Shown here: piece by piece, positions 1 through 64,000 of the stretch
Layout of the letters: each line of letters opens with the position of its first letter
How positions within the stretch are numbered: position 1 is the stretch's first letter
NCBI GenBank assembly: GCA_045656225.1
Contig: JAZOQU010000039.1
Location: forward strand, 523 to 64,522
From: Kiritimatiellia bacterium
GTDB lineage: Bacteria; Verrucomicrobiota; Kiritimatiellia; RFP12; UBA1067
DNA length: 64,000 nucleotides
Direction of reading: 5' to 3'
Made by a program: the position numbers and the translations under genes
Notes under the pieces: generated by a model
Database searches by the model: none
Seen by the model: only the letters and a program-made list of their open reading frames with translations
What the model was told of the DNA's origin: nothing

Positions 1-7
1 GACGCTT

Positions 8-274
8 ATGCGCTATAAGGCTCTTGCGGTGAGGTTGAGACAGGTGACGGAGACTAAAGATCCAAAGCCGACGTCGAAGCTGCTTAAGAAGCCTTATCAT
101 GAGGCGGTTAAAACGATATTAGCGGAGGAGAAGCCGATTTTTTCGCATGTCTTTGCGGCGCTTGAGTATATGCTCGCGCCCGAGACGGTGATGCTCGATG
201 CGCCGAAGGTGCGGAAAGAGCAGCGGAAGGGGAATGAGCGGCGAAGTAAAGCGCGGCGGCGGGCGGAAACGTAA
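8..274 (+). CDS. hypothetical small basic protein (frame is open to the window edge, so it may be the 3' end of a longer gene)
   Basis: 88-aa ORF with a Lys/Arg-rich C-terminus and no recognisable family. There is no in-frame stop between position 1 and the ATG. Confidence 0.3.
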   Translation: MRYKALAVRLRQVTETKDPKPTSKLLKKPYHEAVKTILAEEKPIFSHVFAALEYMLAPETVMLDAPKVRKEQRKGNERRSKARRRAET

Positions 275-700
275 TCCTGAATTGAGAATTTTGAAGTTGT
301 GACGCGATGAGAAGTTTATCGCGGAGGGGTGGTGTTGCCTAAAAGGGCGGTTTGGATAATCGGAGTGGAATTTTATTGGGTGAGAACGGATTTTTTGAAG
401 TTGTGGCGGCTAATTTTGAAGTGGAGTTGGTGTAAGATTTCTGGGTTGAGAAGCTTGGAGTGATGTCTTGGCCGGGGGATAAGGTGTTTTTTTTATTTTT
501 TGGAATTGAGTGATGTGACGGATTTGAGAGGATTAAGAATTTTATGCGGAAAATTCTTGGGGAATGAAATTAAGGGAAAGTGCGATCCTATTCGCTACAC
601 CTTGTTACGTAAATAGCGAGGGGCTGTTCCCTTTAAGATTCTGTAGCATAAAATGAATAAAAGCAAGGGGGAAGGTGGGATATTCTAAACGGGCGGTAAG

Positions 701-729
701 TTGACACCGATGAAAAAAGTGGGTATAAT
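701..729 (+). promoter_or_regulatory. sigma70-type promoter candidate for the large secreted protein gene
   Basis: TTGACA (701-706), 17 nt spacer, TATAAT (724-729). This leaves a leader of about 160 nt before the ATG at 896. Confidence 0.55.
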
Positions 730-895
730 GGTAGCATAATGCGAGAGTAGTGATAGATATAGGTGGTTTTTTGTCCGTTAAGCGTGTACCGAGCATTAGT
801 TTAGGCGCAAGTAAGGCGGTCGAAGGCTACATAAAAATCAATCATTGCGAAGGCGTTAGACGGTTTAAACAACACTCACTTAAAAGGAGTAAATA

Positions 896-3800
896 ATGAA
901 AAATAAAATAAAAGGATTGCTGGCATTAGTTTTGTCAGTGTTAATCGGTCAGGTCTGGGCCGCGGGAGAGACACTTCAAGTAGCGTGGTCGGTGTCTTTT
1001 AATGGAAATAATACGACAGAAGGCTGGATTACAAGTTGGGGGGGCGAGGCTAACGATTCTTATGTTTCAACGCCTAATGGCCAAGGCTATTTAATTAAGA
1101 ATGGGTATCATCCATATTATGATTATAAACTTACAAAGCCTTCGTCAATTGCACTTTACGCCGACATTTCATCAGTAAGCGAATTTACAGGAAATGGTGC
1201 AGCCTTAATAGCCTTCGGTAAGCCAGGAAGTTCAGTAATAGATGAGAATTCTGGTAATTTGGTTCTTTCTAAGGTTGCGGATGGTACGGTCTCTGTTAGC
1301 CGCAATGGTACTCAGCTTGTTTCTATAGAGAATGCCGATTTGGCTGTTGCCGGTTCCTATCATCTTTTTGTGTTCGGTATTAACGAGGATGGTAAGGTGT
1401 TCCTTAGCGTTGATAACGAGAAGAAAGAGAGTGAGGGATCGACGACGTTGCCCGCAAGTGGGCTTCAAATCGGATCTATGTTTACGGCAATCGGATCGTA
1501 TGTTCGCGCATATAATATGGTAGTAGATGAGGTTCGTGGTTATGAGAAATATCTTTCAGATGCAGAGTTGGATAGTCTGAGAGAAGCATTCCCAGCCTAT
1601 TCTCCAGACCTTGTGATTGTAGATGCGAATAAGAACTATTCGGATTTACAGATTGCAGAGAGTTCAAATACTACAATTATTGTTAACGAGGGTTGTACTC
1701 TTACGATGAATGGAGAGGTTACTTGTAATTCCTTAGTGATTCAGGGTCTTGGTATTGTTGCACTTGACTCTGAAGTGGGTGATCCGTTTGAGAGTGTCGA
1801 TAGACTTGCATTCGACGGTGTTACTCTTCAGGGTGGGGCGACTGACTATATAGATGTCAGTAGTTTGATTTCACTCACATCTGGTAAGACGTTAAAGACA
1901 AAGGGCTTTTTGGATTTTACTAATCAAAATAATGCTATTGCTTCAGGTGCAACATTGGAAGTTGTTTCTGGAGTTACCAAATTCTATGCTGCAGAGCAGG
2001 GTATTAAGGGTGTATTGACGATTGATAGTGATGCAACATTTGTGAATACTCGTCCTGGTGATGCTCTGGCATACAACACGAGCGGCGTTGAGGTGAATGT
2101 TTATGGTACGCTTGATATGGGCTTTACGCGATGGACAATTTTCGCCAATAATAACACCATTAATGCTTACGCAGGTGCAACGATTACTGGTGTAGGTCAG
2201 TCTGGTTATGGTGCTCTTGACGTTTGGGAAAAGGCTGGCGCGAATAATGATTATGTCGCGTTTAATATTTACAAAAATGGCGAAAACGCTTCTGATGTGA
2301 CTGTTTTCGCTACTATTCGTTACCGTGAACAAGAAACCGTTTTCAATATCGCACAGGGGATGACGGTGAATCTCGCGGGAACTAACGCTAATATCAATAC
2401 GATTTATGGTGGTCTTAAAGTTAAGGGTAGCGGTGTTCTTAAGCTTAGTGACAAGAATGCGTATGCGGACACTTATGGTGCGGGTATTAAGATTGATTCT
2501 GGAGCAACGTTGATGGTGAATCATGTAGAGGCTCTTGGGGCACAAAATATAATCAATAATGGAACGCTTGAACTCGATGTAGGTAATGAGACCGTAACGT
2601 TCGATAAGGTAATTTCTGGTACCGGTGCTGTTAAGGTCAAGACTGGAACTTGGAAGTTGACAAAAACGAATTATGTTGGCAATAATGTGTTGATTGAATC
2701 TGGAGCAATATTGGATGTTTCCAGTGATGAGGCTCGCCTATTTACTACAAATAACTATCTTTCAGCTGCTGTTTTGACAGTTAACGGAACACTTATAACA
2801 CGTGAGTGGAACTATGGTGAATCATTGGGTAATTTGCGTCATAATGATGGTGCTGTTGTAATAAATGGCGGCAAAGTTATTTTTGTGCAAAATTCATCTA
2901 GTGAGCGTTATCCTCGAATAGGTGTTGAAGGAGCGACTTTTGAAATCGCAGAGGGGGCAGTTTATACCGCTCAACGAGGTATTACAGGCAGTGGGAATCT
3001 CAATGTAGCCTCTGGAATATTAAAGTTACAGGGAACTTCTACTATCTCAGGTTCAATGACTATTGCTGAAGAAGCGAAGGTCATTGTCGATTCTGGCGAG
3101 AGCTCGGCTTTTGCAGAAAATCTCGAGGAGTCTGCAGGGGTTAATGTTAATGGTACAATTGAATTCCTTTCCTCGGGGATGTTGTATCGTAGCTTTGCAG
3201 GTAATGGTGTCGTTGCTGTTAAAGGTGATGTAGCTATTAACAATACTGGCAATAGTGGAAAGCTTACTGGTCTTTCTCGGTTTAAAGGCAGCGTTATTGT
3301 AGATGAAGGAAAGACCTTGACGTTGACATTCTGGAATAACGGTTACAATATTGAGCTTTCAGAGCTTGAGGTAAATGGTTCGGTAACTGGGAATAGAGGT
3401 AATGGTTATGCTACTACATTGAATCTTACCACATCTAAGTTGTCTGGTTCAGGTACGATTTCAGGAGTCGATACATTTACCCTCGTTGATGGTGCGACGC
3501 TCGCTGGCGCTGTTACGGTGACTAGCGATGTGACGGTTGAAGGTGCTGTAAATGTTACTCACGCTACAGCTGCTGGCGAAACGGTCATCACCTGCGCGAA
3601 TGCTGAAGCTGTTGCCTCTGCTTTGACGGGCGCTCCTCAGGGTCTTAAGTATGTCGCTGAAAACGGCGCGGTTAAGCTCGCTGTGGCGACAGTCAATGTG
3701 ACGATTCCTGCGGCGCCTGCGAATACCAAGTGGTATGATGCAGATGGCAATGTGGTCGAAGCTGGCACCATCGCTGTTAATCCTAACGCTGACGTGACAC

Positions 3801-5713
3801 TCACTCTTAAGGCTAATGAGGGTTATGTCTTTGCTGACGGCACGACCTCTACGACTGTGACTGTCAACGCTGGTGAAACTGGTACTGCTGTTACAACGCC
3901 TGATGTAACCGCGGCAACTCCTGTTGCTGAAGCAAACGACAAGCAGTATCAGACACTTCAGGCTGCTGTTGATGCTGCAAATGCTGGTGCTACTGTTACC
4001 GTAATCGCTGATATTGTTACGGATGGCCCGATTACCGTTAACAAGAAGGTGACGGTTAACCTTGGCGGGAAGACAATTGCTGCTACCAATGATACAGAAG
4101 GTAACGGTGTGTTCTATGTTGTCGCTGGCGGCGACCTTACCCTCGAAGGCGAAGGTACGGTTAATGCGCGCGGGCCGAATGACTATTGTATGGCTATCTG
4201 GGCTAAAGATGGTGGTAAGGTTACTATCAATGGCGGTACTTATACGAACGTAGGTGCTACGTCCGAAGAAGACGGCGCCCACTTCGACCTTATTTATGTT
4301 AGGAATGGTGGCTCTGTCGAAATCAACGGCGGTACGTTCATTTGCGAGACGCCTCGCTGGACATTGAACAGCCGCAATGATGAACCCGGCACTTTTGTTG
4401 TCAAGGGTGGTACGTTCAAGGACTTCAATCCTGCCGCTGTTAATACAGACGATAATGTAACAACATGGTGCGCTGAAGGGTATGTCGCTACTCAGGGCCA
4501 AGATGGCTACTGGACTGTAGCTCTAATTCCTGTCTCGAACAATGTCGCTAAGATCGGCGAGACGGAGTATGAGACGCTTCAGGATGCTCTTGATTCCGAT
4601 GAGGCTAAAACAGAGGGTGTTGAGGTTGTACTTCTTAAGGATACGACGGAGGATATCTCAATTTCTGCCGGCTTTAATGGTACGATTAACCTCGGCGAAA
4701 AGACACTGACGGGTCACATTTTGGCTTCCGGTACTAGCGCTCAGAGAATTGAAGTAGCTCTTACAAATGGTATAATGAAAGCTGAAGGTGATGTTGATGC
4801 AATAAAGGCTACATATTGCGATATTACCTTGTCGGATTTGAACTTTAGTACTCAACGTCACGGATTGCGTTTAAATGACAATGCAACGGCTATTATCAAT
4901 AGCGGTACATATGTCATTTCTAATAATTATGGATCGCATCTTTTATATCTTAGTGGTGCAAATACAGAGTTAACCATTTATGATGGTGTATTTAGTAGGA
5001 TAAAAGTTACTACAAGGGAGTCGTATGGCGTTAATGTTCAAAAAACAACTTCTAAAGTTAATATTTATGGCGGCGAATTCTCTGGATTCTCTTATATCTT
5101 TGACTTATCGAAGGTAGGTGTTTTCAACGTGTATGGTGGAACATATTTAGGAACTAGTTTAGCTAATACAAATAAGCCGACAATTATGGGCGGCGTGTAT
5201 GAAGCGAATCCTTCTAATTATCTCGCCTCTGGTTACACAATTGATACCGCTGCCAAGCCTGGCTTCTACACTGTCGTCGAGAAGCCTGCGATTGTGCCGA
5301 GTGGTTCGATTGAGGTTTCGGCTACTGATGCGGCTGCGGCTGCGGCTAAGGTTGAAATCCTTATTCCGGAGGGTGTAACCGACGTTGATGCTGCGACATA
5401 CGCAACATACTTCACTAAGACGGCTAAATATGATGAGTCGACTGGAAAGTATACGGTAACTGCCGCGCTCAATCCAGAGGTTGTCACGCCTAAGATTACG
5501 GCTATCAGCTTCGATGGTGATAAGGTAACGGTCTCGCTCGAGAATGGACTCAATGGTCTTTACTATGCGGTTCGCTCGGCAGCGACTGTCGATAAGGTTG
5601 ATACGGACGAAGCTACGGTAACGACAGGGCTTAACGCTCCTGCGACCGGTGATGCGGCGTTCTATCGCGTTCTCGTTGATTTCGCTCCGATTCCGACGAC
5701 GCCCGCTGAATAA
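896..5713 (+). CDS. large secreted beta-helix / autotransporter-repeat adhesin-like protein
   Basis: 1605-aa ORF with AAGGAG upstream. Signal peptide MKNKIKGLLALVLSVLIGQVWA|AGE. LamG/ConA-like-looking N-domain. Repeated Gly-rich beta-strand repeats (ISGTGAVKVKTGTWKLTK, ITGSGNLNVASGILKLQG). Parallel beta-helix-like segments (VTVIADIVTDGPITVNKKVTVNLGGKTI). No beta-barrel or PEP-CTERM anchor was seen. Confidence 0.75.
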   Translation: MKNKIKGLLALVLSVLIGQVWAAGETLQVAWSVSFNGNNTTEGWITSWGGEANDSYVSTPNGQGYLIKNGYHPYYDYKLTKPSSIALYADISSVSEFTGNGAALIAFGKPGSSVIDENSGNLVLSKVADGTVSVSRNGTQLVSIENADLAVAGSYHLFVFGINEDGKVFLSVDNEKKESEGSTTLPASGLQIGSMFTAIGSYVRAYNMVVDEVRGYEKYLSDAELDSLREAFPAYSPDLVIVDANKNYSDLQIAESSNTTIIVNEGCTLTMNGEVTCNSLVIQGLGIVALDSEVGDPFESVDRLAFDGVTLQGGATDYIDVSSLISLTSGKTLKTKGFLDFTNQNNAIASGATLEVVSGVTKFYAAEQGIKGVLTIDSDATFVNTRPGDALAYNTSGVEVNVYGTLDMGFTRWTIFANNNTINAYAGATITGVGQSGYGALDVWEKAGANNDYVAFNIYKNGENASDVTVFATIRYREQETVFNIAQGMTVNLAGTNANINTIYGGLKVKGSGVLKLSDKNAYADTYGAGIKIDSGATLMVNHVEALGAQNIINNGTLELDVGNETVTFDKVISGTGAVKVKTGTWKLTKTNYVGNNVLIESGAILDVSSDEARLFTTNNYLSAAVLTVNGTLITREWNYGESLGNLRHNDGAVVINGGKVIFVQNSSSERYPRIGVEGATFEIAEGAVYTAQRGITGSGNLNVASGILKLQGTSTISGSMTIAEEAKVIVDSGESSAFAENLEESAGVNVNGTIEFLSSGMLYRSFAGNGVVAVKGDVAINNTGNSGKLTGLSRFKGSVIVDEGKTLTLTFWNNGYNIELSELEVNGSVTGNRGNGYATTLNLTTSKLSGSGTISGVDTFTLVDGATLAGAVTVTSDVTVEGAVNVTHATAAGETVITCANAEAVASALTGAPQGLKYVAENGAVKLAVATVNVTIPAAPANTKWYDADGNVVEAGTIAVNPNADVTLTLKANEGYVFADGTTSTTVTVNAGETGTAVTTPDVTAATPVAEANDKQYQTLQAAVDAANAGATVTVIADIVTDGPITVNKKVTVNLGGKTIAATNDTEGNGVFYVVAGGDLTLEGEGTVNARGPNDYCMAIWAKDGGKVTINGGTYTNVGATSEEDGAHFDLIYVRNGGSVEINGGTFICETPRWTLNSRNDEPGTFVVKGGTFKDFNPAAVNTDDNVTTWCAEGYVATQGQDGYWTVALIPVSNNVAKIGETEYETLQDALDSDEAKTEGVEVVLLKDTTEDISISAGFNGTINLGEKTLTGHILASGTSAQRIEVALTNGIMKAEGDVDAIKATYCDITLSDLNFSTQRHGLRLNDNATAIINSGTYVISNNYGSHLLYLSGANTELTIYDGVFSRIKVTTRESYGVNVQKTTSKVNIYGGEFSGFSYIFDLSKVGVFNVYGGTYLGTSLANTNKPTIMGGVYEANPSNYLASGYTIDTAAKPGFYTVVEKPAIVPSGSIEVSATDAAAAAAKVEILIPEGVTDVDAATYATYFTKTAKYDESTGKYTVTAALNPEVVTPKITAISFDGDKVTVSLENGLNGLYYAVRSAATVDKVDTDEATVTTGLNAPATGDAAFYRVLVDFAPIPTTPAE

Positions 5714-5738
5714 TCGCTGAAGAGCGGTTAGCTAAACG

Positions 5739-5769
5739 AAGCCCGGGGGAAGCCTCGGGCTTTGTTTTT
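5739..5769 (+). terminator. rho-independent terminator candidate
   Basis: Stem AAGCCCG...CGGGCTT followed by TGTTTTT, immediately after the stop codon at 5713. Confidence 0.55.
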
Positions 5770-6000
5770 AGATATGCCTTCGGCATTTCGGGAAAGGGGG
5801 CTGGGGTGAAATCCCAGATAAAAACAAAGTAAATAAGTAGGAATAATATAGCGGATATATTGTGCGAAGCGCTAAGCCGGAGCGTTAGCGGAGGCATTTT
5901 GAACAACCGTCGGAGTTTATAAAAAGGTAAGTATATAGTTGTTTTTTGCGAGTCGGGGTTAGAAGTTATGGTTCGGGATATCCCAGAAGCAAATACCCCC

Positions 6001-6030
6001 TTGCCAAAAGGGGGTAAGAAGTGGTATACT
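6001..6030 (+). promoter_or_regulatory. sigma70-type promoter candidate for rpsL-rpsG
   Basis: TTGCCA (6001-6006), 18 nt spacer, TATACT (6025-6030), about 35 nt upstream of the rpsL ATG. Confidence 0.5.
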
Positions 6031-6065
6031 ATATGTTCAGTTTGGAAAAGTAAGGAAAAAAACTA

Positions 6066-6449
6066 ATGCCAACAATCAATCAGCTCATCCGCAAGGGACG
6101 TCAGCCCCTCGCCAAGCATTCGAAATCGCCTGCGCTCAAGGCTTGCCCTCAGCGCCGTGGCGTATGTCTCGTCGTCAAGACGATGACCCCTAAGAAGCCT
6201 AACTCCGCGTTGCGTAAGGTTGCCCGTGTGCGTCTTACGACCGGTTACGAAGTCACCGCCTATATTCCCGGTGAAGGCCACAACCTTCAGGAACACTCCG
6301 TCGTTCTCGTTCGCGGCGGCCGTGTAAAGGACCTTCCTGGTGTGCGTTACCACATCGTTCGTGGTAAGCTCGACTCCCTCGGTGTAAACGGTCGTAACCG
6401 CAGCCGTTCCAAGTACGGTATGAAGCGCCAGAAGAAGGAGGCAAAGTAA
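6066..6449 (+). CDS. rpsL: 30S ribosomal protein S12
   Basis: [12 protein letters not shown]...[17 protein letters not shown]... is unmistakable S12 sequence. Confidence 0.97.
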
Positions 6450-6452
6450 GCC

Positions 6453-6977
6453 ATGTCCAGAAGAGCTAGAAAAATCGTCAAGCGCGTTTCGCTCGACCCG
6501 AAGTTCAACTCTGAGCTCGTCGCTCACATGATCCGCGTGATCATGAAGGATGGTAAGAAGACCGCAGCCGAGAAGATCGTTTACGGCGCCATCGAGAAGA
6601 TCAAGGAAGCTGTCGAGAAGGATGCCGCCAAGTTCACCAAGGACGATAAGGCTTTCATCGAGCCCCTCGAGATTCTTTCCGCCGCGATCGACAACATGAA
6701 GCCCCAGGTCGAGGTCAAGACCCGCCGCGTCGGCGGTACGACCTACCCGGTTCCTGTACCGATCGCTCCCAATCGTCAGCTCTCGCTCGCGCTTCGCTGG
6801 ACGACTCAGTATGCGTCCGCGCGCCACGGTATGGGCATGCCCGCCGCCGTTGCCGCCGAAGTTATCGATGCGTTCCTCGGTCAGGGCAGCGTCATCAAGA
6901 AGCGTGACGACGTCCACAAGATGGCCCAGGCCAACAAGGCGTTCGCCCACTACGCGTGGGGCAACAACGCCGGCTGA
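6453..6977 (+). CDS. rpsG: 30S ribosomal protein S7
   Basis: MSRRARKIVKR..DPKF.S.LV...I..IMKDGKK..AEKIVYGA is typical S7. It follows rpsL with a 3-nt gap. Confidence 0.96.
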   Translation: MSRRARKIVKRVSLDPKFNSELVAHMIRVIMKDGKKTAAEKIVYGAIEKIKEAVEKDAAKFTKDDKAFIEPLEILSAAIDNMKPQVEVKTRRVGGTTYPVPVPIAPNRQLSLALRWTTQYASARHGMGMPAAVAAEVIDAFLGQGSVIKKRDDVHKMAQANKAFAHYAWGNNAG

Positions 6978-7089
6978 GATTGACGACTTTTCCAAACGAA
7001 AAAAGAGCCGCGGTCCTGACGACTGCGGTTCTTTTCGTTTTATGGTTATGATATAATATCGGTCAGGTAATTTCAAAGGAGTCAGGACA

Positions 7090-9093
7090 ATGAAACTGTT
7101 TAGAAGATTATCCGCCGGATTTCTCGCCGCCGTCGCAGCCGCAGGTGCAAACGCTGCGCCGAAACTCGATTTCCTGTTCAAGGACGCGATGGTTCTCTCC
7201 GCGGCGCACGATACGGCGCTTACGGGAACTGCCAAATCGGGTGATGATGTGGTTGTGAAGGTTCGAGATTTGGAGCTTAAAGCGAAAGCTGACAAGGACG
7301 GGCGCTTTAAAGTTGCAATTCCGGCCCTAGGGGTTGTGCGTGAGCCGTTTGCGATCACAGTATCGGATTCAACGGGAGAAGTTTCTGTTGAAGATTGTTT
7401 GGCCGGCCTTTTGATTCTCGCCGGAGGCCAGAGCAATATGGAGGTTCCCGTAAAGGAGGCTCTCAATCCCGAAGAAGAGGCGGCTGCCGCGAATTATCCT
7501 GCAATCCGTGAGTTTAAGGTTGTGCATGATTTCAACTTTGTCCCTCAGACGACATTGAAAGGCGAGTGGACAAAAGTCGTCCCTGCGACGGCGTCCAAAA
7601 TCGGAGCCGTCGGATATTATGCCGCACGGATCCTTCACAAGGAGCTCGGCGGCATCCCGGTCGGATTGATAAACAACTCCGTTTCGGCGTCCCCGATTCA
7701 GTCATGGCTTCCCGAAGAATATTTAAGAAGCGACAAGAGGTTTGCGAAGTATTATGTGAAGCGTTTTGAAGATTACCGCGCGCTCGGGCGCGAGGGGGTT
7801 CTTCGCAGACGTGCCGAGCTTGGAGACACTCTCTTTCAGTCCGATACCGGCAACGAGGGGCTTAAGAAAGGCTGGAACAACGGTCCCCAGGATGATTGGA
7901 AGGACATCATTATCCCCAATCCCCTTGAAAGACTGTGGGGTGAAGCTTCTGACGGATCATATTGGTTTGCGCGCGAAATTGATATTCCCGCTTCATTTGC
8001 CGGAAAGCCCCTCGAGTTCAAGGCGACCGCGCTCGACGATCATGACATAACATATTTCAACGGTGTCGAAATCGGGCGGACGGGAGAAGAGACTCCCGAG
8101 CCGTACAATACGCCGCGTGCATACAAGATTCCCGCGAATCTCGTCAAGGCAGGCAAGAACGTCATCTCAATCCGTATTTTCGATTCTGCGCATGCCGGCG
8201 GAATATTCTGCGAAAAAGTCTTTCTTTTAGCGGAAGATGGCGGTGAGATTGACTTAAAGGGTCCGTGGAAGGCCGTCGCCGAGAATATCATGCCCGCGAA
8301 GAAGTGGCATCCCGATTATCTGCCGCTCGTTAAAATCAACCGTAACGGCGCAACGCTCTACAACGCCATGTTCGCGCCTTTGAAGGGTGTCAAGGTTGAT
8401 GCGATATTGTGGTATCAGGGCGAGTCGAATGCCGGCGATTCGCTTTATGCCGAAGTGTTTAAGACGCTTATTGCAACGTGGAGGACCCATCTCGACAGCC
8501 CGTCTGCTCCGTTTGTTTTCGTTCAGCTCGCCTCATACCGCGCGAGACCGAAGAATGCCGCGGACTCCGGATCGTGGCCGATGACGCGCGCCGCGCAGAC
8601 CGAGGCGCTTCAGCTTAAGAACGTGAGAATGGTTCCCGCCATCGATATCGGCGATGAATTCAGAATCCATCCGCTCAACAAGCAGGAGGTCGGCCGCCGC
8701 ACGGCGCTCTGGCTTTTGCAGGATTTCTTCGCTCCCGAAAAGTTCAAGAATTCTATTGCATTGCCGACGGCGGTTTCGGCGAGAATGGCGGAAGACGGGA
8801 AGATTGCCGTTAAACTCAAGAACGCCGAAGGTCTTAAGACGATCGACGCCAAGGCGCCCCGCACATTCGCCGTCACAGGTCCCGTAATCAAGAAAAGGAA
8901 ACAGAAAACTCCCGTCGAGTGGGCCGAAGCCGAGATAAAGAACGGCGAGATAATCGTTTCTGTTCCAAAGGGGATATCTTCGCCCGCTACAGTCCGTTAC
9001 GCCTGGCATATGAATCCCGACGTCAATGTGGTCGACGGGAAGAATTTTCCGCTCATACCGTTCGAACTCAAGATTGAGTCTAAAGAGCCTTGA
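7090..9093 (+). CDS. sialate O-acetylesterase family protein (SASA/DUF303), secreted
   Basis: Signal peptide present. Family hallmarks LILAGGQSNM and ILWYQGESN. A galactose-binding-like domain is inserted between them. Confidence 0.8.
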   Translation: MKLFRRLSAGFLAAVAAAGANAAPKLDFLFKDAMVLSAAHDTALTGTAKSGDDVVVKVRDLELKAKADKDGRFKVAIPALGVVREPFAITVSDSTGEVSVEDCLAGLLILAGGQSNMEVPVKEALNPEEEAAAANYPAIREFKVVHDFNFVPQTTLKGEWTKVVPATASKIGAVGYYAARILHKELGGIPVGLINNSVSASPIQSWLPEEYLRSDKRFAKYYVKRFEDYRALGREGVLRRRAELGDTLFQSDTGNEGLKKGWNNGPQDDWKDIIIPNPLERLWGEASDGSYWFAREIDIPASFAGKPLEFKATALDDHDITYFNGVEIGRTGEETPEPYNTPRAYKIPANLVKAGKNVISIRIFDSAHAGGIFCEKVFLLAEDGGEIDLKGPWKAVAENIMPAKKWHPDYLPLVKINRNGATLYNAMFAPLKGVKVDAILWYQGESNAGDSLYAEVFKTLIATWRTHLDSPSAPFVFVQLASYRARPKNAADSGSWPMTRAAQTEALQLKNVRMVPAIDIGDEFRIHPLNKQEVGRRTALWLLQDFFAPEKFKNSIALPTAVSARMAEDGKIAVKLKNAEGLKTIDAKAPRTFAVTGPVIKKRKQKTPVEWAEAEIKNGEIIVSVPKGISSPATVRYAWHMNPDVNVVDGKNFPLIPFELKIESKEP

Positions 9094-9135
9094 GCCGGAA
9101 TATGGAGAATCGGAATTTTGTTATAATATCACATT

Positions 9136-9966
9136 ATGAAGATAGGATGTCATCTTTCCTCGAGCGGCGGTTATATGGCCATGGGCCAGACGGCCGTATC
9201 GATAGGAGCTAACGTTTTTCAGTTCTTTACGCGCAATCCGCGCGGCGGTGCGGCCAAGCCCATCGACAAGGCCGATGTCGCGGCGTTCAACGAATACGCC
9301 GCGGCTAACGGAATCGGTCCGATTCTCGCCCACGCCCCGTACACGCTCAACGCGGCGGGCGCCGAGGAACGCGTCAGGGAATTCGCCGAAATGACGATGG
9401 CCGACGATCTGAAGCGCCTTGAGTTGACGCCCGGAGCTCTTTATAATTTTCATCCCGGCTCTCATGTCGGTCAGGGCGCGGAGAAGGGGATCGAACTTAT
9501 CGCCGGAATGTTGAAGCGCATTTTCAACAACTTCGGCTCTGCTCCGTCGACTACGGTTCTTCTTGAAACGATGGCGGGAAAAGGCTCCGAGATCGGCCGG
9601 AATTTCGAGGAGCTTCGCGCCATTATGGATTTAAGCGGCCTTGATCTCGGCGTGTGTCTCGACACGTGTCACGTCTGGGACGGCGGCTACGATATTGTAG
9701 GGAATCTCGATGGCGTATTAGACGAGTTCGATCGCATCATCGGTCTTGATAAACTCAAGGCGATCCATCTTAACGACACGATGAACGCTTTCGCCGCGCA
9801 TAAGGACCGTCATGAAAAAATCGGCAAGGGCAAGATCGGTTTAGAGGCGTTCGAGCGGATCGTGAATCATCCTAAACTCAGGAATCTTCCGTTTTATCTT
9901 GAAACGCCCTGCGATCTTCAGGGATATAAAGAGGAGATTGCGCTTTTGAAAGGATTGCAGAAATGA
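9136..9966 (+). CDS. nfo: deoxyribonuclease IV (endonuclease IV)
   Basis: 276 aa. MKIGCH.S..GG......[15 protein letters not shown] and the HLNDT/HxxIG motifs of the AP endonuclease 2 TIM barrel. Confidence 0.88.
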
Positions 9967-10787
9967 AAATTTTCAGGCAGCCCGGTAAACTTCAGAAGTG
10001 GGCGCGCCAGCGCTCGAAGGCCGGAGCGAAAATCGCCCTCGTGCCGACGATGGGGTATCTGCACGACGGCCATTTAAGTCTGATAGCCGAGGCTAAAAAA
10101 CGCAAGGCCGATGAGATCATCGTCAGCGTTTTTGTAAATCCGGTCCAGTTCGGGCCGAACGAGGATTTTGAAAAATATCCGCGCGACGAGAAGGCCGATC
10201 TCGCGAAGTGCCGTGCGGCGGGCGCTACGGCGGTATTTTTTCCGACGCCGGAGAACATGTATCTTAAGGATCACAGCGTCTACATCGACGAGGAACTTCT
10301 CTCGAAGGGGCTCTGCGGCGCGCGCCGCCCCGGCCACTTCCGCGGAGTCTGTACTGTCGTCGCCAAACTTTTCAATCTCGCTCATCCCGATTTCGCGGTT
10401 TTCGGCAAGAAGGATTACCAGCAGGCCCAGGTGATAAAGCGGATGGTGCGCGATCTTAATTTCGATCTCGATATCGTCGTAGCTCCCATTGTGCGTGAGA
10501 AGTCCGGGCTTGCGATGTCGTCGCGGAATACGTATCTCTCGGACGATGAGCGCGAGCGCGCGCTCGCGTTGTCCCGCCTTCTCAGGAGCGTCGAGCCCGG
10601 CAGGAGCGTCAAAACCGAAAAGGCCAGGATTTCCAAGGCTCTCGAGAAAGAAGGTCTCAAGGTCGACTATGTCGAATTCGTCGATGGAGAGACGCTCGCC
10701 GACGTTAAGAAGACAGCTAAAGGCGTATGCGTTCTTCTGGCCGTTTTCAACGGGAAGACGAGGCTTATAGACAACCGCGTACTTTAA
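9963..10787 (+). CDS. panC: pantoate--beta-alanine ligase
   Basis: [16 protein letters not shown] and [16 protein letters not shown] motifs. 4-nt overlap with nfo. Confidence 0.93.
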
Positions 10788-10805
10788 AAGAAGGAGATAG
10801 CTCTT

Positions 10806-12110
10806 ATGATCGCCAAACTCATCATCGACAAAAAGCGCGAAGGCCGCGCGTTGGGCTCCGCCGAGATCCGCGAATTCATCGAGGGCTTTACTGCGGGCGA
10901 AATCCCCGATTACCAGATGAGCGCGCTTGCGATGGCGATATGCTGCCGCGGGATGACGGAGCGAGAGACGGCCGATCTGACGGATGCGATGATGCGCTCC
11001 GGGCGCTGCCTTGACTGGACGCTCGACGTTCCGACCGCCGATAAACATTCGACGGGCGGAGTCGGCGACAAGCTCTCTTTGATCGTTCAGCCACTCGCCG
11101 CCGCGTGCGCCGTTGCGGTCCCTTCGCTTACCGGGCGAGGACTCGGGCTGACGGGCGGCACGGCCGACAAGCTTGAGACGATTCCAGGGTACAACGCTTC
11201 GCTTTCTCTCGACGACTTCCAGAGGGTTGTCGCCGACGTAGGCGTTTCAATGACGGTCCAGACCGGGGAGATAACACCCGCCGACAAAAAGCTTTACGCA
11301 TTGAGGGACGTTACCGGAACGGTCGCGTCGATTCCGCTTATTGTAGGATCGATTTTATCCAAGAAGCTCGCCGAGGGCGCCTCGACTCTTGTCTTCGACG
11401 TGAAGTGGGGCCTTGGCGCTTTCATGAAGACTAAAGAGGACGCTTGCGAACTTGCCCGCGCTCTCGTATCCGGCGCGAAAGCGGCCGGGCGCAAGGCCGC
11501 CGCGCTCGTTACCGATATGAACACTCCGCTCGGGCGCGCGGTAGGTAATGCGAACGAAGTCGCCGAAGCGCTTGATATTCTCGAGAACCCAGAGTCTGTC
11601 GCCGACCGCGCCGATGTTGCTCTTTCGATCGAATTGTCGTCTCTCATGGTTTCGCTCGCCAAAGAAATTCCTCTTGATGAAGCGCGCGCGCTTTGCCGAG
11701 AGAAACTTTTAGACGGAAGTGCGCTCGAGAAATTTAAGATGATGGTTGCGGCCCATGGAGGCGATCTCGACAAGTTCGCGAAACTCCTTGAGCAGCCGAA
11801 ATTCAAATTCAAGATTCAGGCGATGCGCTCCGGTGTCGTTTCGGCGATCGACGCCGAAAAGGTCGCGCGCGTCGCGTTCAAACTCGGAGCGGGGCGGGAA
11901 AAGGCGAGCGATACGATCGATCCGTTGGCGGGCGTAACTCTTGATGTCCAGGTCGGAGATAAGGTTTCTATCGGCTCTCCTCTGGCGACTCTTGAAAAGT
12001 CCGGCTGCCCTGACGGTCTTGAGAGCGCCGCGGCGGATCTTTTCAAGGCGTTTACGATTTCACCTTCAGGCGAAAAGGTTGAGTCTCTTATTTTTGAGCG
12101 CATCGTGTAA
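10806..12110 (+). CDS. deoA: thymidine / pyrimidine-nucleoside phosphorylase
   Basis: 434 aa. IIDKKREGRAL...IPDYQMSALAMAI..RGM...E...LT.AM and the HSTGGVGDK motif. Confidence 0.9.
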   Translation: MIAKLIIDKKREGRALGSAEIREFIEGFTAGEIPDYQMSALAMAICCRGMTERETADLTDAMMRSGRCLDWTLDVPTADKHSTGGVGDKLSLIVQPLAAACAVAVPSLTGRGLGLTGGTADKLETIPGYNASLSLDDFQRVVADVGVSMTVQTGEITPADKKLYALRDVTGTVASIPLIVGSILSKKLAEGASTLVFDVKWGLGAFMKTKEDACELARALVSGAKAAGRKAAALVTDMNTPLGRAVGNANEVAEALDILENPESVADRADVALSIELSSLMVSLAKEIPLDEARALCREKLLDGSALEKFKMMVAAHGGDLDKFAKLLEQPKFKFKIQAMRSGVVSAIDAEKVARVAFKLGAGREKASDTIDPLAGVTLDVQVGDKVSIGSPLATLEKSGCPDGLESAAADLFKAFTISPSGEKVESLIFERIV

Positions 12111-12122
12111 GGCTGGCGCATT

Positions 12123-14360
12123 ATGATCAACGAGACAAATCTGCGTAAGAAATTCCCCTCTAAAAACCCACGGGCTTCCATATCCGCCAAGAAAAAGGCG
12201 ATTGAACATGAATACAATCGCAAAAGGGCGGAGCTTGGGTTCGGTCCTCCTTTGATGAAGAGGGGCTTTCCGTATTATATGATAATCATACTCGGCATGC
12301 TTCTCATAGGCGGGCTTGTGGGATCTGCCATTTTCAAGCGCGGAGGAATCGATTTTGCCGGGAAAAAGCAGAAAAAGGCCGATGAGTCGCTTCAGAATCT
12401 CGCCATCGCGCTGGGGCGCTACCGCTATCATGCGGGTGTATATCCGTCTACCGAGGAGGGGCTTGGACAACTTTCAAAAACACGGCTTAACGTTCCCGGG
12501 TGGATCGGCCCGTACATAAACGAGATAAAGCCCGACCCTTGGGGTAATGACTACGTCTACGTCAACAACGGGGACAGAAAACATCCGACACTTTATTCAA
12601 AGGGGCCGGACGGTGCTCTTGCGACGCCGGACGACATAAATGTAGACGGGAGTTTCTTTGAACAGCCGTTTAAAGACCCGTCCTGGGCCGAAAACTGGGT
12701 GCCGTGGCATCTTCGCGGGTATATATGGGTTGAAAACGAGCGCGAGGGGCAGATGGTGGACCGCAGGATGGCCGAGGCGCTCGGCAAGCCATTGTCCATT
12801 GAGGGTGCCGCCGGTATATGCGACGATTGGCTTTTTTCGACCGCTGACGGTAAGATTGAAAACGCCGAGGTGCGGCTGCCGCTTGATTGGCGGGCGTATG
12901 CGGGCCGCAATTTTTCAGAAGATGATGAAGCGGTCTTCACCCGTTCGTTTTTCGTCAATGAGGCGGCGGCGGATTACTGCATCATGCTGCGGATCGCCGC
13001 GGTAAGCGGGACCGTCTCCGCCGAGCTTAACGGAGTTGCTCTTGAGGTGCGCGATGTCGGGCGCGAGGGGTACGAGGCGGATATGACCAAGGTTGTCAAA
13101 CATGATGACGATAATGAGCTTAAATTAAAAGTCAAAGCGTCAGATCGCGCCGCAAGAAGCGCGGGCGTCATCGGCAATGTCTGGGTTGAGTTCTCGAATC
13201 CGTCCGAACGTGTCGTCACCGGGTCGCTTAAAGTCATCGGCAGAAAGGCGTCCGAGGACTTTTCGGTAATTACAGTCGAGAGACTTCTCGAATGCTTTGA
13301 CGGGACAAACACCGTGGTGAAGACGGATGTTCATAATCTTACCAACAGGCATCCGAGACTGTGGACGATTGAAAAGCCGGCGTTTCTGAAAAGCAATCTC
13401 ATGGGGCGTTACATGGTTCGCACGATTGAGCCGTCGACGAGCAGATCCGTCGAGCTCAACGGCCGCGAAACACGCATAAACGGCGTTATGACGGATTCGT
13501 TTCTCGGGATTCTCGGCGAGGCGTTCAGCGAGCGTCAGGCGAGGATGAAATTCGACGCGCTTAAGGAAGTCGGCGTCAACGCGGTGTTTTTCAGCGATCC
13601 GAAGACGAACAAGGCTTTTTTCGATCTGTGCGACGAAGTCGGGCTGATGGCGTTTGACGCGGAAGACCTCGAGAGGCTGAAACTTGACAGGTCGCGTTTT
13701 GTTCCTGTCGGTGGGATTCCGGACGAAGAGACTCTCGCGTATTTGAAATCTCTCTACATGCCCGACACCAAGACGCTTTATGCGGGGCCGTGCTGGACTT
13801 TCGACGAAGGCGCGAATGTTCGTATAGAGTGCGTTACCGACGCTGACAGCGTGGAGTTTTTTGTAAACGGGACGTCCGTCGGCGAGGCTGAGAAGGTTTC
13901 CGGATTCCGGTTTGCGAAAGACATCGTCTACGAATCGGGAGAACTCAAGGCGATAGCGAAAAAGAACGGGGTTTATTACAATGAACGGGTGCTGAAAACG
14001 GCGTACAGGCCTGCCGCTCTCCGCTTTATGGCCTTGCCGTGGATCATGAAGGAGAACGAGAGTGCGGTCATAGATGTCGCGCTCAGTGACGATTACGGTC
14101 AGATTGTCCCGAATGAATCCCGCGAGGTCGAGTTTGTCATCGAGGACGGTCCGGGCGAGTTTGTCGCGTGCGGCAATTCCGCACGTGAAGCCGGAAAGAT
14201 AGATTCCGCCGACAGGCGAAAGGCCGTCTGCAGAATCCATAACGGCAAGGCTTCGGTCGCCGTGCGTCGCGGTGAGGGATCGCGAGTCCCGCTCCGCATC
14301 AAGGCCAAGGCGCCTGGATTGAGGTCTGCCATCGCGATTCTGCCGTATCAGTTCCGTTGA
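12123..14360 (+). CDS. GspG-like pseudopilin domain fused to a degenerate glycoside hydrolase family 2-like body
   Basis: The N-terminus has a TM helix (GFPYYMIIILGMLLIGGLVG) and a T2SS-G domain pattern (LQNLAIALGRYRYHAGVYPSTEEGLGQL...WIGPYI...DPWGNDYVY...YSKGPDG...DDI). The rest resembles the GH2 sugar-binding and Ig-like domains, the start of the TIM barrel (VELNGRETRINGV...LKEVGVNAVFFSD) and a DUF4982-like segment (VEFFVNGTSVGEAE). I could not find the catalytic Glu regions. Confidence 0.65.
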   Translation: MINETNLRKKFPSKNPRASISAKKKAIEHEYNRKRAELGFGPPLMKRGFPYYMIIILGMLLIGGLVGSAIFKRGGIDFAGKKQKKADESLQNLAIALGRYRYHAGVYPSTEEGLGQLSKTRLNVPGWIGPYINEIKPDPWGNDYVYVNNGDRKHPTLYSKGPDGALATPDDINVDGSFFEQPFKDPSWAENWVPWHLRGYIWVENEREGQMVDRRMAEALGKPLSIEGAAGICDDWLFSTADGKIENAEVRLPLDWRAYAGRNFSEDDEAVFTRSFFVNEAAADYCIMLRIAAVSGTVSAELNGVALEVRDVGREGYEADMTKVVKHDDDNELKLKVKASDRAARSAGVIGNVWVEFSNPSERVVTGSLKVIGRKASEDFSVITVERLLECFDGTNTVVKTDVHNLTNRHPRLWTIEKPAFLKSNLMGRYMVRTIEPSTSRSVELNGRETRINGVMTDSFLGILGEAFSERQARMKFDALKEVGVNAVFFSDPKTNKAFFDLCDEVGLMAFDAEDLERLKLDRSRFVPVGGIPDEETLAYLKSLYMPDTKTLYAGPCWTFDEGANVRIECVTDADSVEFFVNGTSVGEAEKVSGFRFAKDIVYESGELKAIAKKNGVYYNERVLKTAYRPAALRFMALPWIMKENESAVIDVALSDDYGQIVPNESREVEFVIEDGPGEFVACGNSAREAGKIDSADRRKAVCRIHNGKASVAVRRGEGSRVPLRIKAKAPGLRSAIAILPYQFR

Positions 14361-14454
14361 TATTCGTTTTATCGCAGGCGATTTTGCTGTTACATTCGCG
14401 TTACATTTCTTTTCCGCTTTTATGCTATCATAGTTCCGTCCGAAAGGAGGAACT

Positions 14455-15906
14455 GTGTCGGTCGGAATCAAATGGTTTATTTTTTGTGCGGCTCTCGCGG
14501 CGGGCGAGGGTTTGGCTTTCGCCCTGCCGTATTTGTCTTCGGCCTGGCCTCTTGCCTTGGCGCTTGCCGCGTTTTCCGCGTTGACTGCGTTCGGTGCAGC
14601 TCGGCGGAGCTTGTATCTGCTGAGCGTATTTTTTCTTGGCACGGTGTTCGCATGGGCTGCGGTTGACGACCGTTCCCGGATAATCATCGAAACCGTAGAG
14701 CTCGGCAGGGGGCGGCCTGTTGAGGTTGACTTCAAGATACCGTCTTCGGTGAAGTTTTTCGAGTCTGAAAACGGCGGGCGTAAAATCGTTTTCCCGGGGA
14801 AAGTCCGGGGGATGGATGTAACGGTGAATATTTATCAGGATCAAGGCGCTGTGGCGCCCAAGGAGGGCGAGACGTGGCGTTGCAGGGGATGGATAGGCAG
14901 AGATTCAAAAGGGGGGATTTTCGGCCGGCGGAGATTTTGGGTCCGCGGTAAGGGGGCGGGAGCTCTTCCGGTCAACGGTGATGACGGCGCTTTCTCGTTG
15001 GATAAGGCGGTATCTTTGATCAGAAGCGACATTTCAAAGCGAATAGGGGCGGGAGTTGACGAGAACGCTGAAATCCGGGATTTGAACAGAGCGCTTCTTC
15101 TTGGCGACAGATCGGGTGTCGATCCCGAAACGAGAAAGGCTTTTGCCGATTCGGGGACTGCACATCTTTTTGCGGTGTCAGGACTCCATGTTTTTGTGAT
15201 AGCCAAATTCTTTTCGGTTATTCTGTCATTGACGGGTTTTCCGGCGAGGTTTAAGGCATTGCCGTTGATTCCGCTTCTCTGGCTTTATGTTCTCGTTGTC
15301 GGGGCGGGTCCGAGTTCGGTAAGAGCGGGTATAATGGCGACGTTTTATTTTTCTGCGCCGCTTTTCTGGCGTAAGAGCGATTCGTTGTCGGCGTGGGCCC
15401 AGACGTTTGTTTTGGTCCATATCGCAAGGCCCGAGAATCTTGTGAATACTGCGAGTCAACTTTCGTTTGCCGTTATGCTGGGGCTTGTTGTCTGGAATCG
15501 TATCTCTTCAGGCCTTGAAGGGCGTTTTGTCAAGGTTTTCGCACCGTCTTTGGTGGCGTGGGTGTCTGGTGTTCCGATTGTGGCGGCTACTTTTGCGGTT
15601 GTCACGCCAGGTGGGCTGGTCGCGAACATGCTTGCGGTTCCTGTGGCGTGTTTTAGCGTTGTGCTGAGCGCTGCCGGTGTTTTGTTCAGTTACGTGTCTG
15701 ACTCGATTGCCGGACTGTTCAATGCGGCAGCCTATATGTCGACATCTGTTATGGTCGGACTTGCGCGTACTGCCGGAGCGGTAGAGTGGTCCAATTTTGA
15801 GGTGGAGAAGTGGAACTTTGCGCAGTGCGCTACATGGTATGGCGTTGTCGCGCTTGTTATGCTGGTTTTTCACGCATGGCGCAACCGTGTTGTCATAAGA
15901 ATTTGA
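14455..15906 (+). CDS. comEC: ComEC/Rec2 family competence channel protein (no C-terminal MBL domain)
   Basis: GTG start after AGGAGG. Polytopic membrane protein with the FADSGTAHLFAVSGLHV motif. Confidence 0.8.
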   Translation: MSVGIKWFIFCAALAAGEGLAFALPYLSSAWPLALALAAFSALTAFGAARRSLYLLSVFFLGTVFAWAAVDDRSRIIIETVELGRGRPVEVDFKIPSSVKFFESENGGRKIVFPGKVRGMDVTVNIYQDQGAVAPKEGETWRCRGWIGRDSKGGIFGRRRFWVRGKGAGALPVNGDDGAFSLDKAVSLIRSDISKRIGAGVDENAEIRDLNRALLLGDRSGVDPETRKAFADSGTAHLFAVSGLHVFVIAKFFSVILSLTGFPARFKALPLIPLLWLYVLVVGAGPSSVRAGIMATFYFSAPLFWRKSDSLSAWAQTFVLVHIARPENLVNTASQLSFAVMLGLVVWNRISSGLEGRFVKVFAPSLVAWVSGVPIVAATFAVVTPGGLVANMLAVPVACFSVVLSAAGVLFSYVSDSIAGLFNAAAYMSTSVMVGLARTAGAVEWSNFEVEKWNFAQCATWYGVVALVMLVFHAWRNRVVIRI

Positions 15907-15981
15907 TAACCGGACTTCGATACGCCGCTGAAAGTCTGCAAAAACGTGCAAACTTCTTTTGAAATATACAAAGCGCGACAT

Positions 15982-16021
15982 TGTGTCTCAAAATGTCACA
16001 CTTTGTGTCTCACTGTGTCAC
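15982..16021 (+). promoter_or_regulatory. tandem direct repeat upstream of dnaK (possible activator binding sites)
   Basis: GTGTCTCA-aaa-TGTCACA ctt GTGTCTCA-ct-GTGTCAC. These are two units of about 20 bp, located 45-85 bp upstream of the sigma54-like element. Confidence 0.3.
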
Positions 16022-16064
16022 GAAAAGGGCGTTGGCACAGTGATTTTTTATGTAGAATGACCTT

Positions 16065-16079
16065 TGGCACGGTATTTGC
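16065..16079 (+). promoter_or_regulatory. sigma54-type (-24/-12) promoter candidate upstream of dnaK
   Basis: TGGCACGGTATTTGC matches TGGCACG-N4-TTGC with canonical GG/GC spacing. It lies 50 nt upstream of the dnaK ATG. Confidence 0.4.
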
Positions 16080-16128
16080 TACATAGATGGCGTCACCCCA
16101 GTAAGGTGGCGGATAGGAAGAAAAAATT

Positions 16129-18039
16129 ATGGCAAAAGTATTAGGAATTGACTTGGGTACCACCAACAGCTGTATGGCCGTTATGGAAGGCGGCGAGGCT
16201 ACGGTTATCCCCAATAAGGAAGGTCAGCGCACAACACCTTCGATCGTTGCATTCACCAAGACGGGCGAAATTCTCGTTGGTCAGGCCGCTAAGCGTCAGG
16301 CCGTTACGAACCCGAAGTCGACGATTTACTCGATCAAGCGTTTCATCGGCCGCAGGTTCGACGAAATGACCGACGAAATCAAGATGATGCCTTACGAGGT
16401 CGTTCGCGCGGCTAATGGCGACGCCGCCGTCAAGGTCGGCGATAAGACTTATACGGCTCAGGAAATTTCGGCTATGATTCTTCGCAAGCTTAAAGAGGAT
16501 GCCGAGGCGTTCTTGGGCGAGAAGATTACCGAGGCCGTTATTACTGTTCCTGCTTACTTCAACGACCAGCAGCGTCAGGCGACCAAGGACGCCGGCAAGA
16601 TCGCAGGTCTCGAAGTTAAGCGTATCGTCAACGAGCCTACTGCCGCGTCGCTCGCGTACGGTCTCGACAAGAAGAAAAACGAGAAGATCGCGGTTTACGA
16701 CTTCGGCGGCGGTACGTTCGATATCTCCGTACTTGATATCGGCGACGGCGTTTTCGAGGTTAAGGCGACTAATGGCGATACCCACCTCGGCGGTGACGAC
16801 CTCGATCAGGCGATCATGAAGTGGCTCATCGAGGATTTCAAGGCCGCTCAGGGCGTTGACCTATCCCAGGACATGATGGCTCTTCAGCGTCTTAAAGAAG
16901 AGGCCGAGAAGTCGAAGTGCGCTCTTTCGACCGCGACGACTTACGATATTAACCTTCCGTTCATCACGATGAACCAGTCAGGTCCCTTGCACCTCACCGC
17001 TACGCTCAACAAGGCGAAACTTGAGCAGCTTACGATGGATCTCGTCAACCGCACGAGCGAGCCTTGCCGCAAGTGCATGAGCGACGCTGATCTTTCGAGT
17101 GTTGACGAGGTCGTTCTCGTCGGCGGTCAGACGCGCATGCCTCTTATTCAGGAGAAGGCGAAGAGCCTCTTTAACAAGGAGCCTCACAAGGGCGTTAACC
17201 CCGACGAAGTCGTTGCCATGGGCGCGGCGATTCAGGGCGGCATCCTGAAGGGCGAAGTCAAGGACGTTCTCCTTCTCGACGTAACTCCGCTTACGCTCGG
17301 CATCGAGACATTGGGCGGCGTTCTCACTCCGCTTATCGAACGCAACACGACGATTCCCGCCAAGAAGTCTCAGGTCTTCTCGACGGCGTCGGACAATCAG
17401 CCTGCCGTTACGATCGCGATTTTCCAGGGTGACCGCAAGATGGCCCGCGACAACAAGTCGCTCGGCAACTTCAATCTCGACGGTATTCCTCCGGCGCCGC
17501 GCGGCGTTCCCCAGATTGAGGTTACGTTCGATATCGACGCCAACGGCATTCTCAATGTCTCGGCTAAGGATCTCGGCACTCAGAAGGAGCAGAAGATTAC
17601 GATTACTGCCGCGGGTGGCCTCTCTAAGGAGGAGATTGAGAAGATGCGCAAGGACGCCGAGGCTCACGCAGCCGAGGATGAGAAGCGTCACGAGGAAGTT
17701 GAAGCCCGCAACAAGGCCGATGGTCTCGCGTTCCAGGTCGAGAAGACCTTGAAGGACGCCGGCGATAAGATCGCCGCCGAGAAGAAGGCTCCCGTCGAAG
17801 AGGCTCTTAAGGCTCTCAAGGACGAGCTCGCCAAGAATCCTCCCGCTCCGATCGCCGACATCAAGGCTAAGGAAGAGGCTCTCATGAAGGCGATGGAACC
17901 CGTCGCTCAGGAGATGTACGCTTCCGCTCAGGCCAACCAGCAGCAGCCGGGAGCCAATCCCGAGCCGCCGCCTGCCGATGAGCCTAAGAAGGAGAAGGGC
18001 GGAGACGATGTTGTCGACGCGGACTTCACGATGAAGTAA
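16129..18039 (+). CDS. dnaK: molecular chaperone DnaK (Hsp70)
   Basis: [22 protein letters not shown]..., [18 protein letters not shown]. Confidence 0.98.
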
Positions 18040-18040
18040 G

Positions 18041-18118
18041 TCAGTAGTTAGGGGTTAGTGGTTAGGAGTCAGTTTTAAAACTAATCACTAACCACTAATC
18101 ACTAACGACTAATGACTA
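18041..18118 (+). terminator. imperfect TTAG/CTAA-rich hairpin between dnaK and groES
   Basis: GTCAGTAGTTAGGGGTTAGTGGTTAGGAGTCAG ... CTAATCACTAACCACTAATCACTAACGACTAATGAC. The arms are partly complementary and there is no clear T-tract. Confidence 0.35.
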
Positions 18119-18162
18119 TCATATATAAAAAAAGAATTTAAAACTGAAAGGAAATAAAAAAC

Positions 18163-18450
18163 ATGAAAATCAGACCTCTTGGTGATCGCGTTCTCGTTGA
18201 ACCTATCGAAGAGAAAGAGCAGGTAGTCGGCGGTATCTATATCCCTGACTCTGCTAAGGAAAAGCCCATGCAGGGCAAGGTTATCGCCGTAGGCAAGAAG
18301 CTCGACGATGCTGGTAAGGAAATCGCTTTCGACGTTAAGCCTGGCGACACGGTACTTCTTCCTAAGTACGGCGGCACCGAAGTTAAGATCGACGGTCAGA
18401 AGCTTCAGCTCGTCCGTGAGGAAGACCTCCTCGGCGTATTCGTTAAGTAA
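18163..18450 (+). CDS. groES: co-chaperonin GroES
   Basis: [12 protein letters not shown]...[21 protein letters not shown]. Confidence 0.97.
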
Positions 18451-18522
18451 CAAGGAACGGGGGAGATCAGTCTCCTTCGAACCCCCACGATAAGGTAAGT
18501 TTTATTAAGAAAGGCAATTACA

Positions 18523-20157
18523 ATGGCTAAGCAGATTAAGTTTGATGCAGAAGCTCGTCAGAAGATTCTCGCCGGTGTCGAGAAGCTTTCGAGCGCCGTA
18601 ACTTCCACTCTCGGTCCCTCCGGCCGCAACGTCATCATCGACAAGAAGTTCGGCTCGCCCCAGATCACCAAGGACGGTGTTACCGTAGCCAAGGAGATCG
18701 AGCTTCCCGATCCCTTCGAGAACATGGGCGCCCAGATGGTCAAGGAGGTCGCCTCCAAGACGAACGATGTCGCCGGTGACGGTACGACCACGGCTACCTT
18801 GCTCGCCGAGGCTATCTACCGCGAAGGTCTCAAGAACCTCACCGCCGGCGCGAACGCTATGGCCCTTAAGAACGGTATCGACAAGGCTACAGCCGCTGTC
18901 ACCGAGTCCATCGCCAAGCTCGCCAAGAAGGTCAAGTCGGCCGACGAGATCGCCCAGGTCGCCACGATTTCCGCCAACGGCGACACCGAGATCGGCAAGA
19001 TGATCTCCGACGCGATGGACAAGGTCGGCCAGAACGGCACGATTACTGTCGAAGAGGCCAAGACGCTCGAGTCCACTCTCGATGTCGTCGAGGGCATGCA
19101 GTTCGACAAGGGCTATCTCTCGCCTTACTTCGTCACAGCTCCCGAGCGCATGGAGTGCGAGCTCGAGAATCCCTTCATCCTCCTTTTCGAGAAGAAGATC
19201 TCCAACCTCCAGGATATGCTTCCTCTCCTCCAGGGCGTCGCCAAGTCCGGACGTCCTCTCATGATCATCGCCGAGGATGTCGAGGGCGAAGCTCTCGCGA
19301 CTCTCGTCGTCAACAAGCTCCGCGGCACCTTCCAGGTCTGCGCCGTTAAGGCTCCCGGCTTTGGCGATCGCCGCAAAGCCATCCTCGAGGATATCGCCAT
19401 TCTTACGGGCGGCAAGCTCATCACTGAGGATATCGGCATCAAGCTCGAGTCCGTCACGATCGATATGCTCGGCCGCGCCAAGAAGGTCGTCGTCGACAAG
19501 GACAACACGACGATCGTCGAGGGTCTCGGCAAGGGCGCCGACATCAAGGCCCGCGTCGAACTCATCAAGAAGCAGATCGAGGAGACTTCCTCCGACTACG
19601 ATCGCGAGAAGCTCCAGGAGCGCCTCGCTAAGCTCTCCGGCGGTGTCGCGCTCATCAAGGTCGGCGCTGCTACCGAGGCTGCGATGAAGGAGAAGAAGGA
19701 TCGCGTCGATGACGCTCTCCACGCCACCCGCGCTGCGGTTGAAGAGGGTATCGTTCCCGGCGGCGGCGTCGCTTACCTCCGCGCTCAGAAGGCCATCGAG
19801 GCTCTCAAGCTCGAAGGCGACGAGAAGGTCGGCGCATCGATCATCTGCCGCGCTATCGAAGCTCCTCTCCGCAAGCTCGTCAACAACGCCGGTCAGGAAG
19901 CGGCTCTCGTCATCGCCAACGTCAAGAAGGCGACCGGTACGAACGGTTACAACGTCCGCACGGGCGAGTACTGCGACCTCCTTAAGGCCGGTGTCGTCGA
20001 CCCCGCCAAGGTTACGCGCTCTGCTCTCCAGAACGCGGCTTCCATCGCGGGTCTCCTCCTCACGACCGACTGCATGGTCACCGATCTTCCCGAGAAGAAG
20101 GAAGGTTGCGGTTGCGGCGGCCACGGCGGCGCTCCCGACATGGGCGGCATGATGTAA
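18523..20157 (+). CDS. groEL: chaperonin GroEL
   Basis: [12 protein letters not shown]...[12 protein letters not shown]... with a C-terminal GGM-type tail. Confidence 0.98.
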
Positions 20158-20181
20158 TATCGTTGGTTCAACGGTAAATAA

Positions 20182-20215
20182 AAGAGGCGATCCTTTCGGG
20201 TCGTCTCTTTTTATT
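20182..20215 (+). terminator. rho-independent terminator after groEL
   Basis: AGAGGCGATCC-TTTC-GGGTCGTCTCT followed by TTTTATT. Confidence 0.6.
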
Positions 20216-20291
20216 CTTTCAAGTTGACTATGTGCCGACGAATAGGATATACTTCATGCATTATTTATTAACGTATAACAATGGTAAAACA

Positions 20292-21521
20292 ATGGAAATA
20301 AATCGTAACACTTCTGTCGTCGGGGCGTTTTTTACGGTCCTCGCGTGTTCTTTGTTCATTTTTGGCAGTGGCTGCGGGGGTGTTAAATGTTCCCGTAGCG
20401 CGATTCCCGGCGATCTTAATACGTTGTGCCTTCTCTCTGACGCCGAATCGCGGTCGATCAGCCCCGAGAATCAGACGGGCGAGCGCGGCGGCGGCGCGAA
20501 GGAAGTCCCCGACGAGGACTCCAAGGCATATAGGCTCGGTAAGGGCTGGAAGGTCCGTCCATGCGTGACGATCAAGCCCGGCAAGACGTTCGAGCTTATG
20601 AATGTTGAAGGTCCCGGTCTTATCCAGAACATGTGGATTACGATGGCCGGCGACGGTTCGCTTGAAAGGCGCTGTTATATTTTAAGAATGTATTGGGATG
20701 ACGAGAAGGAGCCTTCGGTCGAGTGTCCTTTAGGCGACTTCTTCTGCAACGCCTATAAGAAGTGGGCTCCGCTTTCCTCTCAGGTTGTCTGTGTCGGTCC
20801 GCGTCAGGCGTTCAGCTGCTTCTGGCCTATGCCGTTCAGAAAGAAAGCCCGCATTACCTTGGAACACCGCGGCAAGGAGCCTATCGCGCTTTTTTATCAG
20901 ATCAACTATGCGCTCGGCGACGTTCCGGACGACGCGGCGTATTTCCACGCCCAGTTCCGCCGTTCGAATCCAACCAAGGGTTCTCTTCACACGATTCTTG
21001 ACGGCGTAAAGGGTCGCGGTCATTACGCGGGTACTTACTTCGCGTGGCGCTGCCGCAATTATATCTGGTGGGGCGAGGGTGAAATCAAATTCTATATGGA
21101 CGGCGACACCGAATATCCTACGATTTGCGGAACCGGTGCCGAGGATTATGTCTTAGGCTCCCACAACTTTGAGGTTTTGAATGAGAAGAAGTTCTGGATT
21201 TACAATACGCCTTACGCGGGTCTCATTCAGGCCGAGGAGGCCAAGGAGCCCGATAGCGTAAGCTCCTACGGCATGTATCGCTGGCACGTTACAGACCCTG
21301 TTCGCTTCAATAACGATCTTCGCGTGACTATTCAGGATCTCGGATGGGCGCCCGGGCCGTACGTGACCCAGAACTCCGACATTTCGACGACGGCGTTCTG
21401 GTATCAGACCGAGCCTCACGCCGCTTTCCCGAAACTTCCCTCCGATGAGGAGCTTGTAGAGGATTACGGTAGCGAGCTTGTATCCCGCAAGAATTCGATA
21501 AAGGCCAAGGGCGCCAAATAA
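20292..21521 (+). CDS. DUF2961 (GH172-family) protein, probable lipoprotein
   Basis: ILRMYWDDEKEPSVECPLGDFF and ISPENQTGERGGG are hallmark DUF2961 segments. Start chosen at MEINRN... because it gives a lipobox-like signal (FIFGSGC). The ORF is open from 20232. Confidence 0.7.
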   Translation: MEINRNTSVVGAFFTVLACSLFIFGSGCGGVKCSRSAIPGDLNTLCLLSDAESRSISPENQTGERGGGAKEVPDEDSKAYRLGKGWKVRPCVTIKPGKTFELMNVEGPGLIQNMWITMAGDGSLERRCYILRMYWDDEKEPSVECPLGDFFCNAYKKWAPLSSQVVCVGPRQAFSCFWPMPFRKKARITLEHRGKEPIALFYQINYALGDVPDDAAYFHAQFRRSNPTKGSLHTILDGVKGRGHYAGTYFAWRCRNYIWWGEGEIKFYMDGDTEYPTICGTGAEDYVLGSHNFEVLNEKKFWIYNTPYAGLIQAEEAKEPDSVSSYGMYRWHVTDPVRFNNDLRVTIQDLGWAPGPYVTQNSDISTTAFWYQTEPHAAFPKLPSDEELVEDYGSELVSRKNSIKAKGAK

Positions 21522-21547
21522 TTTCAGATTTCAAAAGGAGTTTTGTC

Positions 21548-22966
21548 ATGCAGATTTCTAAGAGAGAGTTTCTTAAGCGTCTCGGCGTAGGCGGAGCCGC
21601 AGCGATCACAGGCGCCGCGTTCGGCGATGAATTTGTCGCTTCTAATGAGAAACTTCCCCCCGGTGCTATCGGCGATCCGCTTAATCCGCGTTTCGGCAAG
21701 TGGATTTATCCTATCGATCATACGACCGAGGACGGTCCGAGTTCCTTCATGAAGGGCGGCAAGGTTATGATGCCCGGGCGCGAGGTGCCTATTTTCCACG
21801 AGACAGACGTCGTCGTCGTCGGCGGCGGATGCGCGGGTTTCGCCGCAGCGGTCGCCGCCGCGAAGACGGGCGCGAAGGTCGCGCTCGTCGAGAAGGACGG
21901 CTCTCTCGGCGGTCTTTTCACGAACGGCATGGTTCTTATCGTTCTTGCGACGGCCCGCAAGGAGGCCGGCGGTGATTTTACCGTCGTCACGCGCGGCGTC
22001 TGCGGCGAGTTTATGGATCGCGCTTTGAATCTCGGTTCCGCTTTCTGCACAAAGCCCACCAAAGACAATCTCATGCAGCCGACGGTCGATCCCGAAGGGG
22101 CTAAGTATCTCATGGACCGCATGGTTGAGGAGCAGAAGATCGATATGTTCTTCCACGCCTGGGGCATCGACGTTATCCAGGAGGGTAATAAGATTCGCGG
22201 CATCGTGTTCATGTCCAAGCAGGGTATGCAGGCGATTTTGGCGAAGACGGTCGTCGACTGTACGGGCGACGGCGATATTTATTTCGCGGCAGGCGCCCAG
22301 TACCGCCAGATCACCCATGGCATCGGTTTTGTTTCCCGCTGGGCCAATCTCGACAGGATTACGGCTAAGCGTCCGCCGCGCGACAAGGACGGCAACGTTC
22401 TTCCTGGCTACTGGATCATGAAGGGCAACGAGGCTAATCCTTCGACATGCTGGACGGGCGTTCCCAATCATCACGGCGACGGTCTTGACATTCGCAATCT
22501 GACGCGCGAGGAGATTTATCATCGGAAGGAAACCTGGGAGGCCGTTCAGAAGCTCCGTAAGACTCCCGGCTGGGAAGAGGTTTTCATCGCCAATACCTGC
22601 TCTCAGATCGGTCCGCGTGTTACGCGCCTTTTAAAGTCCGAGTGCATAGTCGATCGTGCGATGCTCGCTAAGAACTGGGATCCGGAAGATGCGGTAGGCT
22701 GGTTCGGCGTAGACGGTCTTCATTCCGCGTGGAAGGTTCCGTACCGCTCGCTCCTTCCCGTTGGCGTCGACAATCTTCTTTCGGCGGGCCGCTGCATCGG
22801 CGCTCCCGATACGTGCGACACCTTCCGTCTTATCGCACCCTGCTTCGTCACGGGCGAAGCCGCGGGTACAGCCGCCGCGCTTGCGGCTCTTTCGGGTAAG
22901 TCGCCGCGCGACATTGACGTCAAAACACTCCAGAAGACGCTCGTTAAAAACGGCGTTTATCTGTAA
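21548..22966 (+). CDS. FAD-dependent oxidoreductase, TAT-exported
   Basis: Twin-arginine-type leader MQISKREFLKRLGVGGAAAITGAAFG. Dinucleotide-binding motif VVVVGGGCAGFAAAVAAAKTGAKVALVEKDGSLGG. Confidence 0.8.
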   Translation: MQISKREFLKRLGVGGAAAITGAAFGDEFVASNEKLPPGAIGDPLNPRFGKWIYPIDHTTEDGPSSFMKGGKVMMPGREVPIFHETDVVVVGGGCAGFAAAVAAAKTGAKVALVEKDGSLGGLFTNGMVLIVLATARKEAGGDFTVVTRGVCGEFMDRALNLGSAFCTKPTKDNLMQPTVDPEGAKYLMDRMVEEQKIDMFFHAWGIDVIQEGNKIRGIVFMSKQGMQAILAKTVVDCTGDGDIYFAAGAQYRQITHGIGFVSRWANLDRITAKRPPRDKDGNVLPGYWIMKGNEANPSTCWTGVPNHHGDGLDIRNLTREEIYHRKETWEAVQKLRKTPGWEEVFIANTCSQIGPRVTRLLKSECIVDRAMLAKNWDPEDAVGWFGVDGLHSAWKVPYRSLLPVGVDNLLSAGRCIGAPDTCDTFRLIAPCFVTGEAAGTAAALAALSGKSPRDIDVKTLQKTLVKNGVYL

Positions 22967-23112
22967 TTTCCGGTTGCAGACAAGACGGTGTTTTGGTAAA
23001 CTATTTGAATCTTTTTCCGAGTGGAAGAAGATGAAGCGAATGATTCGGGTCTCTCCATAACCCCGGACAAAGCGGATTAATCTAACTTTTAAAGATTGAA
23101 AGGAACAAAAAG

Positions 23113-24123
23113 ATGGAAATGCCTACCTCCACCCTTACGGGTATTACGCTCAAGGATATGTTTGACGCCGGTCTCCACTTCGGTCACCAGACGAAGCGTT
23201 GGAATCCGAAGATGAAAGGTTATATCTTCGACAAGCGCAACGGTATCCATATCATCGACCTCACCCAGAGCGTCACTCTCCTCGACGAAGCCGCTCAGTT
23301 CCTCCGCGACACCGTTCTCGCCGGTAAGAATATCCTCTTCGTCGCCACCAAGAAGCAGGTTTCCGAACTCGTCAAGGATTGCGCTACATCTGTCGGTCAG
23401 TACTACATCACCGAGCGCTGGCTCGGCGGTACGCTCACCAACGCCAAGACGATCCGCTCTTCCGTAAAGCGTATGCGTCAGCTCCAGGCTACCGCCAAGG
23501 CTAACGGCGGCGAGCTCTCCGAGCACAAGCAGGAAGCTTCGATGCTCCGCCGCGAGCTCAACAAGCTCGAGAAGAATTTGACCGGTATCGCCGATATGGC
23601 CGAGCAGCCCGGCGCCGTCGTCATCGTTGACGTCGTCCGCGAGCAGAACGCCGTTAAGGAAGCCGTCCGTCTCGGTATCCCTGTCGTCGCCATCGTCGAT
23701 ACGAACGCCGACCCCGAGCCGATCGATTACGTCATCCCCGGCAACGACGACTCCGTCCGCGGCGTCGAGCTCGTTCTCGGCGGTCTCACCAAGGTTATCA
23801 AGACCGCTAACGACGAGTACAGCGCCAAGGCCGCCGAAGAGAATCGCAAGCGCGAGGCCGATCGCGCCAAGCGTGACGAGGCCGAGAAGGCCGCCCGCGC
23901 CGAGCGTAAGGCCAAGAGCGGTGCGAAGGAAGGCGCCAAGCGCGCTCCCCGCAAGGCTTCTGTAGCGGTTAACGTCAAGGCCGCCGCCCGCGCCGCCAAA
24001 GAGGCCGCCGAGGCCAAGGCTAAGGCCGATCTCGAGGCTAAGCGTCAGGCCGCCGTCGTTGAGGCTGAGGCCGCCGCCCGCGCCGCCGAGGCTCCTGCCG
24101 ACGAAGCTCCCGTCGCTGAGTAA
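23113..24123 (+). CDS. rpsB: 30S ribosomal protein S2 with a long Ala/Lys/Glu-rich C-terminal extension
   Basis: LKDMFDAGLHFGHQTKRWNPKM..YIF..RNGIHIIDL. The last 85 aa or so are low-complexity A/K/E. Confidence 0.95.
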   Translation: MEMPTSTLTGITLKDMFDAGLHFGHQTKRWNPKMKGYIFDKRNGIHIIDLTQSVTLLDEAAQFLRDTVLAGKNILFVATKKQVSELVKDCATSVGQYYITERWLGGTLTNAKTIRSSVKRMRQLQATAKANGGELSEHKQEASMLRRELNKLEKNLTGIADMAEQPGAVVIVDVVREQNAVKEAVRLGIPVVAIVDTNADPEPIDYVIPGNDDSVRGVELVLGGLTKVIKTANDEYSAKAAEENRKREADRAKRDEAEKAARAERKAKSGAKEGAKRAPRKASVAVNVKAAARAAKEAAEAKAKADLEAKRQAAVVEAEAAARAAEAPADEAPVAE

Positions 24124-24158
24124 TTCAATAAACAATTTTTAACGAAAGGTTTTTCACA

Positions 24159-24995
24159 ATGGCTATTACCATTCAGGAAATCAAGGAACTCCGCGAAGCG
24201 ACCGCCGCTGGTATGGGCGCTTGCAAGGAAGCTCTCACCGCCACCAACGGCAATATGGAAGAGGCTATCAAGTATCTTCGTGAGAAGGGTCTCGCCGTTG
24301 CCGCCAAGCGCGTTGACAAGGAGTCCAAGCAGGGCATCATCGCTCTCGCCGAGGCTGCCGACAAGAAGACGATGGCTCTCGCCGAAGTCAATTGCGAAAC
24401 CGACTTCGTCGCCAAGACCGAGGCCTTCATCAAGTTCGTCGATGACGCCGCCAAGGTCGCGCTCGAGGGTAAGGATATCGAAGCTACTCTTAACGACGAC
24501 TACAAGATGCTTCTCACCAAGACGGGTGAGAACGTCAAGATCCGCCGCAGCGAGCGTTACGCGCTCGAGGGTGCCGGCGTTCTTTCCGGCTACATCCACA
24601 TGGGCGGCAAGATCGGTGTTCTCGTTGAGCTCGCTTGCGAGAAGGCTGACGCCGCCGAGCTCGCCGACGCGGCTCACATGATCTGCCTCCAGATTGCCGC
24701 TAACGCTCCTAAGTACGTCAATCCTGAGGATGTTCCTCAGGCTGAGATTGATGCTGAGCTCGAGATTAAACTCAACGCGCTCAAGGAGCAGAAGGGTAAG
24801 CTTCCTCCCGAGCAGGCTCTCGTCGGCATCAAGAAGGGTATGGCCGCTAAGTACTGCACCCAGGTTTGTGTTACGAAGCAGGATTACGTCGCCGACGGCG
24901 AAGTCACCGTTGAGAAGTATCTCGACGGCGTCGCCAAGACGGTCGGCGCTCCCATCACGATCAAGCGCTTCTGCCGCATGCAGCTTGGCGCCTAA
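24159..24995 (+). CDS. tsf: translation elongation factor Ts
   Basis: IKELREATAAGMGACKEAL...GNMEEAIKYLREKG. Confidence 0.95.
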   Translation: MAITIQEIKELREATAAGMGACKEALTATNGNMEEAIKYLREKGLAVAAKRVDKESKQGIIALAEAADKKTMALAEVNCETDFVAKTEAFIKFVDDAAKVALEGKDIEATLNDDYKMLLTKTGENVKIRRSERYALEGAGVLSGYIHMGGKIGVLVELACEKADAAELADAAHMICLQIAANAPKYVNPEDVPQAEIDAELEIKLNALKEQKGKLPPEQALVGIKKGMAAKYCTQVCVTKQDYVADGEVTVEKYLDGVAKTVGAPITIKRFCRMQLGA

Positions 24996-25022
24996 TATAT
25001 TCTACATAAATAGAATAAGAAG

Positions 25023-25051
25023 AAGGACGGTCGTAGGACCGTCCTTTTTTT
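25023..25051 (+). terminator. rho-independent terminator after tsf
   Basis: AAGGACGGTC-GTAG-GACCGTCCTT followed by TTTTTTTG. Confidence 0.8.
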
Positions 25052-25187
25052 GCGTCGCAGTCGCACCTGAAAACTTAGCGGACATAGCGCGAGGTAAACA
25101 CCATTAAAAACCGCGCGAGCGCCTAAAATGCCGCGGTAGCGATGGAAAAGGATGAAGATAGTAATCTATTCGCGCTTCGCTTAGTGG

Positions 25188-25315
25188 CGGCACCCCTGCT
25201 AGGGCATCGCCTTCGGCGGCTCGCGCAACCGCTTGCGCCCCCTTCGGGGCTCGGCCTTCGGCCTCGGGCAACCTGGCGGCTACGCCGCAGGTGCATCTCG
25301 CTCGGGGGATACCCG
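25188..25315. repeat. left copy of the 128-bp island-bracketing inverted repeat
   Basis: Reverse complement of 44203-44330 with 4 mismatches (hand count). Rich in cUUCGg-type mini-hairpins (CGCCTTCGGCGG, GGCCTTCGGCC). Confidence 0.9.
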
Positions 25316-25508
25316 AAAAGTACAACACTAGAGATAGTGAGTATGATTTGTCGAAGTTCGTTTAAGGTCTTTGACTTTCTTATGCTCTTCCTTTTACAAT
25401 CTACTTCGTGATTGCTATGATTGGTGTAAGATTGTTCGCATCAATAACTAAGCAACGCGCAGAATCTACCAATTCCATTCTCCAACTCCAAACTCCAACT
25501 AAATCTTT

Positions 25509-25747
25509 CTTCGAAGATTGTACTCAGTCTATCCAATGTTGCATCTTTCGTGTAGAGCGCGATAGCGCTCGTTTTCGTGACCCCGTAGGGGTTTTGTGTC
25601 TGAGTTAAGTGACAAAACCCGATAGGGTGAAGAGGCGTTGGGCGCGGTGGCAACGCAAAGCGTTAAGCCACAAGCGCACAGCGACACTTCAATCGCACTT
25701 GCGCGATTTGTCACTAACTCAGTTTTAGTGGTCGCGCGTCAGCGCTC
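25509..25747 (+). repeat. structured repeat family N, copy N1 (candidate ncRNA)
   Basis: Three TTTCGTG boxes, each followed by a small hairpin, then a long closing stem CTGAGTTAAGTGACAAA/TTTGTCACTAACTCAG around internal hairpins. Paralogs at 28704-28878(-), 36244-36486(+) and 43540-43762(-). Confidence 0.7.
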
Positions 25748-25783
25748 TTCCCTCTTCCCACTTCCCATTCCCACCTTGTTTAC

Positions 25784-25801
25784 TTATCATAATTATGATA
25801 A
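25784..25801. promoter_or_regulatory. perfect 18-bp palindrome overlapping the phd-parE promoter (likely operator)
   Basis: TTATCATAATTATGATAA, overlapping a TAAAAT -10 candidate about 30 nt upstream of the antitoxin ATG. Confidence 0.5.
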
Positions 25802-25829
25802 AATCTTTGGTGTAAAAGATGGAGAAATT

Positions 25830-26114
25830 ATGTCAACATTATTAAAGGATGCCGATATTCGCCCTATTTCTGATCTTCGCAATCGATTTGCTGAAGTTTC
25901 AGATTATGTGCAAAGTGGAAAGACGATAATTTTCACGAAAAACGGCTATGGATGTATGGTTACAATGAGTTTCGATGCGTACAAGTCGCTTTCGGATCCA
26001 GCGTTAACTGAACTTAAACGAGTTGATGAATTGCTCGAAACCGACAATCGCCATTTTACACGCGAGGAGTCGCTAAATATACTTCGGGAGCGTGCAAATG
26101 CTCGGAGAAAATAA
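25830..26114 (+). CDS. Phd/YefM-family type II antitoxin
   Basis: GGAG RBS. MSTLLKDADIRPISDLRNRFAEVSDYVQSGKTIIFTKNGYGCMVTMSFDAY fits the Phd/YefM fold pattern. Overlaps the downstream toxin ORF. Confidence 0.75.
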   Translation: MSTLLKDADIRPISDLRNRFAEVSDYVQSGKTIIFTKNGYGCMVTMSFDAYKSLSDPALTELKRVDELLETDNRHFTREESLNILRERANARRK

Positions 26115-26412
26115 TTACACACTTGATATCCGACCTACATTCATTGACGAGCTTGACGCAACAGTTCGTTACATTGAGCAGGAATTACAGAATCCAATTG
26201 CGGCGGATAAATTGATCGAACAAACTTACGCGGCGATTGATGAAAGATTGTTTGCTCCTGAATCCTTTGAGCCGTGTTATCGTCCGCCAGATGTTAAACA
26301 ACCGTATTATAGGATTCATGTCGGGAATTTTGAGGTTTATTATATTGTTCGTGATAAAGTTATGGAAGTAAGATGGTTTCGCTATTCTAAAAGCGTTCAA
26401 CCTCTTACGTAA
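26092..26412 (+). CDS. RelE/ParE-family type II toxin
   Basis: 106 aa. C-terminal YYRIHVGNFEVYYIVRDKVMEVRWFRYS is typical of the RelE/ParE fold. 23-nt overlap with the antitoxin. Confidence 0.7.
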   Translation: MQMLGENNYTLDIRPTFIDELDATVRYIEQELQNPIAADKLIEQTYAAIDERLFAPESFEPCYRPPDVKQPYYRIHVGNFEVYYIVRDKVMEVRWFRYSKSVQPLT

Positions 26413-26572
26413 GTGTAGCATAAAATAAACGCGTAAAGTCTAGTCCTCTGCCAATCCTGTGCTAATGCTCTTGTAATACACTTCGTGATTGCTATGATTG
26501 GCTAAGTTAGTGCGCGTCAGTAATACCGTTCCGCAATTTAAGCGAATCGCAGAAATGAGATATAATAATCGT

Positions 26573-26701
26573 ATGAAAACAAATGCGCTTTTGTATGCAG
26601 ATGAAACTTACGAAATCAACCGTTGTATTTATGATATTCTGATAGCGAAGGTATGGTAGAAGATATTGAAACAGGCGATATTTCGCCTATTCAGTTGCAT
26701 T
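26573..26701 (+). repeat. roughly 125-bp direct repeat R125, copy 1 (contains a 28-codon mini-ORF, probable gene remnant)
   Basis: Near-identical to 30600-30723. The ATG..TAG mini-ORF (MKTNALLYADETYEINRCIYDILIAKVW) is frameshifted in copy 2. Confidence 0.8.
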
Positions 26702-26740
26702 AATATTTCTTTTATAGGTTTTGTAACTTTTTTGATTGTT

Positions 26741-27197
26741 TTGCTTGCTCCTGCGGAGCAGACGACTTATATCGATAATTTTTTACTGCGCCTTCGGCGC
26801 GACGACTTATATCGACTTTTATGTGCGCAGGCATTGTGCGGAAGGCTTTAATCTCGTGGCCGGACTTGTCGTCGCTTTTGCTCCGACGCCACGAGATTAA
26901 GCGCCTTATCCTTCCGCACAATGCCTGCGCATTTAGAAGTTAGTTATATTATTAATGAAGTGCATCGCTCGATCAGGAGGATAGGCACTTGCGTTGCGCC
27001 CGTCGCCGCAGGTGACAAGTCCGGGGCGCAACGGAAAGCCTACCGAGCGAGCGATGCACACAAAAGTCGTTCCAAGTCGTCGCGGCGAAGCCGCAGTAAT
27101 AAAAATAAATCTAACCGGCCACGAGATTAAAGCCTTCCTTCCAAGGCTTGCGCCAAAGTCGTTCCAAGTCGTCTGCCGCGTCAGCGGCAAGTAAAAA
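26741..27197. repeat. hairpin-mosaic element E1 (MITE/BIME-like)
   Basis: Terminal inverted modules TT(A/G)CTTGC-hairpin-AGACGACTTATATCGA (x2 at the left end) and AAAGTCGTTCCAAGTCGTC-hairpin-AAGTAAA (x2 at the right end). Long nested hairpins at 26821-26932 and 26979-27044. Confidence 0.8.
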
Positions 27198-27233
27198 CAA
27201 CTTCCTACTTCCCACGTCCTCCCAAAATCGCTA

Positions 27234-27263
27234 TTGCACCGAAAAACTCTAATGTGATATAAT
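27234..27263 (+). promoter_or_regulatory. sigma70-type promoter with extended -10 for the DUF3800 gene
   Basis: TTGCAC, 18 nt spacer, TGaTATAAT. Followed by a GC-rich leader of about 90 nt. Confidence 0.5.
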
Positions 27264-27360
27264 TTGAGGCGACGAAGGCTTAATAGGCTGGGGTCATCGA
27301 GACGCGGAGAAAGTTCTTCGCCTTGAGCGGCGGTGAAAACCGTCGCTCTTGCATTTTAAG

Positions 27361-28053
27361 ATGAATGATAGAAATATACTGAGCATATTTGTCGATGAAT
27401 CTGGGAATTTCTCATTTGAGAAAGAGGCTTCCCGGTTCTATATTGTTTGCTTTGTAATGCATAATCAAAATTCATCTATTGATGAACATGTCAGAAAACT
27501 AGACTCTGATCTTGATCGAATGGGATTCTCGAATCTGTGCTTTCATGCCGGTCCCATAATTCGTCATGAAGATGGGTACGAGTTTATGAACTGGGAATTA
27601 CGCAATCGAATATTCTCAAAGATGATGGCGTTCTATCGCAAGGCAGAATTCTCCTACCATTGTTTTACGGTGGATAAAAAGTTTGTCTCGTCCGAATCGC
27701 AGATTGTAGATCGACTTAAAATAGAAATAAAAGCCTTTCTTGAAGCCCTTCGCATGAACTCTGAAATTGCGCAACATCTGAAGCTGTATTATGATTGTGG
27801 CCAAACGCCAATAACAAACATGCTTCAATCGGCTATGACATCAGTGTATGGCGATGATTGGGAGTTTGCGCAAGATGTAAAGCCCATAAAATACAAGCTT
27901 TTTCAAATAGCAGACTTAATCTGCACAACAACTCTCATTGAGCAGAAAATAGCCAATGGTCTTAAAATGACTAAAAGCGAAGATAAATTTTTTGGTGGTC
28001 CCAGAAATTTCAAGCGCAATGTTCTTAAGGTAATAAAGCGCAAAGAAATCTAA
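27361..28053 (+). CDS. DUF3800 domain protein (paralog 1)
   Basis: N-terminal ILSIFVDESGNFS motif. Clear paralogy to 42376..43071 (FHAGPIIRHEDGYEF / FHAGPLIRREKGYEY, YHCFTVDKKF / YHCLSVDKKY). The ORF is open from a TTG at 27349. Confidence 0.7.
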   Translation: MNDRNILSIFVDESGNFSFEKEASRFYIVCFVMHNQNSSIDEHVRKLDSDLDRMGFSNLCFHAGPIIRHEDGYEFMNWELRNRIFSKMMAFYRKAEFSYHCFTVDKKFVSSESQIVDRLKIEIKAFLEALRMNSEIAQHLKLYYDCGQTPITNMLQSAMTSVYGDDWEFAQDVKPIKYKLFQIADLICTTTLIEQKIANGLKMTKSEDKFFGGPRNFKRNVLKVIKRKEI

Positions 28054-28092
28054 GTATTTCGAGTCTTTTGTTTTCTAACTTTTTTTATTGTA

Positions 28093-28581
28093 TTTACTTG
28101 CGCCTTCGGCGCGACGACTTATATCGACTTTGACGAGCGGAGGAGGAAGGAAGGCTTTACGCCGATGCCCAGACATGTCGCGCAAGTGCGACGGCATCGT
28201 CGTAAGCGCCTTATCCTTCCTTCCTCCTCCGCTCGTTAGAGTATTAATCAAATGTCAATTATTTGTGATTGTGCGACGGATATGCGGATAAATGCGCCGA
28301 AGAGCGAAGCTCGAAGGGAGATACACCTGCACCGAAGGTGTCAGGTCGCCCGACGAGCAACGCGAGGAGCTTTGCGAAGCAAAGTCGCAAGAGGCTGTGC
28401 CGCGCAGACCGAAGGTCGAGCGCACGAGCGTAGCGAAGTGGCCGCAAGGCGCCGCGATCGGCGTTTAATCTCGTGGCGTCGGAGCGAAGCGACGACAAGT
28501 CCGGCCACGAGATTAAAGCCTTCCTTCCAAGGCTTGCGCCAAAGTCGTTCTAAGTCGTCTGCCGCGTCAGCGGCAAGTAAA
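28093..28581. repeat. hairpin-mosaic element E2
   Basis: Same end modules as E1. Forward hairpin 28132-28236 and reverse hairpin 28460-28520. Shares a core with E3 and E4 (GCGCCGAAGAGCGAAGCTCGAAGGGA...), here carrying an insert of about 80 nt. Confidence 0.8.
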
Positions 28582-28703
28582 TAACCTCTTCCCTCTTCCC
28601 ACTTCCCTCTTCCCTTCCAAAAAACCGCGCGAGGGGTGAAAATGCGGCGCTAGCGATGGAAAAGGATGAAGATAGTAATCTATTCGCGCTTCGCTTAGTG
28701 GCG

Positions 28704-28878
28704 GCTCCGCCGTGAGGTAGTGACAAATTGCGCAAGCGCGATTGAAGCGCTGCTGTGCGCTTGTGGCTTAACGCTTTGCGTTGCCACCGCGCCCATTGCC
28801 TCTTAACCCTATCGGGTTTTGTCACTTACCTCAGACACGAAACCCCTTCGGGGACACGAAAATTCACGAAAATGTGGG
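28704..28878 (-). repeat. structured repeat family N, copy N2 (5'-truncated)
   Basis: The reverse complement reads TTTTCGTGAATTTTCGTG-TCCCCGAAGGGG-TTTCGTGTCTGAGGTAAGTGACAAAACCCGATAGGG.... Its internal part is nearly identical to N1. Confidence 0.7.
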
Positions 28879-28986
28879 GGAATGGGGAACTGGGAAGAAA
28901 GACTAAAATATGAAGCGAGAAAAAGTGACTATAGATAGAGGAGATTGGTTGCATTTTTGTCTGAAAAAGCATATACTATTTCCGAC

Positions 28987-29604
28987 ATGAAAGAAAAGGA
29001 TTATTCGGAGAAAATTAGAGAGCGCGTCTCAAAGCTTAGAGATGGCGAACTTGTCGTTATGGTTGATTTTGCCGATATTGCTCCAAATAACACCGTCAAC
29101 AAAATTGTTACGAGACTTGTGGACGAGAATCTTTTGCGTCCTATTATCAGAGGAGTTTATCAAAAGCCGCTGATGAATTCATTTCTTGGCGAGCCAATAG
29201 AACCTACTGGCGAGGCTTTGGCGTTAGCAATAGCTCGAAAGAATGGATGGACGATATGTCCTAATGGAGATACCGCGCTTAATTTGCTTGGTCTTTCTAC
29301 TCAGGTTCCTGCGAATTGGAGTTTTCTTTCGAATGGTCCATATAAAGTATATAAGTTTAGCGGCGGTGAAATTCGCTTTTCTCATACGGCGAATAGATTA
29401 TTAGAGAGTTTATCAAAGGATTCAGTATTTCTAGTACAGGCATTGAGAGCTTTGGGTGAAGAGAGTACAGATGAAGAGACGCTTATGCGCCTATCTCACA
29501 ATATTTCACCTGAACGGATAAATCTAATTGAGGCCGAAACTAGGAATGTTCCAGATTGGATTCGGTCAAAAATTGCGAAATTAAAGGAGATTAAAAATGC
29601 GTAA
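28987..29604 (+). CDS. AbiEi-family (DUF6088-like) type IV antitoxin
   Basis: EKIRERVSKLRDGELVVMVDFADIAPNNTVNKIVTRLVDENLLRPIIRGVYQKP matches the AbiEi/DUF6088 N-terminal pattern. Overlaps the AbiEii gene by 8 nt. The ORF is open from a TTG at 28945. Confidence 0.7.
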   Translation: MKEKDYSEKIRERVSKLRDGELVVMVDFADIAPNNTVNKIVTRLVDENLLRPIIRGVYQKPLMNSFLGEPIEPTGEALALAIARKNGWTICPNGDTALNLLGLSTQVPANWSFLSNGPYKVYKFSGGEIRFSHTANRLLESLSKDSVFLVQALRALGEESTDEETLMRLSHNISPERINLIEAETRNVPDWIRSKIAKLKEIKNA

Positions 29605-30598
29605 TGTTGCAAGAGAAAGCGATGCCAATCTTTATGCGCTTTTTGCGAATACATCGGCTAAGAGTGGATTATCTCCTGCTGTTATAGAAAAGGACTTTTG
29701 GGTTTGTTGGCTACTTGATTACCTTTTCAGTAGATCGCCATGGAAAAATCAATTGGCGTTCAAAGGCGGTACTAGTCTCTCAAAGGCATTTGGTCTTATC
29801 AAACGCTTTTCCGAAGATGTTGACCTTATTCTTGACTGGCGGCTGCTCGGATATGAGAAAGATGAGCCTTGGCAGTCACGCAGCAATACTCAGCAAGACA
29901 TTTTTAATACGAAGGCGAATGAAAAAAGCGCCATATTCTTAAGAGATGTTTTTGCACCGAAACTCCGTGAAGATCTTGCGCGTGATCTTAATCATCCAGT
30001 TGATATCAATATAGACCCGGTAGATCCTAATACGGTTATATTTAATTATCCATGCGCATTTTCGGACGCGTCAATTCTTCGTGAAATACGTATTGAAAGT
30101 GGTAGCCTTGCCGCATGGACACCTGCGCGGCACAAGTCTATTTCACCTTATGCCGCTGAATATTATCCGCATATTTTTAAGCAGGCAGAAACATTGGTGT
30201 TTACGGTTGAGGCTGAACGGACATTTTGGGAGAAGGTTACAATTTTACATCGAGAGGCGATGCGTACAGAACGCCAAGGCCCGATGCCGCCACGTTATTC
30301 TCGGCATTATTATGACTTATGGAGTATGTGCCAAGGCGAAACTAAGGACGCTGCGCTTGCCAAGCTAAATCTTCTTGATGCGGTTGTTGAGTTTAAAAAG
30401 AAATTCTATCGTTGCGCATGGGCTAAGTACGAATTGGCGACTGCGAAGTCAATTTCGTTGATGCCGCCAGCTGCTGCAATCCCATCTTTAGAAGCGGACT
30501 ATCGTCACATGCGTAATATGATATTCGGTGAAACGCCACCATTTGAAGAGATGCTTGACTGTATAGCGAAGCTTGAAGATGAGATTCATAAGTGTTAA
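29597..30598 (+). CDS. AbiEii/AbiGii nucleotidyltransferase toxin (DUF1814)
   Basis: IEKDFWVCWLLDYLF...LAFKGGTSLSKAFGLIKRFSEDVDLIL is the hallmark N-terminal nucleotidyltransferase region. Confidence 0.8.
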   Translation: MRNVARESDANLYALFANTSAKSGLSPAVIEKDFWVCWLLDYLFSRSPWKNQLAFKGGTSLSKAFGLIKRFSEDVDLILDWRLLGYEKDEPWQSRSNTQQDIFNTKANEKSAIFLRDVFAPKLREDLARDLNHPVDINIDPVDPNTVIFNYPCAFSDASILREIRIESGSLAAWTPARHKSISPYAAEYYPHIFKQAETLVFTVEAERTFWEKVTILHREAMRTERQGPMPPRYSRHYYDLWSMCQGETKDAALAKLNLLDAVVEFKKKFYRCAWAKYELATAKSISLMPPAAAIPSLEADYRHMRNMIFGETPPFEEMLDCIAKLEDEIHKC

Positions 30599-30599
30599 T

Positions 30600-30723
30600 A
30601 TGAAAACTAATGCGCTTTTATTTAGCTCAGAAACTTACCAATCGTTGTATTTATGATATTCTGATAGCGAAGGTATGGTAGAAGATATTGAAACAGGCGA
30701 TATCTCGCCTATTCAGTTGCATT
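30600..30723 (+). repeat. direct repeat R125, copy 2
   Basis: Matches 26573-26701. It again sits immediately upstream of an E element. Confidence 0.8.
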
Positions 30724-30736
30724 GATTTTTATTGTA

Positions 30737-31163
30737 TTTACTTGCTCCTTTGTTTTACTTGCTCCTGCGGAGCAGACGACTTATATCGACTTTGACGAGC
30801 GGAGGAGGAAGGAAGGCTTTACGCCGATGCCCGGATATGTCGCGCAAGCGCGACGGCATCGTCGTAAGCGCCTTATCCTTCCTTCCTCCTCCGCTCGTTA
30901 GAGTATTAATCAAATATCAATTATTTATGACTGTGCGACGGATATGCGGATAAATGCGCCGAAGAGCGAAGCTCGAAGGGAAGCCGCGCAGACCGAAGGT
31001 CGAGCGCACGAGCGTAGCGAAGTGGCCGCAAGGCGCCGCGATCGGCGTTTACGACGCGTCCGCCGCCGCAGGCGGCAAGTCTGGGACGCGGCGTAATGCC
31101 GACCGCATATCCGATGCACACAAAAGTCGTTCCAAGTCGTCTGCCGCGTCAGCGGCAAGTAAA
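30737..31163. repeat. hairpin-mosaic element E3
   Basis: End modules as in E1 and E2. Forward hairpin 30794-30898, nearly identical to the one in E2. Reverse hairpin 31044-31100. Long-range stem GTGCGACGGATATGCGG / CCGCATATCCGATGCAC. Confidence 0.8.
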
Positions 31164-31337
31164 ATAAAAAAACCGCGCGAGGGGTAAAAATGCCGCGGTA
31201 GCGATGGGAAAGGGAGAGAAAATAAAAAAAATTAAAAAATATTTTTAAGGGGGTTAAAAGTGCGTTTCACCCCTATTTTTATTGGGTGAGATGGCGATTA
31301 GGGTCTAAGTTCGAAGCAGAAGGGGAGTATACCCCAC

Positions 31338-31367
31338 TTTACAAACAACCCCACAATTCGCTACAAT
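31338..31367 (+). promoter_or_regulatory. sigma70-type promoter candidate for cassette A
   Basis: TTTACA, 18 nt spacer, TACAAT, about 150 nt upstream of the ATG at 31517. It lies outside the proposed invertible segment. Confidence 0.4.
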
Positions 31368-31516
31368 ATAGGTGCTTGGGCGGATAGTCGAAACTCGCGG
31401 TGAGTTTCATCTACCTTGGCGAAAATCGGAACGACGATGAGTTGGCGATCTGGGTATCGTAAATGAATCTGAGTTCTAAACCTAATCGGGCTGGGCCCCG
31501 AGAAAGTGAAAAAGAA

Positions 31517-32287
31517 ATGAAGAAACTTATGTTTGCAGCTACGGCCGCCGTCTGTGCCGCAGTAACGTTCGGATTGGAGTCCGCTAATATTGTAGGTTAT
31601 AGTCAGTCGGATGTTCGTTTGAATTTGTCACAGCAGATGCCGACCTTCGCTAATGTTGGTCAGACTTCTGTTGACATTCAGTCGATGATCCCTGTTGATG
31701 CTGATGGCGAAGTTCTTGACTATGAGTTCACCATTCAGGAAATTTCAGACCTTGGCAAGGTTATCAAGGTGTACGACTACATTCTCGCTGACTCTTCTGA
31801 CGATGGCGAAATGGAAGGCTGGTTGACCTATAATGAAGACGGTGAGCAGGAAGTTGTTGAGCGTAAGTTCGATATTGGCGAGGGCTTCTTGGTTCTTGCT
31901 ACCGCAGCTGGTAAGATGAGTTACTGTGGTGAGGTAGTTATGGGCGAGATTTGTGTTCCTGTTCGTAAGAACCTTTCTGCTCAGGGCAATATCCGTCCTA
32001 TGCCGGTTGATATTCAGACCTTGATTCCCGTTGATGCTGACGGTGAAGTTCTTGACTATGAATTCACCATTCAGGAGACAACTGACCTTGGCAAGGTTAT
32101 CAAGGTGTACGACTACATTCTCGCTGACTCTTCTGACGATGGCGAAATGGAAGGTTGGTTGACCTATAATGAAGATGGCGAGCAGGAAGTCGTTTCTCGC
32201 ACATTTAATGCTGGCGAGGGCTTCTTGATTCTTTCTACGGCTGATGAAGGGTTTCTTAAGTTCCCCGCTATTCAAACCAACAACTAA
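31517..32287 (+). CDS. cassette A gene 1: secreted protein with two tandem repeat domains of about 112 aa
   Basis: Signal peptide MKKLMFAATAAVCAAVTFG, then LESANIVGY. Internal 336-bp tandem duplication (about 31670-31905 and 32006-32241). The ORF is open from 31463. Confidence 0.75.
   Translation: MKKLMFAATAAVCAAVTFGLESANIVGYSQSDVRLNLSQQMPTFANVGQTSVDIQSMIPVDADGEVLDYEFTIQEISDLGKVIKVYDYILADSSDDGEMEGWLTYNEDGEQEVVERKFDIGEGFLVLATAAGKMSYCGEVVMGEICVPVRKNLSAQGNIRPMPVDIQTLIPVDADGEVLDYEFTIQETTDLGKVIKVYDYILADSSDDGEMEGWLTYNEDGEQEVVSRTFNAGEGFLILSTADEGFLKFPAIQTNN
31552..31600. repeat. inverted repeat IR-a, left copy (inside the gene 1 5' coding region)
   Basis: CTGTGCCGCAGTAACGTTCGGATTGGAGTCCGC (33 nt) is a perfect reverse-complement match to 41009-41041. 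Over the full repeat the match is 46/49. Confidence 0.9.
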
Positions 32288-32340
32288 TTTACTACACAGC
32301 ATAGTGTTGTGTGGATAAAACAAAAAAAAGGAAAAATAAA

Positions 32341-32895
32341 ATGAAAAAAATCATGGTAGCAGCAGCAGCGATTGCTATGGCGGTAGTTGCTAATGCGTCA
32401 TCTGTTATCTGGACATGTTCGAACGTGTTCCTCGGCAATGAAACCGACAAGTGCTCGGGTATTGCTTACTTCGTAAATGCAGACTTAATCAGCTCCACTG
32501 CCCTCAAGGCTCTTGGAGACGATGGTGCCGCTGCAATTACAACTGCTCTCGGCAGTTCGTATAGCTTCACCCCTGCCTCCGCTGGTTCTTATGTTAAGAC
32601 AGCTGCTAACGCAGTTTCAGTAGGCACGTTGGGTCTCGCTGATACAACAGCTTACACTGGTTACCTCGTAATCTTCGATGGTGCTACCATCGCTGATTCT
32701 ACGAAGTTCTACACTACTCAGGAGATGGATTTCACCACTCTTGCTGGTGATAACGCCGTTCAGGTTAAGTTCGGTTCTCAGAAGGTCAACTCGACCGACG
32801 CTGGTAATTGGACTGCTGTTGCTCCGGAGCCGACCTCTGGTCTCCTCCTCCTCATTGGCGTTGCTGGCCTCGCTCTCCGTCGCCGTCGCGCCTAA
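32341..32895 (+). CDS. cassette A gene 2: PEP-CTERM sorting-domain protein
   Basis: Signal peptide MKKIMVAAAAIAMAVVANA. C-terminus VAPEPTSGLLLLIGVAGLALRRRRA (PEP motif, TM helix, Arg cluster). Confidence 0.85.
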   Translation: MKKIMVAAAAIAMAVVANASSVIWTCSNVFLGNETDKCSGIAYFVNADLISSTALKALGDDGAAAITTALGSSYSFTPASAGSYVKTAANAVSVGTLGLADTTAYTGYLVIFDGATIADSTKFYTTQEMDFTTLAGDNAVQVKFGSQKVNSTDAGNWTAVAPEPTSGLLLLIGVAGLALRRRRA

Positions 32896-33027
32896 TTGGT
32901 TAGGAGTTAGTAGTTAGGAGTCAGGAGTTAGTAATAAGGAAGTTAAAATTCCATTGTTCAACTTGAACTTCGACTTCGACTCTAACTTAACAAAACGGTA
33001 AGCCCGTCCGATTATTCGGGCGGGCTT
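32821..33027. repeat. inverted repeat IR-b, left copy (PEP-CTERM coding end plus 3' UTR and terminator)
   Basis: Reverse complement of 39576-39781, with about 9 mismatches and 1 indel over about 207 bp by hand count. Includes the terminator hairpin AAGCCCGTCCG-ATTATT-CGGGCGGGCTT. Confidence 0.9.
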
Positions 33028-33048
33028 CAAAATTTTAAGGAGATTATT

Positions 33049-33873
33049 ATGGCTTGGAATCGTTCTATACCAAAACAAGTTAGCCCTAAAAAGAAAATAA
33101 GTCGTTTTCTTCTTTATATTTCGATACTTGGTGTAGTTATTTTGGTTATCTCCTTTTTTATAATGTCGGCATCAGAAGATGTTGTTCTCGAAGAAGACGA
33201 AACATCTTCTACACAAAAAACACCTAAGAAAAAACCCGTAAAACAGGATATTCCTAAGGAATCACTCGAAAGTGATTCTACTGTCGTTGAAACTAACACT
33301 GTAGAAGAAGCGACACCTACAGTAAAAAAAGCCAAACATAGTGGGCGATTTGTTGATGTTTCAAAGGCTATTTTTATTCCACGCAAGGATCCGCCCCGTA
33401 GATTTATCAATGACGCTGAAGAAGATGTCGCTTCACTCTTGGAGGTAATTCCAGGGGAGATGATCGTAGGCGAAATTAATTATCATAAAAAGAATCGATT
33501 TGTTAATAGTTTAAAGCAAGCGTTAGAGAATCCTACTCGTATTGACGAAAACGATTCAGCGTATTCAGTTGAATTAAAAAATTCAGTAAGAGATGTTATT
33601 AACGATTTAGCTCAGCGCATGAGAAAAGGCGAAGATGTCGCCGCGACGATGAAGCAAGCTAGATCAGAATTACAAGACCTAGGAATCTTTAGAATGGAGC
33701 TCCAAAACGAGCTAAAAAACATTCGCAAGACTACAGATGTTACAACAACTGAATATGAAGAATTTGTAGCTGTCGCGAATAAGATGTTAATTGAAAAAGG
33801 TGCAGAACCATTAAAAATTCCAAAAATCGTTTATCATCAATTGAAGTTAAGAGAAGAAAGGAAAGAAAAATGA
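33049..33873 (+). CDS. cassette A gene 3: N-terminally membrane-anchored protein, unknown function
   Basis: AAGGAG RBS. Starts MAWNRS..., followed by the TM helix FLLYISILGVVILVISFFIM. Positional counterpart of 38167..39057 (MGWNGS...). Confidence 0.7.
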   Translation: MAWNRSIPKQVSPKKKISRFLLYISILGVVILVISFFIMSASEDVVLEEDETSSTQKTPKKKPVKQDIPKESLESDSTVVETNTVEEATPTVKKAKHSGRFVDVSKAIFIPRKDPPRRFINDAEEDVASLLEVIPGEMIVGEINYHKKNRFVNSLKQALENPTRIDENDSAYSVELKNSVRDVINDLAQRMRKGEDVAATMKQARSELQDLGIFRMELQNELKNIRKTTDVTTTEYEEFVAVANKMLIEKGAEPLKIPKIVYHQLKLREERKEK

Positions 33874-34700
33874 AATTAGCTGTATATTGCGTTGTTGCCT
33901 TGCTTGGGGTTGCTTCTTTTGCTAAGGATAAAACCCCATTGCATTTGACATCTGCTGAAGAATTTAAGGCTAGGAAAGCTGAATTTGATGCATTGACACC
34001 AGAGCAGAAGAATGAATTCCGTCAGAAAAGAATTGCCTTTCATAAGGAGAAGGCTGGTGGTGTTGTTAGGGATACGCGCGGAATGTCAGGAACGGTATAT
34101 GTAATCAATGCTCAGAAAAATATCTCAACGGATGATGTTAAAAAGCCTGTTGAGTGGTTACAGAACTACTTAAAAGTGCAGTTTAAGGTCATTGATGGCG
34201 CTTATGTTCATAGGGATACGGCTTATTCTTTTAGGCAAAAGAACAAAGCTAATGCTATCATTGTAGTTTATGATGACCCTAAAGAGTCCGCCTCTATTCT
34301 CGTTGCCCCTGAATCCCGTTGGGGTTCTATTAATATAGCTCAATTAGGCACTGACAATCTTGTTGAAAGAACTCAGAAGGAAATTTCAAGAACGATTGCT
34401 TTTGTTTGCGGAGGTATCAGCAGCCAATATCACCCAACACTTGGATCTCACGTAGATTCGCCATCGTTTTTGGATAAGGTTGATGGCTATGATTTACCCG
34501 TAGATATTCTTCTTTCAATTCGTCAATTTCTCCCTCAATTAGGTGTAAGACCATATAGAGACGTAATGTATCGTAAGGCATGTCGTGAAGGCTGGGCTCC
34601 TGCTCCGACAAATGATGTCCAAAAAGCTATTTGGAATGAAATCCACGCTACTCCGAAGAATCCTATGAAGATTGAATTCGATCCTAAGAAAGGTCGATGA
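33870..34700 (+). CDS. cassette A gene 4: secreted protein, unknown function
   Basis: Signal peptide MKLAVYCVVALLGVASFA. The C-terminus EGWAPAPTNDVQKAIWNEIHATPKNPMKIEFDPKKGR is conserved in the paralog at 37298..38149. 4-nt overlaps with both neighbouring genes. Confidence 0.75.
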   Translation: MKLAVYCVVALLGVASFAKDKTPLHLTSAEEFKARKAEFDALTPEQKNEFRQKRIAFHKEKAGGVVRDTRGMSGTVYVINAQKNISTDDVKKPVEWLQNYLKVQFKVIDGAYVHRDTAYSFRQKNKANAIIVVYDDPKESASILVAPESRWGSINIAQLGTDNLVERTQKEISRTIAFVCGGISSQYHPTLGSHVDSPSFLDKVDGYDLPVDILLSIRQFLPQLGVRPYRDVMYRKACREGWAPAPTNDVQKAIWNEIHATPKNPMKIEFDPKKGR

Positions 34701-35488
34701 AATACACCTACGCATATAAGACCTCTGACGGGGTGCGGCATGAAGAAACTATGAATGCCGCATCTCGCGAAGAGGTTTTTACTGCGCTACGAGCCAAGGG
34801 CATAAAGGCGATTAAGGTTGTCGCCGCTGACGGATCTAAAGCCAATGGCGAAGTGCGCGGCATCCGCAAACGAGTAGTTGCAGCGATTGTTATTATCGTT
34901 GCTGTAGCTGTTGGTGCTATCGCTTATTTCGGCGGCTCACAATCTAAAACCGATAGCATTTCAAACACAACCTCTAACCAAAATTCCAATGCTATCGCAG
35001 TCATTGAGAGTCCAACTCAAGACAATGCGAGACGACAGGTTATTGGCGATGTCGCTATAATCGAAAAAGGCATCCGCAACGGATGGAGCGACGTCTTTGA
35101 ACTTGAGGGCGATAGGTTTCTCGCCTCGTTCGCCATCCCTGGCGTAAAGGCAGGTCAGCGTAATACTTCCGAAAAGGAATTCGCAGCAGCGCTTGAGAAT
35201 AAATGCGAGATTAAGCCTAATGACTCAATCGAAGTCAAACAGATAAAAGCGATGGTCGAGGGGATGAAAGACGAGGCTCGCCGTTACATCGCTGCTGGTG
35301 GCTCAATTGTCTCTTATGGTAAAAGACTTACCGAGAGACAAGACGCTGAGATTGCTATTTATGAAAGAATCAAAGCCGATCTCGAAAAGGCTCATTCATC
35401 TATGAGCGAAGATGAATACATGATTTACTGGGAAAAGCGGAATGACGAACTTAGAAATCTTGGGATTAAGACGATTGGGCTGGAGTGA
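34697..35488 (+). CDS. cassette A gene 5: single-pass membrane protein with a GspF/PilC-N-terminus-like motif
   Basis: MKYTYAYKTSDGVRHEETMNAASREEVFTALRAKGIKAIKV resembles the F-Y-A-D-G...A-S...L...G motif of T2SS/T4P platform protein N-termini. One TM helix. Roughly three-quarters identical by eye to 36504..37301. Confidence 0.7.
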   Translation: MKYTYAYKTSDGVRHEETMNAASREEVFTALRAKGIKAIKVVAADGSKANGEVRGIRKRVVAAIVIIVAVAVGAIAYFGGSQSKTDSISNTTSNQNSNAIAVIESPTQDNARRQVIGDVAIIEKGIRNGWSDVFELEGDRFLASFAIPGVKAGQRNTSEKEFAAALENKCEIKPNDSIEVKQIKAMVEGMKDEARRYIAAGGSIVSYGKRLTERQDAEIAIYERIKADLEKAHSSMSEDEYMIYWEKRNDELRNLGIKTIGLE

Positions 35489-35581
35489 GGGGCGGTAGAA
35501 GGTTTTAGGTGAAGGTTAGAGGTGAAGGTGAACAGCGGAATTTGAGATTTTCCCTCTTCCCACTTCCTTTAGTAGTTCTTC

Positions 35582-35803
35582 TTAATCAAAGAGCTCAGGC
35601 TCGTTTTCGATTAGATCTGCCGCAAGGTATTTATAATCAAGATTATCAATACCATAAAGCCCCTCAGCAATTTGGTTGCAAAGGCGACTACGATAATAAA
35701 TGTCAGTAGCAGAGCGAATATCTATCTTACGCATTTTACTTAGCTCGCTAATGATGTCTATAGACAAATCTTGCCGATAAATATCTACCTCTGACTTTTT
35801 CAT
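35582..35803 (-). CDS. small hypothetical protein (possibly DUF3791-like)
   Basis: 73-aa ORF in tandem with the DUF3791-like ORF upstream. Family similarity is weak. Confidence 0.4.
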   Translation of the reverse strand: MKKSEVDIYRQDLSIDIISELSKMRKIDIRSATDIYYRSRLCNQIAEGLYGIDNLDYKYLAADLIENEPELFD

Positions 35804-35895
35804 GTTATTACATCTTAATTATCCGAGATCCAAGCGACCTTTAGCCTTTGTAAGATCTGGGATTTTGACTTCGCAAATACTACCATGGTAAACAG

Positions 35896-36117
35896 TCATG
35901 CGATTTCGTACCCCCAATCCTTGACGCAACCAGTTACATCATCAACAAGATATTCCTTACCTAACGTGTGTAACACATCATAATGGAGAATAAGATAATT
36001 ATCTAAAACTTTGGAATTATTCAAAATAGAATACACCTTCTGCGGGGACATGTGCCATGCCTCCGCAAGGGCGTGAATCATAAAGACCACAAAAACAAGT
36101 ACAGAACGATTAGCCAT
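35896..36117 (-). CDS. DUF3791-like small protein
   Basis: 73 aa. The pattern ...AEAWHMSPQKVYSILNNSKVLDNYLILHYDVLHTLGKEYLVDDV resembles DUF3791 family members. Confidence 0.5.
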   Translation of the reverse strand: MANRSVLVFVVFMIHALAEAWHMSPQKVYSILNNSKVLDNYLILHYDVLHTLGKEYLVDDVTGCVKDWGYEIA

Positions 36118-36243
36118 AAGTTATGTCAACATTATACCAAAAAACTAATTAGATAGGAGCGGAAAAATAAAACCAATAGCGAAGTCTGGGAAAAGAAAAA
36201 CGAGGCATTGCGCTGCCTAAGTAAGACCAAAACTTAAAACTCG

Positions 36244-36486
36244 CTTCGTCAGAATGTACTCAGTGTCTCCAGTGTTGTGCTTTTCGTGTAGCCTCCGAAG
36301 GAGGCGTTTTTGTGTCCCACGAATGTGGGCTTTCGTGTTTGGGAGCGCGGCAAAAGCCGTAGGCTTTAGACGAGACGATGCGCTATGGGTGACGCGTTAA
36401 GCGACAAACCCAATAGCGCATTGGCGAGTCGTTAATCGCGTTAACGATTTGCCGCGCTCACAACTTTCGTGGTCGCGCGGAGCGCC
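36244..36486 (+). repeat. structured repeat family N, copy N3
   Basis: TTTTCGTGTAG-CCTCCGAAGGAGG-CGTTTTTGTG-TCCCACGAATGTGGG-CTTTCGTGTTTGG, then the closing stem GAGCGCGGCAAA/TTTGCCGCGCTC. The architecture is the same as N1 but the stem sequences differ. Confidence 0.7.
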
Positions 36487-36503
36487 ACACTAATCACTAA
36501 TGA

Positions 36504-37301
36504 TTATTCTAGCCCTACCGTCTTAATTCCTAAATTTCTAAGCTCTTCGTTGCGGCGTTCCCAGACGTCCATGAAGTCGTCTTCGTTAAGCGATTCTTTA
36601 GCCTTTTCAATTTCTGACTTTATCCTCTCGTAGATTGCGATTTCTGCGTCTTGGCGTTCTGTTAGGCGCTTACCATAGTCGACGATTGTGCCGCCCGCTG
36701 CGATATATTGCCGCGCTTCGTCTTTCATTCCCTCGACCATCGCTTTAATTTGACGCGCTTCAGGCGAATCGGCAGGGAGGATCTCGCACTTTGAATTTAT
36801 CGCAGCTTCAAATTCTTTAAGCGAAGTGTTGCGCTGACCAGCCTTAACGCCAGGAATCGCGAAGCTCGCTAAGAACCTATCTCCTTCGAGCGCGAAGACA
36901 TCTGCCCACCCAGTGCGAATACCCTTAGCTACGATCGCTTCATCACCGAAAACTTGGCGGCGGGTTTTATCGACATTCGCCAAGTTCGCATAGGGATTAC
37001 TCTCAGCCTTACCTAATGATTCTTTGGCGCTCTCAGGCACGTTGTTTACCGCGCTCTTGCTTCCGCTAAAGTAGGCTGCAACACCTACGCCAAGTGCAAC
37101 AGACGCCACAAGAGCCACAACACCGCGCTTTCTAAGGCCGCGAACCTCTCCGTTAGCTTTAGAGCCGTCAGCAGCGACAACTTTAATCGCTTTTATGCCG
37201 CGTTTACGCAATTCAGCGAACACCTCTTCTCTCGAAGAGGCGTTCATTGTATCTTCATGACGTATTCCGTCACTCGACTTATATGCGTAAGTATATTTCA
37301 T
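36504..37301 (-). CDS. cassette B gene 5 (paralog of 34697..35488)
   Basis: MKYTYAYKSSDGIRHEDTMNASSREEVFAELRKRGIKAIKVVAADGSKANGEVRG.... High identity to the A copy at both termini. Confidence 0.75.
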   Translation of the reverse strand: MKYTYAYKSSDGIRHEDTMNASSREEVFAELRKRGIKAIKVVAADGSKANGEVRGLRKRGVVALVASVALGVGVAAYFSGSKSAVNNVPESAKESLGKAESNPYANLANVDKTRRQVFGDEAIVAKGIRTGWADVFALEGDRFLASFAIPGVKAGQRNTSLKEFEAAINSKCEILPADSPEARQIKAMVEGMKDEARQYIAAGGTIVDYGKRLTERQDAEIAIYERIKSEIEKAKESLNEDDFMDVWERRNEELRNLGIKTVGLE

Positions 37302-38149
37302 CGACCTTTCTTAGGATCGAACTGAATTTTCATTGGATTTTTGGGGGCGGCGCGGACTTCGTCCCAAACAGCCTTTTGGTACTCGTTCGTTGGCTGGGGC
37401 GCCCAGCCTTCCATGACTGCGAGTTTATAGGGGATATGACGCGCTCTTTTAACGCCGAACTTAGCCATTTGAGCGTACATCTTTTGGAAGTTCATAGGCT
37501 GCATAACTTGATAAACGAGCGCGTCGAGTTCCTTAAGATTATAAACTGGCTGAAGTACATCGTTCTTATAGGGCGCGTAACCGATACCGCCTACAAAGCC
37601 AAGCGCTCTCCAAACTTCCTTAATAAGTCTCGTCTCTGGCGCGAGAGGATCATTGCCGCCGAGATAACGCTTAGCATTGATAACTGCGATACGCTCCTCT
37701 GGCATTACGCAAAGACCAGGGCAATCGCCAGATTCAGCGATGAGAATCACATACGCGGCATTATTAGCCTTAAGCGCGGCGAGCGCTTTGGCGTATGGCT
37801 TTTCGTTCGCGTTAAGCTTTGACTTATCAATCTTAATATTCGTCTTAGATAAATCGCCGAATACTTCGGCGAAGCGATCTGCCGCGATGCCGGGCTTTTC
37901 GCGTGTATCAACTACGACTACGCTTACGCCAACTGCCGCGACATCGAGAAAGCCGCCTGTCTTTTTAAGGACTGCCGGGCGATTTTCAAGTTCAGCGCGA
38001 GTTTGCTTTTTATCAGCCTTTTTCTGACCTTCAGCCGCCTTTAGAGCTGCTGCTTCAGCCATCTTTTTAATTTGGTCTTCTTGGGCGTTATTAGCGAGAA
38101 TGGGAGCCGTGATAAGAAGCGCGGCGATTATACTTAGAGTAGCTTTCAT
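37298..38149 (-). CDS. cassette B gene 4 (paralog of 33870..34700)
   Basis: Signal peptide MKATLSIIAALLITAPILA. Conserved C-terminus EGWAPQPTNEYQKAVWDEVRAAPKNPMKIQFDPKKGR. Confidence 0.75.
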   Translation of the reverse strand: MKATLSIIAALLITAPILANNAQEDQIKKMAEAAALKAAEGQKKADKKQTRAELENRPAVLKKTGGFLDVAAVGVSVVVVDTREKPGIAADRFAEVFGDLSKTNIKIDKSKLNANEKPYAKALAALKANNAAYVILIAESGDCPGLCVMPEERIAVINAKRYLGGNDPLAPETRLIKEVWRALGFVGGIGYAPYKNDVLQPVYNLKELDALVYQVMQPMNFQKMYAQMAKFGVKRARHIPYKLAVMEGWAPQPTNEYQKAVWDEVRAAPKNPMKIQFDPKKGR

Positions 38150-38166
38150 ATTGTGAACCTTAATCC

Positions 38167-39057
38167 TTAATTGGAGTCTTTATGAGCGTCAATAATATCG
38201 TTAATGTGTTTAGGAATTTTAGCGTCAGGTAAGCCTAATTCTCTAAACTTTTGATTTAAAGTATCGCGATAGAGCGCGGCGGATTTAGCGTCACCTTTTT
38301 TGAGAAATCCTACAATATCCTTTAAGGTTGACGCGGTTAAGCCCTTTTGAATGGTAGCGGTTTGGCGCATTTCCATTACAAATTCATCGAAGCTCGCGCC
38401 AGTAGTTTCCATATAATCAAGCGCGAGTTCCTTAACTTCAGCGGCGGCTGTCTTTTTGCGGATGACTTCTTCGCTGTCATCGGGGTTAATTGTAACAGGT
38501 TTACGAAGCATTTTCATAACCTCAGCTTTATCTAAGCCCATAAGCATACCAGGGATAAACGATCCGTTTTGAAGATTCATGCCAATAAGATTCTCTTCAA
38601 AGGCGTTGTCGAATACAGGCTTAGGAGTAATATCTACCCAATTACCCTCATGATCACATTTATACACAGCGCCATGAGAGTGTACAGTTCTAAATTCACC
38701 GGGAGCAGGAACGGGGAAGGTTAAAACGCGACCATCGGGCGTTTGCATTGTGCCAGGCTTTTTAACGAATGGGGGCTTTTCCTTTTTTTGCGCGGCAAGG
38801 GGCTTCTCGGTCTTTTTAACGAGATTGGTCGAGGTCTTAGGCGTGGGAACGCGCTTTTTAGGGGTGTCGGTTTGCGCAATGGGCGCGGATTCGGGCTTAG
38901 AGAGGAAGAAATAAAGCACGATGCCGCCAAATAACGCGATAAGGGCGCAGATAGCGTATGGTACAACGCGCAGCTTGCGCGTTGACTTAGGAGTATCATT
39001 TTTCTTGAACGAGCTAGCAGCTCGTTCTACTACTTTATCTGATCCATTCCAACCCAT
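38167..39057 (-). CDS. cassette B gene 3: N-terminally membrane-anchored protein
   Basis: Starts MGWNGS..., with the TM helix VVPYAICALIALFGGIVLYFFL. Same position and topology as 33049..33873 but highly diverged. Confidence 0.7.
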   Translation of the reverse strand: MGWNGSDKVVERAASSFKKNDTPKSTRKLRVVPYAICALIALFGGIVLYFFLSKPESAPIAQTDTPKKRVPTPKTSTNLVKKTEKPLAAQKKEKPPFVKKPGTMQTPDGRVLTFPVPAPGEFRTVHSHGAVYKCDHEGNWVDITPKPVFDNAFEENLIGMNLQNGSFIPGMLMGLDKAEVMKMLRKPVTINPDDSEEVIRKKTAAAEVKELALDYMETTGASFDEFVMEMRQTATIQKGLTASTLKDIVGFLKKGDAKSAALYRDTLNQKFRELGLPDAKIPKHINDIIDAHKDSN

Positions 39058-39076
39058 AAGTTTTCTTTCTGTTTAT

Positions 39077-39563
39077 TTTTACTTGCCGCGTTCCGCGGCA
39101 GACGACTTAGATCGACTTTTATATGCTCCGGACGTACGGTAGGCTTTCCGTTGCGCCCCGGACTTGTCGCCTGCGGCGACGGGCGCAACGCAAACGCCTA
39201 TCCTCCCGTCCGTCCGTCGCATAAAGGAGTTAATTATTACACCTGCGCATGACTTGGAAGGAGATGCGCCGAAGAGCGAAGCTCGAAGGGAAGCCGCGCA
39301 GACCGAAGGTCGAGCGCACGAGCGTAGCGAAGTGGCCGCAAGGCGCCGCGATAAGGCGCTTAATCTCGTGGCGTCGGAGCGAAGCGACGACAAGTCCGGC
39401 CACGAGATTAAAGCCTTCCTTCCAAGGCTTGCGCTAAAGTCGTTCCAAGTCGTCTGCACCGCAGGAGCAAGTAAATCAAAACTAACCAACCACGAGCTTA
39501 AAGCTTCCTTACAAGGCTTGCGCCAAAGTCGTTCCAAGTCGTCGCGCCGTAGGCGCAGTAAAA
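39077..39563. repeat. hairpin-mosaic element E4 (insertion relative to cassette A)
   Basis: Same end modules as E1-E3 (two at the right end). Forward hairpin 39123-39222 and reverse hairpin 39354-39415. It occupies the gene 2 - gene 3 spacer, which in cassette A (33028-33048) is only about 20 bp. Confidence 0.8.
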
Positions 39564-39575
39564 CTTAAAGTTAGA

Positions 39576-39781
39576 AAGCCCGCCCGAATAATCGGACGGG
39601 CTTACCGTTTTGTTTAGTTAGAGTCGAAGTCGAAGTTGAAGTCGAACAATGGAATTTAACTTCCTTATTACTAACTCCTGACTCCTAACTACTAACTCCT
39701 AACCTATTAGGCGCGGCGGCGACGGAGAGCGAGGCCAGCAACGCCAAGGAGGAGGAGAAGACCAGAGGTCGGCTCCGGAGC
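39576..39781. repeat. inverted repeat IR-b, right copy
   Basis: See 32821-33027. Confidence 0.9.
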
Positions 39782-40228
39782 AACCTCGAAGCTGTTGTTC
39801 GCGAGGTTGGTAGCCTGATTGCCGAAACCGAAGGTCTTGGACTGCGAGTCGTTCTCCATCATGATGGAAGCGACAGACGTGACCGAAGCAGAGGTGCCAT
39901 CAGCGCCCCAGATAACGGCGAAAGCCTGATAGGTGTCCGTACCGCTGCCGCTGTAAGTGATAGTCTTGCCAGAGGTAGCAGCAGAGGCATTAGCCATACC
40001 GGTATTGCCAACCGTACCATTTGCGAACGCATAGGCAGAAGTGTCAGTACCAGCAGCAACGAGAGCGGTGATCTGATCAACAGATGTAACACCGTTCTGA
40101 CCGATTACGTAAACAGAGTAATCGCTGTTTTTGTAAGCGGTAGCACCCATCATCGACCAACCGACAGCAGCCGCGTTAGCCATCGCAGCCATCGCAACGG
40201 CGGCTACGAGAATCATGATTTTCTTCAT
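39707..40228 (-). CDS. cassette B gene 2: PEP-CTERM sorting-domain protein
   Basis: MKKIMILVAAVAMAAMANA signal peptide. C-terminus VAPEPTSGLLLLLGVAGLALRRRRA. The ORF is open from 40306. Confidence 0.85.
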   Translation of the reverse strand: MKKIMILVAAVAMAAMANAAAVGWSMMGATAYKNSDYSVYVIGQNGVTSVDQITALVAAGTDTSAYAFANGTVGNTGMANASAATSGKTITYSGSGTDTYQAFAVIWGADGTSASVTSVASIMMENDSQSKTFGFGNQATNLANNSFEVAPEPTSGLLLLLGVAGLALRRRRA

Positions 40229-40293
40229 TTTTTGTTTTCCTTTTTTTTGTTTTAGGCACGTTACACCATGCAACGCACGTAAATTGTTTTGAC

Positions 40294-41019
40294 TTAATAG
40301 GGGCAAGCAATCTCAATGTTGAACGTAAGGCTGTTCATATTATCGATAGCGAAGCCAGCACCAGGTTCGATTGTAACATTAACGGGAGTACCCATTTCAT
40401 CGCCCCAGAAGTTACCAGCCTCTTCACCAGCAGGATTCATCGACTTGTCAAAGTAGAAATAAATCGTTTCAGCGCTGCCGAGAGGACCAACAATCTGCAT
40501 CGTATCGCCCCAGCCAACAGTAGGCATTTCGCCAGTAGGCGTACCATCGTTGAGCTGAATAGCATTGATATTAATGGCAGCAGGGAAGGGGTTGCCCGTC
40601 CAATTGAAGTTAGCGCGAGCAGGGATGGAAACCTTGGCAGTAGGAACTTCACCTGCAGTGCGGATCTTGAACTCAAGACCGTTCATGTTATCAATCGCAA
40701 TACCATCGCCGGAATCGAACGAAACAGCAACAGGCGTACCCATTTCGTCGCCCCAGAAGTTACCAGCCTCTTCACCAGCAGGATTCATCGACTTGTCAAA
40801 GTAGAAGTAAATCGTTTCAGCACTGCCGAGAGGTCCAACGATCTGCATCGTGTCGCCCCAACCAACTGTAGGCATTTCGCCAACAGGAGTGCCGTCATCA
40901 AGCTGAATGGCGTTTATGTCGGTGGTATTAGCACCAGCCGTGACGAACATAGGAGCATACCAGTTAAAGTTAGCACGCGCATCCGTGTTATTATACCCAA
41001 CAATATTCGCGGACTCCAA
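40294..41019 (-). CDS. cassette B gene 1: 5'-truncated (no ATG, no signal peptide) tandem-repeat protein, candidate silent cassette
   Basis: Begins at ..LESANIVGY, where only a TTG is available. Homology to the cassette A gene starts exactly at IR-a. Two repeats of about 115 aa share a near-identical 50-aa core (DNA 40729-40878 and 40381-40530). Confidence 0.6.
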   Translation of the reverse strand: MESANIVGYNNTDARANFNWYAPMFVTAGANTTDINAIQLDDGTPVGEMPTVGWGDTMQIVGPLGSAETIYFYFDKSMNPAGEEAGNFWGDEMGTPVAVSFDSGDGIAIDNMNGLEFKIRTAGEVPTAKVSIPARANFNWTGNPFPAAININAIQLNDGTPTGEMPTVGWGDTMQIVGPLGSAETIYFYFDKSMNPAGEEAGNFWGDEMGTPVNVTIEPGAGFAIDNMNSLTFNIEIACPY

Positions 41020-41041
41020 TCCGAACGTTACTGCGGCACAG
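40993..41041. repeat. inverted repeat IR-a, right copy
   Basis: See 31552-31600. The outer boundary lies inside the palindrome GTTACTG-CGGCA-CAGTAAC (41027-41045). Confidence 0.9.
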
Positions 41042-41124
41042 TAACATTTATTTACATTATTCTACGAGCGAATGAATGCAGAATACAGTAATAAAATGTA
41101 AAATAGAGGGCAAAAAGGAGAAAT

Positions 41125-41991
41125 ATGACACCGACTATTGCGCAAGTAATAAAATGCTACAAAATAATCGCTGATATTGAGCGGGCGAAGACTGGGCGGC
41201 CTGGGGAAGGGACGAAGAAAAATGTCTTGAGAGGTACGGTTGCTGTTTGTAATGCTGCCGGGATAGCGTTGAGCGATAGTGTTGAGGTGTTGACGCGAAG
41301 GGCGATAGATAGGGCGCTAGCTGATTTTATGGTTCGGGGAATGACGCGGCTTTCGGCGTGGAGCTATATTTGTAAATTAAGGGGGCTTTTCGCTAAATGG
41401 TGTCTGCCATATTATAAGGACGCTGGGTGGGAAATACCGAAGTTGGAGTTGCCGGTGTTTCGAGCGCAGGCGCCGCGTTATATTAGACCGTCGAGCGAGT
41501 TGTTGGCAAGGGTTAAAAACTGGTACAGGTTGCAGAAGGGCGAGTATTGGTTCGCGGCGACGATGATGCTCGAGTTCGCTATGAGAAATGGAGATGTATT
41601 AAGGCTTACGGATTCTAATTTTGTTGAGAATGATAATGGTAAGTTTTTGTCGTATACGCCGCATAAAACTGAACTTACGTCTGCGCGGCGGGTTTATTGG
41701 CCGATCCATCCAGAGATATGGCAGAAGTTCGAGGATTATGGGCGATTAGCGGGACTGGATGTTACGAATGAGACATTCGAGGACATAAATCGCGATTTAC
41801 GGAATCTTGGATTTCACGGCTCAAAGGCAGCGTATGAATTGCGCAAGATTTGTATCGACCATATCTATCAGAAGTTTGGTGCAGAAATGGCAGTATCTAT
41901 CTCAGGTGATGACATCCGCACCATTACGAAATATTACGCCGACCCCGCCCAACCGAATATCGGAGCGGTTAGGGTCTTGGATTTGCTTTAA
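41125..41991 (+). CDS. tyrosine recombinase-like protein (divergent family member)
   Basis: 288 aa. Box I-like MRNGDVLRL. The segment HKTELTSARRVYWPIHPE resembles the Lys-containing beta-hairpin. Box II-like AYELRKICIDH, with Tyr in place of the first His. C-terminal ISGDDIRTITKYY provides a candidate nucleophile Tyr. It is divergently oriented, 84 bp from IR-a. Confidence 0.55.
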   Translation: MTPTIAQVIKCYKIIADIERAKTGRPGEGTKKNVLRGTVAVCNAAGIALSDSVEVLTRRAIDRALADFMVRGMTRLSAWSYICKLRGLFAKWCLPYYKDAGWEIPKLELPVFRAQAPRYIRPSSELLARVKNWYRLQKGEYWFAATMMLEFAMRNGDVLRLTDSNFVENDNGKFLSYTPHKTELTSARRVYWPIHPEIWQKFEDYGRLAGLDVTNETFEDINRDLRNLGFHGSKAAYELRKICIDHIYQKFGAEMAVSISGDDIRTITKYYADPAQPNIGAVRVLDLL

Positions 41992-42181
41992 CCCCTGTCA
42001 AACACTTTCTCGCTATTATTTTCAACTCACGCTAACTGCTACCCGCTAACTGTCAAAAGCTAATTATGATATAATATCCGCATATAAATTAATAGCAATG
42101 GGGCCTGTCCCCCTCAGATTTTGCTGTAAGGCTACGCTCGACAGGTTCTTGAAGGGTAGTTGGGCGGCATCGAGGAATAAT

Positions 42182-42379
42182 ATGGTTCCTATGGAGTCGT
42201 TTGTTAAGAGGACGATAGGCGATTCAGCAAGGGTAATGGAGGCGGTCTTTGATGAGGAGCGTACGACCGATGAGCTTATAGACGCTATCGCTGATTTGGC
42301 AGCGGGCTTAAATCCTATCGTCAGAGACGCAAGACGAGTAAGCGAGAACCTGGAGAAGGAGGATGAGGACGAGGATTAA
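42182..42379 (+). CDS. hypothetical small acidic protein
   Basis: Short ORF, open from 42098, with the acidic tail EKEDEDED. A TGATATAAT -10 candidate lies near 42066. No family recognised. Confidence 0.3.
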   Translation: MVPMESFVKRTIGDSARVMEAVFDEERTTDELIDAIADLAAGLNPIVRDARRVSENLEKEDEDED

Positions 42380-43071
42380 GGAAGCTGCTTGTTATTGAGG
42401 AACTTAAGCTCGTTATGTTTGAATGCTCTTGCACCACCGAAGAACCTATGTTCGCTTTCGGAAAGCTTCTCACCAGTTTCGAGCTTAAGTTTTACCAGAG
42501 TAAGAGTGCAGATTAAATCAGCAAGCTGGAATAATTTGTAATTTCGAGGAAGGACGCCCTGTGCGAAATCCACGGGGCAGCCGATGTCTGAAAAATATTT
42601 ATGAAGGAGATTTGTAATCGGCGCTTGACCGCAGTCGTAGTACACCTTAACCTTGCCAAGTCTTGAAAGCATGTCTTTATGATTGATTATAAAATCATTA
42701 AGTTGTGTTCCAAGACGTGAGACAATCTGAAGAGTAGAACTGATATATTTCTTATCAACGCTTAAACAATGATAGCGAAAATTCATCTTTCTGGCAAAAC
42801 TAAGCATTCTTGCGTAGATTTTCCCTCGCATGTGTCTTGAGAAGTATTCATAACCCTTTTCGCGACGAATGAGAGGCCCAGCATGAAAAATGAATGTGTC
42901 TTTATCTATACCAATTGACTCAAGAGACTGTTCGTAGTCGGCAATCAACTTGGATATGTCGATAGACTGGTCATGAAAAATCATGCCTAAAATATAAAAG
43001 CGAGAATCTTTGTCTGGATACTGAAAGCATCCAGATTCATCCACAAATATACTTAAAACATTATTATTCAT
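42376..43071 (-). CDS. DUF3800 domain protein (paralog 2)
   Basis: MNNNVLSIFVDESGCF.... Paralogous along its whole length to 27361..28053. The ORF is open from 43125. Confidence 0.7.
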   Translation of the reverse strand: MNNNVLSIFVDESGCFQYPDKDSRFYILGMIFHDQSIDISKLIADYEQSLESIGIDKDTFIFHAGPLIRREKGYEYFSRHMRGKIYARMLSFARKMNFRYHCLSVDKKYISSTLQIVSRLGTQLNDFIINHKDMLSRLGKVKVYYDCGQAPITNLLHKYFSDIGCPVDFAQGVLPRNYKLFQLADLICTLTLVKLKLETGEKLSESEHRFFGGARAFKHNELKFLNNKQLP

Positions 43072-43539
43072 TCTTAAAAAAACGAAAGTGACGAGAATTA
43101 CTTCCCGCCACTCACACGGGGACATTTCCCCGCATCAAGGTGATCCCTTCCTTGGGGATGAGACCACGTATATTTTAGCATAAGGAAATTGTAGCCGCAA
43201 GTGCCAATTTAGCATATTCGTTTTATGGTATTAGTTTGCGGGGATTTGACCACATTGGTGGGGGCAGACTGGTGGGGTGAATATTTTTATGCTATTGGAG
43301 TTACGCAAGGAACTTGGTATTAACAGTGCAAATTATTACATCGCAATATTTGACTCCAATGAAAAGAGAAGGATATATTGAAATTGAAAAAGGGGTTAAT
43401 ATGTGTAATTCGCGCGTAGACCCTCGGATTCAGTTGTGGGGGAATGGGGTTAGAGGCCGCTCCGCGGCGGTACACTAAGCGAGGCGAAGCCGAGGTAGCC
43501 AAGGCCGAAGGCCGCAGCCCCGAAGGGGTGCTCCAAGCA

Positions 43540-43762
43540 GCCGCAAAACTGAGTCGGTGACGAATCGTGCATTCGCACGATTGAATCGTCGCTGTCCGCC
43601 CTCATTTTGAGGCTTTGCCTCAGAGGTGCGTCCATCTCCGATTCACCCTATCGGGTTTCGTCACTCGCCTCAGACACGAAAGCCCTACGGGACACGAAAG
43701 CGTCTCCTTCGGAGACTTACACGAAAATGCAACATTTGAGAAGCTTTGTACAATCTACGAAG
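43540..43762 (-). repeat. structured repeat family N, copy N4
   Basis: The reverse complement reads CTTCGTAGATTGTAC...TTTTCGTGTAAG-TCTCCGAAGGAGA-CGCTTTCGTG-TCCCGTAGGGC-TTTCGTGTCTGAGGCGAGTGACGAAACCCGATAGGGTG.... Confidence 0.7.
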
Positions 43763-44202
43763 TTTGTCAATTTTGGCACAAATAGGTCTGACCTTGTTGT
43801 GCCACTTTTACACTCTCACGGCAATGTCCAATTGTCTTGGATTGACGCGGCGAGCGATGTTAATGACGCGTATCAACTTAACCCATCATAGCCTTACGAA
43901 GTAGATTGTAAGAGGAAGGGCACTATCAAGTCACTGACTAAGCGAAGCGCAAAAACGTATCATCCTTATTATAAATCCTCTATTTAGCGAAGTGTGGATT
44001 AAGCGGAGGTCTTCGAGTGAGACTCGCGAAGGATTGTAGCCGTAAGAGAGACTTTGTACGCAACCAGTGACGTTGTTGTGGCGTTCCCGGAGTAAGCGTT
44101 CTAACTTGTCTAGATAGTAAAGGCGTTACAATTCCGTAGCGAGTCGAGACCGAGAAGACGCTCCGTTAATCCACCGTAGCTCCTCACTTTCGTGGTTCGC
44201 GG

Positions 44203-44330
44203 CGGGTATCCCCCGAGCGAGATGCACCTGCGGCGTAGCCGCCAGGTTGCCCGAGGCCGAAGGCCGAGCCCCGAAGGGAGCGCAAGCGGCTGCGCGAGTC
44301 GCCGAAGGCGATGCCCTGGCAGGGGTGCCG
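44203..44330. repeat. right copy of the 128-bp island-bracketing inverted repeat
   Basis: See 25188-25315. Confidence 0.9.
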
Positions 44331-44469
44331 CAATGGTATGGTAGGGGGGCTGTGGGGGGGGGGCAGGGATGCAGGTGCAGCTTAAGGAACGGTGATAGCC
44401 TGTAATGCTGATAGCGTGGCGTTGGGTGATTAAGGGGTTTTGGGAACTGAAATTGTCGCCCTATATCCA

Positions 44470-44499
44470 TTGACGGCAGAATAATCAATTTGGTATAAT
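44470..44499 (+). promoter_or_regulatory. sigma70-type promoter with extended -10
   Basis: TTGACG, 18 nt spacer, TGgTATAAT, about 95 nt upstream of the ATG at 44597. Confidence 0.5.
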
Positions 44500-44596
44500 T
44501 ACAACAATCATTGTGAGCGTTTCATGATGGGACTTATGTAAAGTCAAGCCCGGGCTTTATGTAAGATAATACAGGGCGAAAAAAGGAAAATTAAAA

Positions 44597-44896
44597 ATGG
44601 GAGTTGCTTCTCTTGTTATGGGTATTCTCGCCCTCGTCGTTTGCTGGATTCCGTGCTTTGGCGCTTGGGCGCTTTTGTTCGCCATCCTCGGTATTATTTT
44701 CGGCGCTGTCGGTATCGTCAAGGCCAAGAAAACCAATAAGGGTAAGGGTCAGTCTATCGCCGGCTTGGTTTGCAGCATTATTGCCACTGTCGTTGTCGTT
44801 ATTTGGATTTTCGTTATCGCGGCTGCTGCGAATGAGGCTGCCAATATCAATGACGAAGAGCTTAAAGATGCTATGAAGGCTCTTCAGTCTCTCTAA
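44597..44896 (+). CDS. DUF4190-like small membrane protein
   Basis: 99 aa with two hydrophobic hairpin segments (GILALVVCWIPCFGAWALLFAILGIIFGAVGIVKAKK). Confidence 0.6.
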   Translation: MGVASLVMGILALVVCWIPCFGAWALLFAILGIIFGAVGIVKAKKTNKGKGQSIAGLVCSIIATVVVVIWIFVIAAAANEAANINDEELKDAMKALQSL

Positions 44897-44949
44897 TTCT
44901 ATAAAGAACTTAAGAGTCTTAAACATTCTTAAGGATATATAGAAAATAC

Positions 44950-45022
44950 AAGGTTGCTCAGGCAATGACGGTGAAACCTGTAAAGGTCAGCCGTAAAGCC
45001 GGGCAACCTTATTTTTTTTTTT
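44950..45022 (+). terminator. long-stem terminator (AAGGTTGC...GCAACCTT plus a run of 12 T)
   Basis: An 8-bp outer stem encloses about 45 nt of further structure, followed by ATTTTTTTTTTTT. Confidence 0.6.
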
Positions 45023-45036
45023 GACAGGGTTTTGTT

Positions 45037-45429
45037 TTGAATTTTGAACACCAGAATAAGAATGTGGCGGGTGAATATAAAGTATTCAATCGCATACTTC
45101 TTTTGGCGGCGATAGTATCAGGGGTGCTGATATATTGTTATCGTTTTTTTTCGAGCGATACATCCTGTCTGTCCAAACGCATTGCCGACAGGGAGTGCAT
45201 TCTTTGCGGATGCACGCGGGATTTTGTCGATATTCTGTCCGGGATTCCTCCGACGCGAAACCCGATCAGCCTATGGCTGTTTTATTTCATCTGCAGTGAA
45301 CTTGTTTTCCGGTTCATCCTTTCGTTTTTACGTTCTGCACGTAAGGTTATTGCGGTTGATGTGACAGTTCACGCTGTCATACTGGTGATTTTCATTTACT
45401 ACAATTTTAAAATCGTGTTCAGATTTTAG
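45037..45429 (+). CDS. DUF2752-like membrane protein
   Basis: CILCGCTRDF matches the CPxCGxTRA motif of DUF2752. TTG start, so the start position is uncertain. Confidence 0.55.
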   Translation: MNFEHQNKNVAGEYKVFNRILLLAAIVSGVLIYCYRFFSSDTSCLSKRIADRECILCGCTRDFVDILSGIPPTRNPISLWLFYFICSELVFRFILSFLRSARKVIAVDVTVHAVILVIFIYYNFKIVFRF

Positions 45430-45476
45430 TGTGCATCAATTAGAAAATTTTTGGATTATGGAAGGGGTGAAATTGA

Positions 45477-47885
45477 ATGAGTCATGATAAAGGATTGAAT
45501 GGAGGACTATGCCGCAGGTCGTTTATCGAGGCGATGGGGCTTTGCGCGGTGAGTGCTCTCGCGCATCGCTCTTTCGCTTATGTCGGGGGTAAATTCTGCG
45601 AGGCTGGCGAAGCGCTTCAGTCATTCGGTTCCGGCAAGCGTCCAAATGTTATTCTTGTCCTGTGCGACGATCTCGGATGGGGCGATATCGGATATTGGCA
45701 GAACAAGCGAAACGCCCAGAACAGGATTTCTACCCCAGGGCTCGATAAGATGATCCGTGACGGCGTCGTCTGTACGAACGCCTATACGACGGCTCCCGTC
45801 TGTGCGCCGGCGCGCGCGTCGATGGTTACGGGTAAGCATCAGGGCCACTGCAATCTTCGAGACAACATGTTCGATCGCCCGATCGCGACCGATCTTACGA
45901 TCGCCTCGGTGATGAAGGCCGCAGGATATTCGACCTGGCATATAGGTAAGTGGGGTATCGGCGGCGGATACGAAAGCAACGGCGAGAAGCGCGTCGCGAT
46001 GGCGTGTGACGCCGGGTTTGATTATTCCTACGGTTATCCCGGCCATTCCCACGGGCATTCTTTCTATCACTGGCAGCCTAAAAATGTCGATTGGCGCACC
46101 CACAGAGGCGAGTCGCCTGTTATAGAGAATGTTTCGGGCGAGGTGAAGTCTGACGAAAAACTTTTAAACCGTTATAAATCCCTTTCGACCGGGGCGTGCG
46201 ATTTTGAGCGCGACGAGGAAGGTTCGTACTACCGCAGGCTCATTGCGGACAGTGAAGTTAAATACTGCTACGATACAGATTTATTCGCCGCTAAAATCAA
46301 GCAGCTCGTAAAAACTCATCTTGAAGATGCGGAGGAGAAAAGGAAGCCGTTTTTCTGTTATGCCTGCTTTACGACGGTTCACGGTACAGGGAATTCGAGC
46401 GGCTTGAGTGAGGCGGCGGAAATGGATCTTTCGCGCGGCTTTACTCTGCATATTCCGCCGAGCGGAGCGGAGCCGTCTGGAGCTGACGGGAACGGCAAGG
46501 CGTATGGGACCGAAATCGATTATCCCGCGCTTGATAAGGCTGATGCAGAATGGGGAGGCGGACTTAAGTGGGAGAAGAATGCGAAAGGCCATCTTCCTTT
46601 TAAGGGTACGCGCACGACCGCCAATAAAGGCTACAATCCGAAGTACACAGATTTTAAAAAGTATCCCGCCTTTCAGGGGCGCTACGCGACCGCGGTTACG
46701 CGCCTCGACGCCGCTATAAACGACATCAGGAATTTCCTTGAAGTTAAGGGGCTTGATAAAAATACGCTCATTATTTTTACTTCCGACAACGGCCCCGCCG
46801 CTGAGCATCTCGGAAGATGGAGCCCGGAGACTATGGATTCCAACGGGCCATTCACGGGGATGAAGCGTTGGATTTACGAGGGCGGCTTAAGAGAGCCCGC
46901 AATAGCCGTGTGGCCCGGAACGATTCCTTGCGGCGGGGGAGATAATCCGCGAGGGTGTTCGAGACCTTTTCAGTTTCCCGCATGGATGGCGACGCTCGCG
47001 GATGTGGCGGGGCTTCCGCAGCCGGCTCATTGCGACGGCATTTCAATTTTACCGTTTCTTACAGGTCAACCGGAGCCAAATCCCTGTCTGGAATCGGCGC
47101 GCATATACGCTGAGTATGTGGACGGAGGTTCGGGACAGGGCTTCGGGTTTGAGCAGATGGTGCGAGACGGCGATTTTGTTCTTTTGCGCAACAGCGGCAG
47201 GAAGAACGGGGTCGAGCTTTATAATGTCGTAAAAGATCCCGCCCAGCGCGTCAATCTCGCGAATGACGGCGCGTACACCGAGCGTGTGAAGATTATGACG
47301 GATATGTTCGCTCAATCGCGCATTCCATGCTCTAAGGTAGGCGACTCATTCGGCGCTAAGGGTTACGCCAACAATACGCCGGGGCGTATAGAGGCGGATA
47401 CGCTCGCGATTCCGAAAGCGACCGTCTTGCAAAGAATTCCTGCACTGAACAGCATGTCGCGAGAATTGTCGTATATTGTTCAATTTTTCGAAAAAGGAGC
47501 CGAGGACTGGCCTTGGGTCCCGAACTTCCGTACGATGAAGGCCGACGGCGGGACGTTTCTGCTGAATCTCAAGGATATGAAGGCGATGCTCAAGACCCGT
47601 AAGGGAGCCTTCGGCGCCGCGATTGACGGATTTATAGAAGTGCCCGAAACGGGTGATGTAACATTCACCGCCAAGGGCGCGGGCGGATGTCAGCTTTGGC
47701 TTCACGAGGCGCATGTTTTCGAGTACGAGAAAGGCGATCTGATCGACGGCAGGTCGATAACGCTGAAACTTGAAAATGGAGTGCATCCGTTCAGGCTGTA
47801 TCTCACGACCGACGACGGGTGTGAAGGACTCTGCCGTATCAGAATCGCACATCCGGTTTTGCGCACAGAGATTGTGAGCTTATAG
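45477..47885 (+). CDS. sulfatase (formylglycine-dependent) with a C-terminal PA14-like domain
   Basis: Signal CRRSFIEAMGLCAVSALAHRSFA. VILVLCDDLGWGDIGY and the CAPARASMVTGKH (C-x-P-x-R) motifs. Confidence 0.88.
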   Translation: MSHDKGLNGGLCRRSFIEAMGLCAVSALAHRSFAYVGGKFCEAGEALQSFGSGKRPNVILVLCDDLGWGDIGYWQNKRNAQNRISTPGLDKMIRDGVVCTNAYTTAPVCAPARASMVTGKHQGHCNLRDNMFDRPIATDLTIASVMKAAGYSTWHIGKWGIGGGYESNGEKRVAMACDAGFDYSYGYPGHSHGHSFYHWQPKNVDWRTHRGESPVIENVSGEVKSDEKLLNRYKSLSTGACDFERDEEGSYYRRLIADSEVKYCYDTDLFAAKIKQLVKTHLEDAEEKRKPFFCYACFTTVHGTGNSSGLSEAAEMDLSRGFTLHIPPSGAEPSGADGNGKAYGTEIDYPALDKADAEWGGGLKWEKNAKGHLPFKGTRTTANKGYNPKYTDFKKYPAFQGRYATAVTRLDAAINDIRNFLEVKGLDKNTLIIFTSDNGPAAEHLGRWSPETMDSNGPFTGMKRWIYEGGLREPAIAVWPGTIPCGGGDNPRGCSRPFQFPAWMATLADVAGLPQPAHCDGISILPFLTGQPEPNPCLESARIYAEYVDGGSGQGFGFEQMVRDGDFVLLRNSGRKNGVELYNVVKDPAQRVNLANDGAYTERVKIMTDMFAQSRIPCSKVGDSFGAKGYANNTPGRIEADTLAIPKATVLQRIPALNSMSRELSYIVQFFEKGAEDWPWVPNFRTMKADGGTFLLNLKDMKAMLKTRKGAFGAAIDGFIEVPETGDVTFTAKGAGGCQLWLHEAHVFEYEKGDLIDGRSITLKLENGVHPFRLYLTTDDGCEGLCRIRIAHPVLRTEIVSL

Positions 47886-47968
47886 TCTATCGATTTGCAC
47901 TGACGCAATCGGCTCTGTTTTTTCGGTGTTTTATGTTATAATATAATAAAAAATTTTTAGCATAAAGG

Positions 47969-48772
47969 ATGATTCGAATGGTTAATGATAAGGTTGCCGC
48001 ATATTTATCGCGCATCGGCGCCGATGAGCTTGCCGGGGTTTCGGCGGATAATCTCGCCTCTCTTCAGAAGGCGCACATAATGTCTGTCCCGTACGAGAAT
48101 TATGACATTTGGAGCGATGCTTCTTCATCTCTTGCCTATGATGTACTTTTCGACAAAATCGTCACTCGCCGCCGCGGCGGTTACTGTTTTGAACTTAACG
48201 GTCTTTTCGGCTGGCTGCTCAGAGAGCTTGGTTACGAGGTCGAGGAATATTTCGGCAGGTGGCTTAAGGATGAGCCACTCAAGGTGCCCGCACGACGCCA
48301 TCGCATTCTGAAAGTCAAGGTTGACGGCAAGGATTTTATCGCCGATGTCGGCGTCGGTCAACGGACGTTTTTAACGCCGCTTGAATTTGTTTATGACAAG
48401 GTTCAGAATCGTGAAGATGTCGATTACCGCATTGTGAAGAATGAACGTGATGAATCTGTCGTCGAATGTATGTCCGACGGGAAATGGGTGCAGGTTTATT
48501 CGTTTGATTCTGCGCCTCAATCGCCTATCGACTTTACCTATGTTCATTATTTCTGTTCCAAAGAGCCGTCGTCGGTGTTCAGGAAGAATCTCTTTGTTCA
48601 TCTTCCCGTTTCCGGCGGACGCAAATCGATCGCAACGGTTCCAGATCCCGAAACAGGCTTTATGACGGAGAAGCTGTCGATTTCCGCGGGAGACAAGTCT
48701 GAGATCAAATTCCTGAGAACGGAAAAAGACCTTAAAGAGGCTCTGTCGGTTCATTTTGGTCTGATTGTCTGA
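47969..48772 (+). CDS. arylamine N-acetyltransferase family protein
   Basis: YLSRIG...LQKAHIMSVPYENYDIW...RRGGYCFELNGLFGWLL, which includes the catalytic Cys context. Confidence 0.85.
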   Translation: MIRMVNDKVAAYLSRIGADELAGVSADNLASLQKAHIMSVPYENYDIWSDASSSLAYDVLFDKIVTRRRGGYCFELNGLFGWLLRELGYEVEEYFGRWLKDEPLKVPARRHRILKVKVDGKDFIADVGVGQRTFLTPLEFVYDKVQNREDVDYRIVKNERDESVVECMSDGKWVQVYSFDSAPQSPIDFTYVHYFCSKEPSSVFRKNLFVHLPVSGGRKSIATVPDPETGFMTEKLSISAGDKSEIKFLRTEKDLKEALSVHFGLIV

Positions 48773-48816
48773 ATTGCGTATAAATCCGCACATGAAAATC
48801 TCAAAAGGGAAACACC

Positions 48817-49821
48817 ATGGAAACGAATTCTAATATCAAAGATCGCGCCTGGCATTTGCTTTGGAAGAGAAAGTGGCTTTGGAAAACTCTTGGTGTGACG
48901 CTTTTGCTGACGTCCGCCGCGCAGGCGATTATGCTTGTCTTTCGCCTGATTACGGCGGCTTTTGACTGTCCTTCCGTCCATTCTCTTCAGGTGAATTTGG
49001 CGGAAGGTGAATCCCTTCTGCAGCTTTCAGGCGAAACGATCCTGGCTATGATCCCCTTGTTTCTGATGGAGATGTTCCTGGGGTTCATAGTTTCGGGAAT
49101 CGTCTCATACGGCTGCGGCGTGATTTCCAATGCGGCGGCGGATGACAGGGCCCACGGATGGATGGGGGCGTCGTTTGCCGGATTTAAGGATCCGTTGGGG
49201 CTGGCATGTCTTTCGTTCCGCATCTGGCTTATTTTTGTAGGTTGGAGCATTTTAGCGCTCATCCCCGCATCCTGCATAATGTATTTTGCTTTGCCGTTTC
49301 TCAGGAATCTTTCTTTGCGCTTCAGCGGTGCGGATCTTGCCGTGTTCACTCTTTTGTTTACGCTTGCGGCGTCTGTTTTCATAGCCGTTGTCTGTCTGCC
49401 GTTTTACAGATATCGTTATCTGTTCAGAATCAAAGCCGACAATCCCGGCTGGACCGCAGGCGAATGCCTAAAGCGCGCATCCTTCCTGTCCGACGGATTC
49501 AAGTGGCGAATGTTCGTGCTGGACTGCACGTATTGGCGGATAATGCTGCTCCCCCTCGCTCTTTTTGCGGCGCTCGCCGGCGTGGCGTTCTGGATATTTT
49601 CATATGCCTTAGATCCGGCTCCTCAATTATTTGGTGGCGCTGAGGCGTTAACTCCGTATGAATATGCGGGCGGAATGTTTTGTGTCCTTTTATTGTTCAT
49701 GGTTTTGTTTGCCGCGTGTGTTGTAACCCAGGTTATTGTGTTTGCCTATAATGGAATCGGACAGTCTCTTCTGTACCGTCAAATCTCCGCGCGGAAGGAC
49801 TCTGACGATCAGCAAGGTTGA
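48817..49821 (+). CDS. polytopic membrane protein (DUF975-like)
   Basis: 334 aa with multiple TM helices. The N-terminal IKDRAWHLLWKRKWLWK pattern resembles DUF975. Confidence 0.5.
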   Translation: METNSNIKDRAWHLLWKRKWLWKTLGVTLLLTSAAQAIMLVFRLITAAFDCPSVHSLQVNLAEGESLLQLSGETILAMIPLFLMEMFLGFIVSGIVSYGCGVISNAAADDRAHGWMGASFAGFKDPLGLACLSFRIWLIFVGWSILALIPASCIMYFALPFLRNLSLRFSGADLAVFTLLFTLAASVFIAVVCLPFYRYRYLFRIKADNPGWTAGECLKRASFLSDGFKWRMFVLDCTYWRIMLLPLALFAALAGVAFWIFSYALDPAPQLFGGAEALTPYEYAGGMFCVLLLFMVLFAACVVTQVIVFAYNGIGQSLLYRQISARKDSDDQQG

Positions 49822-49909
49822 AAACGCATCCGCAATCGTGTAGAATATCAGATGTTTTATCAAGAGTAAAATATGATCAGTTGAGAAACATAAAATCAAG
49901 GTGGATAAA

Positions 49910-50803
49910 ATGAAAATCGCAAAAGTAAACGGATATGAAGTCAATAAACAGGCTGTAGGCTTTGAACTTGACCGTCTCGTCAGATTTTACATGTCTCACG
50001 GAATGTCAATGCAGGAGATCAAGGAAAACCTTCCCAGACTTCAGGAGAAGGCTCTCGATCAGGCTATCGGCGCGAGACTGCTCCTTGAGCGCTCCCAGCA
50101 GCTGGATGTTCCCGTCACCGCCGCCGACATTGATGCTGAAATCGCCAAGGTTGTCGGGCAGGTGGGCGGCGATGAGAACTTCAAAAAGGCGCTCGCCGCG
50201 CAGAATATTTCAGAGGATGATTTCCGCAAGGAGATTGAAAAGGGGGCTCGCGTCAATAAGCTCGTCGAACAGGCCTGTACCGGGGTCGAGGAGCCGACCG
50301 AGCAGGAGGTTTCCGGTTTTTACGAGGCTCACAAGAGCGAGTATGTGACCGAACCGAAGGTTCTTTGCCAGCATATTCTCGTCAAGGTGGAAGACAATTC
50401 AACCTCTGACGAGAAGGCCGCCGCGTTCGAGAAGATTCTCGCAATTAAAGATCGTATCGCCGCCGGCGGCAATTTCGCCGAAGAGGCCGAGAAGAATTCC
50501 GATTGTCCGTCCGGCCGCGAGGGGGGCTCGCTCGGCTGGTTCGGACCCGGCATGATGGTCCCCGAATTCGACAAGGTCGCCTTTGAGATGAAGAAGGGCG
50601 AGGTTTCCGGCGTCGTTACAACCCAGTTCGGCTATCATATCATCTACAAGGCCGATGAACAGCCCGGCGGTCAGCAGACATTGGTTGATGTTCATGATCA
50701 GATTAAGGACCTTCTCCGTCATGAATCGCGCGGCAAGGCGGTTGACGCTTTTGTCGCGGAACTTCGCGAGAAGGCCGAGATCGAGTTTATGGAAGTTGAG
50801 TAG
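49910..50803 (+). CDS. peptidylprolyl isomerase, parvulin (PpiC/SurA-like)
   Basis: CQHILVKV...A.KNSDCPSGREGGSLGWFGPGMMVPEFDKVAF....GEVSGVVTTQFGYHIIYK. Confidence 0.88.
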   Translation: MKIAKVNGYEVNKQAVGFELDRLVRFYMSHGMSMQEIKENLPRLQEKALDQAIGARLLLERSQQLDVPVTAADIDAEIAKVVGQVGGDENFKKALAAQNISEDDFRKEIEKGARVNKLVEQACTGVEEPTEQEVSGFYEAHKSEYVTEPKVLCQHILVKVEDNSTSDEKAAAFEKILAIKDRIAAGGNFAEEAEKNSDCPSGREGGSLGWFGPGMMVPEFDKVAFEMKKGEVSGVVTTQFGYHIIYKADEQPGGQQTLVDVHDQIKDLLRHESRGKAVDAFVAELREKAEIEFMEVE

Positions 50804-50812
50804 TTTAACGTT

Positions 50813-51670
50813 ATGGAGATAACAAGTCCCAGTAATCCGAAGCTTAAGTATGTCGTAAAGTTGAGGACGTGTTCGACGCGCGAAGAGTCCGGCGAGATGA
50901 TCGTCGAAGGCTTTCGCGAGTGCCGGCGCGCCCTCGACAACGGCTATCGTCCCCGCGCGATTTTTCACTGCCCCGACTTTTATCTTAAAAACGAGAATGA
51001 GCCGGCGATCGTCGAGGAATGCCGCGCTAAGGGGGCTGAGGTTTTTACCTGCTCTAAACAATGCTTTGCCAAGATCGCTTATAAGGAACGGCCTGACGGG
51101 CTGCTGATGGTCGGTCCTCATGTTACGGTTAAGCTTTCGGACTTGAAACTTCCCGAAAACGCGCTTGTGATCGTAACAGAAGCGATAGAAAAGCCCGGCA
51201 ACCTCGGTACCATCCTCCGCTCCGCCGACGCGGCCAGGGTCGCTGCGGTCATCGTCTGCAACCGTACCACCGACATCCACAATCCCAACGTTGTCCGCGC
51301 CTCTACCGGAACGATGTTCTCCGTTCCCATCGCCGAGGCTACGAGCGATGAGGCGCTTGAATTTCTCAAATCGCGCGGTTTTAAGATTCTCGCCGCGACT
51401 CCTCATGCCGAGAAACTTCATTTTGAAGTCGATCTGACGGGCAATGTCGCCATCGCGCTCGGAGCGGAGCAGTATGGCCTTACTGCCAAGTGGATGGACG
51501 GTGCGGAGCTTCGTGTCAGAATTCCGATGCTGGGGCTTGCCGATTCTCTCAATGTTTCCGCCGCGGCTACGATTCTTGTTTACGAGGCTGTGCGGCAGCG
51601 CATCGCCGCCGGAGTGGAGAGCGTCCCCGCGTTCGAGCCGTGGCACGGCGAAGGTATGAAGGATCATTAA
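50813..51670 (+). CDS. TrmH/SpoU-family RNA 2'-O-methyltransferase
   Basis: IEKPGNLGTILRSADAA, NPNVVRASTGTMF and IPMLGLADSLNVSAAATILVYE motifs. Confidence 0.88.
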   Translation: MEITSPSNPKLKYVVKLRTCSTREESGEMIVEGFRECRRALDNGYRPRAIFHCPDFYLKNENEPAIVEECRAKGAEVFTCSKQCFAKIAYKERPDGLLMVGPHVTVKLSDLKLPENALVIVTEAIEKPGNLGTILRSADAARVAAVIVCNRTTDIHNPNVVRASTGTMFSVPIAEATSDEALEFLKSRGFKILAATPHAEKLHFEVDLTGNVAIALGAEQYGLTAKWMDGAELRVRIPMLGLADSLNVSAAATILVYEAVRQRIAAGVESVPAFEPWHGEGMKDH

Positions 51671-51674
51671 GAGT

Positions 51675-52700
51675 ATGCTTTTCGATTTGGACAAGTATTT
51701 TGCGTATTCTTATGTGCTTTCAGCGGTTCTTCTCGTTCCCGTGATTCTGTTTTTCTGCGCGTTTCTCATCGCACGGCGGCAGAAAGCGCTTTTGAAACTG
51801 ACAACGGGTGTTCCAAATTCATTTTTGCAGCGAATCCAGCTGCCTTTGATGGGAATAGGCCTTTGTCTCGCTCTTTTTGCCGCTGCGCGTCCCCGTTGGG
51901 GCAAGTCAACGGAAAAAATACCGGCGACCAACCGTAATATTGTCGTCGCAATCGATGTTTCCCGTTCCATGCTTGCGCGTGACGTGCGGCCTGACAGACT
52001 GGAGCGGGCCAAGGCGGACGTGGCCGATCTCATCGATTCTCTCGAGGGCGACAGGTGCGCGCTTGTGGCATTCAGGCGCACCGGTGTCGCACTTTGTCCG
52101 CTTACGGCAGATCAGGGATTTTTAAGAAGCGCGCTCGAAGCTATTTCAATAGATTCAGCTCCGAAGGGCGAAACCGATCTCGGCAGCGCGATCCGCGAGT
52201 CCCTTCAGGTGATTTCACAGATTGACGGCAAGGACGGCGGAAAAGCCGACCGCAGCGCGATCATTCTCATTTCAGACGGCGGCGATCTTAGGGGTGATGC
52301 CGTGAAGGAGGCCGGAAGATCCAAGGAGCGCGGCGTTCCGATTTTCACGGTGGGTATAGGCGATCCCGACAGGGCTTCGGTGCTGCCCGCCGAGAACGGC
52401 GGCATTATGAAGTTTAAGGGAACGAACGTGACCGTGAAACTCGAAGAAGACGCTCTTAAGAAGATTGCGGAGGTTTCGGGCGGACGTTATGTGCCGTTGG
52501 CGACTGCCGGCATGGCCGAGACCACTCTCGGATCGATTTACAGAAGTTTTCTCCGTCAGGTCGCGATTGACGAGCAGAACAAGGATGAATCAAGACTTGA
52601 GGAGCAGTATTTCCAGTTTTTGGTTTCTGCCTTGTTTTTTTTGATTGCAGCGTTTGCGCTGTCTAAAGGCAGGCTTAACAACAGAAGAAATAAATTATGA
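51675..52700 (+). CDS. VWA domain membrane protein (BatA-like)
   Basis: N-terminal TM helices. NIVVAIDVSRSMLARDVRPDRLERAK (MIDAS DxSxS). C-terminal TM helix. Confidence 0.8.
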   Translation: MLFDLDKYFAYSYVLSAVLLVPVILFFCAFLIARRQKALLKLTTGVPNSFLQRIQLPLMGIGLCLALFAAARPRWGKSTEKIPATNRNIVVAIDVSRSMLARDVRPDRLERAKADVADLIDSLEGDRCALVAFRRTGVALCPLTADQGFLRSALEAISIDSAPKGETDLGSAIRESLQVISQIDGKDGGKADRSAIILISDGGDLRGDAVKEAGRSKERGVPIFTVGIGDPDRASVLPAENGGIMKFKGTNVTVKLEEDALKKIAEVSGGRYVPLATAGMAETTLGSIYRSFLRQVAIDEQNKDESRLEEQYFQFLVSALFFLIAAFALSKGRLNNRRNKL

Positions 52701-53626
52701 GAAAAGTATTTATAATGTTCGCATTGTTGCCGATGTTTGTTTTTGGCGCCGGTAATACGTTTAAAATAATGAGCTACAATATCCGCCACGGTGCAACTTC
52801 GGACAAGGGGTTCGATCTGACCCGGTGCGCCTCGGTTATGGCGGCTGAGAATCCGCGCTTTATAGCTCTTCAGGAAGTTGACATGTTCACATCCCGCGTG
52901 GCAAATACGAATACCTGTGAAGTGTTGGCGGACCTGGTAGGTGAAAAGATCAATGCGCCTGTCCGCTGGACGTTTGCCAAGGCCATCAAATACGGCGGCG
53001 GCGATTATGGAGTAGCTCTTTTATCAAAAGAGAAGCCGCTTAGAGTTGATCAAATCGGGCTGGGCGGAAACGAATCCCGGGTTTTGCTGATGTGCGAATT
53101 TGACGATTGCTGGATTGGCGTTGCCCATTTGCCTCTCGGCTTCATCGCTTCAAAGCACATGAACCTTACTCCTCATAAGCCTTCGGTCGCGTTGGATGAT
53201 TCAGACGGCGCGATCGCCTCCGAAAATATCGCGTTGGCCGAGAAAAAAGCCGCGTTGGCCCGTGAATTCAACCGTGCGGCCTATGATTATATGGCTGATG
53301 TCATAAAAATCGAGGTTCTCGCCCGCGCCAAAACCAAGCCTGTTTTTGTAACAGGAGACTGGAACGCTCTTCCTGATTCGCGGCTTTTGACAAACTTCAG
53401 GCGCTTTATGACGGTTATTACGCCTGAGGATGTTCCGACATTTCATGGCGTTATCACCGAGTTGCCGTTTACGGGCAAAGGCAAATGCATCGACTACATA
53501 GCGATCGATTCGGCGCACAAAAACATGTGCGATGTCATCACCTCGCGCGTTGTTGAAGAGCGTCTTGTGTCGGATCACGCGCCGGTTGTCGCTGAGGTGT
53601 CGATGAAAGACAGCCCTCTAAAATAA
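52697..53626 (+). CDS. endonuclease/exonuclease/phosphatase (EEP) family protein, secreted
   Basis: Signal peptide present. FKIMSYNIRHG, ALQEVD and SDHAPV motifs. Confidence 0.8.
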   Translation: MRKVFIMFALLPMFVFGAGNTFKIMSYNIRHGATSDKGFDLTRCASVMAAENPRFIALQEVDMFTSRVANTNTCEVLADLVGEKINAPVRWTFAKAIKYGGGDYGVALLSKEKPLRVDQIGLGGNESRVLLMCEFDDCWIGVAHLPLGFIASKHMNLTPHKPSVALDDSDGAIASENIALAEKKAALAREFNRAAYDYMADVIKIEVLARAKTKPVFVTGDWNALPDSRLLTNFRRFMTVITPEDVPTFHGVITELPFTGKGKCIDYIAIDSAHKNMCDVITSRVVEERLVSDHAPVVAEVSMKDSPLK

Positions 53627-53662
53627 GTTTTGACACCATATTAGAACAAGGAGAAACCAAAC

Positions 53663-54592
53663 ATGAAAAAATTACTGTCAATCATTGCGTTTGCCGCTCT
53701 CGCCGGATGCACATCCTTTAAGTATGATTGCAAGACCGAAGATTCGTTTAATATAGCCTCTTTCAATATCAGATGTCCAACCGATAAAGGTGACAATCAT
53801 TGGACGGTGCGCATCCCCAGAATGGTTGATGTCATAGAGAAATACGATTTTGATATTTTCGGGGTCCAGGAGGCCGTTAAGATGGTGACGGATAAGCTTC
53901 AATCCGAACTTAAGGGGTATCGTCGCATAGGCTGCGGGCGCGAGTTGGCGTGCGACGGCGAGTGCAATTATATTTTTTACAAGGAGGAACGCTTTGAGTG
54001 CATAGATTACGGTACTTTCTGGCTTTCTAATGCGCCGCTCGTTTCGGGAAGCCGTTACAAGGGCGCCGGGTGTCCCAGAACCTGCACCTGGGGCCGCTTT
54101 AAGGATTTGAAGACGGGTAGGGTGTTCGCTTACTATAATACTCATCTTGATCATGTTTCGTCCAAGGCCCGTCTTGACGGCGCCAGGGTGCTGTATGATA
54201 ACGGTCTTAAGGATGCGCTTGCGCGGGGTGAGACGGTCTTTCTTACGGGAGATATGAATGAGACGCTGTCTACGGTTGCAGATGCGAAAAGTATAGCCGC
54301 CGTTAATGGCCCCCGCTTGGCAAAAGCCTCTAAGAAGGGCAATACTCCGGATGTTAATCCGATTGCGTTCTTTGAGTCTATTCTCAAGGATTCCTATGCG
54401 ACGACCGAGACCCCGCATAAAGGTACGAGCGAGACTTTTCACGGGTTTAAGCCGGTCAACAAATGCCGTATCGATTATGTCTACGTCTCAGACAACGTAA
54501 GGGTTTTGTCTCATTTGACGGCTAATGACAGACCTGCGGGCAAGTATCCGAGTGATCATGACGCTGTAGTGGCGGTAGTTGAAATCCGTTAA
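53663..54592 (+). CDS. EEP family lipoprotein
   Basis: Lipobox LAGC. FNIASFNIR, GVQEA and PSDHDAV motifs. Confidence 0.8.
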   Translation: MKKLLSIIAFAALAGCTSFKYDCKTEDSFNIASFNIRCPTDKGDNHWTVRIPRMVDVIEKYDFDIFGVQEAVKMVTDKLQSELKGYRRIGCGRELACDGECNYIFYKEERFECIDYGTFWLSNAPLVSGSRYKGAGCPRTCTWGRFKDLKTGRVFAYYNTHLDHVSSKARLDGARVLYDNGLKDALARGETVFLTGDMNETLSTVADAKSIAAVNGPRLAKASKKGNTPDVNPIAFFESILKDSYATTETPHKGTSETFHGFKPVNKCRIDYVYVSDNVRVLSHLTANDRPAGKYPSDHDAVVAVVEIR

Positions 54593-54596
54593 GATT

Positions 54597-55943
54597 ATGC
54601 AAGAGAATATCAAGCGAGAATACTTCGACCTTCTTCGCTTTGAGTCGATAGGGGCCGATCCCGCCAAGCTGAAGGAATGCGCTTCCTGCGCCGTCTGGCT
54701 CAAGAAGTGGCTTGAGGCGATCGATTTCGAGTGCGAACTTCTCATGGGTGACATAAAGGACGGTAAGGCCTCGCCTCCCGTTCTTTACGCTGAGAAGTTC
54801 GGGTGCGAAGGCTCTCCCACGGTCCTGATTTACGGGCATTACGATGTTCAGCCCGCCGATCCCATTTCCGAATGGAAGACACCGCCGTTTACGCCGACGG
54901 AGATTGACGGCCGCGTTTACTGCCGCGGCGCCGAGGACGACAAGGGTCAGTTTTTCGCGTTTCTCAACGGCGTAAAAGATTATCTGGCGACGAATCCCGT
55001 AAATGCTCCGACCATCAAGATCATTCTCGAAGGTCAGGAGGAATCCGGAAGTGAAGCTCTTATCGCCCTGGCCGATTCGATGAGAAAGCGTATCGCGGCG
55101 GATGTTCTTTTAGTGTGTGATACGTCCGCGGCCGCCGATCTTCGCCCGTCGATCGTCGCAGGGCTTCGCGGCGTAAGTCATTTTACCGTTCGACTTAAAG
55201 GGCCTTCGCGCGATCTTCATTCAGGAGCGTACGGCGGCATCGCGCCAAATCCGGCACAAGCCATCGCGGAAATAGTTTCGTCTCTTCATAATCCCGACGG
55301 TTCTATCGCGGTCGACGGCTTTTGCGACGGGATCGAGCGCCCGACCAGCGAGGAAATCGCCGCGGCCGAGGCCGGTGCGGACACCAGGGAAGCCTACGAG
55401 GCCAATATCGGATGCGAGGCGGTCGGAGGAGAGAAGGGCAAGAGCATCGTTGAGCGCAACTCGTTCGAGCCGACGATTGAAGTGAACGGCATTCACTCGG
55501 GGTATGCAGGTCCCGGCTCAAAGACGGTCATCCCGAGCGAAGCGTTCGCCAAGATTTCGATGCGCCTCGTGCCTGGCCAGTCGATACGCGCCGTGCGCGA
55601 CGCCGTCATCGCGCATCTGAAGGCGCACTGTCCGCGCGGTATGACGCTTTCTGTCGAGGATTACACTCTCGGCGCGGGAGGCTTTAGGCTGCCGCTCGCT
55701 TCGCCTCTTTTCCGTCTCGCTAGCGACGTTCTTTCCGAGATGGACGATCGCGGTGCCGTCTATCAGTGGGACGGCGCGTCGATTCCTGTTATAAGCGTTT
55801 TGAAGGAAGTCTCCGGAGCGGCGCCGTTGATCGTCGGCTGGGGGCAACCGGAAGATAAAATCCATTCGCCTAACGAAAGTTATTCGTTCGCCCAGTTCGA
55901 TAAGGCCCGCGAATGGGGTCGGAAGATTATTGCGGCATTCTGA
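54597..55943 (+). CDS. M20-family peptidase / dipeptidase
   Basis: VLIYGHYDVQPADP...W.TPPF.PTEIDGRVYCRGAEDDKGQ. The ORF is open from a TTG at 54579. Confidence 0.85.
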   Translation: MQENIKREYFDLLRFESIGADPAKLKECASCAVWLKKWLEAIDFECELLMGDIKDGKASPPVLYAEKFGCEGSPTVLIYGHYDVQPADPISEWKTPPFTPTEIDGRVYCRGAEDDKGQFFAFLNGVKDYLATNPVNAPTIKIILEGQEESGSEALIALADSMRKRIAADVLLVCDTSAAADLRPSIVAGLRGVSHFTVRLKGPSRDLHSGAYGGIAPNPAQAIAEIVSSLHNPDGSIAVDGFCDGIERPTSEEIAAAEAGADTREAYEANIGCEAVGGEKGKSIVERNSFEPTIEVNGIHSGYAGPGSKTVIPSEAFAKISMRLVPGQSIRAVRDAVIAHLKAHCPRGMTLSVEDYTLGAGGFRLPLASPLFRLASDVLSEMDDRGAVYQWDGASIPVISVLKEVSGAAPLIVGWGQPEDKIHSPNESYSFAQFDKAREWGRKIIAAF

Positions 55944-55967
55944 GCGGCAGAGAAGGGAGATTTGAAA

Positions 55968-57584
55968 ATGAAGCTTAATATTGATTCTATTGTGAACAAT
56001 GCCGGGTCGTGGACGAATGCGGGTGTGGAACTGCCTCAATTCGATATCGCCGCGATGCGCGCTCAGAGCGCCGTTAAGCCCGAGTGGGTCCATTTCGGAG
56101 CGGGCAACATCTTTCGCGGCTTCATCGGATCGATAGCCCAGAAGCTTCTCGACGAAGGAATTTCCAAAACCGGCATTATCGCGTGCGAGACGTTCGACTA
56201 CGACATCATCGACAAGATTTACAAGCCGTTCGACAACCTGACGCTCAATGTTCTGATGAACGCCGACGGAACGACCTCGCGCCGCGTCCTGGCAGGTATT
56301 GCCGAGGTGTTGAAGGCTGATTTTACGGATGACGTTTCTAAAGAGCGTCTTAAAGAGATTTTCCGCGCACCGTCGCTCAAGATGATTTCGTTCACGATCA
56401 CCGAGAAGGGGTATCAGCTCAAGCGCACCGACGGCTCGCTTCTCCCGGTCGTCGAATCCGATATGAATGAGGGTCCCTCCAAAGCGCGTCATGCGATGTC
56501 TATCGTAGCCGCGCTTCTTTTGGAGAGATTCAATTCGGGGGCGGCTCCCATAGCCGTCGTTTCTATGGACAACTGCTCGCATAACGGCGAAAAGCTTATG
56601 ACTGCGGTTCTCGCCGTCGCGACCGCATGGCGGGACAACGGATTTGTTTCCGACGCTTTTGTCGATTATATCTCCGACGACAGCCGCGTTTCGTTCCCGT
56701 GGACGATGATTGACAAGATTACGCCCCGCCCCCATCCCGCCGTCCGCGAATCGCTCGAGCGCGACGGGCTTGAGGAGATGGAAGGTGTCGTCACCTCCAA
56801 GTCCACGTTCATCGCGCCGTTCGTGAATGCCGAGCGCCCCGAGTATCTCGTCGTGGAAGACCGCTTTCCGAACGGACGTCCCGCGCTTGAAAAAGCGGGC
56901 GTTTATCTCACCGACCGAGAGACCGTAAATAAGACCGAGCGCATGAAGGTTACGACGTGTCTCAATCCTCTTCATACGGCGATGTCTGTCTACGGCTGCC
57001 TTTTAGGTTATACGCTTATCTGCAAGGAGATGGAGGATCCGGATATCGTCCGTCTCGTAAGGCGCTTAGGTTATATCGAGGGGCTTCCCGTTGTCACAGA
57101 TCCCGGAATTCTCTCGCCGAAAGCGTTTGTCGACGAGGTCGTCGAAGAGCGTCTGCCCAACAGGTTCATGCCCGACGATCCGCGCCGTATCGCGACCGAC
57201 ACTTCGCAGAAAGTCGGCATACGTTTCGGCGAGACGATAAAGAGCTATATCGTCTCAGGCAAGGATCTCAACGGACTTGTTTCGATTCCGCTCGCGCTCG
57301 CGGGCTGGATGCGGTATTTGCTCGCCGTGAACGACGCGGGCGAGGCGATTGAGGTAAGCCCCGATCCGCTCAAGGATGAAATGCAGTCTAAGCTTCAGGG
57401 TATCGTCTGGAACGATCCCGCGAGCTACTCGGGCCAGCTTAAACCGATTTTCGCGAACGCGTCCGTTTTCGGCGTCGACCTTACCGGCACCGTTCTTTTT
57501 GAGAAGATCGAAAAGTATTTTCTTGAATTGCTTAAAGGTCCGGGTGCGGTCCGCAGACTGCTGCACACGACTTTGGCGGACTGA
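55968..57584 (+). CDS. mannitol dehydrogenase family oxidoreductase
   Basis: N-terminal Rossmann motif WVHFGAGNIFRGFIG. Length and layout fit the family. Substrate cannot be called. Confidence 0.7.
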   Translation: MKLNIDSIVNNAGSWTNAGVELPQFDIAAMRAQSAVKPEWVHFGAGNIFRGFIGSIAQKLLDEGISKTGIIACETFDYDIIDKIYKPFDNLTLNVLMNADGTTSRRVLAGIAEVLKADFTDDVSKERLKEIFRAPSLKMISFTITEKGYQLKRTDGSLLPVVESDMNEGPSKARHAMSIVAALLLERFNSGAAPIAVVSMDNCSHNGEKLMTAVLAVATAWRDNGFVSDAFVDYISDDSRVSFPWTMIDKITPRPHPAVRESLERDGLEEMEGVVTSKSTFIAPFVNAERPEYLVVEDRFPNGRPALEKAGVYLTDRETVNKTERMKVTTCLNPLHTAMSVYGCLLGYTLICKEMEDPDIVRLVRRLGYIEGLPVVTDPGILSPKAFVDEVVEERLPNRFMPDDPRRIATDTSQKVGIRFGETIKSYIVSGKDLNGLVSIPLALAGWMRYLLAVNDAGEAIEVSPDPLKDEMQSKLQGIVWNDPASYSGQLKPIFANASVFGVDLTGTVLFEKIEKYFLELLKGPGAVRRLLHTTLAD

Positions 57585-57638
57585 ATTTCGGCCGAGTTTT
57601 ACCGCCGCATTCTGCTAAATGTGAGAAAGGAGTTCTTA

Positions 57639-58235
57639 ATGTCGGAAAACCGTTGGACGCGTCCTAAACTGATGGGCATGTCGGATTTTCGTGAATTCGT
57701 CGCCGAGGTCGAGTCGCGTGTCGGTGTTGAGAACGTTAAGCTTTTAGAGGATATCAACCGGGCGATGAACGGCGATCTGCCTCTGCCCGGCATTTTGGAT
57801 TTTTCCGGGGATAAGATTTCTGCGATTGTTTCATCTTCGGGTGTAGAGGAGAAAAAGTTCCGTTCGTATCTGTCTTTTCTGCATGAAATCGAATATCGCA
57901 AAAAGAACGGGCCCGCACTTTGGGAGCGCAGACGCGCGGTTGTGCCTTGTCCCGATTGTTTGCCGCCCACAAAGTGGCAGATACGGAGCGGCAGACTGCC
58001 TCTGTTCAACGTGATTACCAGAATTTGGAACATTTCGCTTGTAGTGGTCGTTGCAGGGGTGATTCCCTTTATGATTGTCCCTCTGTCGAAGTTTGTTTCG
58101 ATCGGTTTTGGGATTGAAGGGTCCGCCAATGTCAAGCTTTCGATGTTCTCTGTCGCGGGTTTTATCGGTTGGAGTGTTTCCGCAGCCGTATTTTTAGCCG
58201 CATTCTCAATCGCACGTGCCATACGTAAGGCGTGA
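57639..58235 (+). CDS. hypothetical membrane protein
   Basis: AAGGAG RBS. C-terminal TM helices. No family recognised. Confidence 0.5.
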   Translation: MSENRWTRPKLMGMSDFREFVAEVESRVGVENVKLLEDINRAMNGDLPLPGILDFSGDKISAIVSSSGVEEKKFRSYLSFLHEIEYRKKNGPALWERRRAVVPCPDCLPPTKWQIRSGRLPLFNVITRIWNISLVVVVAGVIPFMIVPLSKFVSIGFGIEGSANVKLSMFSVAGFIGWSVSAAVFLAAFSIARAIRKA

Positions 58236-58326
58236 CGGGGCGGTTGACAACCTGTAGATAAATGTAATGTAACTGTAGACAACTTGCCGGCGTTTTTATG
58301 CTTTTGTTTTGTTATACTTTTACATC

Positions 58327-59823
58327 ATGGACAATATAAAAACGCCACCGAATAATACTGAAGCCGAACGAGCCGTTTTAGGCTCCGTCCTTATCGACAC
58401 TACCGGTCGCGGCGATGATCGCATTATGGATTTGTGTCTTACATCCGGCATTTCCGCAGAGTCGTTCTACGATCCCAGAAATAGGACGATCTATTCGGCA
58501 ATGCTCACGTTAAACCGTCTTGGCAAGCCGCTTGATGCGCTTGTTTTAATAGAAAATTTAAGGGTCGACGGTAAACTTGAAAGCGTCGGAGGCGTTGGTT
58601 ATATACAGTCTCTCATAGATCAGACGCCGACGACGGCGCACGCGGAGCACTACATTGGCATCATTCGGGCGAAGCATTTGCGCCGTCTGATGATCGAGCG
58701 CGCGACGAAGGTTGTGGAGAAATGTTACGATGAAGCCGACTGGCCGGATCCGCAGGCCGTTCTCGGCGAGGCTGAGAAGGCTTTTCTCGAAATCGGCGTC
58801 AGCGGTGACGGTACAATGCCGTGGGCGACCGCGATCGATCAGAGTTTTGAGCGTTTGAACGACATGTTCAAGTCTAACGGCTCGACTTTCGAGGGTCTTT
58901 CCACCGGACTTACCCACTTAGACGAGAAGCTGCAAGGCCTAAAAAAGGCGGAAATGATTGTAATCGCGGCGCGTCCTTCAGTCGGCAAGACGTCGCTCGC
59001 GATGAATATCGCCGAGAGCTGCGCGCTCGGGCTTGACATGAACAATGTTCCCGTAAAGACAGACGGCGGCAAGCGTCATCCGGTAATGATTTTCTCTCTC
59101 GAAATGCCGGTTGAGGCGTTGACCCGCCGTATGATAGCCGGTCGCGCCAATATCAATACGTGGAGATTGAACCGCAATCTCTGCTCTAAGAGCGAAAAAC
59201 AGGCGTTGATGCAGAATCTTTTTCAGGCGGCGGGCGACTTGAAGGATGCTCCCATTTATGTCGACGATGCGGCGGGTCTTGATGTTATGGATCTGCGTGC
59301 CCGCGCTCGCCGTGCAAAAAAGCAGTACGGTATCGAGCTTATCGTGATTGACTACCTCCAGCTCTGCACGTGCCGCGAGGCGGCGCGCCAGGGCAGCCGT
59401 CAGATCGAGGTCGGTATGATTTCCCAGCAGATCAAGGCGATGGCCAAGGAGCTTAAGATTCCCGTCATAGTTCTTTCGCAGCTTTCGCGTGCGAACGAAC
59501 AGCGTGGCGATAAGTTTGAACGCCCGAAGCTTTCCGATTTGCGCGATTCCGGCGCCATTGAACAGGATGCCGACGTTGTGTTTCTTCTCAGGCGTCCTTC
59601 GCGCAACGCGGCCGACCCCGAGTCCAACGACGAGACGCTCGCGATTATCGACGTCGCTAAAAACCGCAACGGCGAAACGGGGGAGGTGCGCGTCAACTTC
59701 GTGCGCGAATATACCCGCTTTTTCGATCGCGAGATACCCCGAAGCGAAGAATCGAATTTTCAGACGTCCGAACCTCCGCCGGAGCAGATATCCCAAGAAT
59801 ACTTCGATGATCCGAATATGTGA
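58327..59823 (+). CDS. dnaB: replicative DNA helicase
   Basis: PPNNTEAERAVLGSVLID N-domain. Walker A ARPSVGKTS. LSQLSR and RDSGAIEQDADVV motifs. Confidence 0.95.
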   Translation: MDNIKTPPNNTEAERAVLGSVLIDTTGRGDDRIMDLCLTSGISAESFYDPRNRTIYSAMLTLNRLGKPLDALVLIENLRVDGKLESVGGVGYIQSLIDQTPTTAHAEHYIGIIRAKHLRRLMIERATKVVEKCYDEADWPDPQAVLGEAEKAFLEIGVSGDGTMPWATAIDQSFERLNDMFKSNGSTFEGLSTGLTHLDEKLQGLKKAEMIVIAARPSVGKTSLAMNIAESCALGLDMNNVPVKTDGGKRHPVMIFSLEMPVEALTRRMIAGRANINTWRLNRNLCSKSEKQALMQNLFQAAGDLKDAPIYVDDAAGLDVMDLRARARRAKKQYGIELIVIDYLQLCTCREAARQGSRQIEVGMISQQIKAMAKELKIPVIVLSQLSRANEQRGDKFERPKLSDLRDSGAIEQDADVVFLLRRPSRNAADPESNDETLAIIDVAKNRNGETGEVRVNFVREYTRFFDREIPRSEESNFQTSEPPPEQISQEYFDDPNM

Positions 59824-59879
59824 GCGAAGAGGGAGATTTTCCACGCGTCATTCTTTTTTTGCTATAATATTAAGCAATT

Positions 59880-60383
59880 ATGGCAGAGAAAATCGCAGTA
59901 TATCCCGGCACATTTGACCCTATGACGAAGGGTCACTTCGATCTTATCGTTCGTGGGGCCAAACTCTACGACAAGCTCATTGTCGCCGTTGCGGCCACAA
60001 GTACGAAAGATAAGGCTATGTTTTCGGGTGAAGAGCGGCTCGAAATGATCCGTGAAGATGCCGAAAAGGCCGGTTTGGACAATGTTGAAGTTAAGATTCT
60101 CGACACTCTTCTCGTTGATTTCTGCCGTCGCGAGGGGGCGCGCGTCGTGCTGCGCGGCGTGAGAGTCTACAGCGATTTCGAATACGAGTTCCAGATGGCG
60201 CTCATCAACAGGCGCATGGCTCCGGAAATTGAGACTCTCTTCATGATGCCGAGCGAGAATCTCGCGTATGTGACGGCGTCCACCGTCCGCGAAATAGCCA
60301 GCTACGGCGGCGATACGGCTCCTTTTGTGACGGATGTCGTTCAAGCCAATTTAGAAAAAAGAAAATCCCATGGAAAGGCGTAA
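59880..60383 (+). CDS. coaD: phosphopantetheine adenylyltransferase
   Basis: IAVYPGTFDPMTKGHFDLI. Confidence 0.93.
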   Translation: MAEKIAVYPGTFDPMTKGHFDLIVRGAKLYDKLIVAVAATSTKDKAMFSGEERLEMIREDAEKAGLDNVEVKILDTLLVDFCRREGARVVLRGVRVYSDFEYEFQMALINRRMAPEIETLFMMPSENLAYVTASTVREIASYGGDTAPFVTDVVQANLEKRKSHGKA

Positions 60384-60390
60384 GAATTAA

Positions 60391-61560
60391 ATGAAAATTA
60401 GAGACGATATCAGGTACGTCGGCGTAAACGATCACGAGGTTGACCTTTTTGAAGGTCAGTATGTCGTTCCGCGCGGTATGGCCTATAACTCCTATCTCAT
60501 CGTTGACGAAAAGAAGGCCGTTCTCGATACGGTCGACGCGAATTTCGGCGAGGAGTGGCTTAAGAATATCGAAGACGCCGCCAAAGGCGCCAAAATCGAC
60601 TATCTCGTCGTTCATCACATGGAGCCCGATCACTCCGCGAATATCGCGAAGTTCGCCGAGCGCTATCCCGAGTCTCTGATTGTCTCGAGCGCCCAGGCTT
60701 TCACTATGATGAAGAACTTCTTCGGTGACGATTTCGCTTCGCGCCGCATCGTCGTCAAGGAGGGCGATACGCTTTCGACGGGCCGCCACAACCTCGCGTT
60801 CGTCGCGGCTCCCATGGTTCATTGGCCCGAGGTGATGGTCAGTTACGATACGACCGAGAAGATTCTCTTTTCCGCCGACGGTTTCGGCAAGTTCGGCGCA
60901 AACGACGTCGAGGATCCCGAGGGCTGGGACTGCGAGGCGCGCCGTTACTACATCGGCATCGTCGGAAAGTACGGTCCTCAGACTCAGGCGCTTCTTAAAA
61001 AGGCGGCAGGTCTCGAGATAAAGACGATCTGTCCTCTGCACGGCCCCGTTCTTTCGACGCCCGAGGAAATCGCGAACGCCGTCACCAAGTACGATATCTG
61101 GTCGAGCTACCGCGTCGAATCGCCCGGAGTGCTCGTCGCTTATACTTCCGTCTACGGCAATACGAAGGCCGCAGCGCTCAAGCTCGTCGAGATTCTGAAG
61201 GCGAAGGGCTGCCCCAAGGTCGCCGTCGCAGATCTTGCGCGCGACGATCAGCCCGAGGCCGTCGAGGACGCGTTCCGCTACGGTAAGCTCGTTCTTGCGA
61301 CGACGACGTACAACGCGACGATCTTCCCGTGGATGCGCCACTTTATCGATCATCTCACCGAGCGCAACTACCAGTCGCGCAAGGTCGGTTTCATCGAGAA
61401 CGGCTCCTGGGCGCCGATGGCCGCGAAGGTCATGAAGAAGATGTTCGAAAATTCGAAGGATATAGCTTTCTGCGATACGGTCGTCACCGTAAAGGGTGCG
61501 CTTAATTCCGAGAGCGAAGCGTCCCTTGAAAAACTCGCCGACGAGATTCTCGCCGACTAA
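60391..61560 (+). CDS. flavodiiron (FprA-type) protein: MBL-like plus flavodoxin domains
   Basis: VVHHMEPDHS di-iron motif. C-terminal flavodoxin-like segment (VLVAYTSVYGNT). Confidence 0.85.
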   Translation: MKIRDDIRYVGVNDHEVDLFEGQYVVPRGMAYNSYLIVDEKKAVLDTVDANFGEEWLKNIEDAAKGAKIDYLVVHHMEPDHSANIAKFAERYPESLIVSSAQAFTMMKNFFGDDFASRRIVVKEGDTLSTGRHNLAFVAAPMVHWPEVMVSYDTTEKILFSADGFGKFGANDVEDPEGWDCEARRYYIGIVGKYGPQTQALLKKAAGLEIKTICPLHGPVLSTPEEIANAVTKYDIWSSYRVESPGVLVAYTSVYGNTKAAALKLVEILKAKGCPKVAVADLARDDQPEAVEDAFRYGKLVLATTTYNATIFPWMRHFIDHLTERNYQSRKVGFIENGSWAPMAAKVMKKMFENSKDIAFCDTVVTVKGALNSESEASLEKLADEILAD

Positions 61561-61575
61561 GGTTAAGAGGTTGAT

Positions 61576-62766
61576 TTGAAAGAACGTATCGCCAGACACG
61601 TGGTTGAACTCCCAAAGAGCGGGATTCGCAAATTCTTCGACATTGTAGCACAGTCGAAGGATGTCATTTCGCTCGGTGTAGGAGAGCCCGACTTTGATAC
61701 GCCCTGGCATATTTCGCGCGCGGCGGTTACGTGTCTTGAGGACGGGGGGACTCACTATACGTCCAACTTAGGTACGCCTAAGCTCCGTCAGGCGATCGTG
61801 CGGTATTTCAAACGCCGGTTCAATACCGATTACGCGTGGGATAAAGAGGTTCTCGTTACGGTCGGCGTTTCCGAGGCGATTGATCTCGCGATCCGTGCGC
61901 TCTGTTCACCCGGCGACGAGGTCATGTTTCATGAGCCGTGTTTCGTGAGTTACGCCGCGACCGTGCGCCTTGCGCATGCCGTTCCCGTAGCTGTTCCTAC
62001 TTGCGTCGAGAATGCCTTCCGGCTTACAGTTGAAGAACTTGAGAAATATGTGACGCCTAAAACAAAGGCGCTGCTGCTTAATTTCCCGTGCAATCCGACG
62101 GGCGCTACCTTGAGCCGCGCCGAGATGGCGGATATTCTCGATTTCTGCGAGCGCCACGATATTATTTTGATTTCCGATGAAGTTTATACCGAGCTTAACT
62201 ATGAGATCGAAGACGGAGCCGAAGAGGTGGTCTTGGATTCGTTCGGTTCGTTTGAGCGGTACCGCGACAGAGTTCTTGTTTTGAACGGCTTTTCGAAGAG
62301 CTGGGCGATGACGGGGTACCGTCTCGGTTTCGCGTGCGGGCCCGAGGATGTCATCGGCGCGATGATGAAGATTCACCAGTACGGGATCATGTCGGCTCCG
62401 ACGCTCGCGCAGGCCGCGGGAGTCGAGGCGCTCGATTTCGGTGATAAGGATATCGCGCGTATGCGCGGAGAATACAAGAAGCGCCGCGATTATCTCGTGA
62501 ACGCTCTTAATTCCATGGGGCTTAAGACGCTTATGCCGAAGGGCGCGTTCTATCTGTTCGTCGATATCCGTTCAACCGGCATGACGAGCGAGGATTTTAC
62601 AATGCGTCTTCTGAAGGATTTCGGCGTGGCGTGTGTTCCCGGCTCCGCATTCGGAGCTTCGGGCGAGGGGTTTGTGAGAATGAGTTACGCAACGAGTCTT
62701 GAGAATATCAAGCTCGCCGCGGAACGAATCGCCGGAATGATGCGGGAAGGAGGTTTTTCGGGATGA
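61576..62766 (+). CDS. class I/II PLP-dependent aminotransferase
   Basis: LGVGEPDFDTP and NGFSKSWAMTGYRLGF (PLP Lys context). TTG start. Confidence 0.88.
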   Translation: MKERIARHVVELPKSGIRKFFDIVAQSKDVISLGVGEPDFDTPWHISRAAVTCLEDGGTHYTSNLGTPKLRQAIVRYFKRRFNTDYAWDKEVLVTVGVSEAIDLAIRALCSPGDEVMFHEPCFVSYAATVRLAHAVPVAVPTCVENAFRLTVEELEKYVTPKTKALLLNFPCNPTGATLSRAEMADILDFCERHDIILISDEVYTELNYEIEDGAEEVVLDSFGSFERYRDRVLVLNGFSKSWAMTGYRLGFACGPEDVIGAMMKIHQYGIMSAPTLAQAAGVEALDFGDKDIARMRGEYKKRRDYLVNALNSMGLKTLMPKGAFYLFVDIRSTGMTSEDFTMRLLKDFGVACVPGSAFGASGEGFVRMSYATSLENIKLAAERIAGMMREGGFSG

Positions 62767-63353
62767 ATATAAATGACAGTTCCGAGATAAAAATGAACTG
62801 GACCTTCGCCTTAGTCGTGAGCGTTGTTGTTCATGTTGTCGGACTCGGTCTTTTTATGTTGTGTTCAGATTCGCCTAAGCAAGTCGATGACTCCGAGGCG
62901 CAAGAGGAGGTAAGCCCCCATACTTCGAGAAATACGGATGACGGAAATTTAGAGCCGGTTAGCGATACAGCTCAGACCTCTATTCCAACCGCGACACCTG
63001 TAAATAGAACCTCGACGCAGGCACCCGCGCCCGCACCGCGTACGACCCGGCCGCGTACGGCGACGCGCGTTCCAGCCGCATCGACGGCGGGTTCGTCGTC
63101 TCATCTTCCGGCGACTTCCGCATCAGGAGCTTCAAGTCGGGCGGCAGATACGGGCGCTTCCGCTCCCCGTTCTGTTGCATCAACCCTGGCGGCAAAGACG
63201 ATTGTGTATGAAGTGAAGCCGGGTGATAATCTTGCTAAAATCGCCCAGAAGCATAAATGCACAAAAACTGAAATTATAAAGCTCAACAAAATAAACAATC
63301 CGAACAGGATATCTGTGGGACGTAAACTTAAAATCCCCGCTCCTGTCGAATGA
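62763..63353 (+). CDS. membrane-anchored LysM domain protein
   Basis: N-terminal TM helix, Pro/Ser/Thr/Ala-rich linker, and C-terminal LysM domain (YEVKPGDNLAKIAQKHKCTKTEIIKLNKINNPNRISVGRKLKIP). Confidence 0.8.
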   Translation: MNINDSSEIKMNWTFALVVSVVVHVVGLGLFMLCSDSPKQVDDSEAQEEVSPHTSRNTDDGNLEPVSDTAQTSIPTATPVNRTSTQAPAPAPRTTRPRTATRVPAASTAGSSSHLPATSASGASSRAADTGASAPRSVASTLAAKTIVYEVKPGDNLAKIAQKHKCTKTEIIKLNKINNPNRISVGRKLKIPAPVE

Positions 63354-63368
63354 GTTTAAAGTAATCCT

Positions 63369-63845
63369 ATGTCGTGCGAGATCGTTATTGATGGGTGTCT
63401 GCCGCGTTCCGTCGCTATTTCCAAAGCGTCTCTCAAGGCGGCGGCTGGATATTTCGCGTCGCGCTCGTCCAAACGGATCGGAATTCCCTTTCATTCCGTC
63501 ACGGTCATTCTTCAGGATGATGCCGCTTCAGACGAGGTGCATCGCGGGATAATGGGCGTCGAGGGCGCGACCGACGTTATAACCCAGGCATACGAGGCGA
63601 TGCCGCCGGAGCCCGAAGGGATTTACGGCGAACTTTACGTCAACGTTGATCAAGCGCTCAGATTTTCAAACGTCGCCAGAAACTGGTCGGCGCAGAAGGA
63701 GCTTCTTCTTTATATCGCGCACGGGATGGATCATCTTTCCGGGGCCGACGATTTTGAATCTGCCGATAGGGCGCGTATGCGCAGGCGCGAGCTTAAGTGG
63801 ATGAGGGATTACGCACGCGCGGATGCGGGAAAGGACCGGAGGTGA
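63369..63845 (+). CDS. ybeY: YbeY-like rRNA maturation endoribonuclease
   Basis: ATDVITQAY and IAHGMDHLSGADD align to the YbeY TDVLSF and HGxLHLxGYDH motifs. Asp replaces the third His. Confidence 0.65.
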   Translation: MSCEIVIDGCLPRSVAISKASLKAAAGYFASRSSKRIGIPFHSVTVILQDDAASDEVHRGIMGVEGATDVITQAYEAMPPEPEGIYGELYVNVDQALRFSNVARNWSAQKELLLYIAHGMDHLSGADDFESADRARMRRRELKWMRDYARADAGKDRR

Positions 63846-63847
63846 GG

Positions 63848-64000
63848 ATGAAATTTAAAATTCTTTTGGCGGCACTCGCCTTGTCTTTTACATCTGTCTC
63901 TTCAGCCGGGGATGAATACGATCATGTTGATTACGATTTCGAGCGGTGGTATGTAGGGTCGCGTGCGGTAGCGGTGATTCCGCAGGGCGGCGGCGGAATG
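63848..64000 (+). CDS. secreted / outer-membrane-like protein, 5' fragment (runs off the window)
   Basis: MKFKILLAALALSFTSVSSA signal peptide. The ORF is open to the window end. Confidence 0.45.
   Translation, partial: MKFKILLAALALSFTSVSSAGDEYDHVDYDFERWYVGSRAVAVIPQGGGGM

Follow-up and report, generated by a model that had tools for sequence, protein, structure and literature searches.

N elements of gut Kiritimatiellae: a candidate modular structured repeat family whose arrays flank GxxExxY nuclease genes

Introduction

In Proteobacteria, REP/BIME repeats occur with a RAYT (TnpA-REP) gene, and Streptococcus pneumoniae carries the pneumococcal BOX elements, built as boxA-(boxB)n-boxC, for which we know of no associated nuclease gene. 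Structured elements near DUF3800 genes, in either orientation, have been described as DUF3800-associated RNA motifs I-XI (Weinberg et al. 2017, PMC5737381). Here, we discuss the N elements in a 64,000-nt stretch of DNA from a Kiritimatiellia bacterium (GCA_045656225.1 JAZOQU010000039.1:523-64522; hereafter, the window), for which an earlier note had proposed four copies of a novel ncRNA. Our best explanation, held with about even confidence, is that N is a lineage-specific, multi-copy, modular structured repeat family carried by ruminant-gut Kiritimatiellae and related bacteria of the gut, similar to REP/BIME and BOX elements and with a different partner enzyme.

Members and modular anatomy

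The window contains six members rather than four, all within a 19-kb low-GC accessory island (25.1-44.4 kb) downstream of tsf, as gene-less singletons or pairs. N1 to N4 were confirmed at the positions and strands first reported, and N0 and N0' are additional. N4, previously ended at 43540, runs 3' to about 43440, and N2, described as 5'-truncated, does lack the leader and hairpin 1 but retains box 1. The members and the two pair-centre modules are as follows.

25105..25356, minus strand: N0, extra member back-to-back with N1, its leader found by nhmmer and a leader regular expression; leader 25340-25356, a single box-like site, G+C-rich multi-hairpin core 25187-25315, and a trailer at 25105-25203 that has a terminator-like end (basis: repeats D10 and I4 span trailer and core)
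25371..25421, plus strand: central module of the divergent N0/N1 pair, with two overlapping sigma-70-like promoter matches directed at N1 (TTGACT-18-TACAAT and TTTACA-17-TATGAT, 10 of 12 each)
25509..25747, plus strand: N1; leader 25509-25545, box 1 25546-25552, hairpin 1 25556-25569, box 2 25573-25579, hairpin 2 25580-25592, box 3 25592-25598, core a type A four-way junction with closing-stem arms 25600-25616 and 25707-25722, box 4 25724-25730, hairpin 4 25734-25745
28619..28878, minus strand: N2; box 1, AAT, box 2, hairpin 2 28843-28853, box 3, type A core 28713-28834, hairpin 4 28700-28711 with no box 4 ahead of it, trailer and terminator-like end 28619-28703 (basis: repeats I2, D10 and D12 among others)
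36244..36497, plus strand: N3, flanked by convergent genes and in the middle of a large inverted duplication; leader, four boxes, hairpin 1 36291-36305, hairpin 2 36316-36329, core a type B four-way junction with closing-stem arms 36341-36354 and 36448-36461, hairpin 4 36475-36485
43440..43762, minus strand: N4; leader, boxes 1-3, hairpin 1 43702-43716, hairpin 2 43683-43691, type A core 43549-43673, then variant box TTTTGCG, a G+C-rich multi-hairpin module, box TTAGTGT, hairpin 4 43456-43470 and a pyrimidine tract
43885..43934, minus strand: central module of the N4/N0' pair, homologous to 25357-25448 (repeat I16), with the same two promoter-like matches as the N0/N1 module (9 of 12 each) directed at N4
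44146..44331, plus strand: N0', extra member; alternative leader 44146-44186 (also present in locus L003), box CTTTCGTGG 44187-44195, and G+C-rich multi-hairpin core 44203-44331, 97% identical, inverted, to the N0 core 25187-25315 (repeat I4)

Each N is an array that starts with a 45-nt leader and continues with repeated units of a TTTYGTG box and a stem-loop module, one module usually being a large four-way junction of 124-129 nt, with an optional trailer at the end. The order of leader, boxes, hairpins and closing stem agreed with the first description; its three TTTCGTG-type boxes are real, but a fourth, TTT(C/A)GTG, and a hairpin follow the closing stem. In the window, TTTCGTGT occurs eight times against 2.2 expected, with 8/8 occurrences inside N copies, and the 20-mer GTGACAAAACCCGATAGGGT occurs three times against 0 expected. 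Box spacing is irregular, from 3 to about 200 nt, and the gaps hold palindromes that change in sequence while keeping their pairing. As read from the sequences, G-N-A triloops and G-N-N-A tetraloops with a C-G closing pair predominate among the loops, rather than the UUCG and GNRA types that had been named alongside GAA. As a stable hairpin motif, the G-N-A triloop with a C-G closing pair is classic for DNA and not typical of RNA.

Modules are exchanged, duplicated or lost by recombination, with breakpoints exactly at boxes. Among 30 copies tabulated from about 15 loci, a TTTYGTG box stands 5' of every module, the number of boxes per copy ranges from 1 to 5, and the types of hairpin 1, hairpin 2, closing stem, core and hairpin 4 are reassorted. 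Junctions in strain variants fall at boxes (e.g., 25579 fused to either 25748 or 31168), comparison of loci L031 and L032 reveals a precise loss of the core together with one box, and minimal members, such as that in L010, are without any core.

Folding and covariation

Against dinucleotide shuffles, the copies fold much more stably, with z-scores of −5.2 for N1, −5.1 for N3, and −4.9 for N4. The type A core comprises 44 pairs (97.9% paired), 14 of which show compensatory changes, and its covariation score was reached by 0 of 500 shuffles; the type B core comprises 48 pairs, 9 of them compensatory, with G-U pairs conserved. These changes bear out the covarying conserved structure first claimed. 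However, much of the covariation consists of whole-hairpin block swaps, with very few one-sided intermediates in type A, and for this reason it is a weaker sign of step-by-step selection. The four-way junction is retained in loci L031, L051, and L067 despite unrelated stem sequences. Core length is 124-129 nt in type A and type B alike, and its preservation, with that of the four-way architecture, across very different sequences seems tighter than a merely selfish repeat would require.

The sense (TTTYGTG) strand was the more stable one in 18/18 copies, by a mean of 10.8 kcal/mol, and in most copies its G-U pairs outnumber those of the other strand by a factor of roughly two to three. A search of the window and 18 related loci with Rfam 15 at gathering thresholds gave 0 matches, and E-value mode gave nothing on any N copy, in line with the earlier view that N belongs to no named RNA family. 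Of the novel-ncRNA proposal, the conserved, strand-specific structure stands; the elements are multi-copy modular repeats, not a four-copy gene with a fixed three-hairpin layout.

Genomic setting and the GxxExxY nuclease gene

In pattern scans, N was found only in Kiritimatiellae MAGs and gut metagenomes, and viral contigs gave chance matches only. N members lie at junctions of accessory cassettes in variable islands, typically as inverted pairs; their confinement to islands refers to about 340 kb of sampled loci. N was present in 0/8 tsf contigs without the island, and two contigs with an island at the same spot (L022 and L026) have three copies each. The adjoining cassettes carry toxin-antitoxin, abortive-infection and other accessory genes (Phd/ParE, AbiE, Zeta, NYN, DUF3990, HipBA, and Fic). 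Copies occur in either orientation relative to their neighbours and often in divergent (inverted) pairs. DNA contigs are 5-40 times deeper over N than over the flanking genes, and therefore the family is multi-copy; MAG contigs also break at N. Pfam searches of the tested neighbours revealed no transposase family; TnpA, TnpB, IscB, and IS110 recombinase were likewise missing there and from the gene calls of 40 loci, and the HEARO and IS605-orfB Rfam models gave no match. As no clean pair of empty and filled sites with a target duplication was found, we infer the mobility of N from its distribution and mosaicism.

The filled form of the inverted pair bears a small GxxExxY nuclease gene between the arrays. 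In 9/9 independent neighbourhoods, a GxxExxY PD-(D/E)XK nuclease gene lies between two N-like arrays, the upstream one 16-110 nt ahead of the gene start and the downstream one, in the sense direction, beginning 12-100 nt past the stop codon. The 126-aa protein (PF13366, TIGR04256) has a P-D...E-x-K catalytic motif that is invariant in 26 homologues, and is predicted to adopt a fold like that of Cas4 and lambda-exonuclease-type nucleases. Of the 413 close homologues, most lie on contigs about 1 kb long, which would be the expected outcome of assembly breaking at repeats on both sides. No such arrays were found with GxxExxY genes on Treponema, Bacteroides, and Fusobacteria plasmids, so the nuclease link is clade-specific. 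The window itself contains no GxxExxY gene. The distances reported for N1 to phd-parE (83 nt) and N4 to the DUF3800 gene (469 nt), as well as the adjoining pyrimidine tracts, were correct; the tight gene link is with GxxExxY nuclease genes, not with phd-parE or DUF3800.

We tentatively propose, at well below even confidence, that N arrays and the GxxExxY PD-(D/E)XK nuclease form an undescribed partnership in gut Kiritimatiellae and related bacteria. The pair may represent a small mobile or domesticated element of a new class, analogous to REP-RAYT but with a different enzyme fold, or the nuclease may use or process the flanking four-way-junction RNA or single-stranded DNA as a substrate, scaffold or guide. 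If either version is true, arrays without a gene would seed accessory and defence cassettes and reshuffle them.

Transcription

Transcription of N is indicated by unstranded metatranscriptome contigs with modest depth per copy. The X17 metatranscriptome has an expression-like pattern (chaperone and ribosomal genes high, metabolic genes zero), and its depth over N is 17-240, from unstranded contigs without end information. One X17 RNA contig begins at about 25395, in the N0/N1 central module, and this pair-centre promoter module is conserved in four other loci (L022, L014, L007, and L009).

What N is

In our preferred explanation, the repeat family would spread and reshuffle as DNA, with the nuclease gene mobilising N or homing into it. 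Where transcribed from a pair-centre promoter or by read-through, arrays would fold as RNA and would act at most in cis, as transcript ends or insulators, and N would comprise no dedicated trans-acting RNA gene. The acting form may be RNA or single-stranded DNA. The conserved G-U pairs and the promoter- and terminator-like flanks of some copies fit a functional RNA and count against a repeat family, as do the constrained cores, the block-swap nature of much of the covariation, the clade-specific nuclease link and the window's lack of a GxxExxY gene. A functional structured RNA, such as a scaffold, guide, substrate or antitoxin-like regulator of the GxxExxY nuclease or other island genes, is possible, although we consider it unlikely; its single-stranded UUUYGUG boxes would be protein-binding or base-pairing sites between hairpins. 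It would agree with the strand-specific fold, the type B G-U pairs, and the four-way junction kept in divergent members at a steady core length, as well as with the conserved sigma-70-like promoter 105-140 nt upstream of N1 and N4, the terminator-like trailer ends of N0 and N2, the sense array after the GxxExxY stop codon, and the presence of N in three or four metatranscriptomes. However, RNA depth per copy is modest after allowing for the 5-40-fold DNA copy number, and the RNA contigs reveal neither strand nor ends. Many copies, including N0, N2, N3, and the arrays upstream of GxxExxY, have no same-strand promoter or are directed at convergent genes. A range of 1-5 modules, with minimal members lacking cores, and the DNA-type triloops also speak against such an RNA.

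It appears rather improbable that N is only a cis-acting, non-mobile transcript boundary, i.e., a leaky terminator, RNA stabiliser or insulator between cassettes. A UUU(U)YGUG follows each hairpin, hairpins 1 and 2 were flagged as terminator-like by a scan, copies lie between cassettes and after stop codons (e.g., N3 and the arrays downstream of GxxExxY), and one X17 RNA contig joins a short N variant to phd-parE, all as a boundary would have it. Nevertheless, the box U tracts comprise only 3-5 U, compared with 7-9 in clear terminators of the same DNA (e.g., those following tsf and the DUF3800 small RNA), and about 40% of N copies are not co-oriented with any neighbouring gene; a boundary role also leaves the 45-nt leader, the four-way junction, the inverted pairing and the nuclease association unexplained. 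Each end has a single short motif in three to five direct copies, and the ends form inverted pairs around cargo; this recalls double-stranded DNA binding sites (iterons or Tn7-/Mu-like transposase sites) with incidental hairpins, an alternative that the earlier note had also raised. Such sites would need no pairing within a strand, and both strands should then behave alike. We regard this as very improbable, given that only the TTTYGTG strand folds well, with G-T pairs, in all 18 copies, that the irregular box spacing is filled by covarying palindromes, and that Pfam revealed no transposase family in the neighbours tested.

Comparison with known systems

N resembles the DUF3800-associated RNA motifs in that the window has two DUF3800 genes 0.4-1.6 kb from N copies. 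A tblastn search of 14 other N loci with both window DUF3800 proteins gave 0 homologues; in L028-L030, the DUF3800b cassette is present without N and bears its own small RNA, and no N copy scores with the DUF3800 Rfam models. We rejected this assignment because DUF3800 proximity is not consistent. Like integron attC sites, N elements are strand-specific folded sites at cassette boundaries, with structure conserved more than sequence and a variable centre, and accompany toxin-antitoxin and small accessory cassettes. Unlike attC, N has no R''/R' boxes (RYYYAAC/GTTRRRY), its stems are perfect with no extrahelical bases, and it combines several hairpins and direct repeats in mixed orientations, whereas attC forms one imperfect hairpin in uniform orientation. 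The integrase IntI was not found; the only recombinase was a generic 681-aa tyrosine recombinase in L022. An attC identity was rejected, as the core sites, hairpin type, uniform orientation and IntI are all missing. IS200/IS605 ends, TnpB/IscB omega RNA and IS110 bridge RNA were rejected because the partner genes were not found in the neighbours tested or in the gene calls of the 40 loci.

N can also be likened to neisserial mosaic elements. BOX elements and N share conserved ends around internal modules that vary in number (in N, a leader, 1-5 units and a trailer); both are intergenic, multi-copy and highly structured, and both are transcribed along with their neighbours. This likeness is architectural only, since the phyla differ and sequence homology is not expected; unlike those of BOX, N modules have a 7-nt box between them and mutually different sequences.

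Both REP/BIME and N are multi-copy, extragenic palindromic units in which a short conserved motif precedes each hairpin on its 5' side (GTAG in REP, TTTYGTG in N). The partner of N is a PD-(D/E)XK GxxExxY protein instead of the Y1 HUH transposase (RAYT) of REP, and no Y1 transposase was found in any N neighbour tested. N differs further in the direct orientation of its units, its four-way-junction module of about 125 nt and its 45-nt leader, and its copies have so far been found in accessory islands, whereas REP/BIME occur throughout the core genome. Both are clustered into mosaic arrays, both have a nuclease-type gene between inverted repeat copies, and both form strand-specific hairpins, which can act in DNA and RNA in REP/BIME and may do so in N.

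Results

All four copies (N1–N4) of a repeat that an earlier note had put forward as a candidate novel structured RNA were found where reported and could be aligned with one another over about 240 nt. With two further members, N0 and N0', the window holds six, all within a low-GC, repeat-rich region at about 25.1–44.4 kb between tsf and a sulfatase gene. The motif TTTCGTGT was present eight times in the 64-kb window, where 2.2 occurrences were expected, with all eight inside N copies, and a 20-nt core motif occurred three times against 0 expected. N1, N3, and N4 folded 24–25 kcal/mol better than their dinucleotide shuffles (z = −5.2, −5.1, and −4.9, respectively).

Members of the N family and a separate RNA candidate in the window
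25105-25356, minus: N0, left edge; G+C-rich multi-hairpin core at 25187-25315
25509-25747, plus: N1, left edge, type A core; forms a divergent leader-to-leader pair with N0
28704-28878, minus: N2, type A core
36244-36486, plus: N3, type B core
43076-43166, minus: separate small hairpin RNA candidate, upstream of the DUF3800 gene at 42376-43071
43540-43762, minus: N4, right edge, type A core
44146-44331, plus: N0', right edge; G+C-rich multi-hairpin core at 44203-44331; forms with N4 the mirror image of the N0/N1 pair

We worked out the anatomy of N from about 30 copies, including loci on other contigs (L001–L067; suffixes denote individual copies). N is an array, in which a conserved 45-nt leader (CTTCG-n-AGAWTGTAC-N13-TGTTGCA) comes first and is followed by one to five units, each consisting of a TTTYGTG box and one stem-loop module; some copies carry a trailer (CTAAGCGAAGCGC...) whose end is formed by a hairpin plus a run of T. 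The elements are usually arranged as box, hairpin 1 (19–20 nt), box, hairpin 2 (10–17 nt), box, large core, box, and hairpin 4, giving four boxes rather than the three originally counted. The minimal member (L010) consists of the leader, one box, and hairpin 4, whereas N2, L001m, and L011m are without hairpin 1, N4 and L007m contain two tandem cores, L012 is shortened by an internal deletion, and insertions are present in L002p and L009m1. At least four kinds of core were seen, including a type C core in L003, L009, and L022c, and hairpin 1, hairpin 2, closing stem, core, and hairpin 4 types occurred in many combinations. In strain variants, among both DNA and RNA contigs, different modules were joined precisely at a box, and L032 differed from L031 by the precise loss of the core and one box. 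The boxes are thus recombination junctions, at which exchange may be caused by slippage, homologous exchange, or an enzyme.

Homologues and base pairs were assessed using nhmmer, RNAalifold, and pair counting. The type A core (11 copies) had 44 consensus pairs with 97.9% of all cells paired, and 14 pairs showed compensatory double changes; none of 500 shuffles matched the observed covariation score, and sliding the register by 1–3 columns lowered pairing to about 30%. The type B core (11 copies) had 48 pairs, of which nine were compensatory, and several conserved G-U pairs. Both types are four-way junctions of 124–129 nt with almost no unpaired linkers, whose arms are the closing stem (in which type A has a conserved bulged A), a 4-bp G..A-loop hairpin, a long hairpin, and an AATCG/CGATT hairpin. 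The distant members L031, L051, and L067 kept the same four-way architecture with unrelated stem sequences, whereas L041 and L061 did not keep it. Variation in type A was nearly all double change, often affecting whole hairpins at once, and the covariation therefore partly reflects block swaps.

In each of 18 copies, the TTTYGTG strand was more stable than the complementary strand (mean gain, 10.8 kcal/mol), which rules out a reading of the boxes as purely double-stranded protein-binding iterons. G-U pairs were also commoner on this strand in most copies. Most loops are G-N-A or G-N-N-A on a closing C-G pair, which is the classic motif of stable DNA mini-hairpins, whereas the conserved G-U pairs lean toward RNA. 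The copies and their conserved fold were confirmed and extended, but their identity as a noncoding RNA was supported only in part.

DNA contig depth on N3 and N4 was 5–40 times that of adjoining unique genes. In the metatranscriptome X17, depth was 34–217 on DnaK, GroEL, rpsB, and tsf and about 0 on intervening metabolic genes, so X17 looks like RNA and not DNA carry-over. X17 depth over N1, N3, and N4 was 17–240, which is modest per copy, on contigs that are unstranded and lack defined ends; N4 was also present in two other metatranscriptomes (X24 and X29). One X17 contig begins at about 25395, the predicted −10 of a promoter in the central module that is conserved among N pairs and carries two sigma-70-like matches aimed at one partner. 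Another X17 contig contains a short N variant fused directly to phd-parE. Separately, 43235-43422 had very high X17 depth (300–900) and is probably another repeated, highly expressed segment, because its contigs continue into unrelated sequence.

Several other identities for N were considered. No named RNA family fits, and the earlier note had recognized none: Rfam 15 gave no match in the whole window at gathering thresholds and none to N in E-value mode over 25.0–44.5 kb. N4 lies near a DUF3800 gene, but an RNA specific to DUF3800 was rejected: the 14 other N loci searched have no DUF3800 homologue, and the DUF3800b cassette travels without N, the exact protein occurring in L028–L030, where N is absent and the shared DNA begins only at about 43231. 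The hairpin RNA candidate at 43076-43166, which is equipped with a promoter-like site of its own and a strong terminator and is identical or nearly so in L028–L030, overlaps a weak Rfam match to DUF3800-XI (19 bits against a threshold of 37.8). N1 lies just upstream of phd-parE, but it is not the 5' leader of this operon, which has its own promoter-like site and operator palindrome between N1 and the gene and is preceded by a much shorter N in strain variants. The palindrome, a perfect 18-bp TTATCATAATTATGATAA at 25784-25801, overlaps the promoter-like site immediately upstream of phd and probably serves as operator of the toxin-antitoxin pair.

The genes and motifs that define integron attC, IS605/TnpB, IscB, or IS110 RNAs were absent. 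The complement of AGAWTGTAC resembles a −10 element (TACAAT, TACATT, TATGAT), but an antisense promoter in the leader was rejected since it lacks a good −35 and was unflagged by the scan; by eye, the leader gave no convincing match to sigma-54, ECF, or Bacteroidetes-type promoters. A plasmid-borne element was dismissed because N1 had no meaningful match in PLSDB, and a phage element because two scans of viral contigs gave only a tandem iteron and a chance match in a coding region. The box-pattern scan (one genome per species) returned only ruminant-gut Kiritimatiellae MAGs and one chance match, and the leader-pattern scan of metagenomes added eight N loci. Window DNA was present in bovine and other gut metagenomes; the window Phd and sulfatase had no exact protein on record.

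N is closely associated with a nuclease gene rather than with phd-parE or DUF3800. In four N loci found by pattern (L001, L004, L011, and L022), a 125–126-aa GxxExxY gene (PF13366, TIGR04256) lies between N copies. Starting instead from the protein, we obtained 413 homologues with E-values of 1e-10 or better, the best 120 of which were at least 60% identical and mostly on contigs of ~1 kb; five homologue clusters with longer contigs, representing five different neighborhoods, were examined, and N-like box-plus-hairpin arrays stood on both sides of the gene in all five. Overall, the gene was bracketed by such arrays in 9/9 neighborhoods. The arrays were inverted in 7/9, with box 1 beside the gene and the 3' ends outward, and direct in L022 and L067; the downstream array begins 12–100 nt past the stop codon, and the upstream one ends 16–110 nt short of the start codon. 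In the protein, a P-D...E-x-K motif is invariant and the structure is confidently predicted (pLDDT 94), with weak to moderate best matches (TM-scores, 0.4–0.6) to Cas4 SSO0001, lambda-exonuclease-like enzymes, tRNA-splicing endonucleases, and an archaeal Holliday-junction resolvase. A universal link was rejected: on plasmids of Treponema, Bacteroides, and Fusobacteria, distant GxxExxY genes are tightly packed between other genes and lack such arrays, and the link is therefore clade-specific. Either the nuclease could mobilize N, or its gene could home into N pairs.

In the window, the outer cores of the two edge pairs were 97% identical. Divergent N pairs also occurred in L001, L002, L007, L008, L009, L012, L014, and L022. 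The exact Tsf protein was found on many contigs; in eight of the ten listed, tsf is followed directly by an acyl-CoA synthetase gene, and these contigs (about 130 kb) contain no N. L022 and L026 carry at the tsf site an island with three N copies, the GxxExxY gene, and a 681-aa tyrosine recombinase, L009 carries a third variant with an NYN gene, and the island in the window carries phd-parE and DUF3800. The site downstream of tsf (24995-25105; L009, L018–L027) is a hotspot, in that the same Tsf is found with the island absent or its cargo differing. Similarity between island-free contigs and the window ceases at the tsf stop codon, which leaves no readable insertion junction. Elsewhere, N neighbors include Zeta toxin, AbiEi, DUF4143 ATPase, DUF3990, a polyvalent-protein kinase, HipBA, and Fic; orientation relative to neighboring genes is mixed, and N2 and N3 face convergent or opposite genes.

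The island also contains a second repeat family of about 400–490 bp (26779-27196, 28093-28583, 30749-31164, and 39073-39563), which looks like a MITE. One end consists of ATTTACTTGC, a variable hairpin, and GACGACTTATATCGACTTT, and the other of AAAGTCGTTCYAAGTCGTC, a variable hairpin, and GCAAGTAAAT; long purine/pyrimidine hairpins within the family (28133-28236 and 30795-30898) gave spurious miRNA-like Rfam matches. This family flanks DUF6088 and AbiEii nucleotidyltransferase genes (28945-30598), a type IV toxin-antitoxin or abortive-infection pair. Pyrimidine tracts CTCTTCCCTCTTCCCACTTCCC lie in direct orientation at cassette borders (25745-25766, 27199-27220, 28586-28607, and 35547-35568), and several strain-variant joints are located within or next to these tracts. 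A large inverted duplication (31463-35488 versus 36504-41019) with N3 at its center holds a set of genes without assigned function, including PEP-CTERM proteins; in L028, repeated 219-aa and 186-aa PEP-CTERM gene pairs beside a 362-aa tyrosine recombinase point to a variable, shufflon-like locus.

Discussion

The best-supported reading is that N is a modular structured repeat family, REP/BIME- or BOX-like, by which islands of accessory genes are marked and reshuffled and whose partner is a PD-(D/E)XK nuclease gene. This reading points to a way in which small toxin-antitoxin and defense cassettes could be swapped at a chromosomal hotspot. GxxExxY proteins are widespread, and we know of no function for them; N offers a concrete, testable pairing of such a protein with a structured repeat. 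For RNA discovery, the family is a caution that block-swapped modular hairpins can yield strong z-scores and covariation, and its repeats break metagenome assemblies of rumen Kiritimatiellae. The fold of N may work at the level of single-stranded DNA, for propagation, or of RNA, at transcript ends or as a partner of the nuclease; it may also do both, as REP elements are known to do. Much work has been done on interspersed structured repeats in Proteobacteria and Firmicutes, but, to our knowledge, they are hardly described in Kiritimatiellae or their relatives, among which N would be the first repeat family to be dissected.

Follow-up and report, generated by a model that had tools for sequence, protein, structure and literature searches.

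The question raised by this locus is what four hairpin-rich elements, E1 to E4, are doing between the accessory genes of a 20-kb strain-variable gene island, and whether they act as DNA or as RNA. The island lies in a 64-kb stretch of DNA from an uncultured gut member of the Kiritimatiellae, the whole of which is referred to here as the window. Our preferred reading, to which we give a probability somewhat below one half (about 0.45), is that E1-E4 are non-autonomous composite palindromic repeats of gut Kiritimatiellae, which would work like REP, BIME and REPIN sequences by means of DNA hairpins.

Architecture of the elements

Each element (430-490 bp) consists of inverted copies of one hairpin-rich arm of ~150 nt, rather than the six-module layout proposed in the initial annotation. 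The first half of an arm reads TTTACT, a GC mini-hairpin of 4-7 bp (P1) and GACGACTT-NNAN-CGACTTT; a T-run precedes P1 and does not follow it. The second half is a ~105-nt hairpin (P2-P3-P4) in which the variable stems P2 and P3 are broken by two conserved bulges, CCGGACTTGT on the 5′ side and TTATCC on the 3′ side. The small 'ACT(T)-GC hairpin-GACG' units occur twice per arm, with P1 outermost and P4 tipping the long hairpin, and the two enclose a pair of direct CGACTT repeats, 10 nt apart. The arms meet in inverted orientation with an AT-rich spacer at the centre. When the whole of E3 was folded as DNA, its free energy was -134 kcal/mol (z = -12.4 and -14.3 versus shuffles), and in this whole-element fold the two terminal units pair together.

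A covariance model was trained on 32 arms. In the 64-kb window it gave 10 matches (8 full arms and 2 truncated), all of them within E1-E4. Likewise, the 11 occurrences of the end-module motif GACGACTTANATCGA (≤2 mismatches; chance expectation 0.61) all fall within the four elements. The elements are at the positions first assigned to them. The elements as wholes have no strand assigned. E1 (26741-27197) begins with a solo unit (26741-26780), followed by a plus-strand arm (26778-26932), an AT-rich spacer, a minus-strand arm (26958-27104) and an extra, truncated minus-strand arm recognized by the covariance model (27124-27195); it is supported by matches of 116.1, 127.9 and 30.0 bits (model R1), by motif matches and by reading of the sequence. 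E2 (28089-28581) comprises a plus-strand arm (28089-28238), an AT-rich spacer (about 28239-28295), an extended GC-rich core (about 28296-28445) and a minus-strand arm (28431-28581), with scores of 136.3 and 81.6 bits. E3 (30737-31163) has a partial unit (30737-30753), a plus-strand arm (30754-30900), a spacer, a GC-rich core (30954-31038) and a minus-strand arm (31015-31163), and is supported by its DNA fold and by scores of 129.3 and 106.6 bits. E4 (39077-39566) lies between genes 2 and 3 of a minus-strand PEP-CTERM operon and contains a plus-strand arm (39078-39224), a spacer, a core (39264-39348), a minus-strand arm (39325-39475) and an extra, truncated minus-strand arm found by the covariance model (39494-39566), scoring 127.2, 81.8 and 43.5 bits. 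The earlier count of ~19 small units is right if P1 and the P4 context (CCGGACTTGTCG-hairpin-CGACGG) are both included; with a loose pattern, 16 are found in E1-E4.

The GC-rich core (plus strand; 28296-28445, with further copies at 30954-31038 and 39264-39348) contains c(GAA)g and GCAA mini-hairpins, in runs that GCGCC...GGCGC closes. This core is indeed common to E2-E4, as originally described: over 89 nt E3 and E4 are 100% identical, and E2 is 80% identical with an extra insert. It is an optional insert within the 3′ bulge (TTATCC) of one arm, the right-hand one, and P2′ is lost in the arms that adjoin it. The core is missing from the minimal elements of two other loci, L050 (4886-5199) and L076 (7574-7901), and a piece of it is present in the otherwise unrelated repeat X of L182. 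The elements fall into four size classes: 'micro' (~135 bp, units only), 'mini' (~195 bp, a single long hairpin; seen in L167 and L154), full or minimal (~310 bp, such as those of L050 and L076) and extended (430-490 bp, enlarged by additional GC-rich hairpin modules or by partial duplication of arms). Expansion segments of the arms occur in the apical loop and in a bulge.

Covariation of the stems

Covariation was scored on a MAFFT alignment that had not been adjusted to the structure and was compared with 500 shuffles. Paired cells amounted to 91.2%, versus 70.7% in the shuffles, and double-change cells numbered 190, versus 61.6 ± 6.4. The covariation score of 0.498 (0.149 in shuffles) was reached by none of the 500. 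Controls in which the partner was slid were 40-47% paired. In addition, the P1 stem is perfect in 72 of ~77 real units, with 14 distinct stems between the invariant TTTACT and GACGAC. The compensatory variation that had been noticed by eye in the mini-hairpins is therefore real, both in the shuffle test and for P1 separately, and the description of a modular family of hairpin mosaics holds. The arm structure is under selection.

These results bear on whether the elements are classical MITEs, with the 40-bp units serving as terminal inverted repeats that the DDE transposase of an autonomous IS elsewhere in the genome would bind as duplex and with the internal hairpins incidental. The elements do have clear terminal inverted repeats, sizes of 135-490 bp and a non-coding, multi-copy, intergenic nature, and their CGACTT direct repeats, one helical turn apart, have the look of a protein-binding array. 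However, perfect compensatory variation in the terminal repeat (the 14 P1 stems) and in P2-P4 is not expected of a site that is read as duplex, and the tandem solo units and truncated arms of E1 and E4 resemble BIMEs more. Neither a target-site duplication at the junctions of E4, L184 or elsewhere nor an IS with these ends among the 143 neighboring ORFs (see below) was seen. We consider this origin very unlikely.

DNA or RNA, and which strand

Watson-Crick pairs make up 85.6% of stem cells. There are 77 G:T and 35 A:C cells, and two conserved columns supply 31 of the G:T. The loops are strongly asymmetric between strands: of 72 P1 loops, 52 read TTC, TAC or TGC and one reads GNA, and among 31 distinct P4 loop variants the ratio of TNC to GNA is 15 to 1. 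On the complementary, outward-reading strand, TNC loops become GNA closed by C:G, and that strand is the more stable one in 37 of 38 arms under DNA parameters. Hirao, Yoshizawa and co-workers reportedly found d(cGNAg) mini-hairpins to be extraordinarily stable in DNA, not in RNA. Since the stems are nearly all Watson-Crick and the loops are GNA on the outward-reading strand, folded DNA is favored over RNA. The slight excess of G:T over A:C falls on the strand that the loops do not favor, so that the outward-reading strand is only a candidate for the acting one.

REP sequences in E. coli mRNAs are known to stop 3′-5′ exonucleases or transcription, and the arms could work in the same way, as 3′-UTR or intercistronic blocks, or as a structured non-coding RNA with bulges as protein-binding sites. 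Their placement would suit such a role: among 22 resolved gene contexts (13 tandem, 8 convergent and 1 divergent), elements lie downstream of at least one gene in 21. So would their very stable hairpins (-55 to -75 kcal/mol per arm) and their conserved unpaired motifs, covarying stems and expansion segments, as functional RNAs have. Structured motifs near DUF3800 genes are also already known (PMC5737381). Nevertheless, once the two conserved columns are set aside, G:U does not exceed A:C in the largely Watson-Crick stems. The inverted pairing means that one transcript would hold one arm in each sense, and the GNA triloops, which are atypical as stable RNA loops, fall on one strand in one arm and on the other strand in its partner. 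No terminator-like site was found within any element, no T/U run follows a hairpin, and no promoter-like site occurs within the elements. An Rfam search of the window gave no match at the gathering score and, at a relaxed threshold, only generic hairpin matches (~30 bits, versus gathering scores of 60-105). A role as RNA seems to us unlikely.

Distribution and genomic placement

The covariance model found 76 matches in 418 kb of DNA, which consists of loci largely selected for the motif: the 10 in the window and 66 across about 40 contigs of ruminant-gut Kiritimatiellae, with at least one or two element loci per MAG. All 10 window arms fall in the 20-kb island. No arm was found by the model in about 45 kb of window core sequence, nor in the core of sister strains (L169-L178; about 170 kb, redundant in part), so there is no uniform scatter through the core of either. 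The view that the elements are specific to the island stands within this window, but it does not hold for the family, which is present in the other contigs. In this sample, rather than being dispersed through extragenic space, arms cluster in variable accessory DNA. The elements are also so repetitive that they break metagenome assemblies, and 6 of the 28 whole contigs break off within an arm.

Within accessory DNA, the elements intercalate between genes for ParE, DUF3800, AbiE, HipA and GxxExxY proteins. The DUF3800 gene of the island, listed among defense or TA modules in the initial annotation, is at most a putative defense gene, as PADLOC gave no match for it. No arm lies near a second DUF3800 gene (42376-43125) or near that of L182. 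This alternation raises the idea that the arms are folded-DNA recombination sites bounding mobile gene cassettes, either in an attC-like analogue of the integron or in an integrase-less, CALIN-like array, with a site-specific recombinase that would excise and insert units of gene plus element. Elements recur from one intergenic region to the next, separated by one accessory gene or one toxin-antitoxin pair, as in E1-DUF3800-E2-AbiE-E3 in the window, E-kinase-E in L165, E-GxxExxY-miniE in L154, L148 and L167, and arm-HipA-arm in L146. The arms also bear hallmarks of attC sites, in that their structure is conserved and their sequence variable, their bulges are conserved and one strand is favored, and breakpoints of strain-specific DNA coincide with element ends at 31163/31168 and 39563/39564. 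Weinberg et al. 2017 described one motif that recurs in consecutive intergenic regions and suggested that it could be a complex single-stranded DNA site, an unusual attC more complex than a hairpin (PMC5737381). Against these points, E4 lies within a conserved operon of five genes and brought no gene along. Whole elements, not halves, are kept across contexts; E2, for example, shares 93% identity across about 440 bp with the element at L134 7921-8359, where the flanking genes are different. The arms lack the RYYYAAC/GTTRRRY boxes and are paired in inverted orientation, unlike the single attC hairpin, and no integron integrase was found in the window island. We regard an attC-like cassette array as unlikely. 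It is a little less likely still that the arms belong, as recombination sites, to a hitherto undescribed cassette system acting on folded single-stranded DNA, analogous in function to integrons, with a far more elaborate two-armed site and a putative enzyme of its own. If true, such a system would build up arrays of accessory genes in Kiritimatiellae, toxin-antitoxin and Abi genes among them.

Turnover at the E4 site

Orthologous and paralogous operons provide a view of one site in several states. The 94.6% homology to paralogous operon A stops exactly at the outer end of E4 (39563/39564), and the equivalent site in A is empty. In orthologous operons the site holds either E (the window and L184/L185) or the different repeat X (L182 and L187). 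The genes flanking X in L182 and L187 are as close to those of the window (91%) as are those of L184 (91%), or more distant (82%). The claim that E4 is an insertion is upheld insofar as comparison with the paralogous operon shows an indel; the gene 2-gene 3 spacer of cassette A, however, is about 153 bp and not ~20 bp. No target duplication was visible at E4, at L184 or at the paralogue junctions. For this absence, as for the exact ends, the basis is a single comparison between paralogues, with junctions rich in A/T, and the orthologous sites compared gave no clean pair of empty and filled states. At E3, homology to sister strain L173 picks up at 31168, 4 nt past the element.

Search for a mobilizing enzyme

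The initial annotation proposed looking for a linked Y1/HUH gene (RAYT or IS200/IS605 TnpA) or another transposase. Among the 143 ORFs that neighbor elements, there was neither a recurrent transposase nor a RAYT or other transposase flanked by the units; recurrent neighbors were accessory genes (PDDEXK_3, AAA_14/DUF4143, 23S_rRNA_IVP and HipA). The lone Y1 gene, a Y1+wHTH gene in L142 whose product scored 44 bits against REP_Tyr_transpos (cut-off 80), was rejected as the mover. It belongs to an independent multi-copy IS with unrelated ends of its own, which merely truncates an arm, and copies of this IS elsewhere (L179/L180) have no arm within 6 kb. No autonomous IS sharing the element ends was found in the loci examined. 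Large tyrosine recombinases of sister strains, which lie as insertions within gene 1 of the PEP-CTERM operon, were rejected as integron integrases (30.6 bits versus a cut-off of 265 for integrase_gron), and no arm lies near that of L173.

REPINs, which are inverted REP doublets, are moved by RAYTs that recognize single-stranded DNA hairpins (PMC3116915, PMC3479197, PMC6006769). By analogy, we predict that the arms of the composite repeats act as folded single-stranded or cruciform DNA, in which the strand read from the centre outwards would present very stable c(GNA)g triloops. A putative structure-specific DNA enzyme, the product of a gene at another place in the genome, would recognize the arms in trans, with an HUH/Y1 nuclease of the RAYT type as its best precedent. 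This enzyme would copy or move the elements into T-rich intergenic DNA 3′ of genes without target-site duplication. Recombination between arms, and nested insertions that placed small hairpin modules in loops and bulges, may then have diversified them.

Comparison with known systems

The streptococcal and neisserial BOX, RUP and Correia elements, and MITEs in general, are modular, non-coding, intergenic sequences of a few hundred bp with terminal inverted repeats, and their families vary through gain and loss of modules. They differ from E elements in having target duplications or known IS parents and less helix-by-helix covariation. PATEs have asymmetric ends, with hairpins in a subterminal position on one strand, and TnpA as their partner. 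An IS200/IS605-derived PATE was ruled out for E elements, as their ends are symmetric and inverted and no TnpA was found among the 143 neighboring ORFs.

Sites of the attC type were first noticed historically as repeats, the Vibrio cholerae repeats. Like attC/CALIN arrays, the E elements combine a conserved folded-DNA shape with variable sequence, a strand bias and an arrangement with accessory and toxin-antitoxin genes. The alternation of sites with promoterless ORFs in a single orientation, as in such arrays, is seen for E1-E3, L165, L154 and L146; E4 is cassette-free inside its operon. An attC site is a single imperfect hairpin of 57-141 nt with R″/R′ boxes, whereas the bases of the long hairpins vary among arm types, no IntI is present and each E boundary consists of two inverted arms plus terminal units. 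The E elements also resemble the DUF1874 and DUF3800-I to -XI motifs (PMC5737381) as a conserved structured motif beside accessory genes, including DUF3800. Unlike those motifs, they are not tied to DUF3800, and no Rfam model matches the window.

The likeness is closest in form to the REP/BIME/REPIN sequences of Proteobacteria. Both are extragenic, multi-copy palindromic units with conserved flanks, arranged as mosaics of a few unit types and linkers and as inverted pairs; every full E element is an inverted pair of arms. Both lie mostly downstream of genes, show compensatory change in their hairpins without target duplication, and presumably act as single-stranded DNA (PMC3116915, PMC3479197, PMC6006769). 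E arms differ from REPs (20-40 nt) in their length of about 150 nt, four helices and conserved bulges, and from the known REP families, with their GTAG motif, in their TTTACT/GACGAC flanks and 4-7 bp stems. Unlike REPINs, they flank no RAYT among the neighboring ORFs. In contrast to scattered REPs, E copies cluster in variable accessory regions and may carry optional GC-rich expansion modules. Their host is a PVC-group lineage, the Kiritimatiellae, versus the Proteobacteria of REP/RAYT systems. E1-E4 are members of a previously undescribed family, which looks like a more elaborate relative of REP, BIME and REPIN sequences.

Results

Anatomy of the elements

The four hairpin-rich elements of 430-490 bp proposed in the initial annotation are real and lie where it had placed them (as delimited here, E1 at 26741-27197, E2 at 28089-28581, E3 at 30737-31163 and E4 at 39077-39566). 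Their end-module motif occurs 11 times in the window, against 0.6 expected, and is confined to E1-E4. The six-part plan first suggested gives way to a simpler one, which was seen by reading related copies from other genomes: two inverted copies of a single ~150-nt arm surround an AT-rich spacer. Minimal versions of ~310 bp were found in loci L050 (4886-5199) and L076 (7574-7901).

Read on the strand that starts at its outer end, the arm has a T-rich lead-in and TTTACT, followed by hairpin P1 (a GC stem of 4-7 bp, with a loop usually of 3 nt) and GACGACTT-NNAN-CGACTTT, a stretch containing CGACTT twice, as direct repeats 10 nt apart. Next come P2, a variable stem of ~20 bp, then AGGCTTTAC, which separates it from the variable 6-9 bp stem P3, the bulge CCGGACTTGT and hairpin P4. 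After CGACGG, the return strands complete the arm; a second bulge, TTATCC, interrupts them on the 3' side. P4 and its flanks form a second copy of the 'ACTTGY-hairpin-RGACG' unit, which accounts for the ~19 small units counted earlier. A covariance model of the arm, one of the checks that had been proposed, was built from 32 arms and scanned over the window; it returned eight full and two truncated arms, all ten within E1-E4.

E2-E4 have a GC-rich core in common, which the minimal forms lack. The core is inserted in the 3' bulge of one arm and takes the place of the P2' strand in the local fold, and a similar GC-rich insert is found at the P4 tip in other copies. Reduced forms also occur: 'mini' elements with a single long hairpin between two units (L167 1367-1563; L154 975-1171) and a 'micro' form of units only (L031 705-839).

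Covariation and folding

Covariation was tested on a MAFFT alignment fitted to no structure, using 500 shuffles. Standard pairs were formed by 91.2% of cells (shuffles 70.7%), 190 cells were changed on both sides (shuffles 61.6 +/- 6.4) and the covariation score was 0.498 (shuffles 0.149); none of the 500 shuffles reached any of these values, which are not exact probabilities, the sequences being related by descent. When the 3' partners were slid by 1-3 columns, pairing fell to 40-47%. Compensatory changes were present in 22 of 31 pairs, and P1 alone occurs as 14 distinct stems with perfect complementarity in 72 of ~77 real units. For the whole of E3, DNA folding of either strand gives -134 kcal/mol (z = -12.4 and -14.3). 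The structure signal is far beyond its controls, and the covariation of the hairpin stems claimed at the outset is upheld both by these controls and by the variety of P1 stems. If the elements were instead MITEs of the DDE type, the covariation within their terminal repeats would be left unexplained.

DNA or RNA

Transcribed RNA is expected to tolerate G:U and to avoid A:C. This asymmetry was not seen in the stem cells, of which 85.6% were Watson-Crick, 77 were G:T and 35 were A:C; 31 of the 77 G:T cells came from two conserved columns that are perhaps not true pairs. Assigning a strand by G:T against A:C counts was not decisive. The loops, which lack the symmetry of the stems, are strongly biased. 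P1 loops were TTC, TAC or TGC in 52 of 72 units and GNA in one, and the 31 distinct P4 variants included 15 TNC loops against one GNA. The core modules have GAA and GCAA loops on the strand complementary to the outer-to-inner reading of the arm. It follows that the centre-outward strand of each arm carries c(GNA)g triloops. Hirao, Yoshizawa and co-workers reportedly found d(cGNAg) hairpins to be exceptionally stable as DNA and not as RNA. Under DNA energy parameters, 37 of 38 arms folded more stably as the centre-outward strand.

Arms acting as RNA would explain both why the elements lie downstream of genes and why their bulges are conserved. Such a role sits uneasily with the pair statistics, the kinds of loop and the inverted pairing of arms; nor were U-tracts seen, a promoter and terminator scan gave no sites within the elements and no enrichment, and Rfam returned no match at gathering or relaxed thresholds. 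Taken together, the pair statistics, loops, strand stability and inverted arm pairing favour folded single-stranded or cruciform DNA as the form in which the arms may function.

Distribution and gene context of the copies

Among the matches listed in exact-pattern scans, the real copies all came from gut metagenome contigs or from MAGs of Kiritimatiellae, the latter recovered from the guts of sheep, goat, yak and deer. With 16 specified bases, genome-wide pattern matches are mostly chance and give no copy numbers; all 11 matches in viral contigs were discarded as chance, the motif having no adjoining hairpin. The covariance model gave 76 matches in the 418 kb of loci examined and none in ~170 kb of partly redundant sister-strain core DNA (L169-L178). 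Six of 28 complete contigs end within an arm, which is the usual sign of an assembly-breaking repeat.

Where both neighbouring genes could be called (from rough ORF calls), 13 contexts were tandem, eight convergent and one divergent. Accessory neighbours encode GxxExxY/PDDEXK_3 proteins, AAA_14-DUF4143 ATPases, 23S_rRNA_IVP, HipA, a Fic-type protein, a polyvalent-protein kinase and AbiE. Single genes are often flanked on both sides by elements, as between E1 and E3 in the window and in L165, L154, L167 and L146. Elements and single accessory genes in alternation are reminiscent of attC arrays, and the arms could be seen as integron-like attC sites of gene cassettes, an idea that Weinberg et al. 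2017 raised for another motif (PMC5737381). This reading is weakened by E4, which stands by itself within an operon, by the absence of attC boxes and an integron integrase, and by whole elements being conserved from one context to another. An L134 element whose flanks are unrelated, for example, is 93% identical to E2 over ~440 bp. In sister strain L173, homology to the window resumes 4 nt past E3.

The strain-variable island

The window derives from a ruminant-gut bacterium of the Kiritimatiellae that has not been cultured. More than 20 public contigs, MAG GCA_017520845.1 among them, encode an EF-Ts protein identical to that of the window (24159-24995). The E elements lie within a low-GC, strain-variable island that extends from just past tsf to a point before the sulfatase gene at 45477; in most sister strains an AMP-binding enzyme gene directly follows tsf. 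L173 and L177 match the window at 96% identity over the upstream 11 kb and differ from it in island content. The island carries phd/parE (25638-26412), DUF3800 (27349-28053), AbiEi/AbiEii (28945-30598), PEP-CTERM operon A (31463-35488, + strand), the paralogous and inverted operon B (41019-36504, - strand) and a second DUF3800 gene (42376-43125). Exact-protein look-ups of five island proteins found none on record, and a scan for tRNA and tmRNA found none.

Several further features of this region were observed. The 3' side of tsf (window 24996-25100; L169-L178) is a strain-variable hotspot at which other strains carry different islands. DNA upstream of rpsB also varies, and L174 and L178 carry a reverse transcriptase (RVT_1) and an HRDC gene there. 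The island ends share inverted copies (25187-25315 and 44203-44331; 129 nt, 97%), the first of which, 25187-25315, consists of successive GC mini-hairpins with TTC and TAC loops. Other such pairs are 25582-25645 with 43628-43691 and 25572-25721 with 28713-28862. The arrangement points to a large inversion or to inverted repeats at the level of the island.

A ~47-nt repeat, R (AAAAACCGCGCGAG...TAGCGATGG), with copies 85-91% alike, marks the starts of successive gene blocks, past the tsf terminator (25105-25151), past E2 (28619-28665) and past E3 (31167-31213). In L068, L141 and L173, the third copy is continuous with the PEP-CTERM operon, at its promoter and 5' end. N-terminal pseudogene fragments of GxxExxY (PDDEXK_3), 94% identical, lie just upstream of E1 (26560-26715) and E3 (30600-30737). 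In L154/L148 and L167, an intact GxxExxY gene stands between E elements; in L187 one follows abiE. Literature searches on GxxExxY and on Kiritimatiellae repeats gave nothing relevant. Gene 1 of both PEP-CTERM operons has an internal direct repeat of ~240-254 nt (83-86% identical, spacing 336-348 nt), at 31670-32246 in operon A and 40316-40917 in operon B.

Turnover at the E4 site

E4 lies between genes 2 and 3 of operon B. The corresponding spacer of operon A is ~153 bp, not the ~20 bp first reported. The operons are 68-76% identical overall, and a 222-bp stretch of A (32818-33039; the 3' end of gene 2 with the PEP-CTERM tail, and the terminator) matches 39784-39564 of B at 94.6% identity; the match stops exactly at the outer end of E4. 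This stretch has the look of gene conversion between the inverted operons.

In L184 and L185 an E element without the window's extra truncated arm occupies the same point of the orthologous operon B, and in L182 and L187 an unrelated repeat of 400-480 bp, X, occupies it. Identity of the flanking genes to those of the window is 91% in L184, 91% in L182 and 82% in L187. The junctions read ...CTAACTTTAAG / TTTTACTGC...GCAAGTAAA(A) / (A)TAAA..., and no target-site duplication is readable at them. With E in two of these loci and X in two others at one point, the spot has been occupied independently by two repeat families, which is the best evidence here that E moves alone, without a gene. X (GTTGAGAGGTCCGAAATAACTCACGCAAAGTnCGCGAAGTCCGCAAAG ... 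CGCGTGAGACAT) lies at 4380-4970 in L182 and 4590-4980 in L187, and also at L031 675-699 and L166 1777-1801; it is absent from the window and has a short piece, TTCGCTCaTCTTCGGCGCATCTC, in common with the GC-rich core of E.

Search for a partner enzyme

The island of the window has no recognisable integrase or transposase, and the 143 ORFs adjoining elements elsewhere include no recurring transposase. A gene for a 352-aa Y1(HUH) protein with a winged helix (Y1_Tnp+Fic-like_C) adjoins a truncated arm in L142/L156. It belongs to a ~1.15-kb IS-like element (L142 1062-2235, the same in L156; L179 5925-7100) with its own 38-bp inverted ends, GAGAATGAAGGGTCAGAGCTTATTGATACAGTA. The protein has 257 homologues, mostly on 1-3 kb Kiritimatiellae contigs, which makes the element a multi-copy IS, and it reaches 44 bits, below the 80-bit cut-off for REP-associated tyrosine transposases (RAYTs). 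In L179/L180 the gene has no arm within 6 kb. It was therefore rejected as a RAYT, and the link to such an enzyme that the initial annotation had suggested finds no support.

Large tyrosine recombinases lie ~650 bp from E in L068 and L141. In sister strains, the genes for these proteins of 560-700 aa, each with a 350-370-aa partner (L173 13093-16262; L068 950-3741; L141 3592-6735), are inserted towards the 5' end of PEP-CTERM gene 1, which is uninterrupted in the window. The L173 and L068 recombinases are 48% identical. They too were rejected as partners: the recombinase sits in gene 1, with E merely upstream of the operon, as E3 is in the window, and L173 has the recombinase and no arm.

Discussion

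Our analyses have shown that the E family is real and statistically solid; how it moves is something we infer. The description of these elements as a mobile hairpin mosaic was broadly right; the suggested link to a RAYT found no support.

If the arms work as DNA hairpins, the family would carry REP/REPIN-type biology into the PVC group, and its recognition structure, in which four helices covary, bulges are conserved and expansion segments are tolerated, would be much more elaborate than any other of its kind. This reading would also imply a structure-specific DNA enzyme. If they are cassette sites, they would represent a second, independent invention of integron-like gene capture. Proof of a cassette-recombination site, or discovery of a new structure-specific enzyme, would raise the interest of the family further. 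The elements mark, and probably help to reshuffle, strain-variable accessory and defence blocks in abundant uncultured ruminant-gut bacteria, whose metagenome assemblies they break, and the arm covariance model provides a direct means of mapping them.

Among known systems, the anatomy, placement and behaviour of E fit the general class of REP, BIME and REPIN elements (PMC3116915, PMC3479197, PMC6006769). Unlike these, E has no GTAG motif, no repeat-flanked RAYT was found for it among the neighbouring ORFs, and the copies seen here are not dispersed; for these reasons we describe E as REPIN/BIME-like in its working, rather than as a member of the family. Similar to that class, E consists of inverted palindromic units with conserved flanks, forms mosaics, lies downstream of genes, shows no visible target duplication at the junctions read and keeps its structure by compensation. 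E may represent a variant form of an already known type of element, in a lineage that has been little studied.

What the first reader, a model, noticed from the sequence alone, without database searches (positions are those of the whole stretch)
26821..39415. Eight nested hairpins with compensatory stem changes and fixed bulges (attC-like folded sites or RNA modules), mixed and matched between elements
**Positions.** Each E element carries one forward and one reverse copy of a 60-110-nt hairpin.
- Forward: 26821-26932, 28132-28236, 30794-30898, 39123-39222.
- Reverse: 26979-27044, 28460-28520, 31044-31100, 39354-39415.

**Common architecture.**
- A variable outer stem, for example GTGCGGAAGG.. 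/ GAGCGGAGGAGGAAGGAAGG.. / CGGTAGG...
- A conserved asymmetric internal loop: GGC-TTTA on the 5' side and TAAGCGCCTTATCC (or GCAAACGCCTATCC) on the 3' side. This leaves 1-2 unpaired bases within GCCTT(AT)CC.
- A variable 10-bp inner stem: ATCTCGTGGC, CGCCGATGCC, CGACGCGTCC or GTTGCGCCCC, each with its exact complement.
- A conserved apex: C(A/G)GAC(A/T)TG(T/C)CG-[mini hairpin]-CGAC.

**Key comparison.** The E2 forward hairpin and the E3 reverse hairpin align base-for-base except in the inner stem, where ATGCC/GGCAT is replaced by CGTCC/GGACG.

**Shuffling.** The sequence variants are distributed among the elements: E1 alpha+gamma, E2 beta+alpha, E3 beta+delta, E4 gamma+alpha.

**Interpretation.** Conserved structure with variable stem sequence and fixed extrahelical bases is how integron attC sites, IS200/IS605 ends and structured RNAs are recognised. 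Together with cassette-like gene content and a nearby atypical tyrosine recombinase, this raises the possibility of a folded-DNA recombination system. I cannot demonstrate that from sequence alone.
Basis: partly seen in the sequence, partly recalled or inferred. Interest (0 to 1): 0.6.

Follow-up and report, generated by a model that had tools for sequence, protein, structure and literature searches.

The report
Covarying hairpins of nuclease-linked repeat elements
The eight hairpins are real, structure-conserved parts of a previously undescribed family of palindromic repeat elements in gut Kiritimatiellae whose full-length copies carry a small nuclease-like gene, and they are not integron sites.

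Summary
All eight hairpins fold far better than shuffles. Covariation is strong on 36 distinct copies from the genus and on 65 distinct copies from metagenomes.

The attC reading does not hold:
- no R-box consensus;
- hairpins come as inverted pairs, not one per cassette;
- no integron integrase above cut-off in the assembly.

Each hairpin belongs to a half-element: TTTAC, a small hairpin with a GNA loop, the repeat CGACTTnnnnCGACTT, then the three-tier hairpin.

Full-length relatives carry a 150-155 aa GxxExxY / PDDEXK_3 gene, a PD-(D/E)XK nuclease fold of unknown function. The window keeps only two internally deleted copies of that gene, left of E1 and E3.

G·T pairs are no commoner than A·C mismatches, which favours pairing at the DNA level. 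I infer that the hairpins are cis sites of a small selfish element, read as folded DNA by its nuclease. This step is not shown.

The neighbouring protein at 41125 has a tyrosine-recombinase fold but is only loosely linked to the hairpins.

The parts
26435..26703 (+). Promoter-like region plus an internally deleted GxxExxY/PDDEXK_3 pseudogene. ATG at 26573; 5' part up to about 26637; 3' part 26638-26703, out of frame.
   Evidence: Aligns with the intact gene of G084:C1 apart from a roughly 320-nt internal deletion. tblastn hit at 26605-26700. Coordinates. Promoter-like site at 26471-26498.
26736..27196 (.). Element E1. Two left ends (26736-26775, 26779-26819); forward alpha hairpin 26821-26932; reverse gamma hairpin 26961-27059; right end 27063-27103; half alpha hairpin 27115-27153; second right end 27155-27196.
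28088..28582 (.). Element E2. Left end 28088-28131; forward beta hairpin 28132-28236; dispersed GC-rich module 28252-28458; reverse alpha hairpin 28456-28539 without its 3' outer-stem half; right end 28541-28582.
30600..30725 (+). Second internally deleted GxxExxY pseudogene, with the same deletion breakpoints as the first. Its ATG at 30600 follows directly on the AbiEii stop.
30750..31164 (.). Element E3. Left end 30750-30793; forward beta hairpin 30794-30898; GC-rich module 30954-31042; reverse delta hairpin 31040-31115; right end 31123-31164.
39076..39563 (.). Element E4. Left end 39076-39119; forward gamma hairpin 39123-39222; GC-rich module 39264-39352; reverse alpha hairpin 39348-39434; right end 39436-39477; an 89-nt tandem repeat of a half hairpin plus right end, 39480-39563.
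   Evidence: It is an insertion relative to the paralogous site at 33039/33049.
41125..41991 (+). P0001, a divergent tyrosine-recombinase-fold protein. It is context only and not shown to act on the hairpins.

Best explanation
The hairpins are structural modules of a family of palindromic repeat elements found in gut Kiritimatiellae.

**Anatomy**
- The unit is a half-element of about 150 nt: TTTAC, then a small GC hairpin, then GACGACTTnnnnCGACTTT (two CGACTT repeats 10 nt apart), then a 65-110 nt three-tier hairpin.
- The three-tier hairpin has an outer stem, a lower stem, a 13-bp inner stem, a conserved 7-nt bulge CCGGAYWTG, and a top hairpin closed by GTCG/CGAC.
- Longer relatives hold a 150-155 aa GxxExxY/PDDEXK_3 gene, either between the halves or directly upstream of them. 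This is a PD-(D/E)XK nuclease fold with D..ExK kept.
- The window's four elements are gene-less or deleted-gene derivatives that have been duplicated and recombined into a mosaic array between toxin-antitoxin and DUF3800 genes.

**Inferred mechanism (not shown)**
- The hairpins fold in DNA, as single strands or as cruciforms.
- They are recognised by shape and by their fixed unpaired bases, so the stems are free to drift by compensated changes.
- They serve as cis sites for the element's own nuclease, in copying, moving or keeping the element.
For: **Shown: hairpin and covariation**
-.
- 95 distinct copies carry 30 distinct 5'-arm types.

**Shown: distribution**
- In the own genome, 12 hairpins in C39 and C30 only.
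- 17 of 117 genomes of the genus at E<=0.01, 12 of them strongly.
- 56 metagenome loci with 83 hairpins.
- Those 83 hairpins comprise 24 inverted doublets and 35 unpaired hairpins. 12 of the unpaired ones lie within 200 nt of a contig end.

**Shown: discrete insertion and dispersal**
- E4 is absent from the paralogous site, with boundaries TTTTAC...GTAAAA.
- The halves of E4 and of E5 (C30) are 92-94% identical but have different flanks.

**Shown: gene link**
- A GxxExxY gene or remnant lies within the held +-1.5 kb in 12 of 56 metagenome loci; 10 of these are >=72% identical to the element-linked type.
- It also lies next to the elements in G084:C1, G055:C18 and G062:C17, and twice in the window.
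- Fixed layouts: [end-hairpin-end]-gene-[hairpin-end], with the stop codon inside the outer stem, or gene-[end-hairpin-hairpin-end].
- L248 and L258 are homologous from -196 to +125 around the gene, that is from outer end to outer end, and not beyond.
- A search by protein alone over 319 genomes of the order found 4 genes of this type at >=70% identity. Three lie next to canonical elements. The fourth (G178, another family) lies between diverged homologues of the ends and hairpin.

**Shown: pairing at the DNA level**
- G·T/T·G 23 against A·C/C·A 16, among 2218 cells with 2029 Watson-Crick.
- 21 of 34 end hairpins have C-GNA-G triloops and 7 have GNNA loops, always on the outward-reading strand.
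- GCGNAGC and GCGNNAGC are the very stable DNA mini-hairpin motifs (PMC13037366; abstract and passages seen).

**Shown: nuclease fold**
- AF2 mean pLDDT 88.6.
- Best matches are Cas4 SSO0001, RecE, lambda exonuclease, AdnAB and Hjc, at low TM of 0.33-0.5.
- D72, E82 and K84 are invariant in 24 sequences.
Against: - No activity of any GxxExxY protein is known: the PDDEXK_3 function is 'Unknown' in PMC3424549 (table row seen), and the searches found nothing further.
- Most element copies have no gene nearby (44 of 56 metagenome loci).
- G000 itself has no intact element-linked gene. Its one PF13366 gene, on C62, is a different subfamily.
- No target-site duplication could be read at any boundary.
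- Copy numbers are low, at most 12 hairpins per genome, so recent bursts of movement are not shown.
- In layout (a) the hairpin lies in what would be the 3' end of the gene's mRNA, so a role in RNA is not excluded.
- The absence of a wobble preference rests on few mismatched cells (39) in alignments fitted to the model.
- All genomes are incomplete MAGs, and repeats break their assemblies.
Confidence: 0.5

Rival explanations
1. RNA-level role. The hairpins and ends act in transcripts, for example as 3'-end stabilisers or RNase III-type processing sites of the GxxExxY mRNA and of neighbouring genes. This would resemble ORF-bearing 23S rRNA intervening sequences (recalled, not tested).
For: - In layout (a) the gene's stop codon lies inside the hairpin's outer stem, so the hairpin would be transcribed.
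- The GNA loops lie on the strand that is the sense strand of that gene.
- A promoter-like site lies upstream of the deleted gene and E1.
- 8 of 9 single half-elements point towards a co-oriented downstream gene (binomial p 0.02).
- A 23S_rRNA_IVP gene lies in a related island.
Against: - No preference for G·U over A·C (23 against 16 of 2218 cells).
- Every doublet holds both orientations, so no single sense is kept.
- No Rfam family matches; only spurious miRNA-hairpin matches far below threshold.
- No U-tract follows the hairpins.
Confidence: 0.2
2. Functionless palindromic debris. The modules are decaying remnants that persist and shuffle by homologous recombination. Their arms are kept complementary by intrastrand template switching rather than by selection.
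For: - Chimeric copies exist whose two arms cannot pair: E6 reverse has a delta 5' arm and a beta 3' arm; L150 and L151 are similar.
- Truncations occur at the apex (27115, 39480).
- Flanks and an identical deletion are shared between E1 and E3, which points to segmental duplication.
- Copy number is low.
Against: - The asymmetric features stay fixed across 95 distinct copies and 30 arm types: the 7-nt bulge, a C·T or C·C mismatch at one position, and the 1x2 loop. Template switching would erase them.
- Diverged but recognisable homologues flank the orthologous gene in another family of the order.
Confidence: 0.13
3. attC-like folded recombination sites used by the tyrosine recombinase at 41125 to capture gene cassettes.
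For: - The recombinase fold is real.
- Recombinase homologues lie 1.6-5.4 kb from an element in G000, G086:C24, G084:C1 and G017:C62.
- 7 of 12 hairpin-bearing genomes have the recombinase, against 29 of 105 others (Fisher p 0.036, kin not independent).
- Three co-oriented cassettes in the window are each followed by an element.
Against: - 20 of 21 recombinase loci have no hairpin in the DNA held.
- No shared att-like repeat.
- No R boxes; sites are paired and inverted.
- Solitary elements occur far from any cassette array.
- The recombinase is more regularly next to inverted sets of PEP-CTERM and 'A' genes.
- No IntI.
Confidence: 0.05
4. Ordinary intrinsic transcription terminators.
For: The hairpins are GC-rich and lie in intergenic DNA after genes.
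Against: - No terminator-like site was called at any hairpin or end; 6 sites were called in 6.6 kb, none of them in the elements.
- No T-run follows the stems.
- A hairpin of 110 nt with conserved bulges is far beyond what a terminator needs.
Confidence: 0.03

Closest known systems
Integron attC sites
   Same: An imperfect hairpin recognised (there) as folded single-stranded DNA. Structure is conserved, sequence is free, and unpaired bases are fixed. The sites sit beside toxin-antitoxin and small accessory genes.
   Different: - No R''/R' consensus.
- Paired inverted copies inside inverted-end elements, rather than one site per cassette.
- No IntI in the assembly.
- The associated gene is a PD-(D/E)XK protein, not a tyrosine recombinase.
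REP/REPIN elements with RAYT transposases
   Same: Palindromic units occur as singlets and as inverted doublets. The arms co-evolve. The presumed recognition is of hairpin DNA (recalled knowledge of REPINs).
   Different: - The units are 150 nt and three-tiered, not about 25 nt.
- They are not next to Y1_Tnp genes.
- The genome has a separate REP-like palindrome, GGGGAC[AT]GTCCCC, that does flank a Y1_Tnp-like gene.
MITEs and their parent insertion sequences
   Same: Inverted ends, discrete insertion, gene-less copies outnumbering gene-bearing ones, and a longer version with the same ends that carries one gene.
   Different: The gene is not a known transposase family. No target duplication was seen. 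The internal hairpins covary rather than simply mirroring each other.
IS200/IS605 ends and their palindrome-associated derivatives
   Same: Subterminal hairpins with unpaired bases, read on single-stranded DNA. A TTAC-like word lies beside the hairpin (recalled for IS608).
   Different: Here the two ends are inverted, so they lie on different strands. No TnpA/Y1 gene lies inside.
Single-strand initiation signals and origins with GCGAAGC/CCGAAGG mini-hairpins (phage G4 origin, RSF1010 ssiA; PMC13037366)
   Same: C-GNA-G mini-hairpins on one defined strand (passages seen).
   Different: Those are replication signals of phages and plasmids. No replicon context is seen here.

Membership tests
Integron attC site | R'' (RYYYAAC) and R' (GTTRRRY) boxes at the foot of the hairpin | tested here: not met
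   Read directly from the sequences. The foot is AAGGC.../...GCCTTATCC, and no conserved GTT occurs on either strand. The consensus itself is recalled, not taken from a tool. No attC covariance model was available.
Integron attC site | One site per cassette, all in one orientation | tested here: not met
   There are inverted pairs in each of the 4 window elements, 24 doublets in metagenome loci, and single halves elsewhere.
Integron attC site | Integron integrase (IntI) present | tested here: not met
   With TIGR02249 the best score is 72.8 bits against a cut-off of 265, on other contigs. The assembly is 92.7% complete.
Integron attC site | Conserved folded structure with variable sequence and unpaired bases | tested here: met
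MITE-like non-autonomous element | Terminal inverted repeats | tested here: met
   Ends of about 45 nt, 85-90% complementary (I10, I11, I13). 34 ends were tabulated.
MITE-like non-autonomous element | Filled versus empty site | tested here: met
   E4 is absent from the paralogous junction at 33039/33049. This is one case only, between paralogues rather than alleles.
MITE-like non-autonomous element | Target-site duplication | tested here: inconclusive
   The boundaries lie in A/T runs, and no repeat could be assigned.
MITE-like non-autonomous element | A longer element with the same ends that encodes a protein | tested here: met
   A unit of about 790 bp is shared by L248 and L258 from outer end to outer end, and holds a GxxExxY gene. 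That the protein moves the element has not been tested.
REPIN/RAYT | A Y1_Tnp (RAYT) gene flanked by the repeats | tested here: not met
   The Y1_Tnp hits at C33 and C19 have no hairpins. They are flanked by a different palindrome.
Intrinsic terminator | A stem followed by a T-run | tested here: not met
Any Rfam RNA family | A match at the gathering score | tested here: not met
   There are 0 matches in the window. Only miRNA-hairpin models match, at 25-31 bits against cut-offs of 60-105.
GxxExxY / PDDEXK_3 (the linked gene) | A match to TIGR04256 / PF13366 over the cut-off, and a PD-(D/E)XK core | tested here: met
   97-110 bits against a cut-off of 35. PF13366 at 1e-33. D72, E82 and K84 are invariant. 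PD-(D/E)XK fold matches.
Tyrosine recombinase (protein at 41125) | A two-domain fold and the catalytic R-K-H-R-H/W-Y residues | tested here: inconclusive
   The fold is met. R154, K181 and Y271 are invariant and R240 nearly so. The assignment of residues to catalytic roles is by eye. Pfam gives no hit, except a weak one for a homologue (E 9.6e-4).

The most novel reading that the evidence does not exclude
The hairpin/end modules and the GxxExxY gene together form a new kind of small mobile or selfish element. In it, a minimal PD-(D/E)XK nuclease recognises covarying DNA hairpins by shape.

The same logic may hold across the large GxxExxY/PDDEXK_3 family of unknown function. Other paralogues in this genus are followed by their own 10-11-nt-spaced direct repeats ((A/T)TYCGTG), and in several cases by their own long hairpins.
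Probability: 0.25. Interest if true: 0.8.

Novelty: new variant of a known kind. Interest (0 to 1): 0.62.

Why it matters
- **A lead on an orphan family.** GxxExxY/PDDEXK_3 is a widespread protein family with no known function (PMC3424549, table row seen). A fixed physical link to a covarying structured DNA module gives it a testable substrate.
- **A third example, if confirmed.** Beside integron attC sites and IS200/REP hairpins, this would be another system in which bacteria read folded DNA rather than sequence, and with a different enzyme class.
- **A practical consequence.** These elements sit at the edges of accessory and defence islands and break MAG assemblies in a common gut lineage of ruminants.

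Tried and rejected
1. **Pattern scan of genome contigs** for GACGACTTNNNNCGACTTT. 119 stretches were returned, nearly all chance. Only L072, L093 and L100 (Kiritimatiellae MAGs) were related.
2. **Laying contigs of public runs** on 24900-41200 to look for excision or inversion joints.
3. **Run search**. No RNA holder is listed; there are only DNA contigs from animal-gut runs.
5. **Autonomous element from end pairs.** The only pair spaced more than 1 kb apart (G022:C213) holds no gene.
6. **Att-like direct repeats** between elements and the recombinase gene. None found.
7. **Synteny of the island across relatives.** tsf and the sulfatase gene lie on different contigs elsewhere, so the island's limits could not be compared.
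8. **Y1_Tnp as the mobilising enzyme.** It is present in 84 of 117 genomes, including all 12 hairpin genomes (Fisher p 0.015), but never beside the hairpins.
9. **PDB by sequence.** No hit for either protein.
10. **Literature.** 'GxxExxY', 'PDDEXK_3'/'PF13366' and 'Kiritimatiell'+'integron' gave nothing on such elements.

Full report

Yes. The eight stretches fold as single-stranded DNA into long hairpins.
- MFE ranges from -24 to -47.5 kcal/mol.
- z-scores range from -3.8 to -11.5 against 200 dinucleotide-preserving shuffles, and none of the shuffles folded as well.

I described a 24-pair core: a 5-bp lower stem, a 1x2 loop, a 13-bp inner stem, a 7-nt 5' bulge, and a 6-bp top stem.
- On 13 copies, 90.8% of cells pair, against 72.9% in shuffles.
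- 13 of 24 pairs change on both sides, and none changes on one side only.

**2. More copies**

A covariance model of the core gave these results.
- **Own assembly.** 12 hairpins: the eight in the window, plus four in two further elements near the end of contig C30.
- **Genus.** Hits in 17 of 117 genomes at E<=0.01, 12 of them strongly. One genome (G086) has nine hairpins on five contigs.
- **Genus alignment.** On 36 distinct copies, 91.8% of cells pair (72.5% shuffled) and 15 of 24 pairs change on both sides.
- **Metagenomes.** One scan with an end-plus-hairpin pattern gave 56 loci with 83 hairpins, 65 of them distinct. Here 93.1% of cells pair (75.1% shuffled), 17 of 24 pairs change on both sides, and the covariation score is 0.387 against 0.098, reached by 0 of 500 shuffles.

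The two large alignments were fitted to the model, which leans towards the structure. The slid-partner controls (30-48% paired) argue that the signal is real. In all there are 95 distinct copies with 30 different 5' arms.

**3. Anatomy beyond the hairpin**

Each hairpin is preceded by an 'end'. It consists of TTTAC, a small GC hairpin, and GACGACTTnnnnCGACTTT, which is two CGACTT words 10 nt apart.
- End plus hairpin is a half-element.
- Single halves are common elsewhere (23 unpaired hairpins with at least 400 nt of room).
- Minimal forms with two ends and no large hairpin also exist (L100, L072).

The small end hairpins have variable stems but a constant kind of loop. Of 34 ends, 21 have C-GNA-G triloops, 7 have GNNA loops, and 6 have something else. 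The loop always lies on the strand that reads outward from the element. GCGNAGC and GCGNNAGC are the extraordinarily stable DNA mini-hairpin motifs, known from single-strand initiation sites such as the phage G4 origin and RSF1010 ssiA (PMC13037366; abstract and passages seen).

The elements are mosaics.
- R2, R3 and R4 have lost the 3' half of their outer stem to a dispersed GC-rich, CGAAG-rich module.
- The E6 reverse copy joins a delta 5' arm to a beta 3' arm and cannot pair.
- Half hairpins are broken at the apex at 27115 and 39480.

**4. Not attC, not a terminator, not a known RNA**
- The foot of the hairpin has no RYYYAAC/GTTRRRY boxes. This is read from the sequences; the consensus is recalled.
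- The sites are paired and inverted, rather than one per cassette.
- The integron-integrase model scores at most 72.8 bits against a cut-off of 265, and on other contigs.
- No terminator-like site is called at any hairpin or end, and no T-run follows the stems.
- Rfam gives nothing at gathering score, and only spurious miRNA-hairpin matches below it.

**5. DNA or RNA?**

Among 2218 paired cells of the 95 distinct copies, 2029 are Watson-Crick. G·T/T·G number 23 and A·C/C·A number 16. Most of the rest are C·T, T·C or C·C at three fixed positions.

A structure selected in RNA on one strand should tolerate G·U much better than A·C, and that is not seen. This finding, the loop bias to DNA mini-hairpin motifs on a defined strand, and the presence of both orientations in every doublet all favour pairing in DNA. 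The evidence is suggestive, not decisive.

**6. The gene that travels with them**

In the related loci, a 150-155 aa gene recurs beside the elements. It matches PDDEXK_3 (PF13366, 1e-33) and GxxExxY (TIGR04256, 97-110 bits against a cut-off of 35).
- A tblastn search finds it, whole or as a remnant, in 12 of 56 metagenome loci. 10 of these are >=72% identical.
- It is also found in G084:C1, G055:C18 and G062:C17.
- It occurs twice in the window (26605-26700 and 30588-30722).

Its position is fixed, in one of two layouts:
- (a) [end-hairpin-end], then the gene 8-14 nt later, then [hairpin-end], with the stop codon inside the outer stem;
- (b) the gene followed by a whole doublet.

L248 and L258 are 86% identical from 196 nt upstream of the gene to 125 nt downstream. 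That span runs from outer end to outer end, about 790 bp, and the similarity stops there. This is what an element with its own gene would look like.

The window's two copies are the same internal-deletion derivative. They keep the promoter-like region, the first 22 codons and the last 21, with identical breakpoints. A crippled unit was therefore duplicated together with its element.

To avoid ascertainment through the hairpin, I searched 319 genomes of the order with the protein alone. Four genes are >=70% identical. Three lie beside canonical elements. The fourth, in another family (G178), lies between diverged but recognisable homologues of the ends and of the hairpin: TTTTTTAC, a small hairpin, GACGAGGGGAACGG, and weak model hits of 14-16 bits.

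The protein model is confident (mean pLDDT 88.6). It matches PD-(D/E)XK nucleases (Cas4 SSO0001, RecE, lambda exonuclease, AdnAB, Hjc) at low TM-scores. D72, E82 and K84 are invariant in 24 sequences. No function is known for the family (PMC3424549, table row seen), and the literature searches found no description of such elements.

**7. Evidence for insertion and spread**
- E4 is an insertion of about 490 bp, bounded by TTTTAC and GTAAAA, relative to the paralogous junction at 33039/33049.
- The halves of E4 and E5 are 92-94% identical in unrelated flanks on two contigs.
- In other genomes the elements lie between housekeeping genes and accessory genes such as AAA_14/DUF4143, DUF3800, Schlafen AlbA_2, Fic and Cas1/Cas2.
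- No target duplication could be read.

**8. The recombinase**

The protein at 41125 has no Pfam, NCBIfam or PDB sequence match. Its model (mean pLDDT 91.6) matches tyrosine recombinases over both domains. The family is large, with 784 proteins at E<=0.001, all unnamed. It is present in 36 of 117 genomes of the genus.

Its link to the elements is loose.
- It lies 1.6-5.4 kb from an element in four genomes.
- However, 20 of 21 loci around homologues hold no hairpin, and no att-like repeat connects them.
- It is more regularly next to 'A'-family and PEP-CTERM genes, which in G000 and G086 stand in inverted paralogous sets. I therefore suspect an invertase role. This is unproven.

**9. Verdict**

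The hairpins are real and under structural constraint. They are best read as cis modules of a GxxExxY-linked palindromic repeat element, and the window holds degenerate, gene-less copies arranged as a mosaic. How they work is inferred, not shown: recognition of folded DNA by the element's nuclease. The main rival is a role in RNA.

Noticed in passing
window 31463-33039 and 39564-41041 (inverted); 32818-33039 vs 39564-39784: Two gene pairs stand as inverted paralogues: an unknown 'A' gene with a PEP-CTERM 'B' gene. They have a 224-nt stretch 93-97% complementary at their 3' ends (I3, I5). These repeats bracket a 6.5-kb segment next to the tyrosine-recombinase-fold gene. G086 shows the recombinase in the middle of a similar inverted set. 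This may be an invertible, shufflon-like segment.
   Followed up: partly
G000 C33:315 and C33:1767; 28 sites genome-wide: The palindrome GGGGAC[AT]GTCCCC occurs 28 times, where about 2.5 are expected. It flanks a Y1_Tnp-like gene on both sides, as in a REP/RAYT arrangement. In G086 the same palindrome flanks two hairpin elements.
   Followed up: partly
window 28252-28458, 30954-31042, 39264-39352; G000 C49, C7, C50, C19: A dispersed GC-rich module is full of CGAAG mini-hairpin words. In locus L238 a similar module sits at the apex of a hairpin, between GTCGAC and GTCGAC.
   Followed up: partly
loci L264-L291 (other genomes of the genus): Other GxxExxY paralogues (31-49% identical) are followed, directly after the stop codon, by two to four direct repeats of (A/T)TYCGTG spaced 10-11 nt apart. 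In L268, L273, L274, L275 and L282 they are also followed by other long hairpins, with MFE of -60 to -69 kcal/mol over 240 nt.
   Followed up: partly
G000 C62:1-1000: The genome's only intact PDDEXK_3 gene (C62:343-660) belongs to a different, AT-rich subfamily. It lies between two direct repeats of about 270 nt.
   Followed up: no
window 25745-25766, 27199-27220, 28586-28607, 35547-35568; L188 518-667: Pyrimidine tracts of CTTCCC-like hexamers (GGGAAY on the other strand) lie directly outside the right ends of elements, and also beside the minimal element of G017.
   Followed up: no
window 25638-26412, 27349-28053, 28945-30598, 42376-43125, 35896-36117: The island downstream of rpsB-tsf holds Phd/ParE and AbiEi/AbiEii pairs, two DUF3800 genes and a DUF3791 gene. 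Relatives share tsf but not the DNA after it.
   Followed up: partly
window 33049-35488 (+) and 36504-39057 (-): Three unknown genes of 263-296 aa on each strand face each other as paralogues. An inverted repeat runs 34587-34784 vs 37214-37411 at 76%. None has a Pfam or NCBIfam match.
   Followed up: no
window 43540-44190 and 25300-25750: Further intergenic repeat families are shared with many contigs of related genomes at 72-98% identity. They probably cause the contig breaks around such islands.
   Followed up: no
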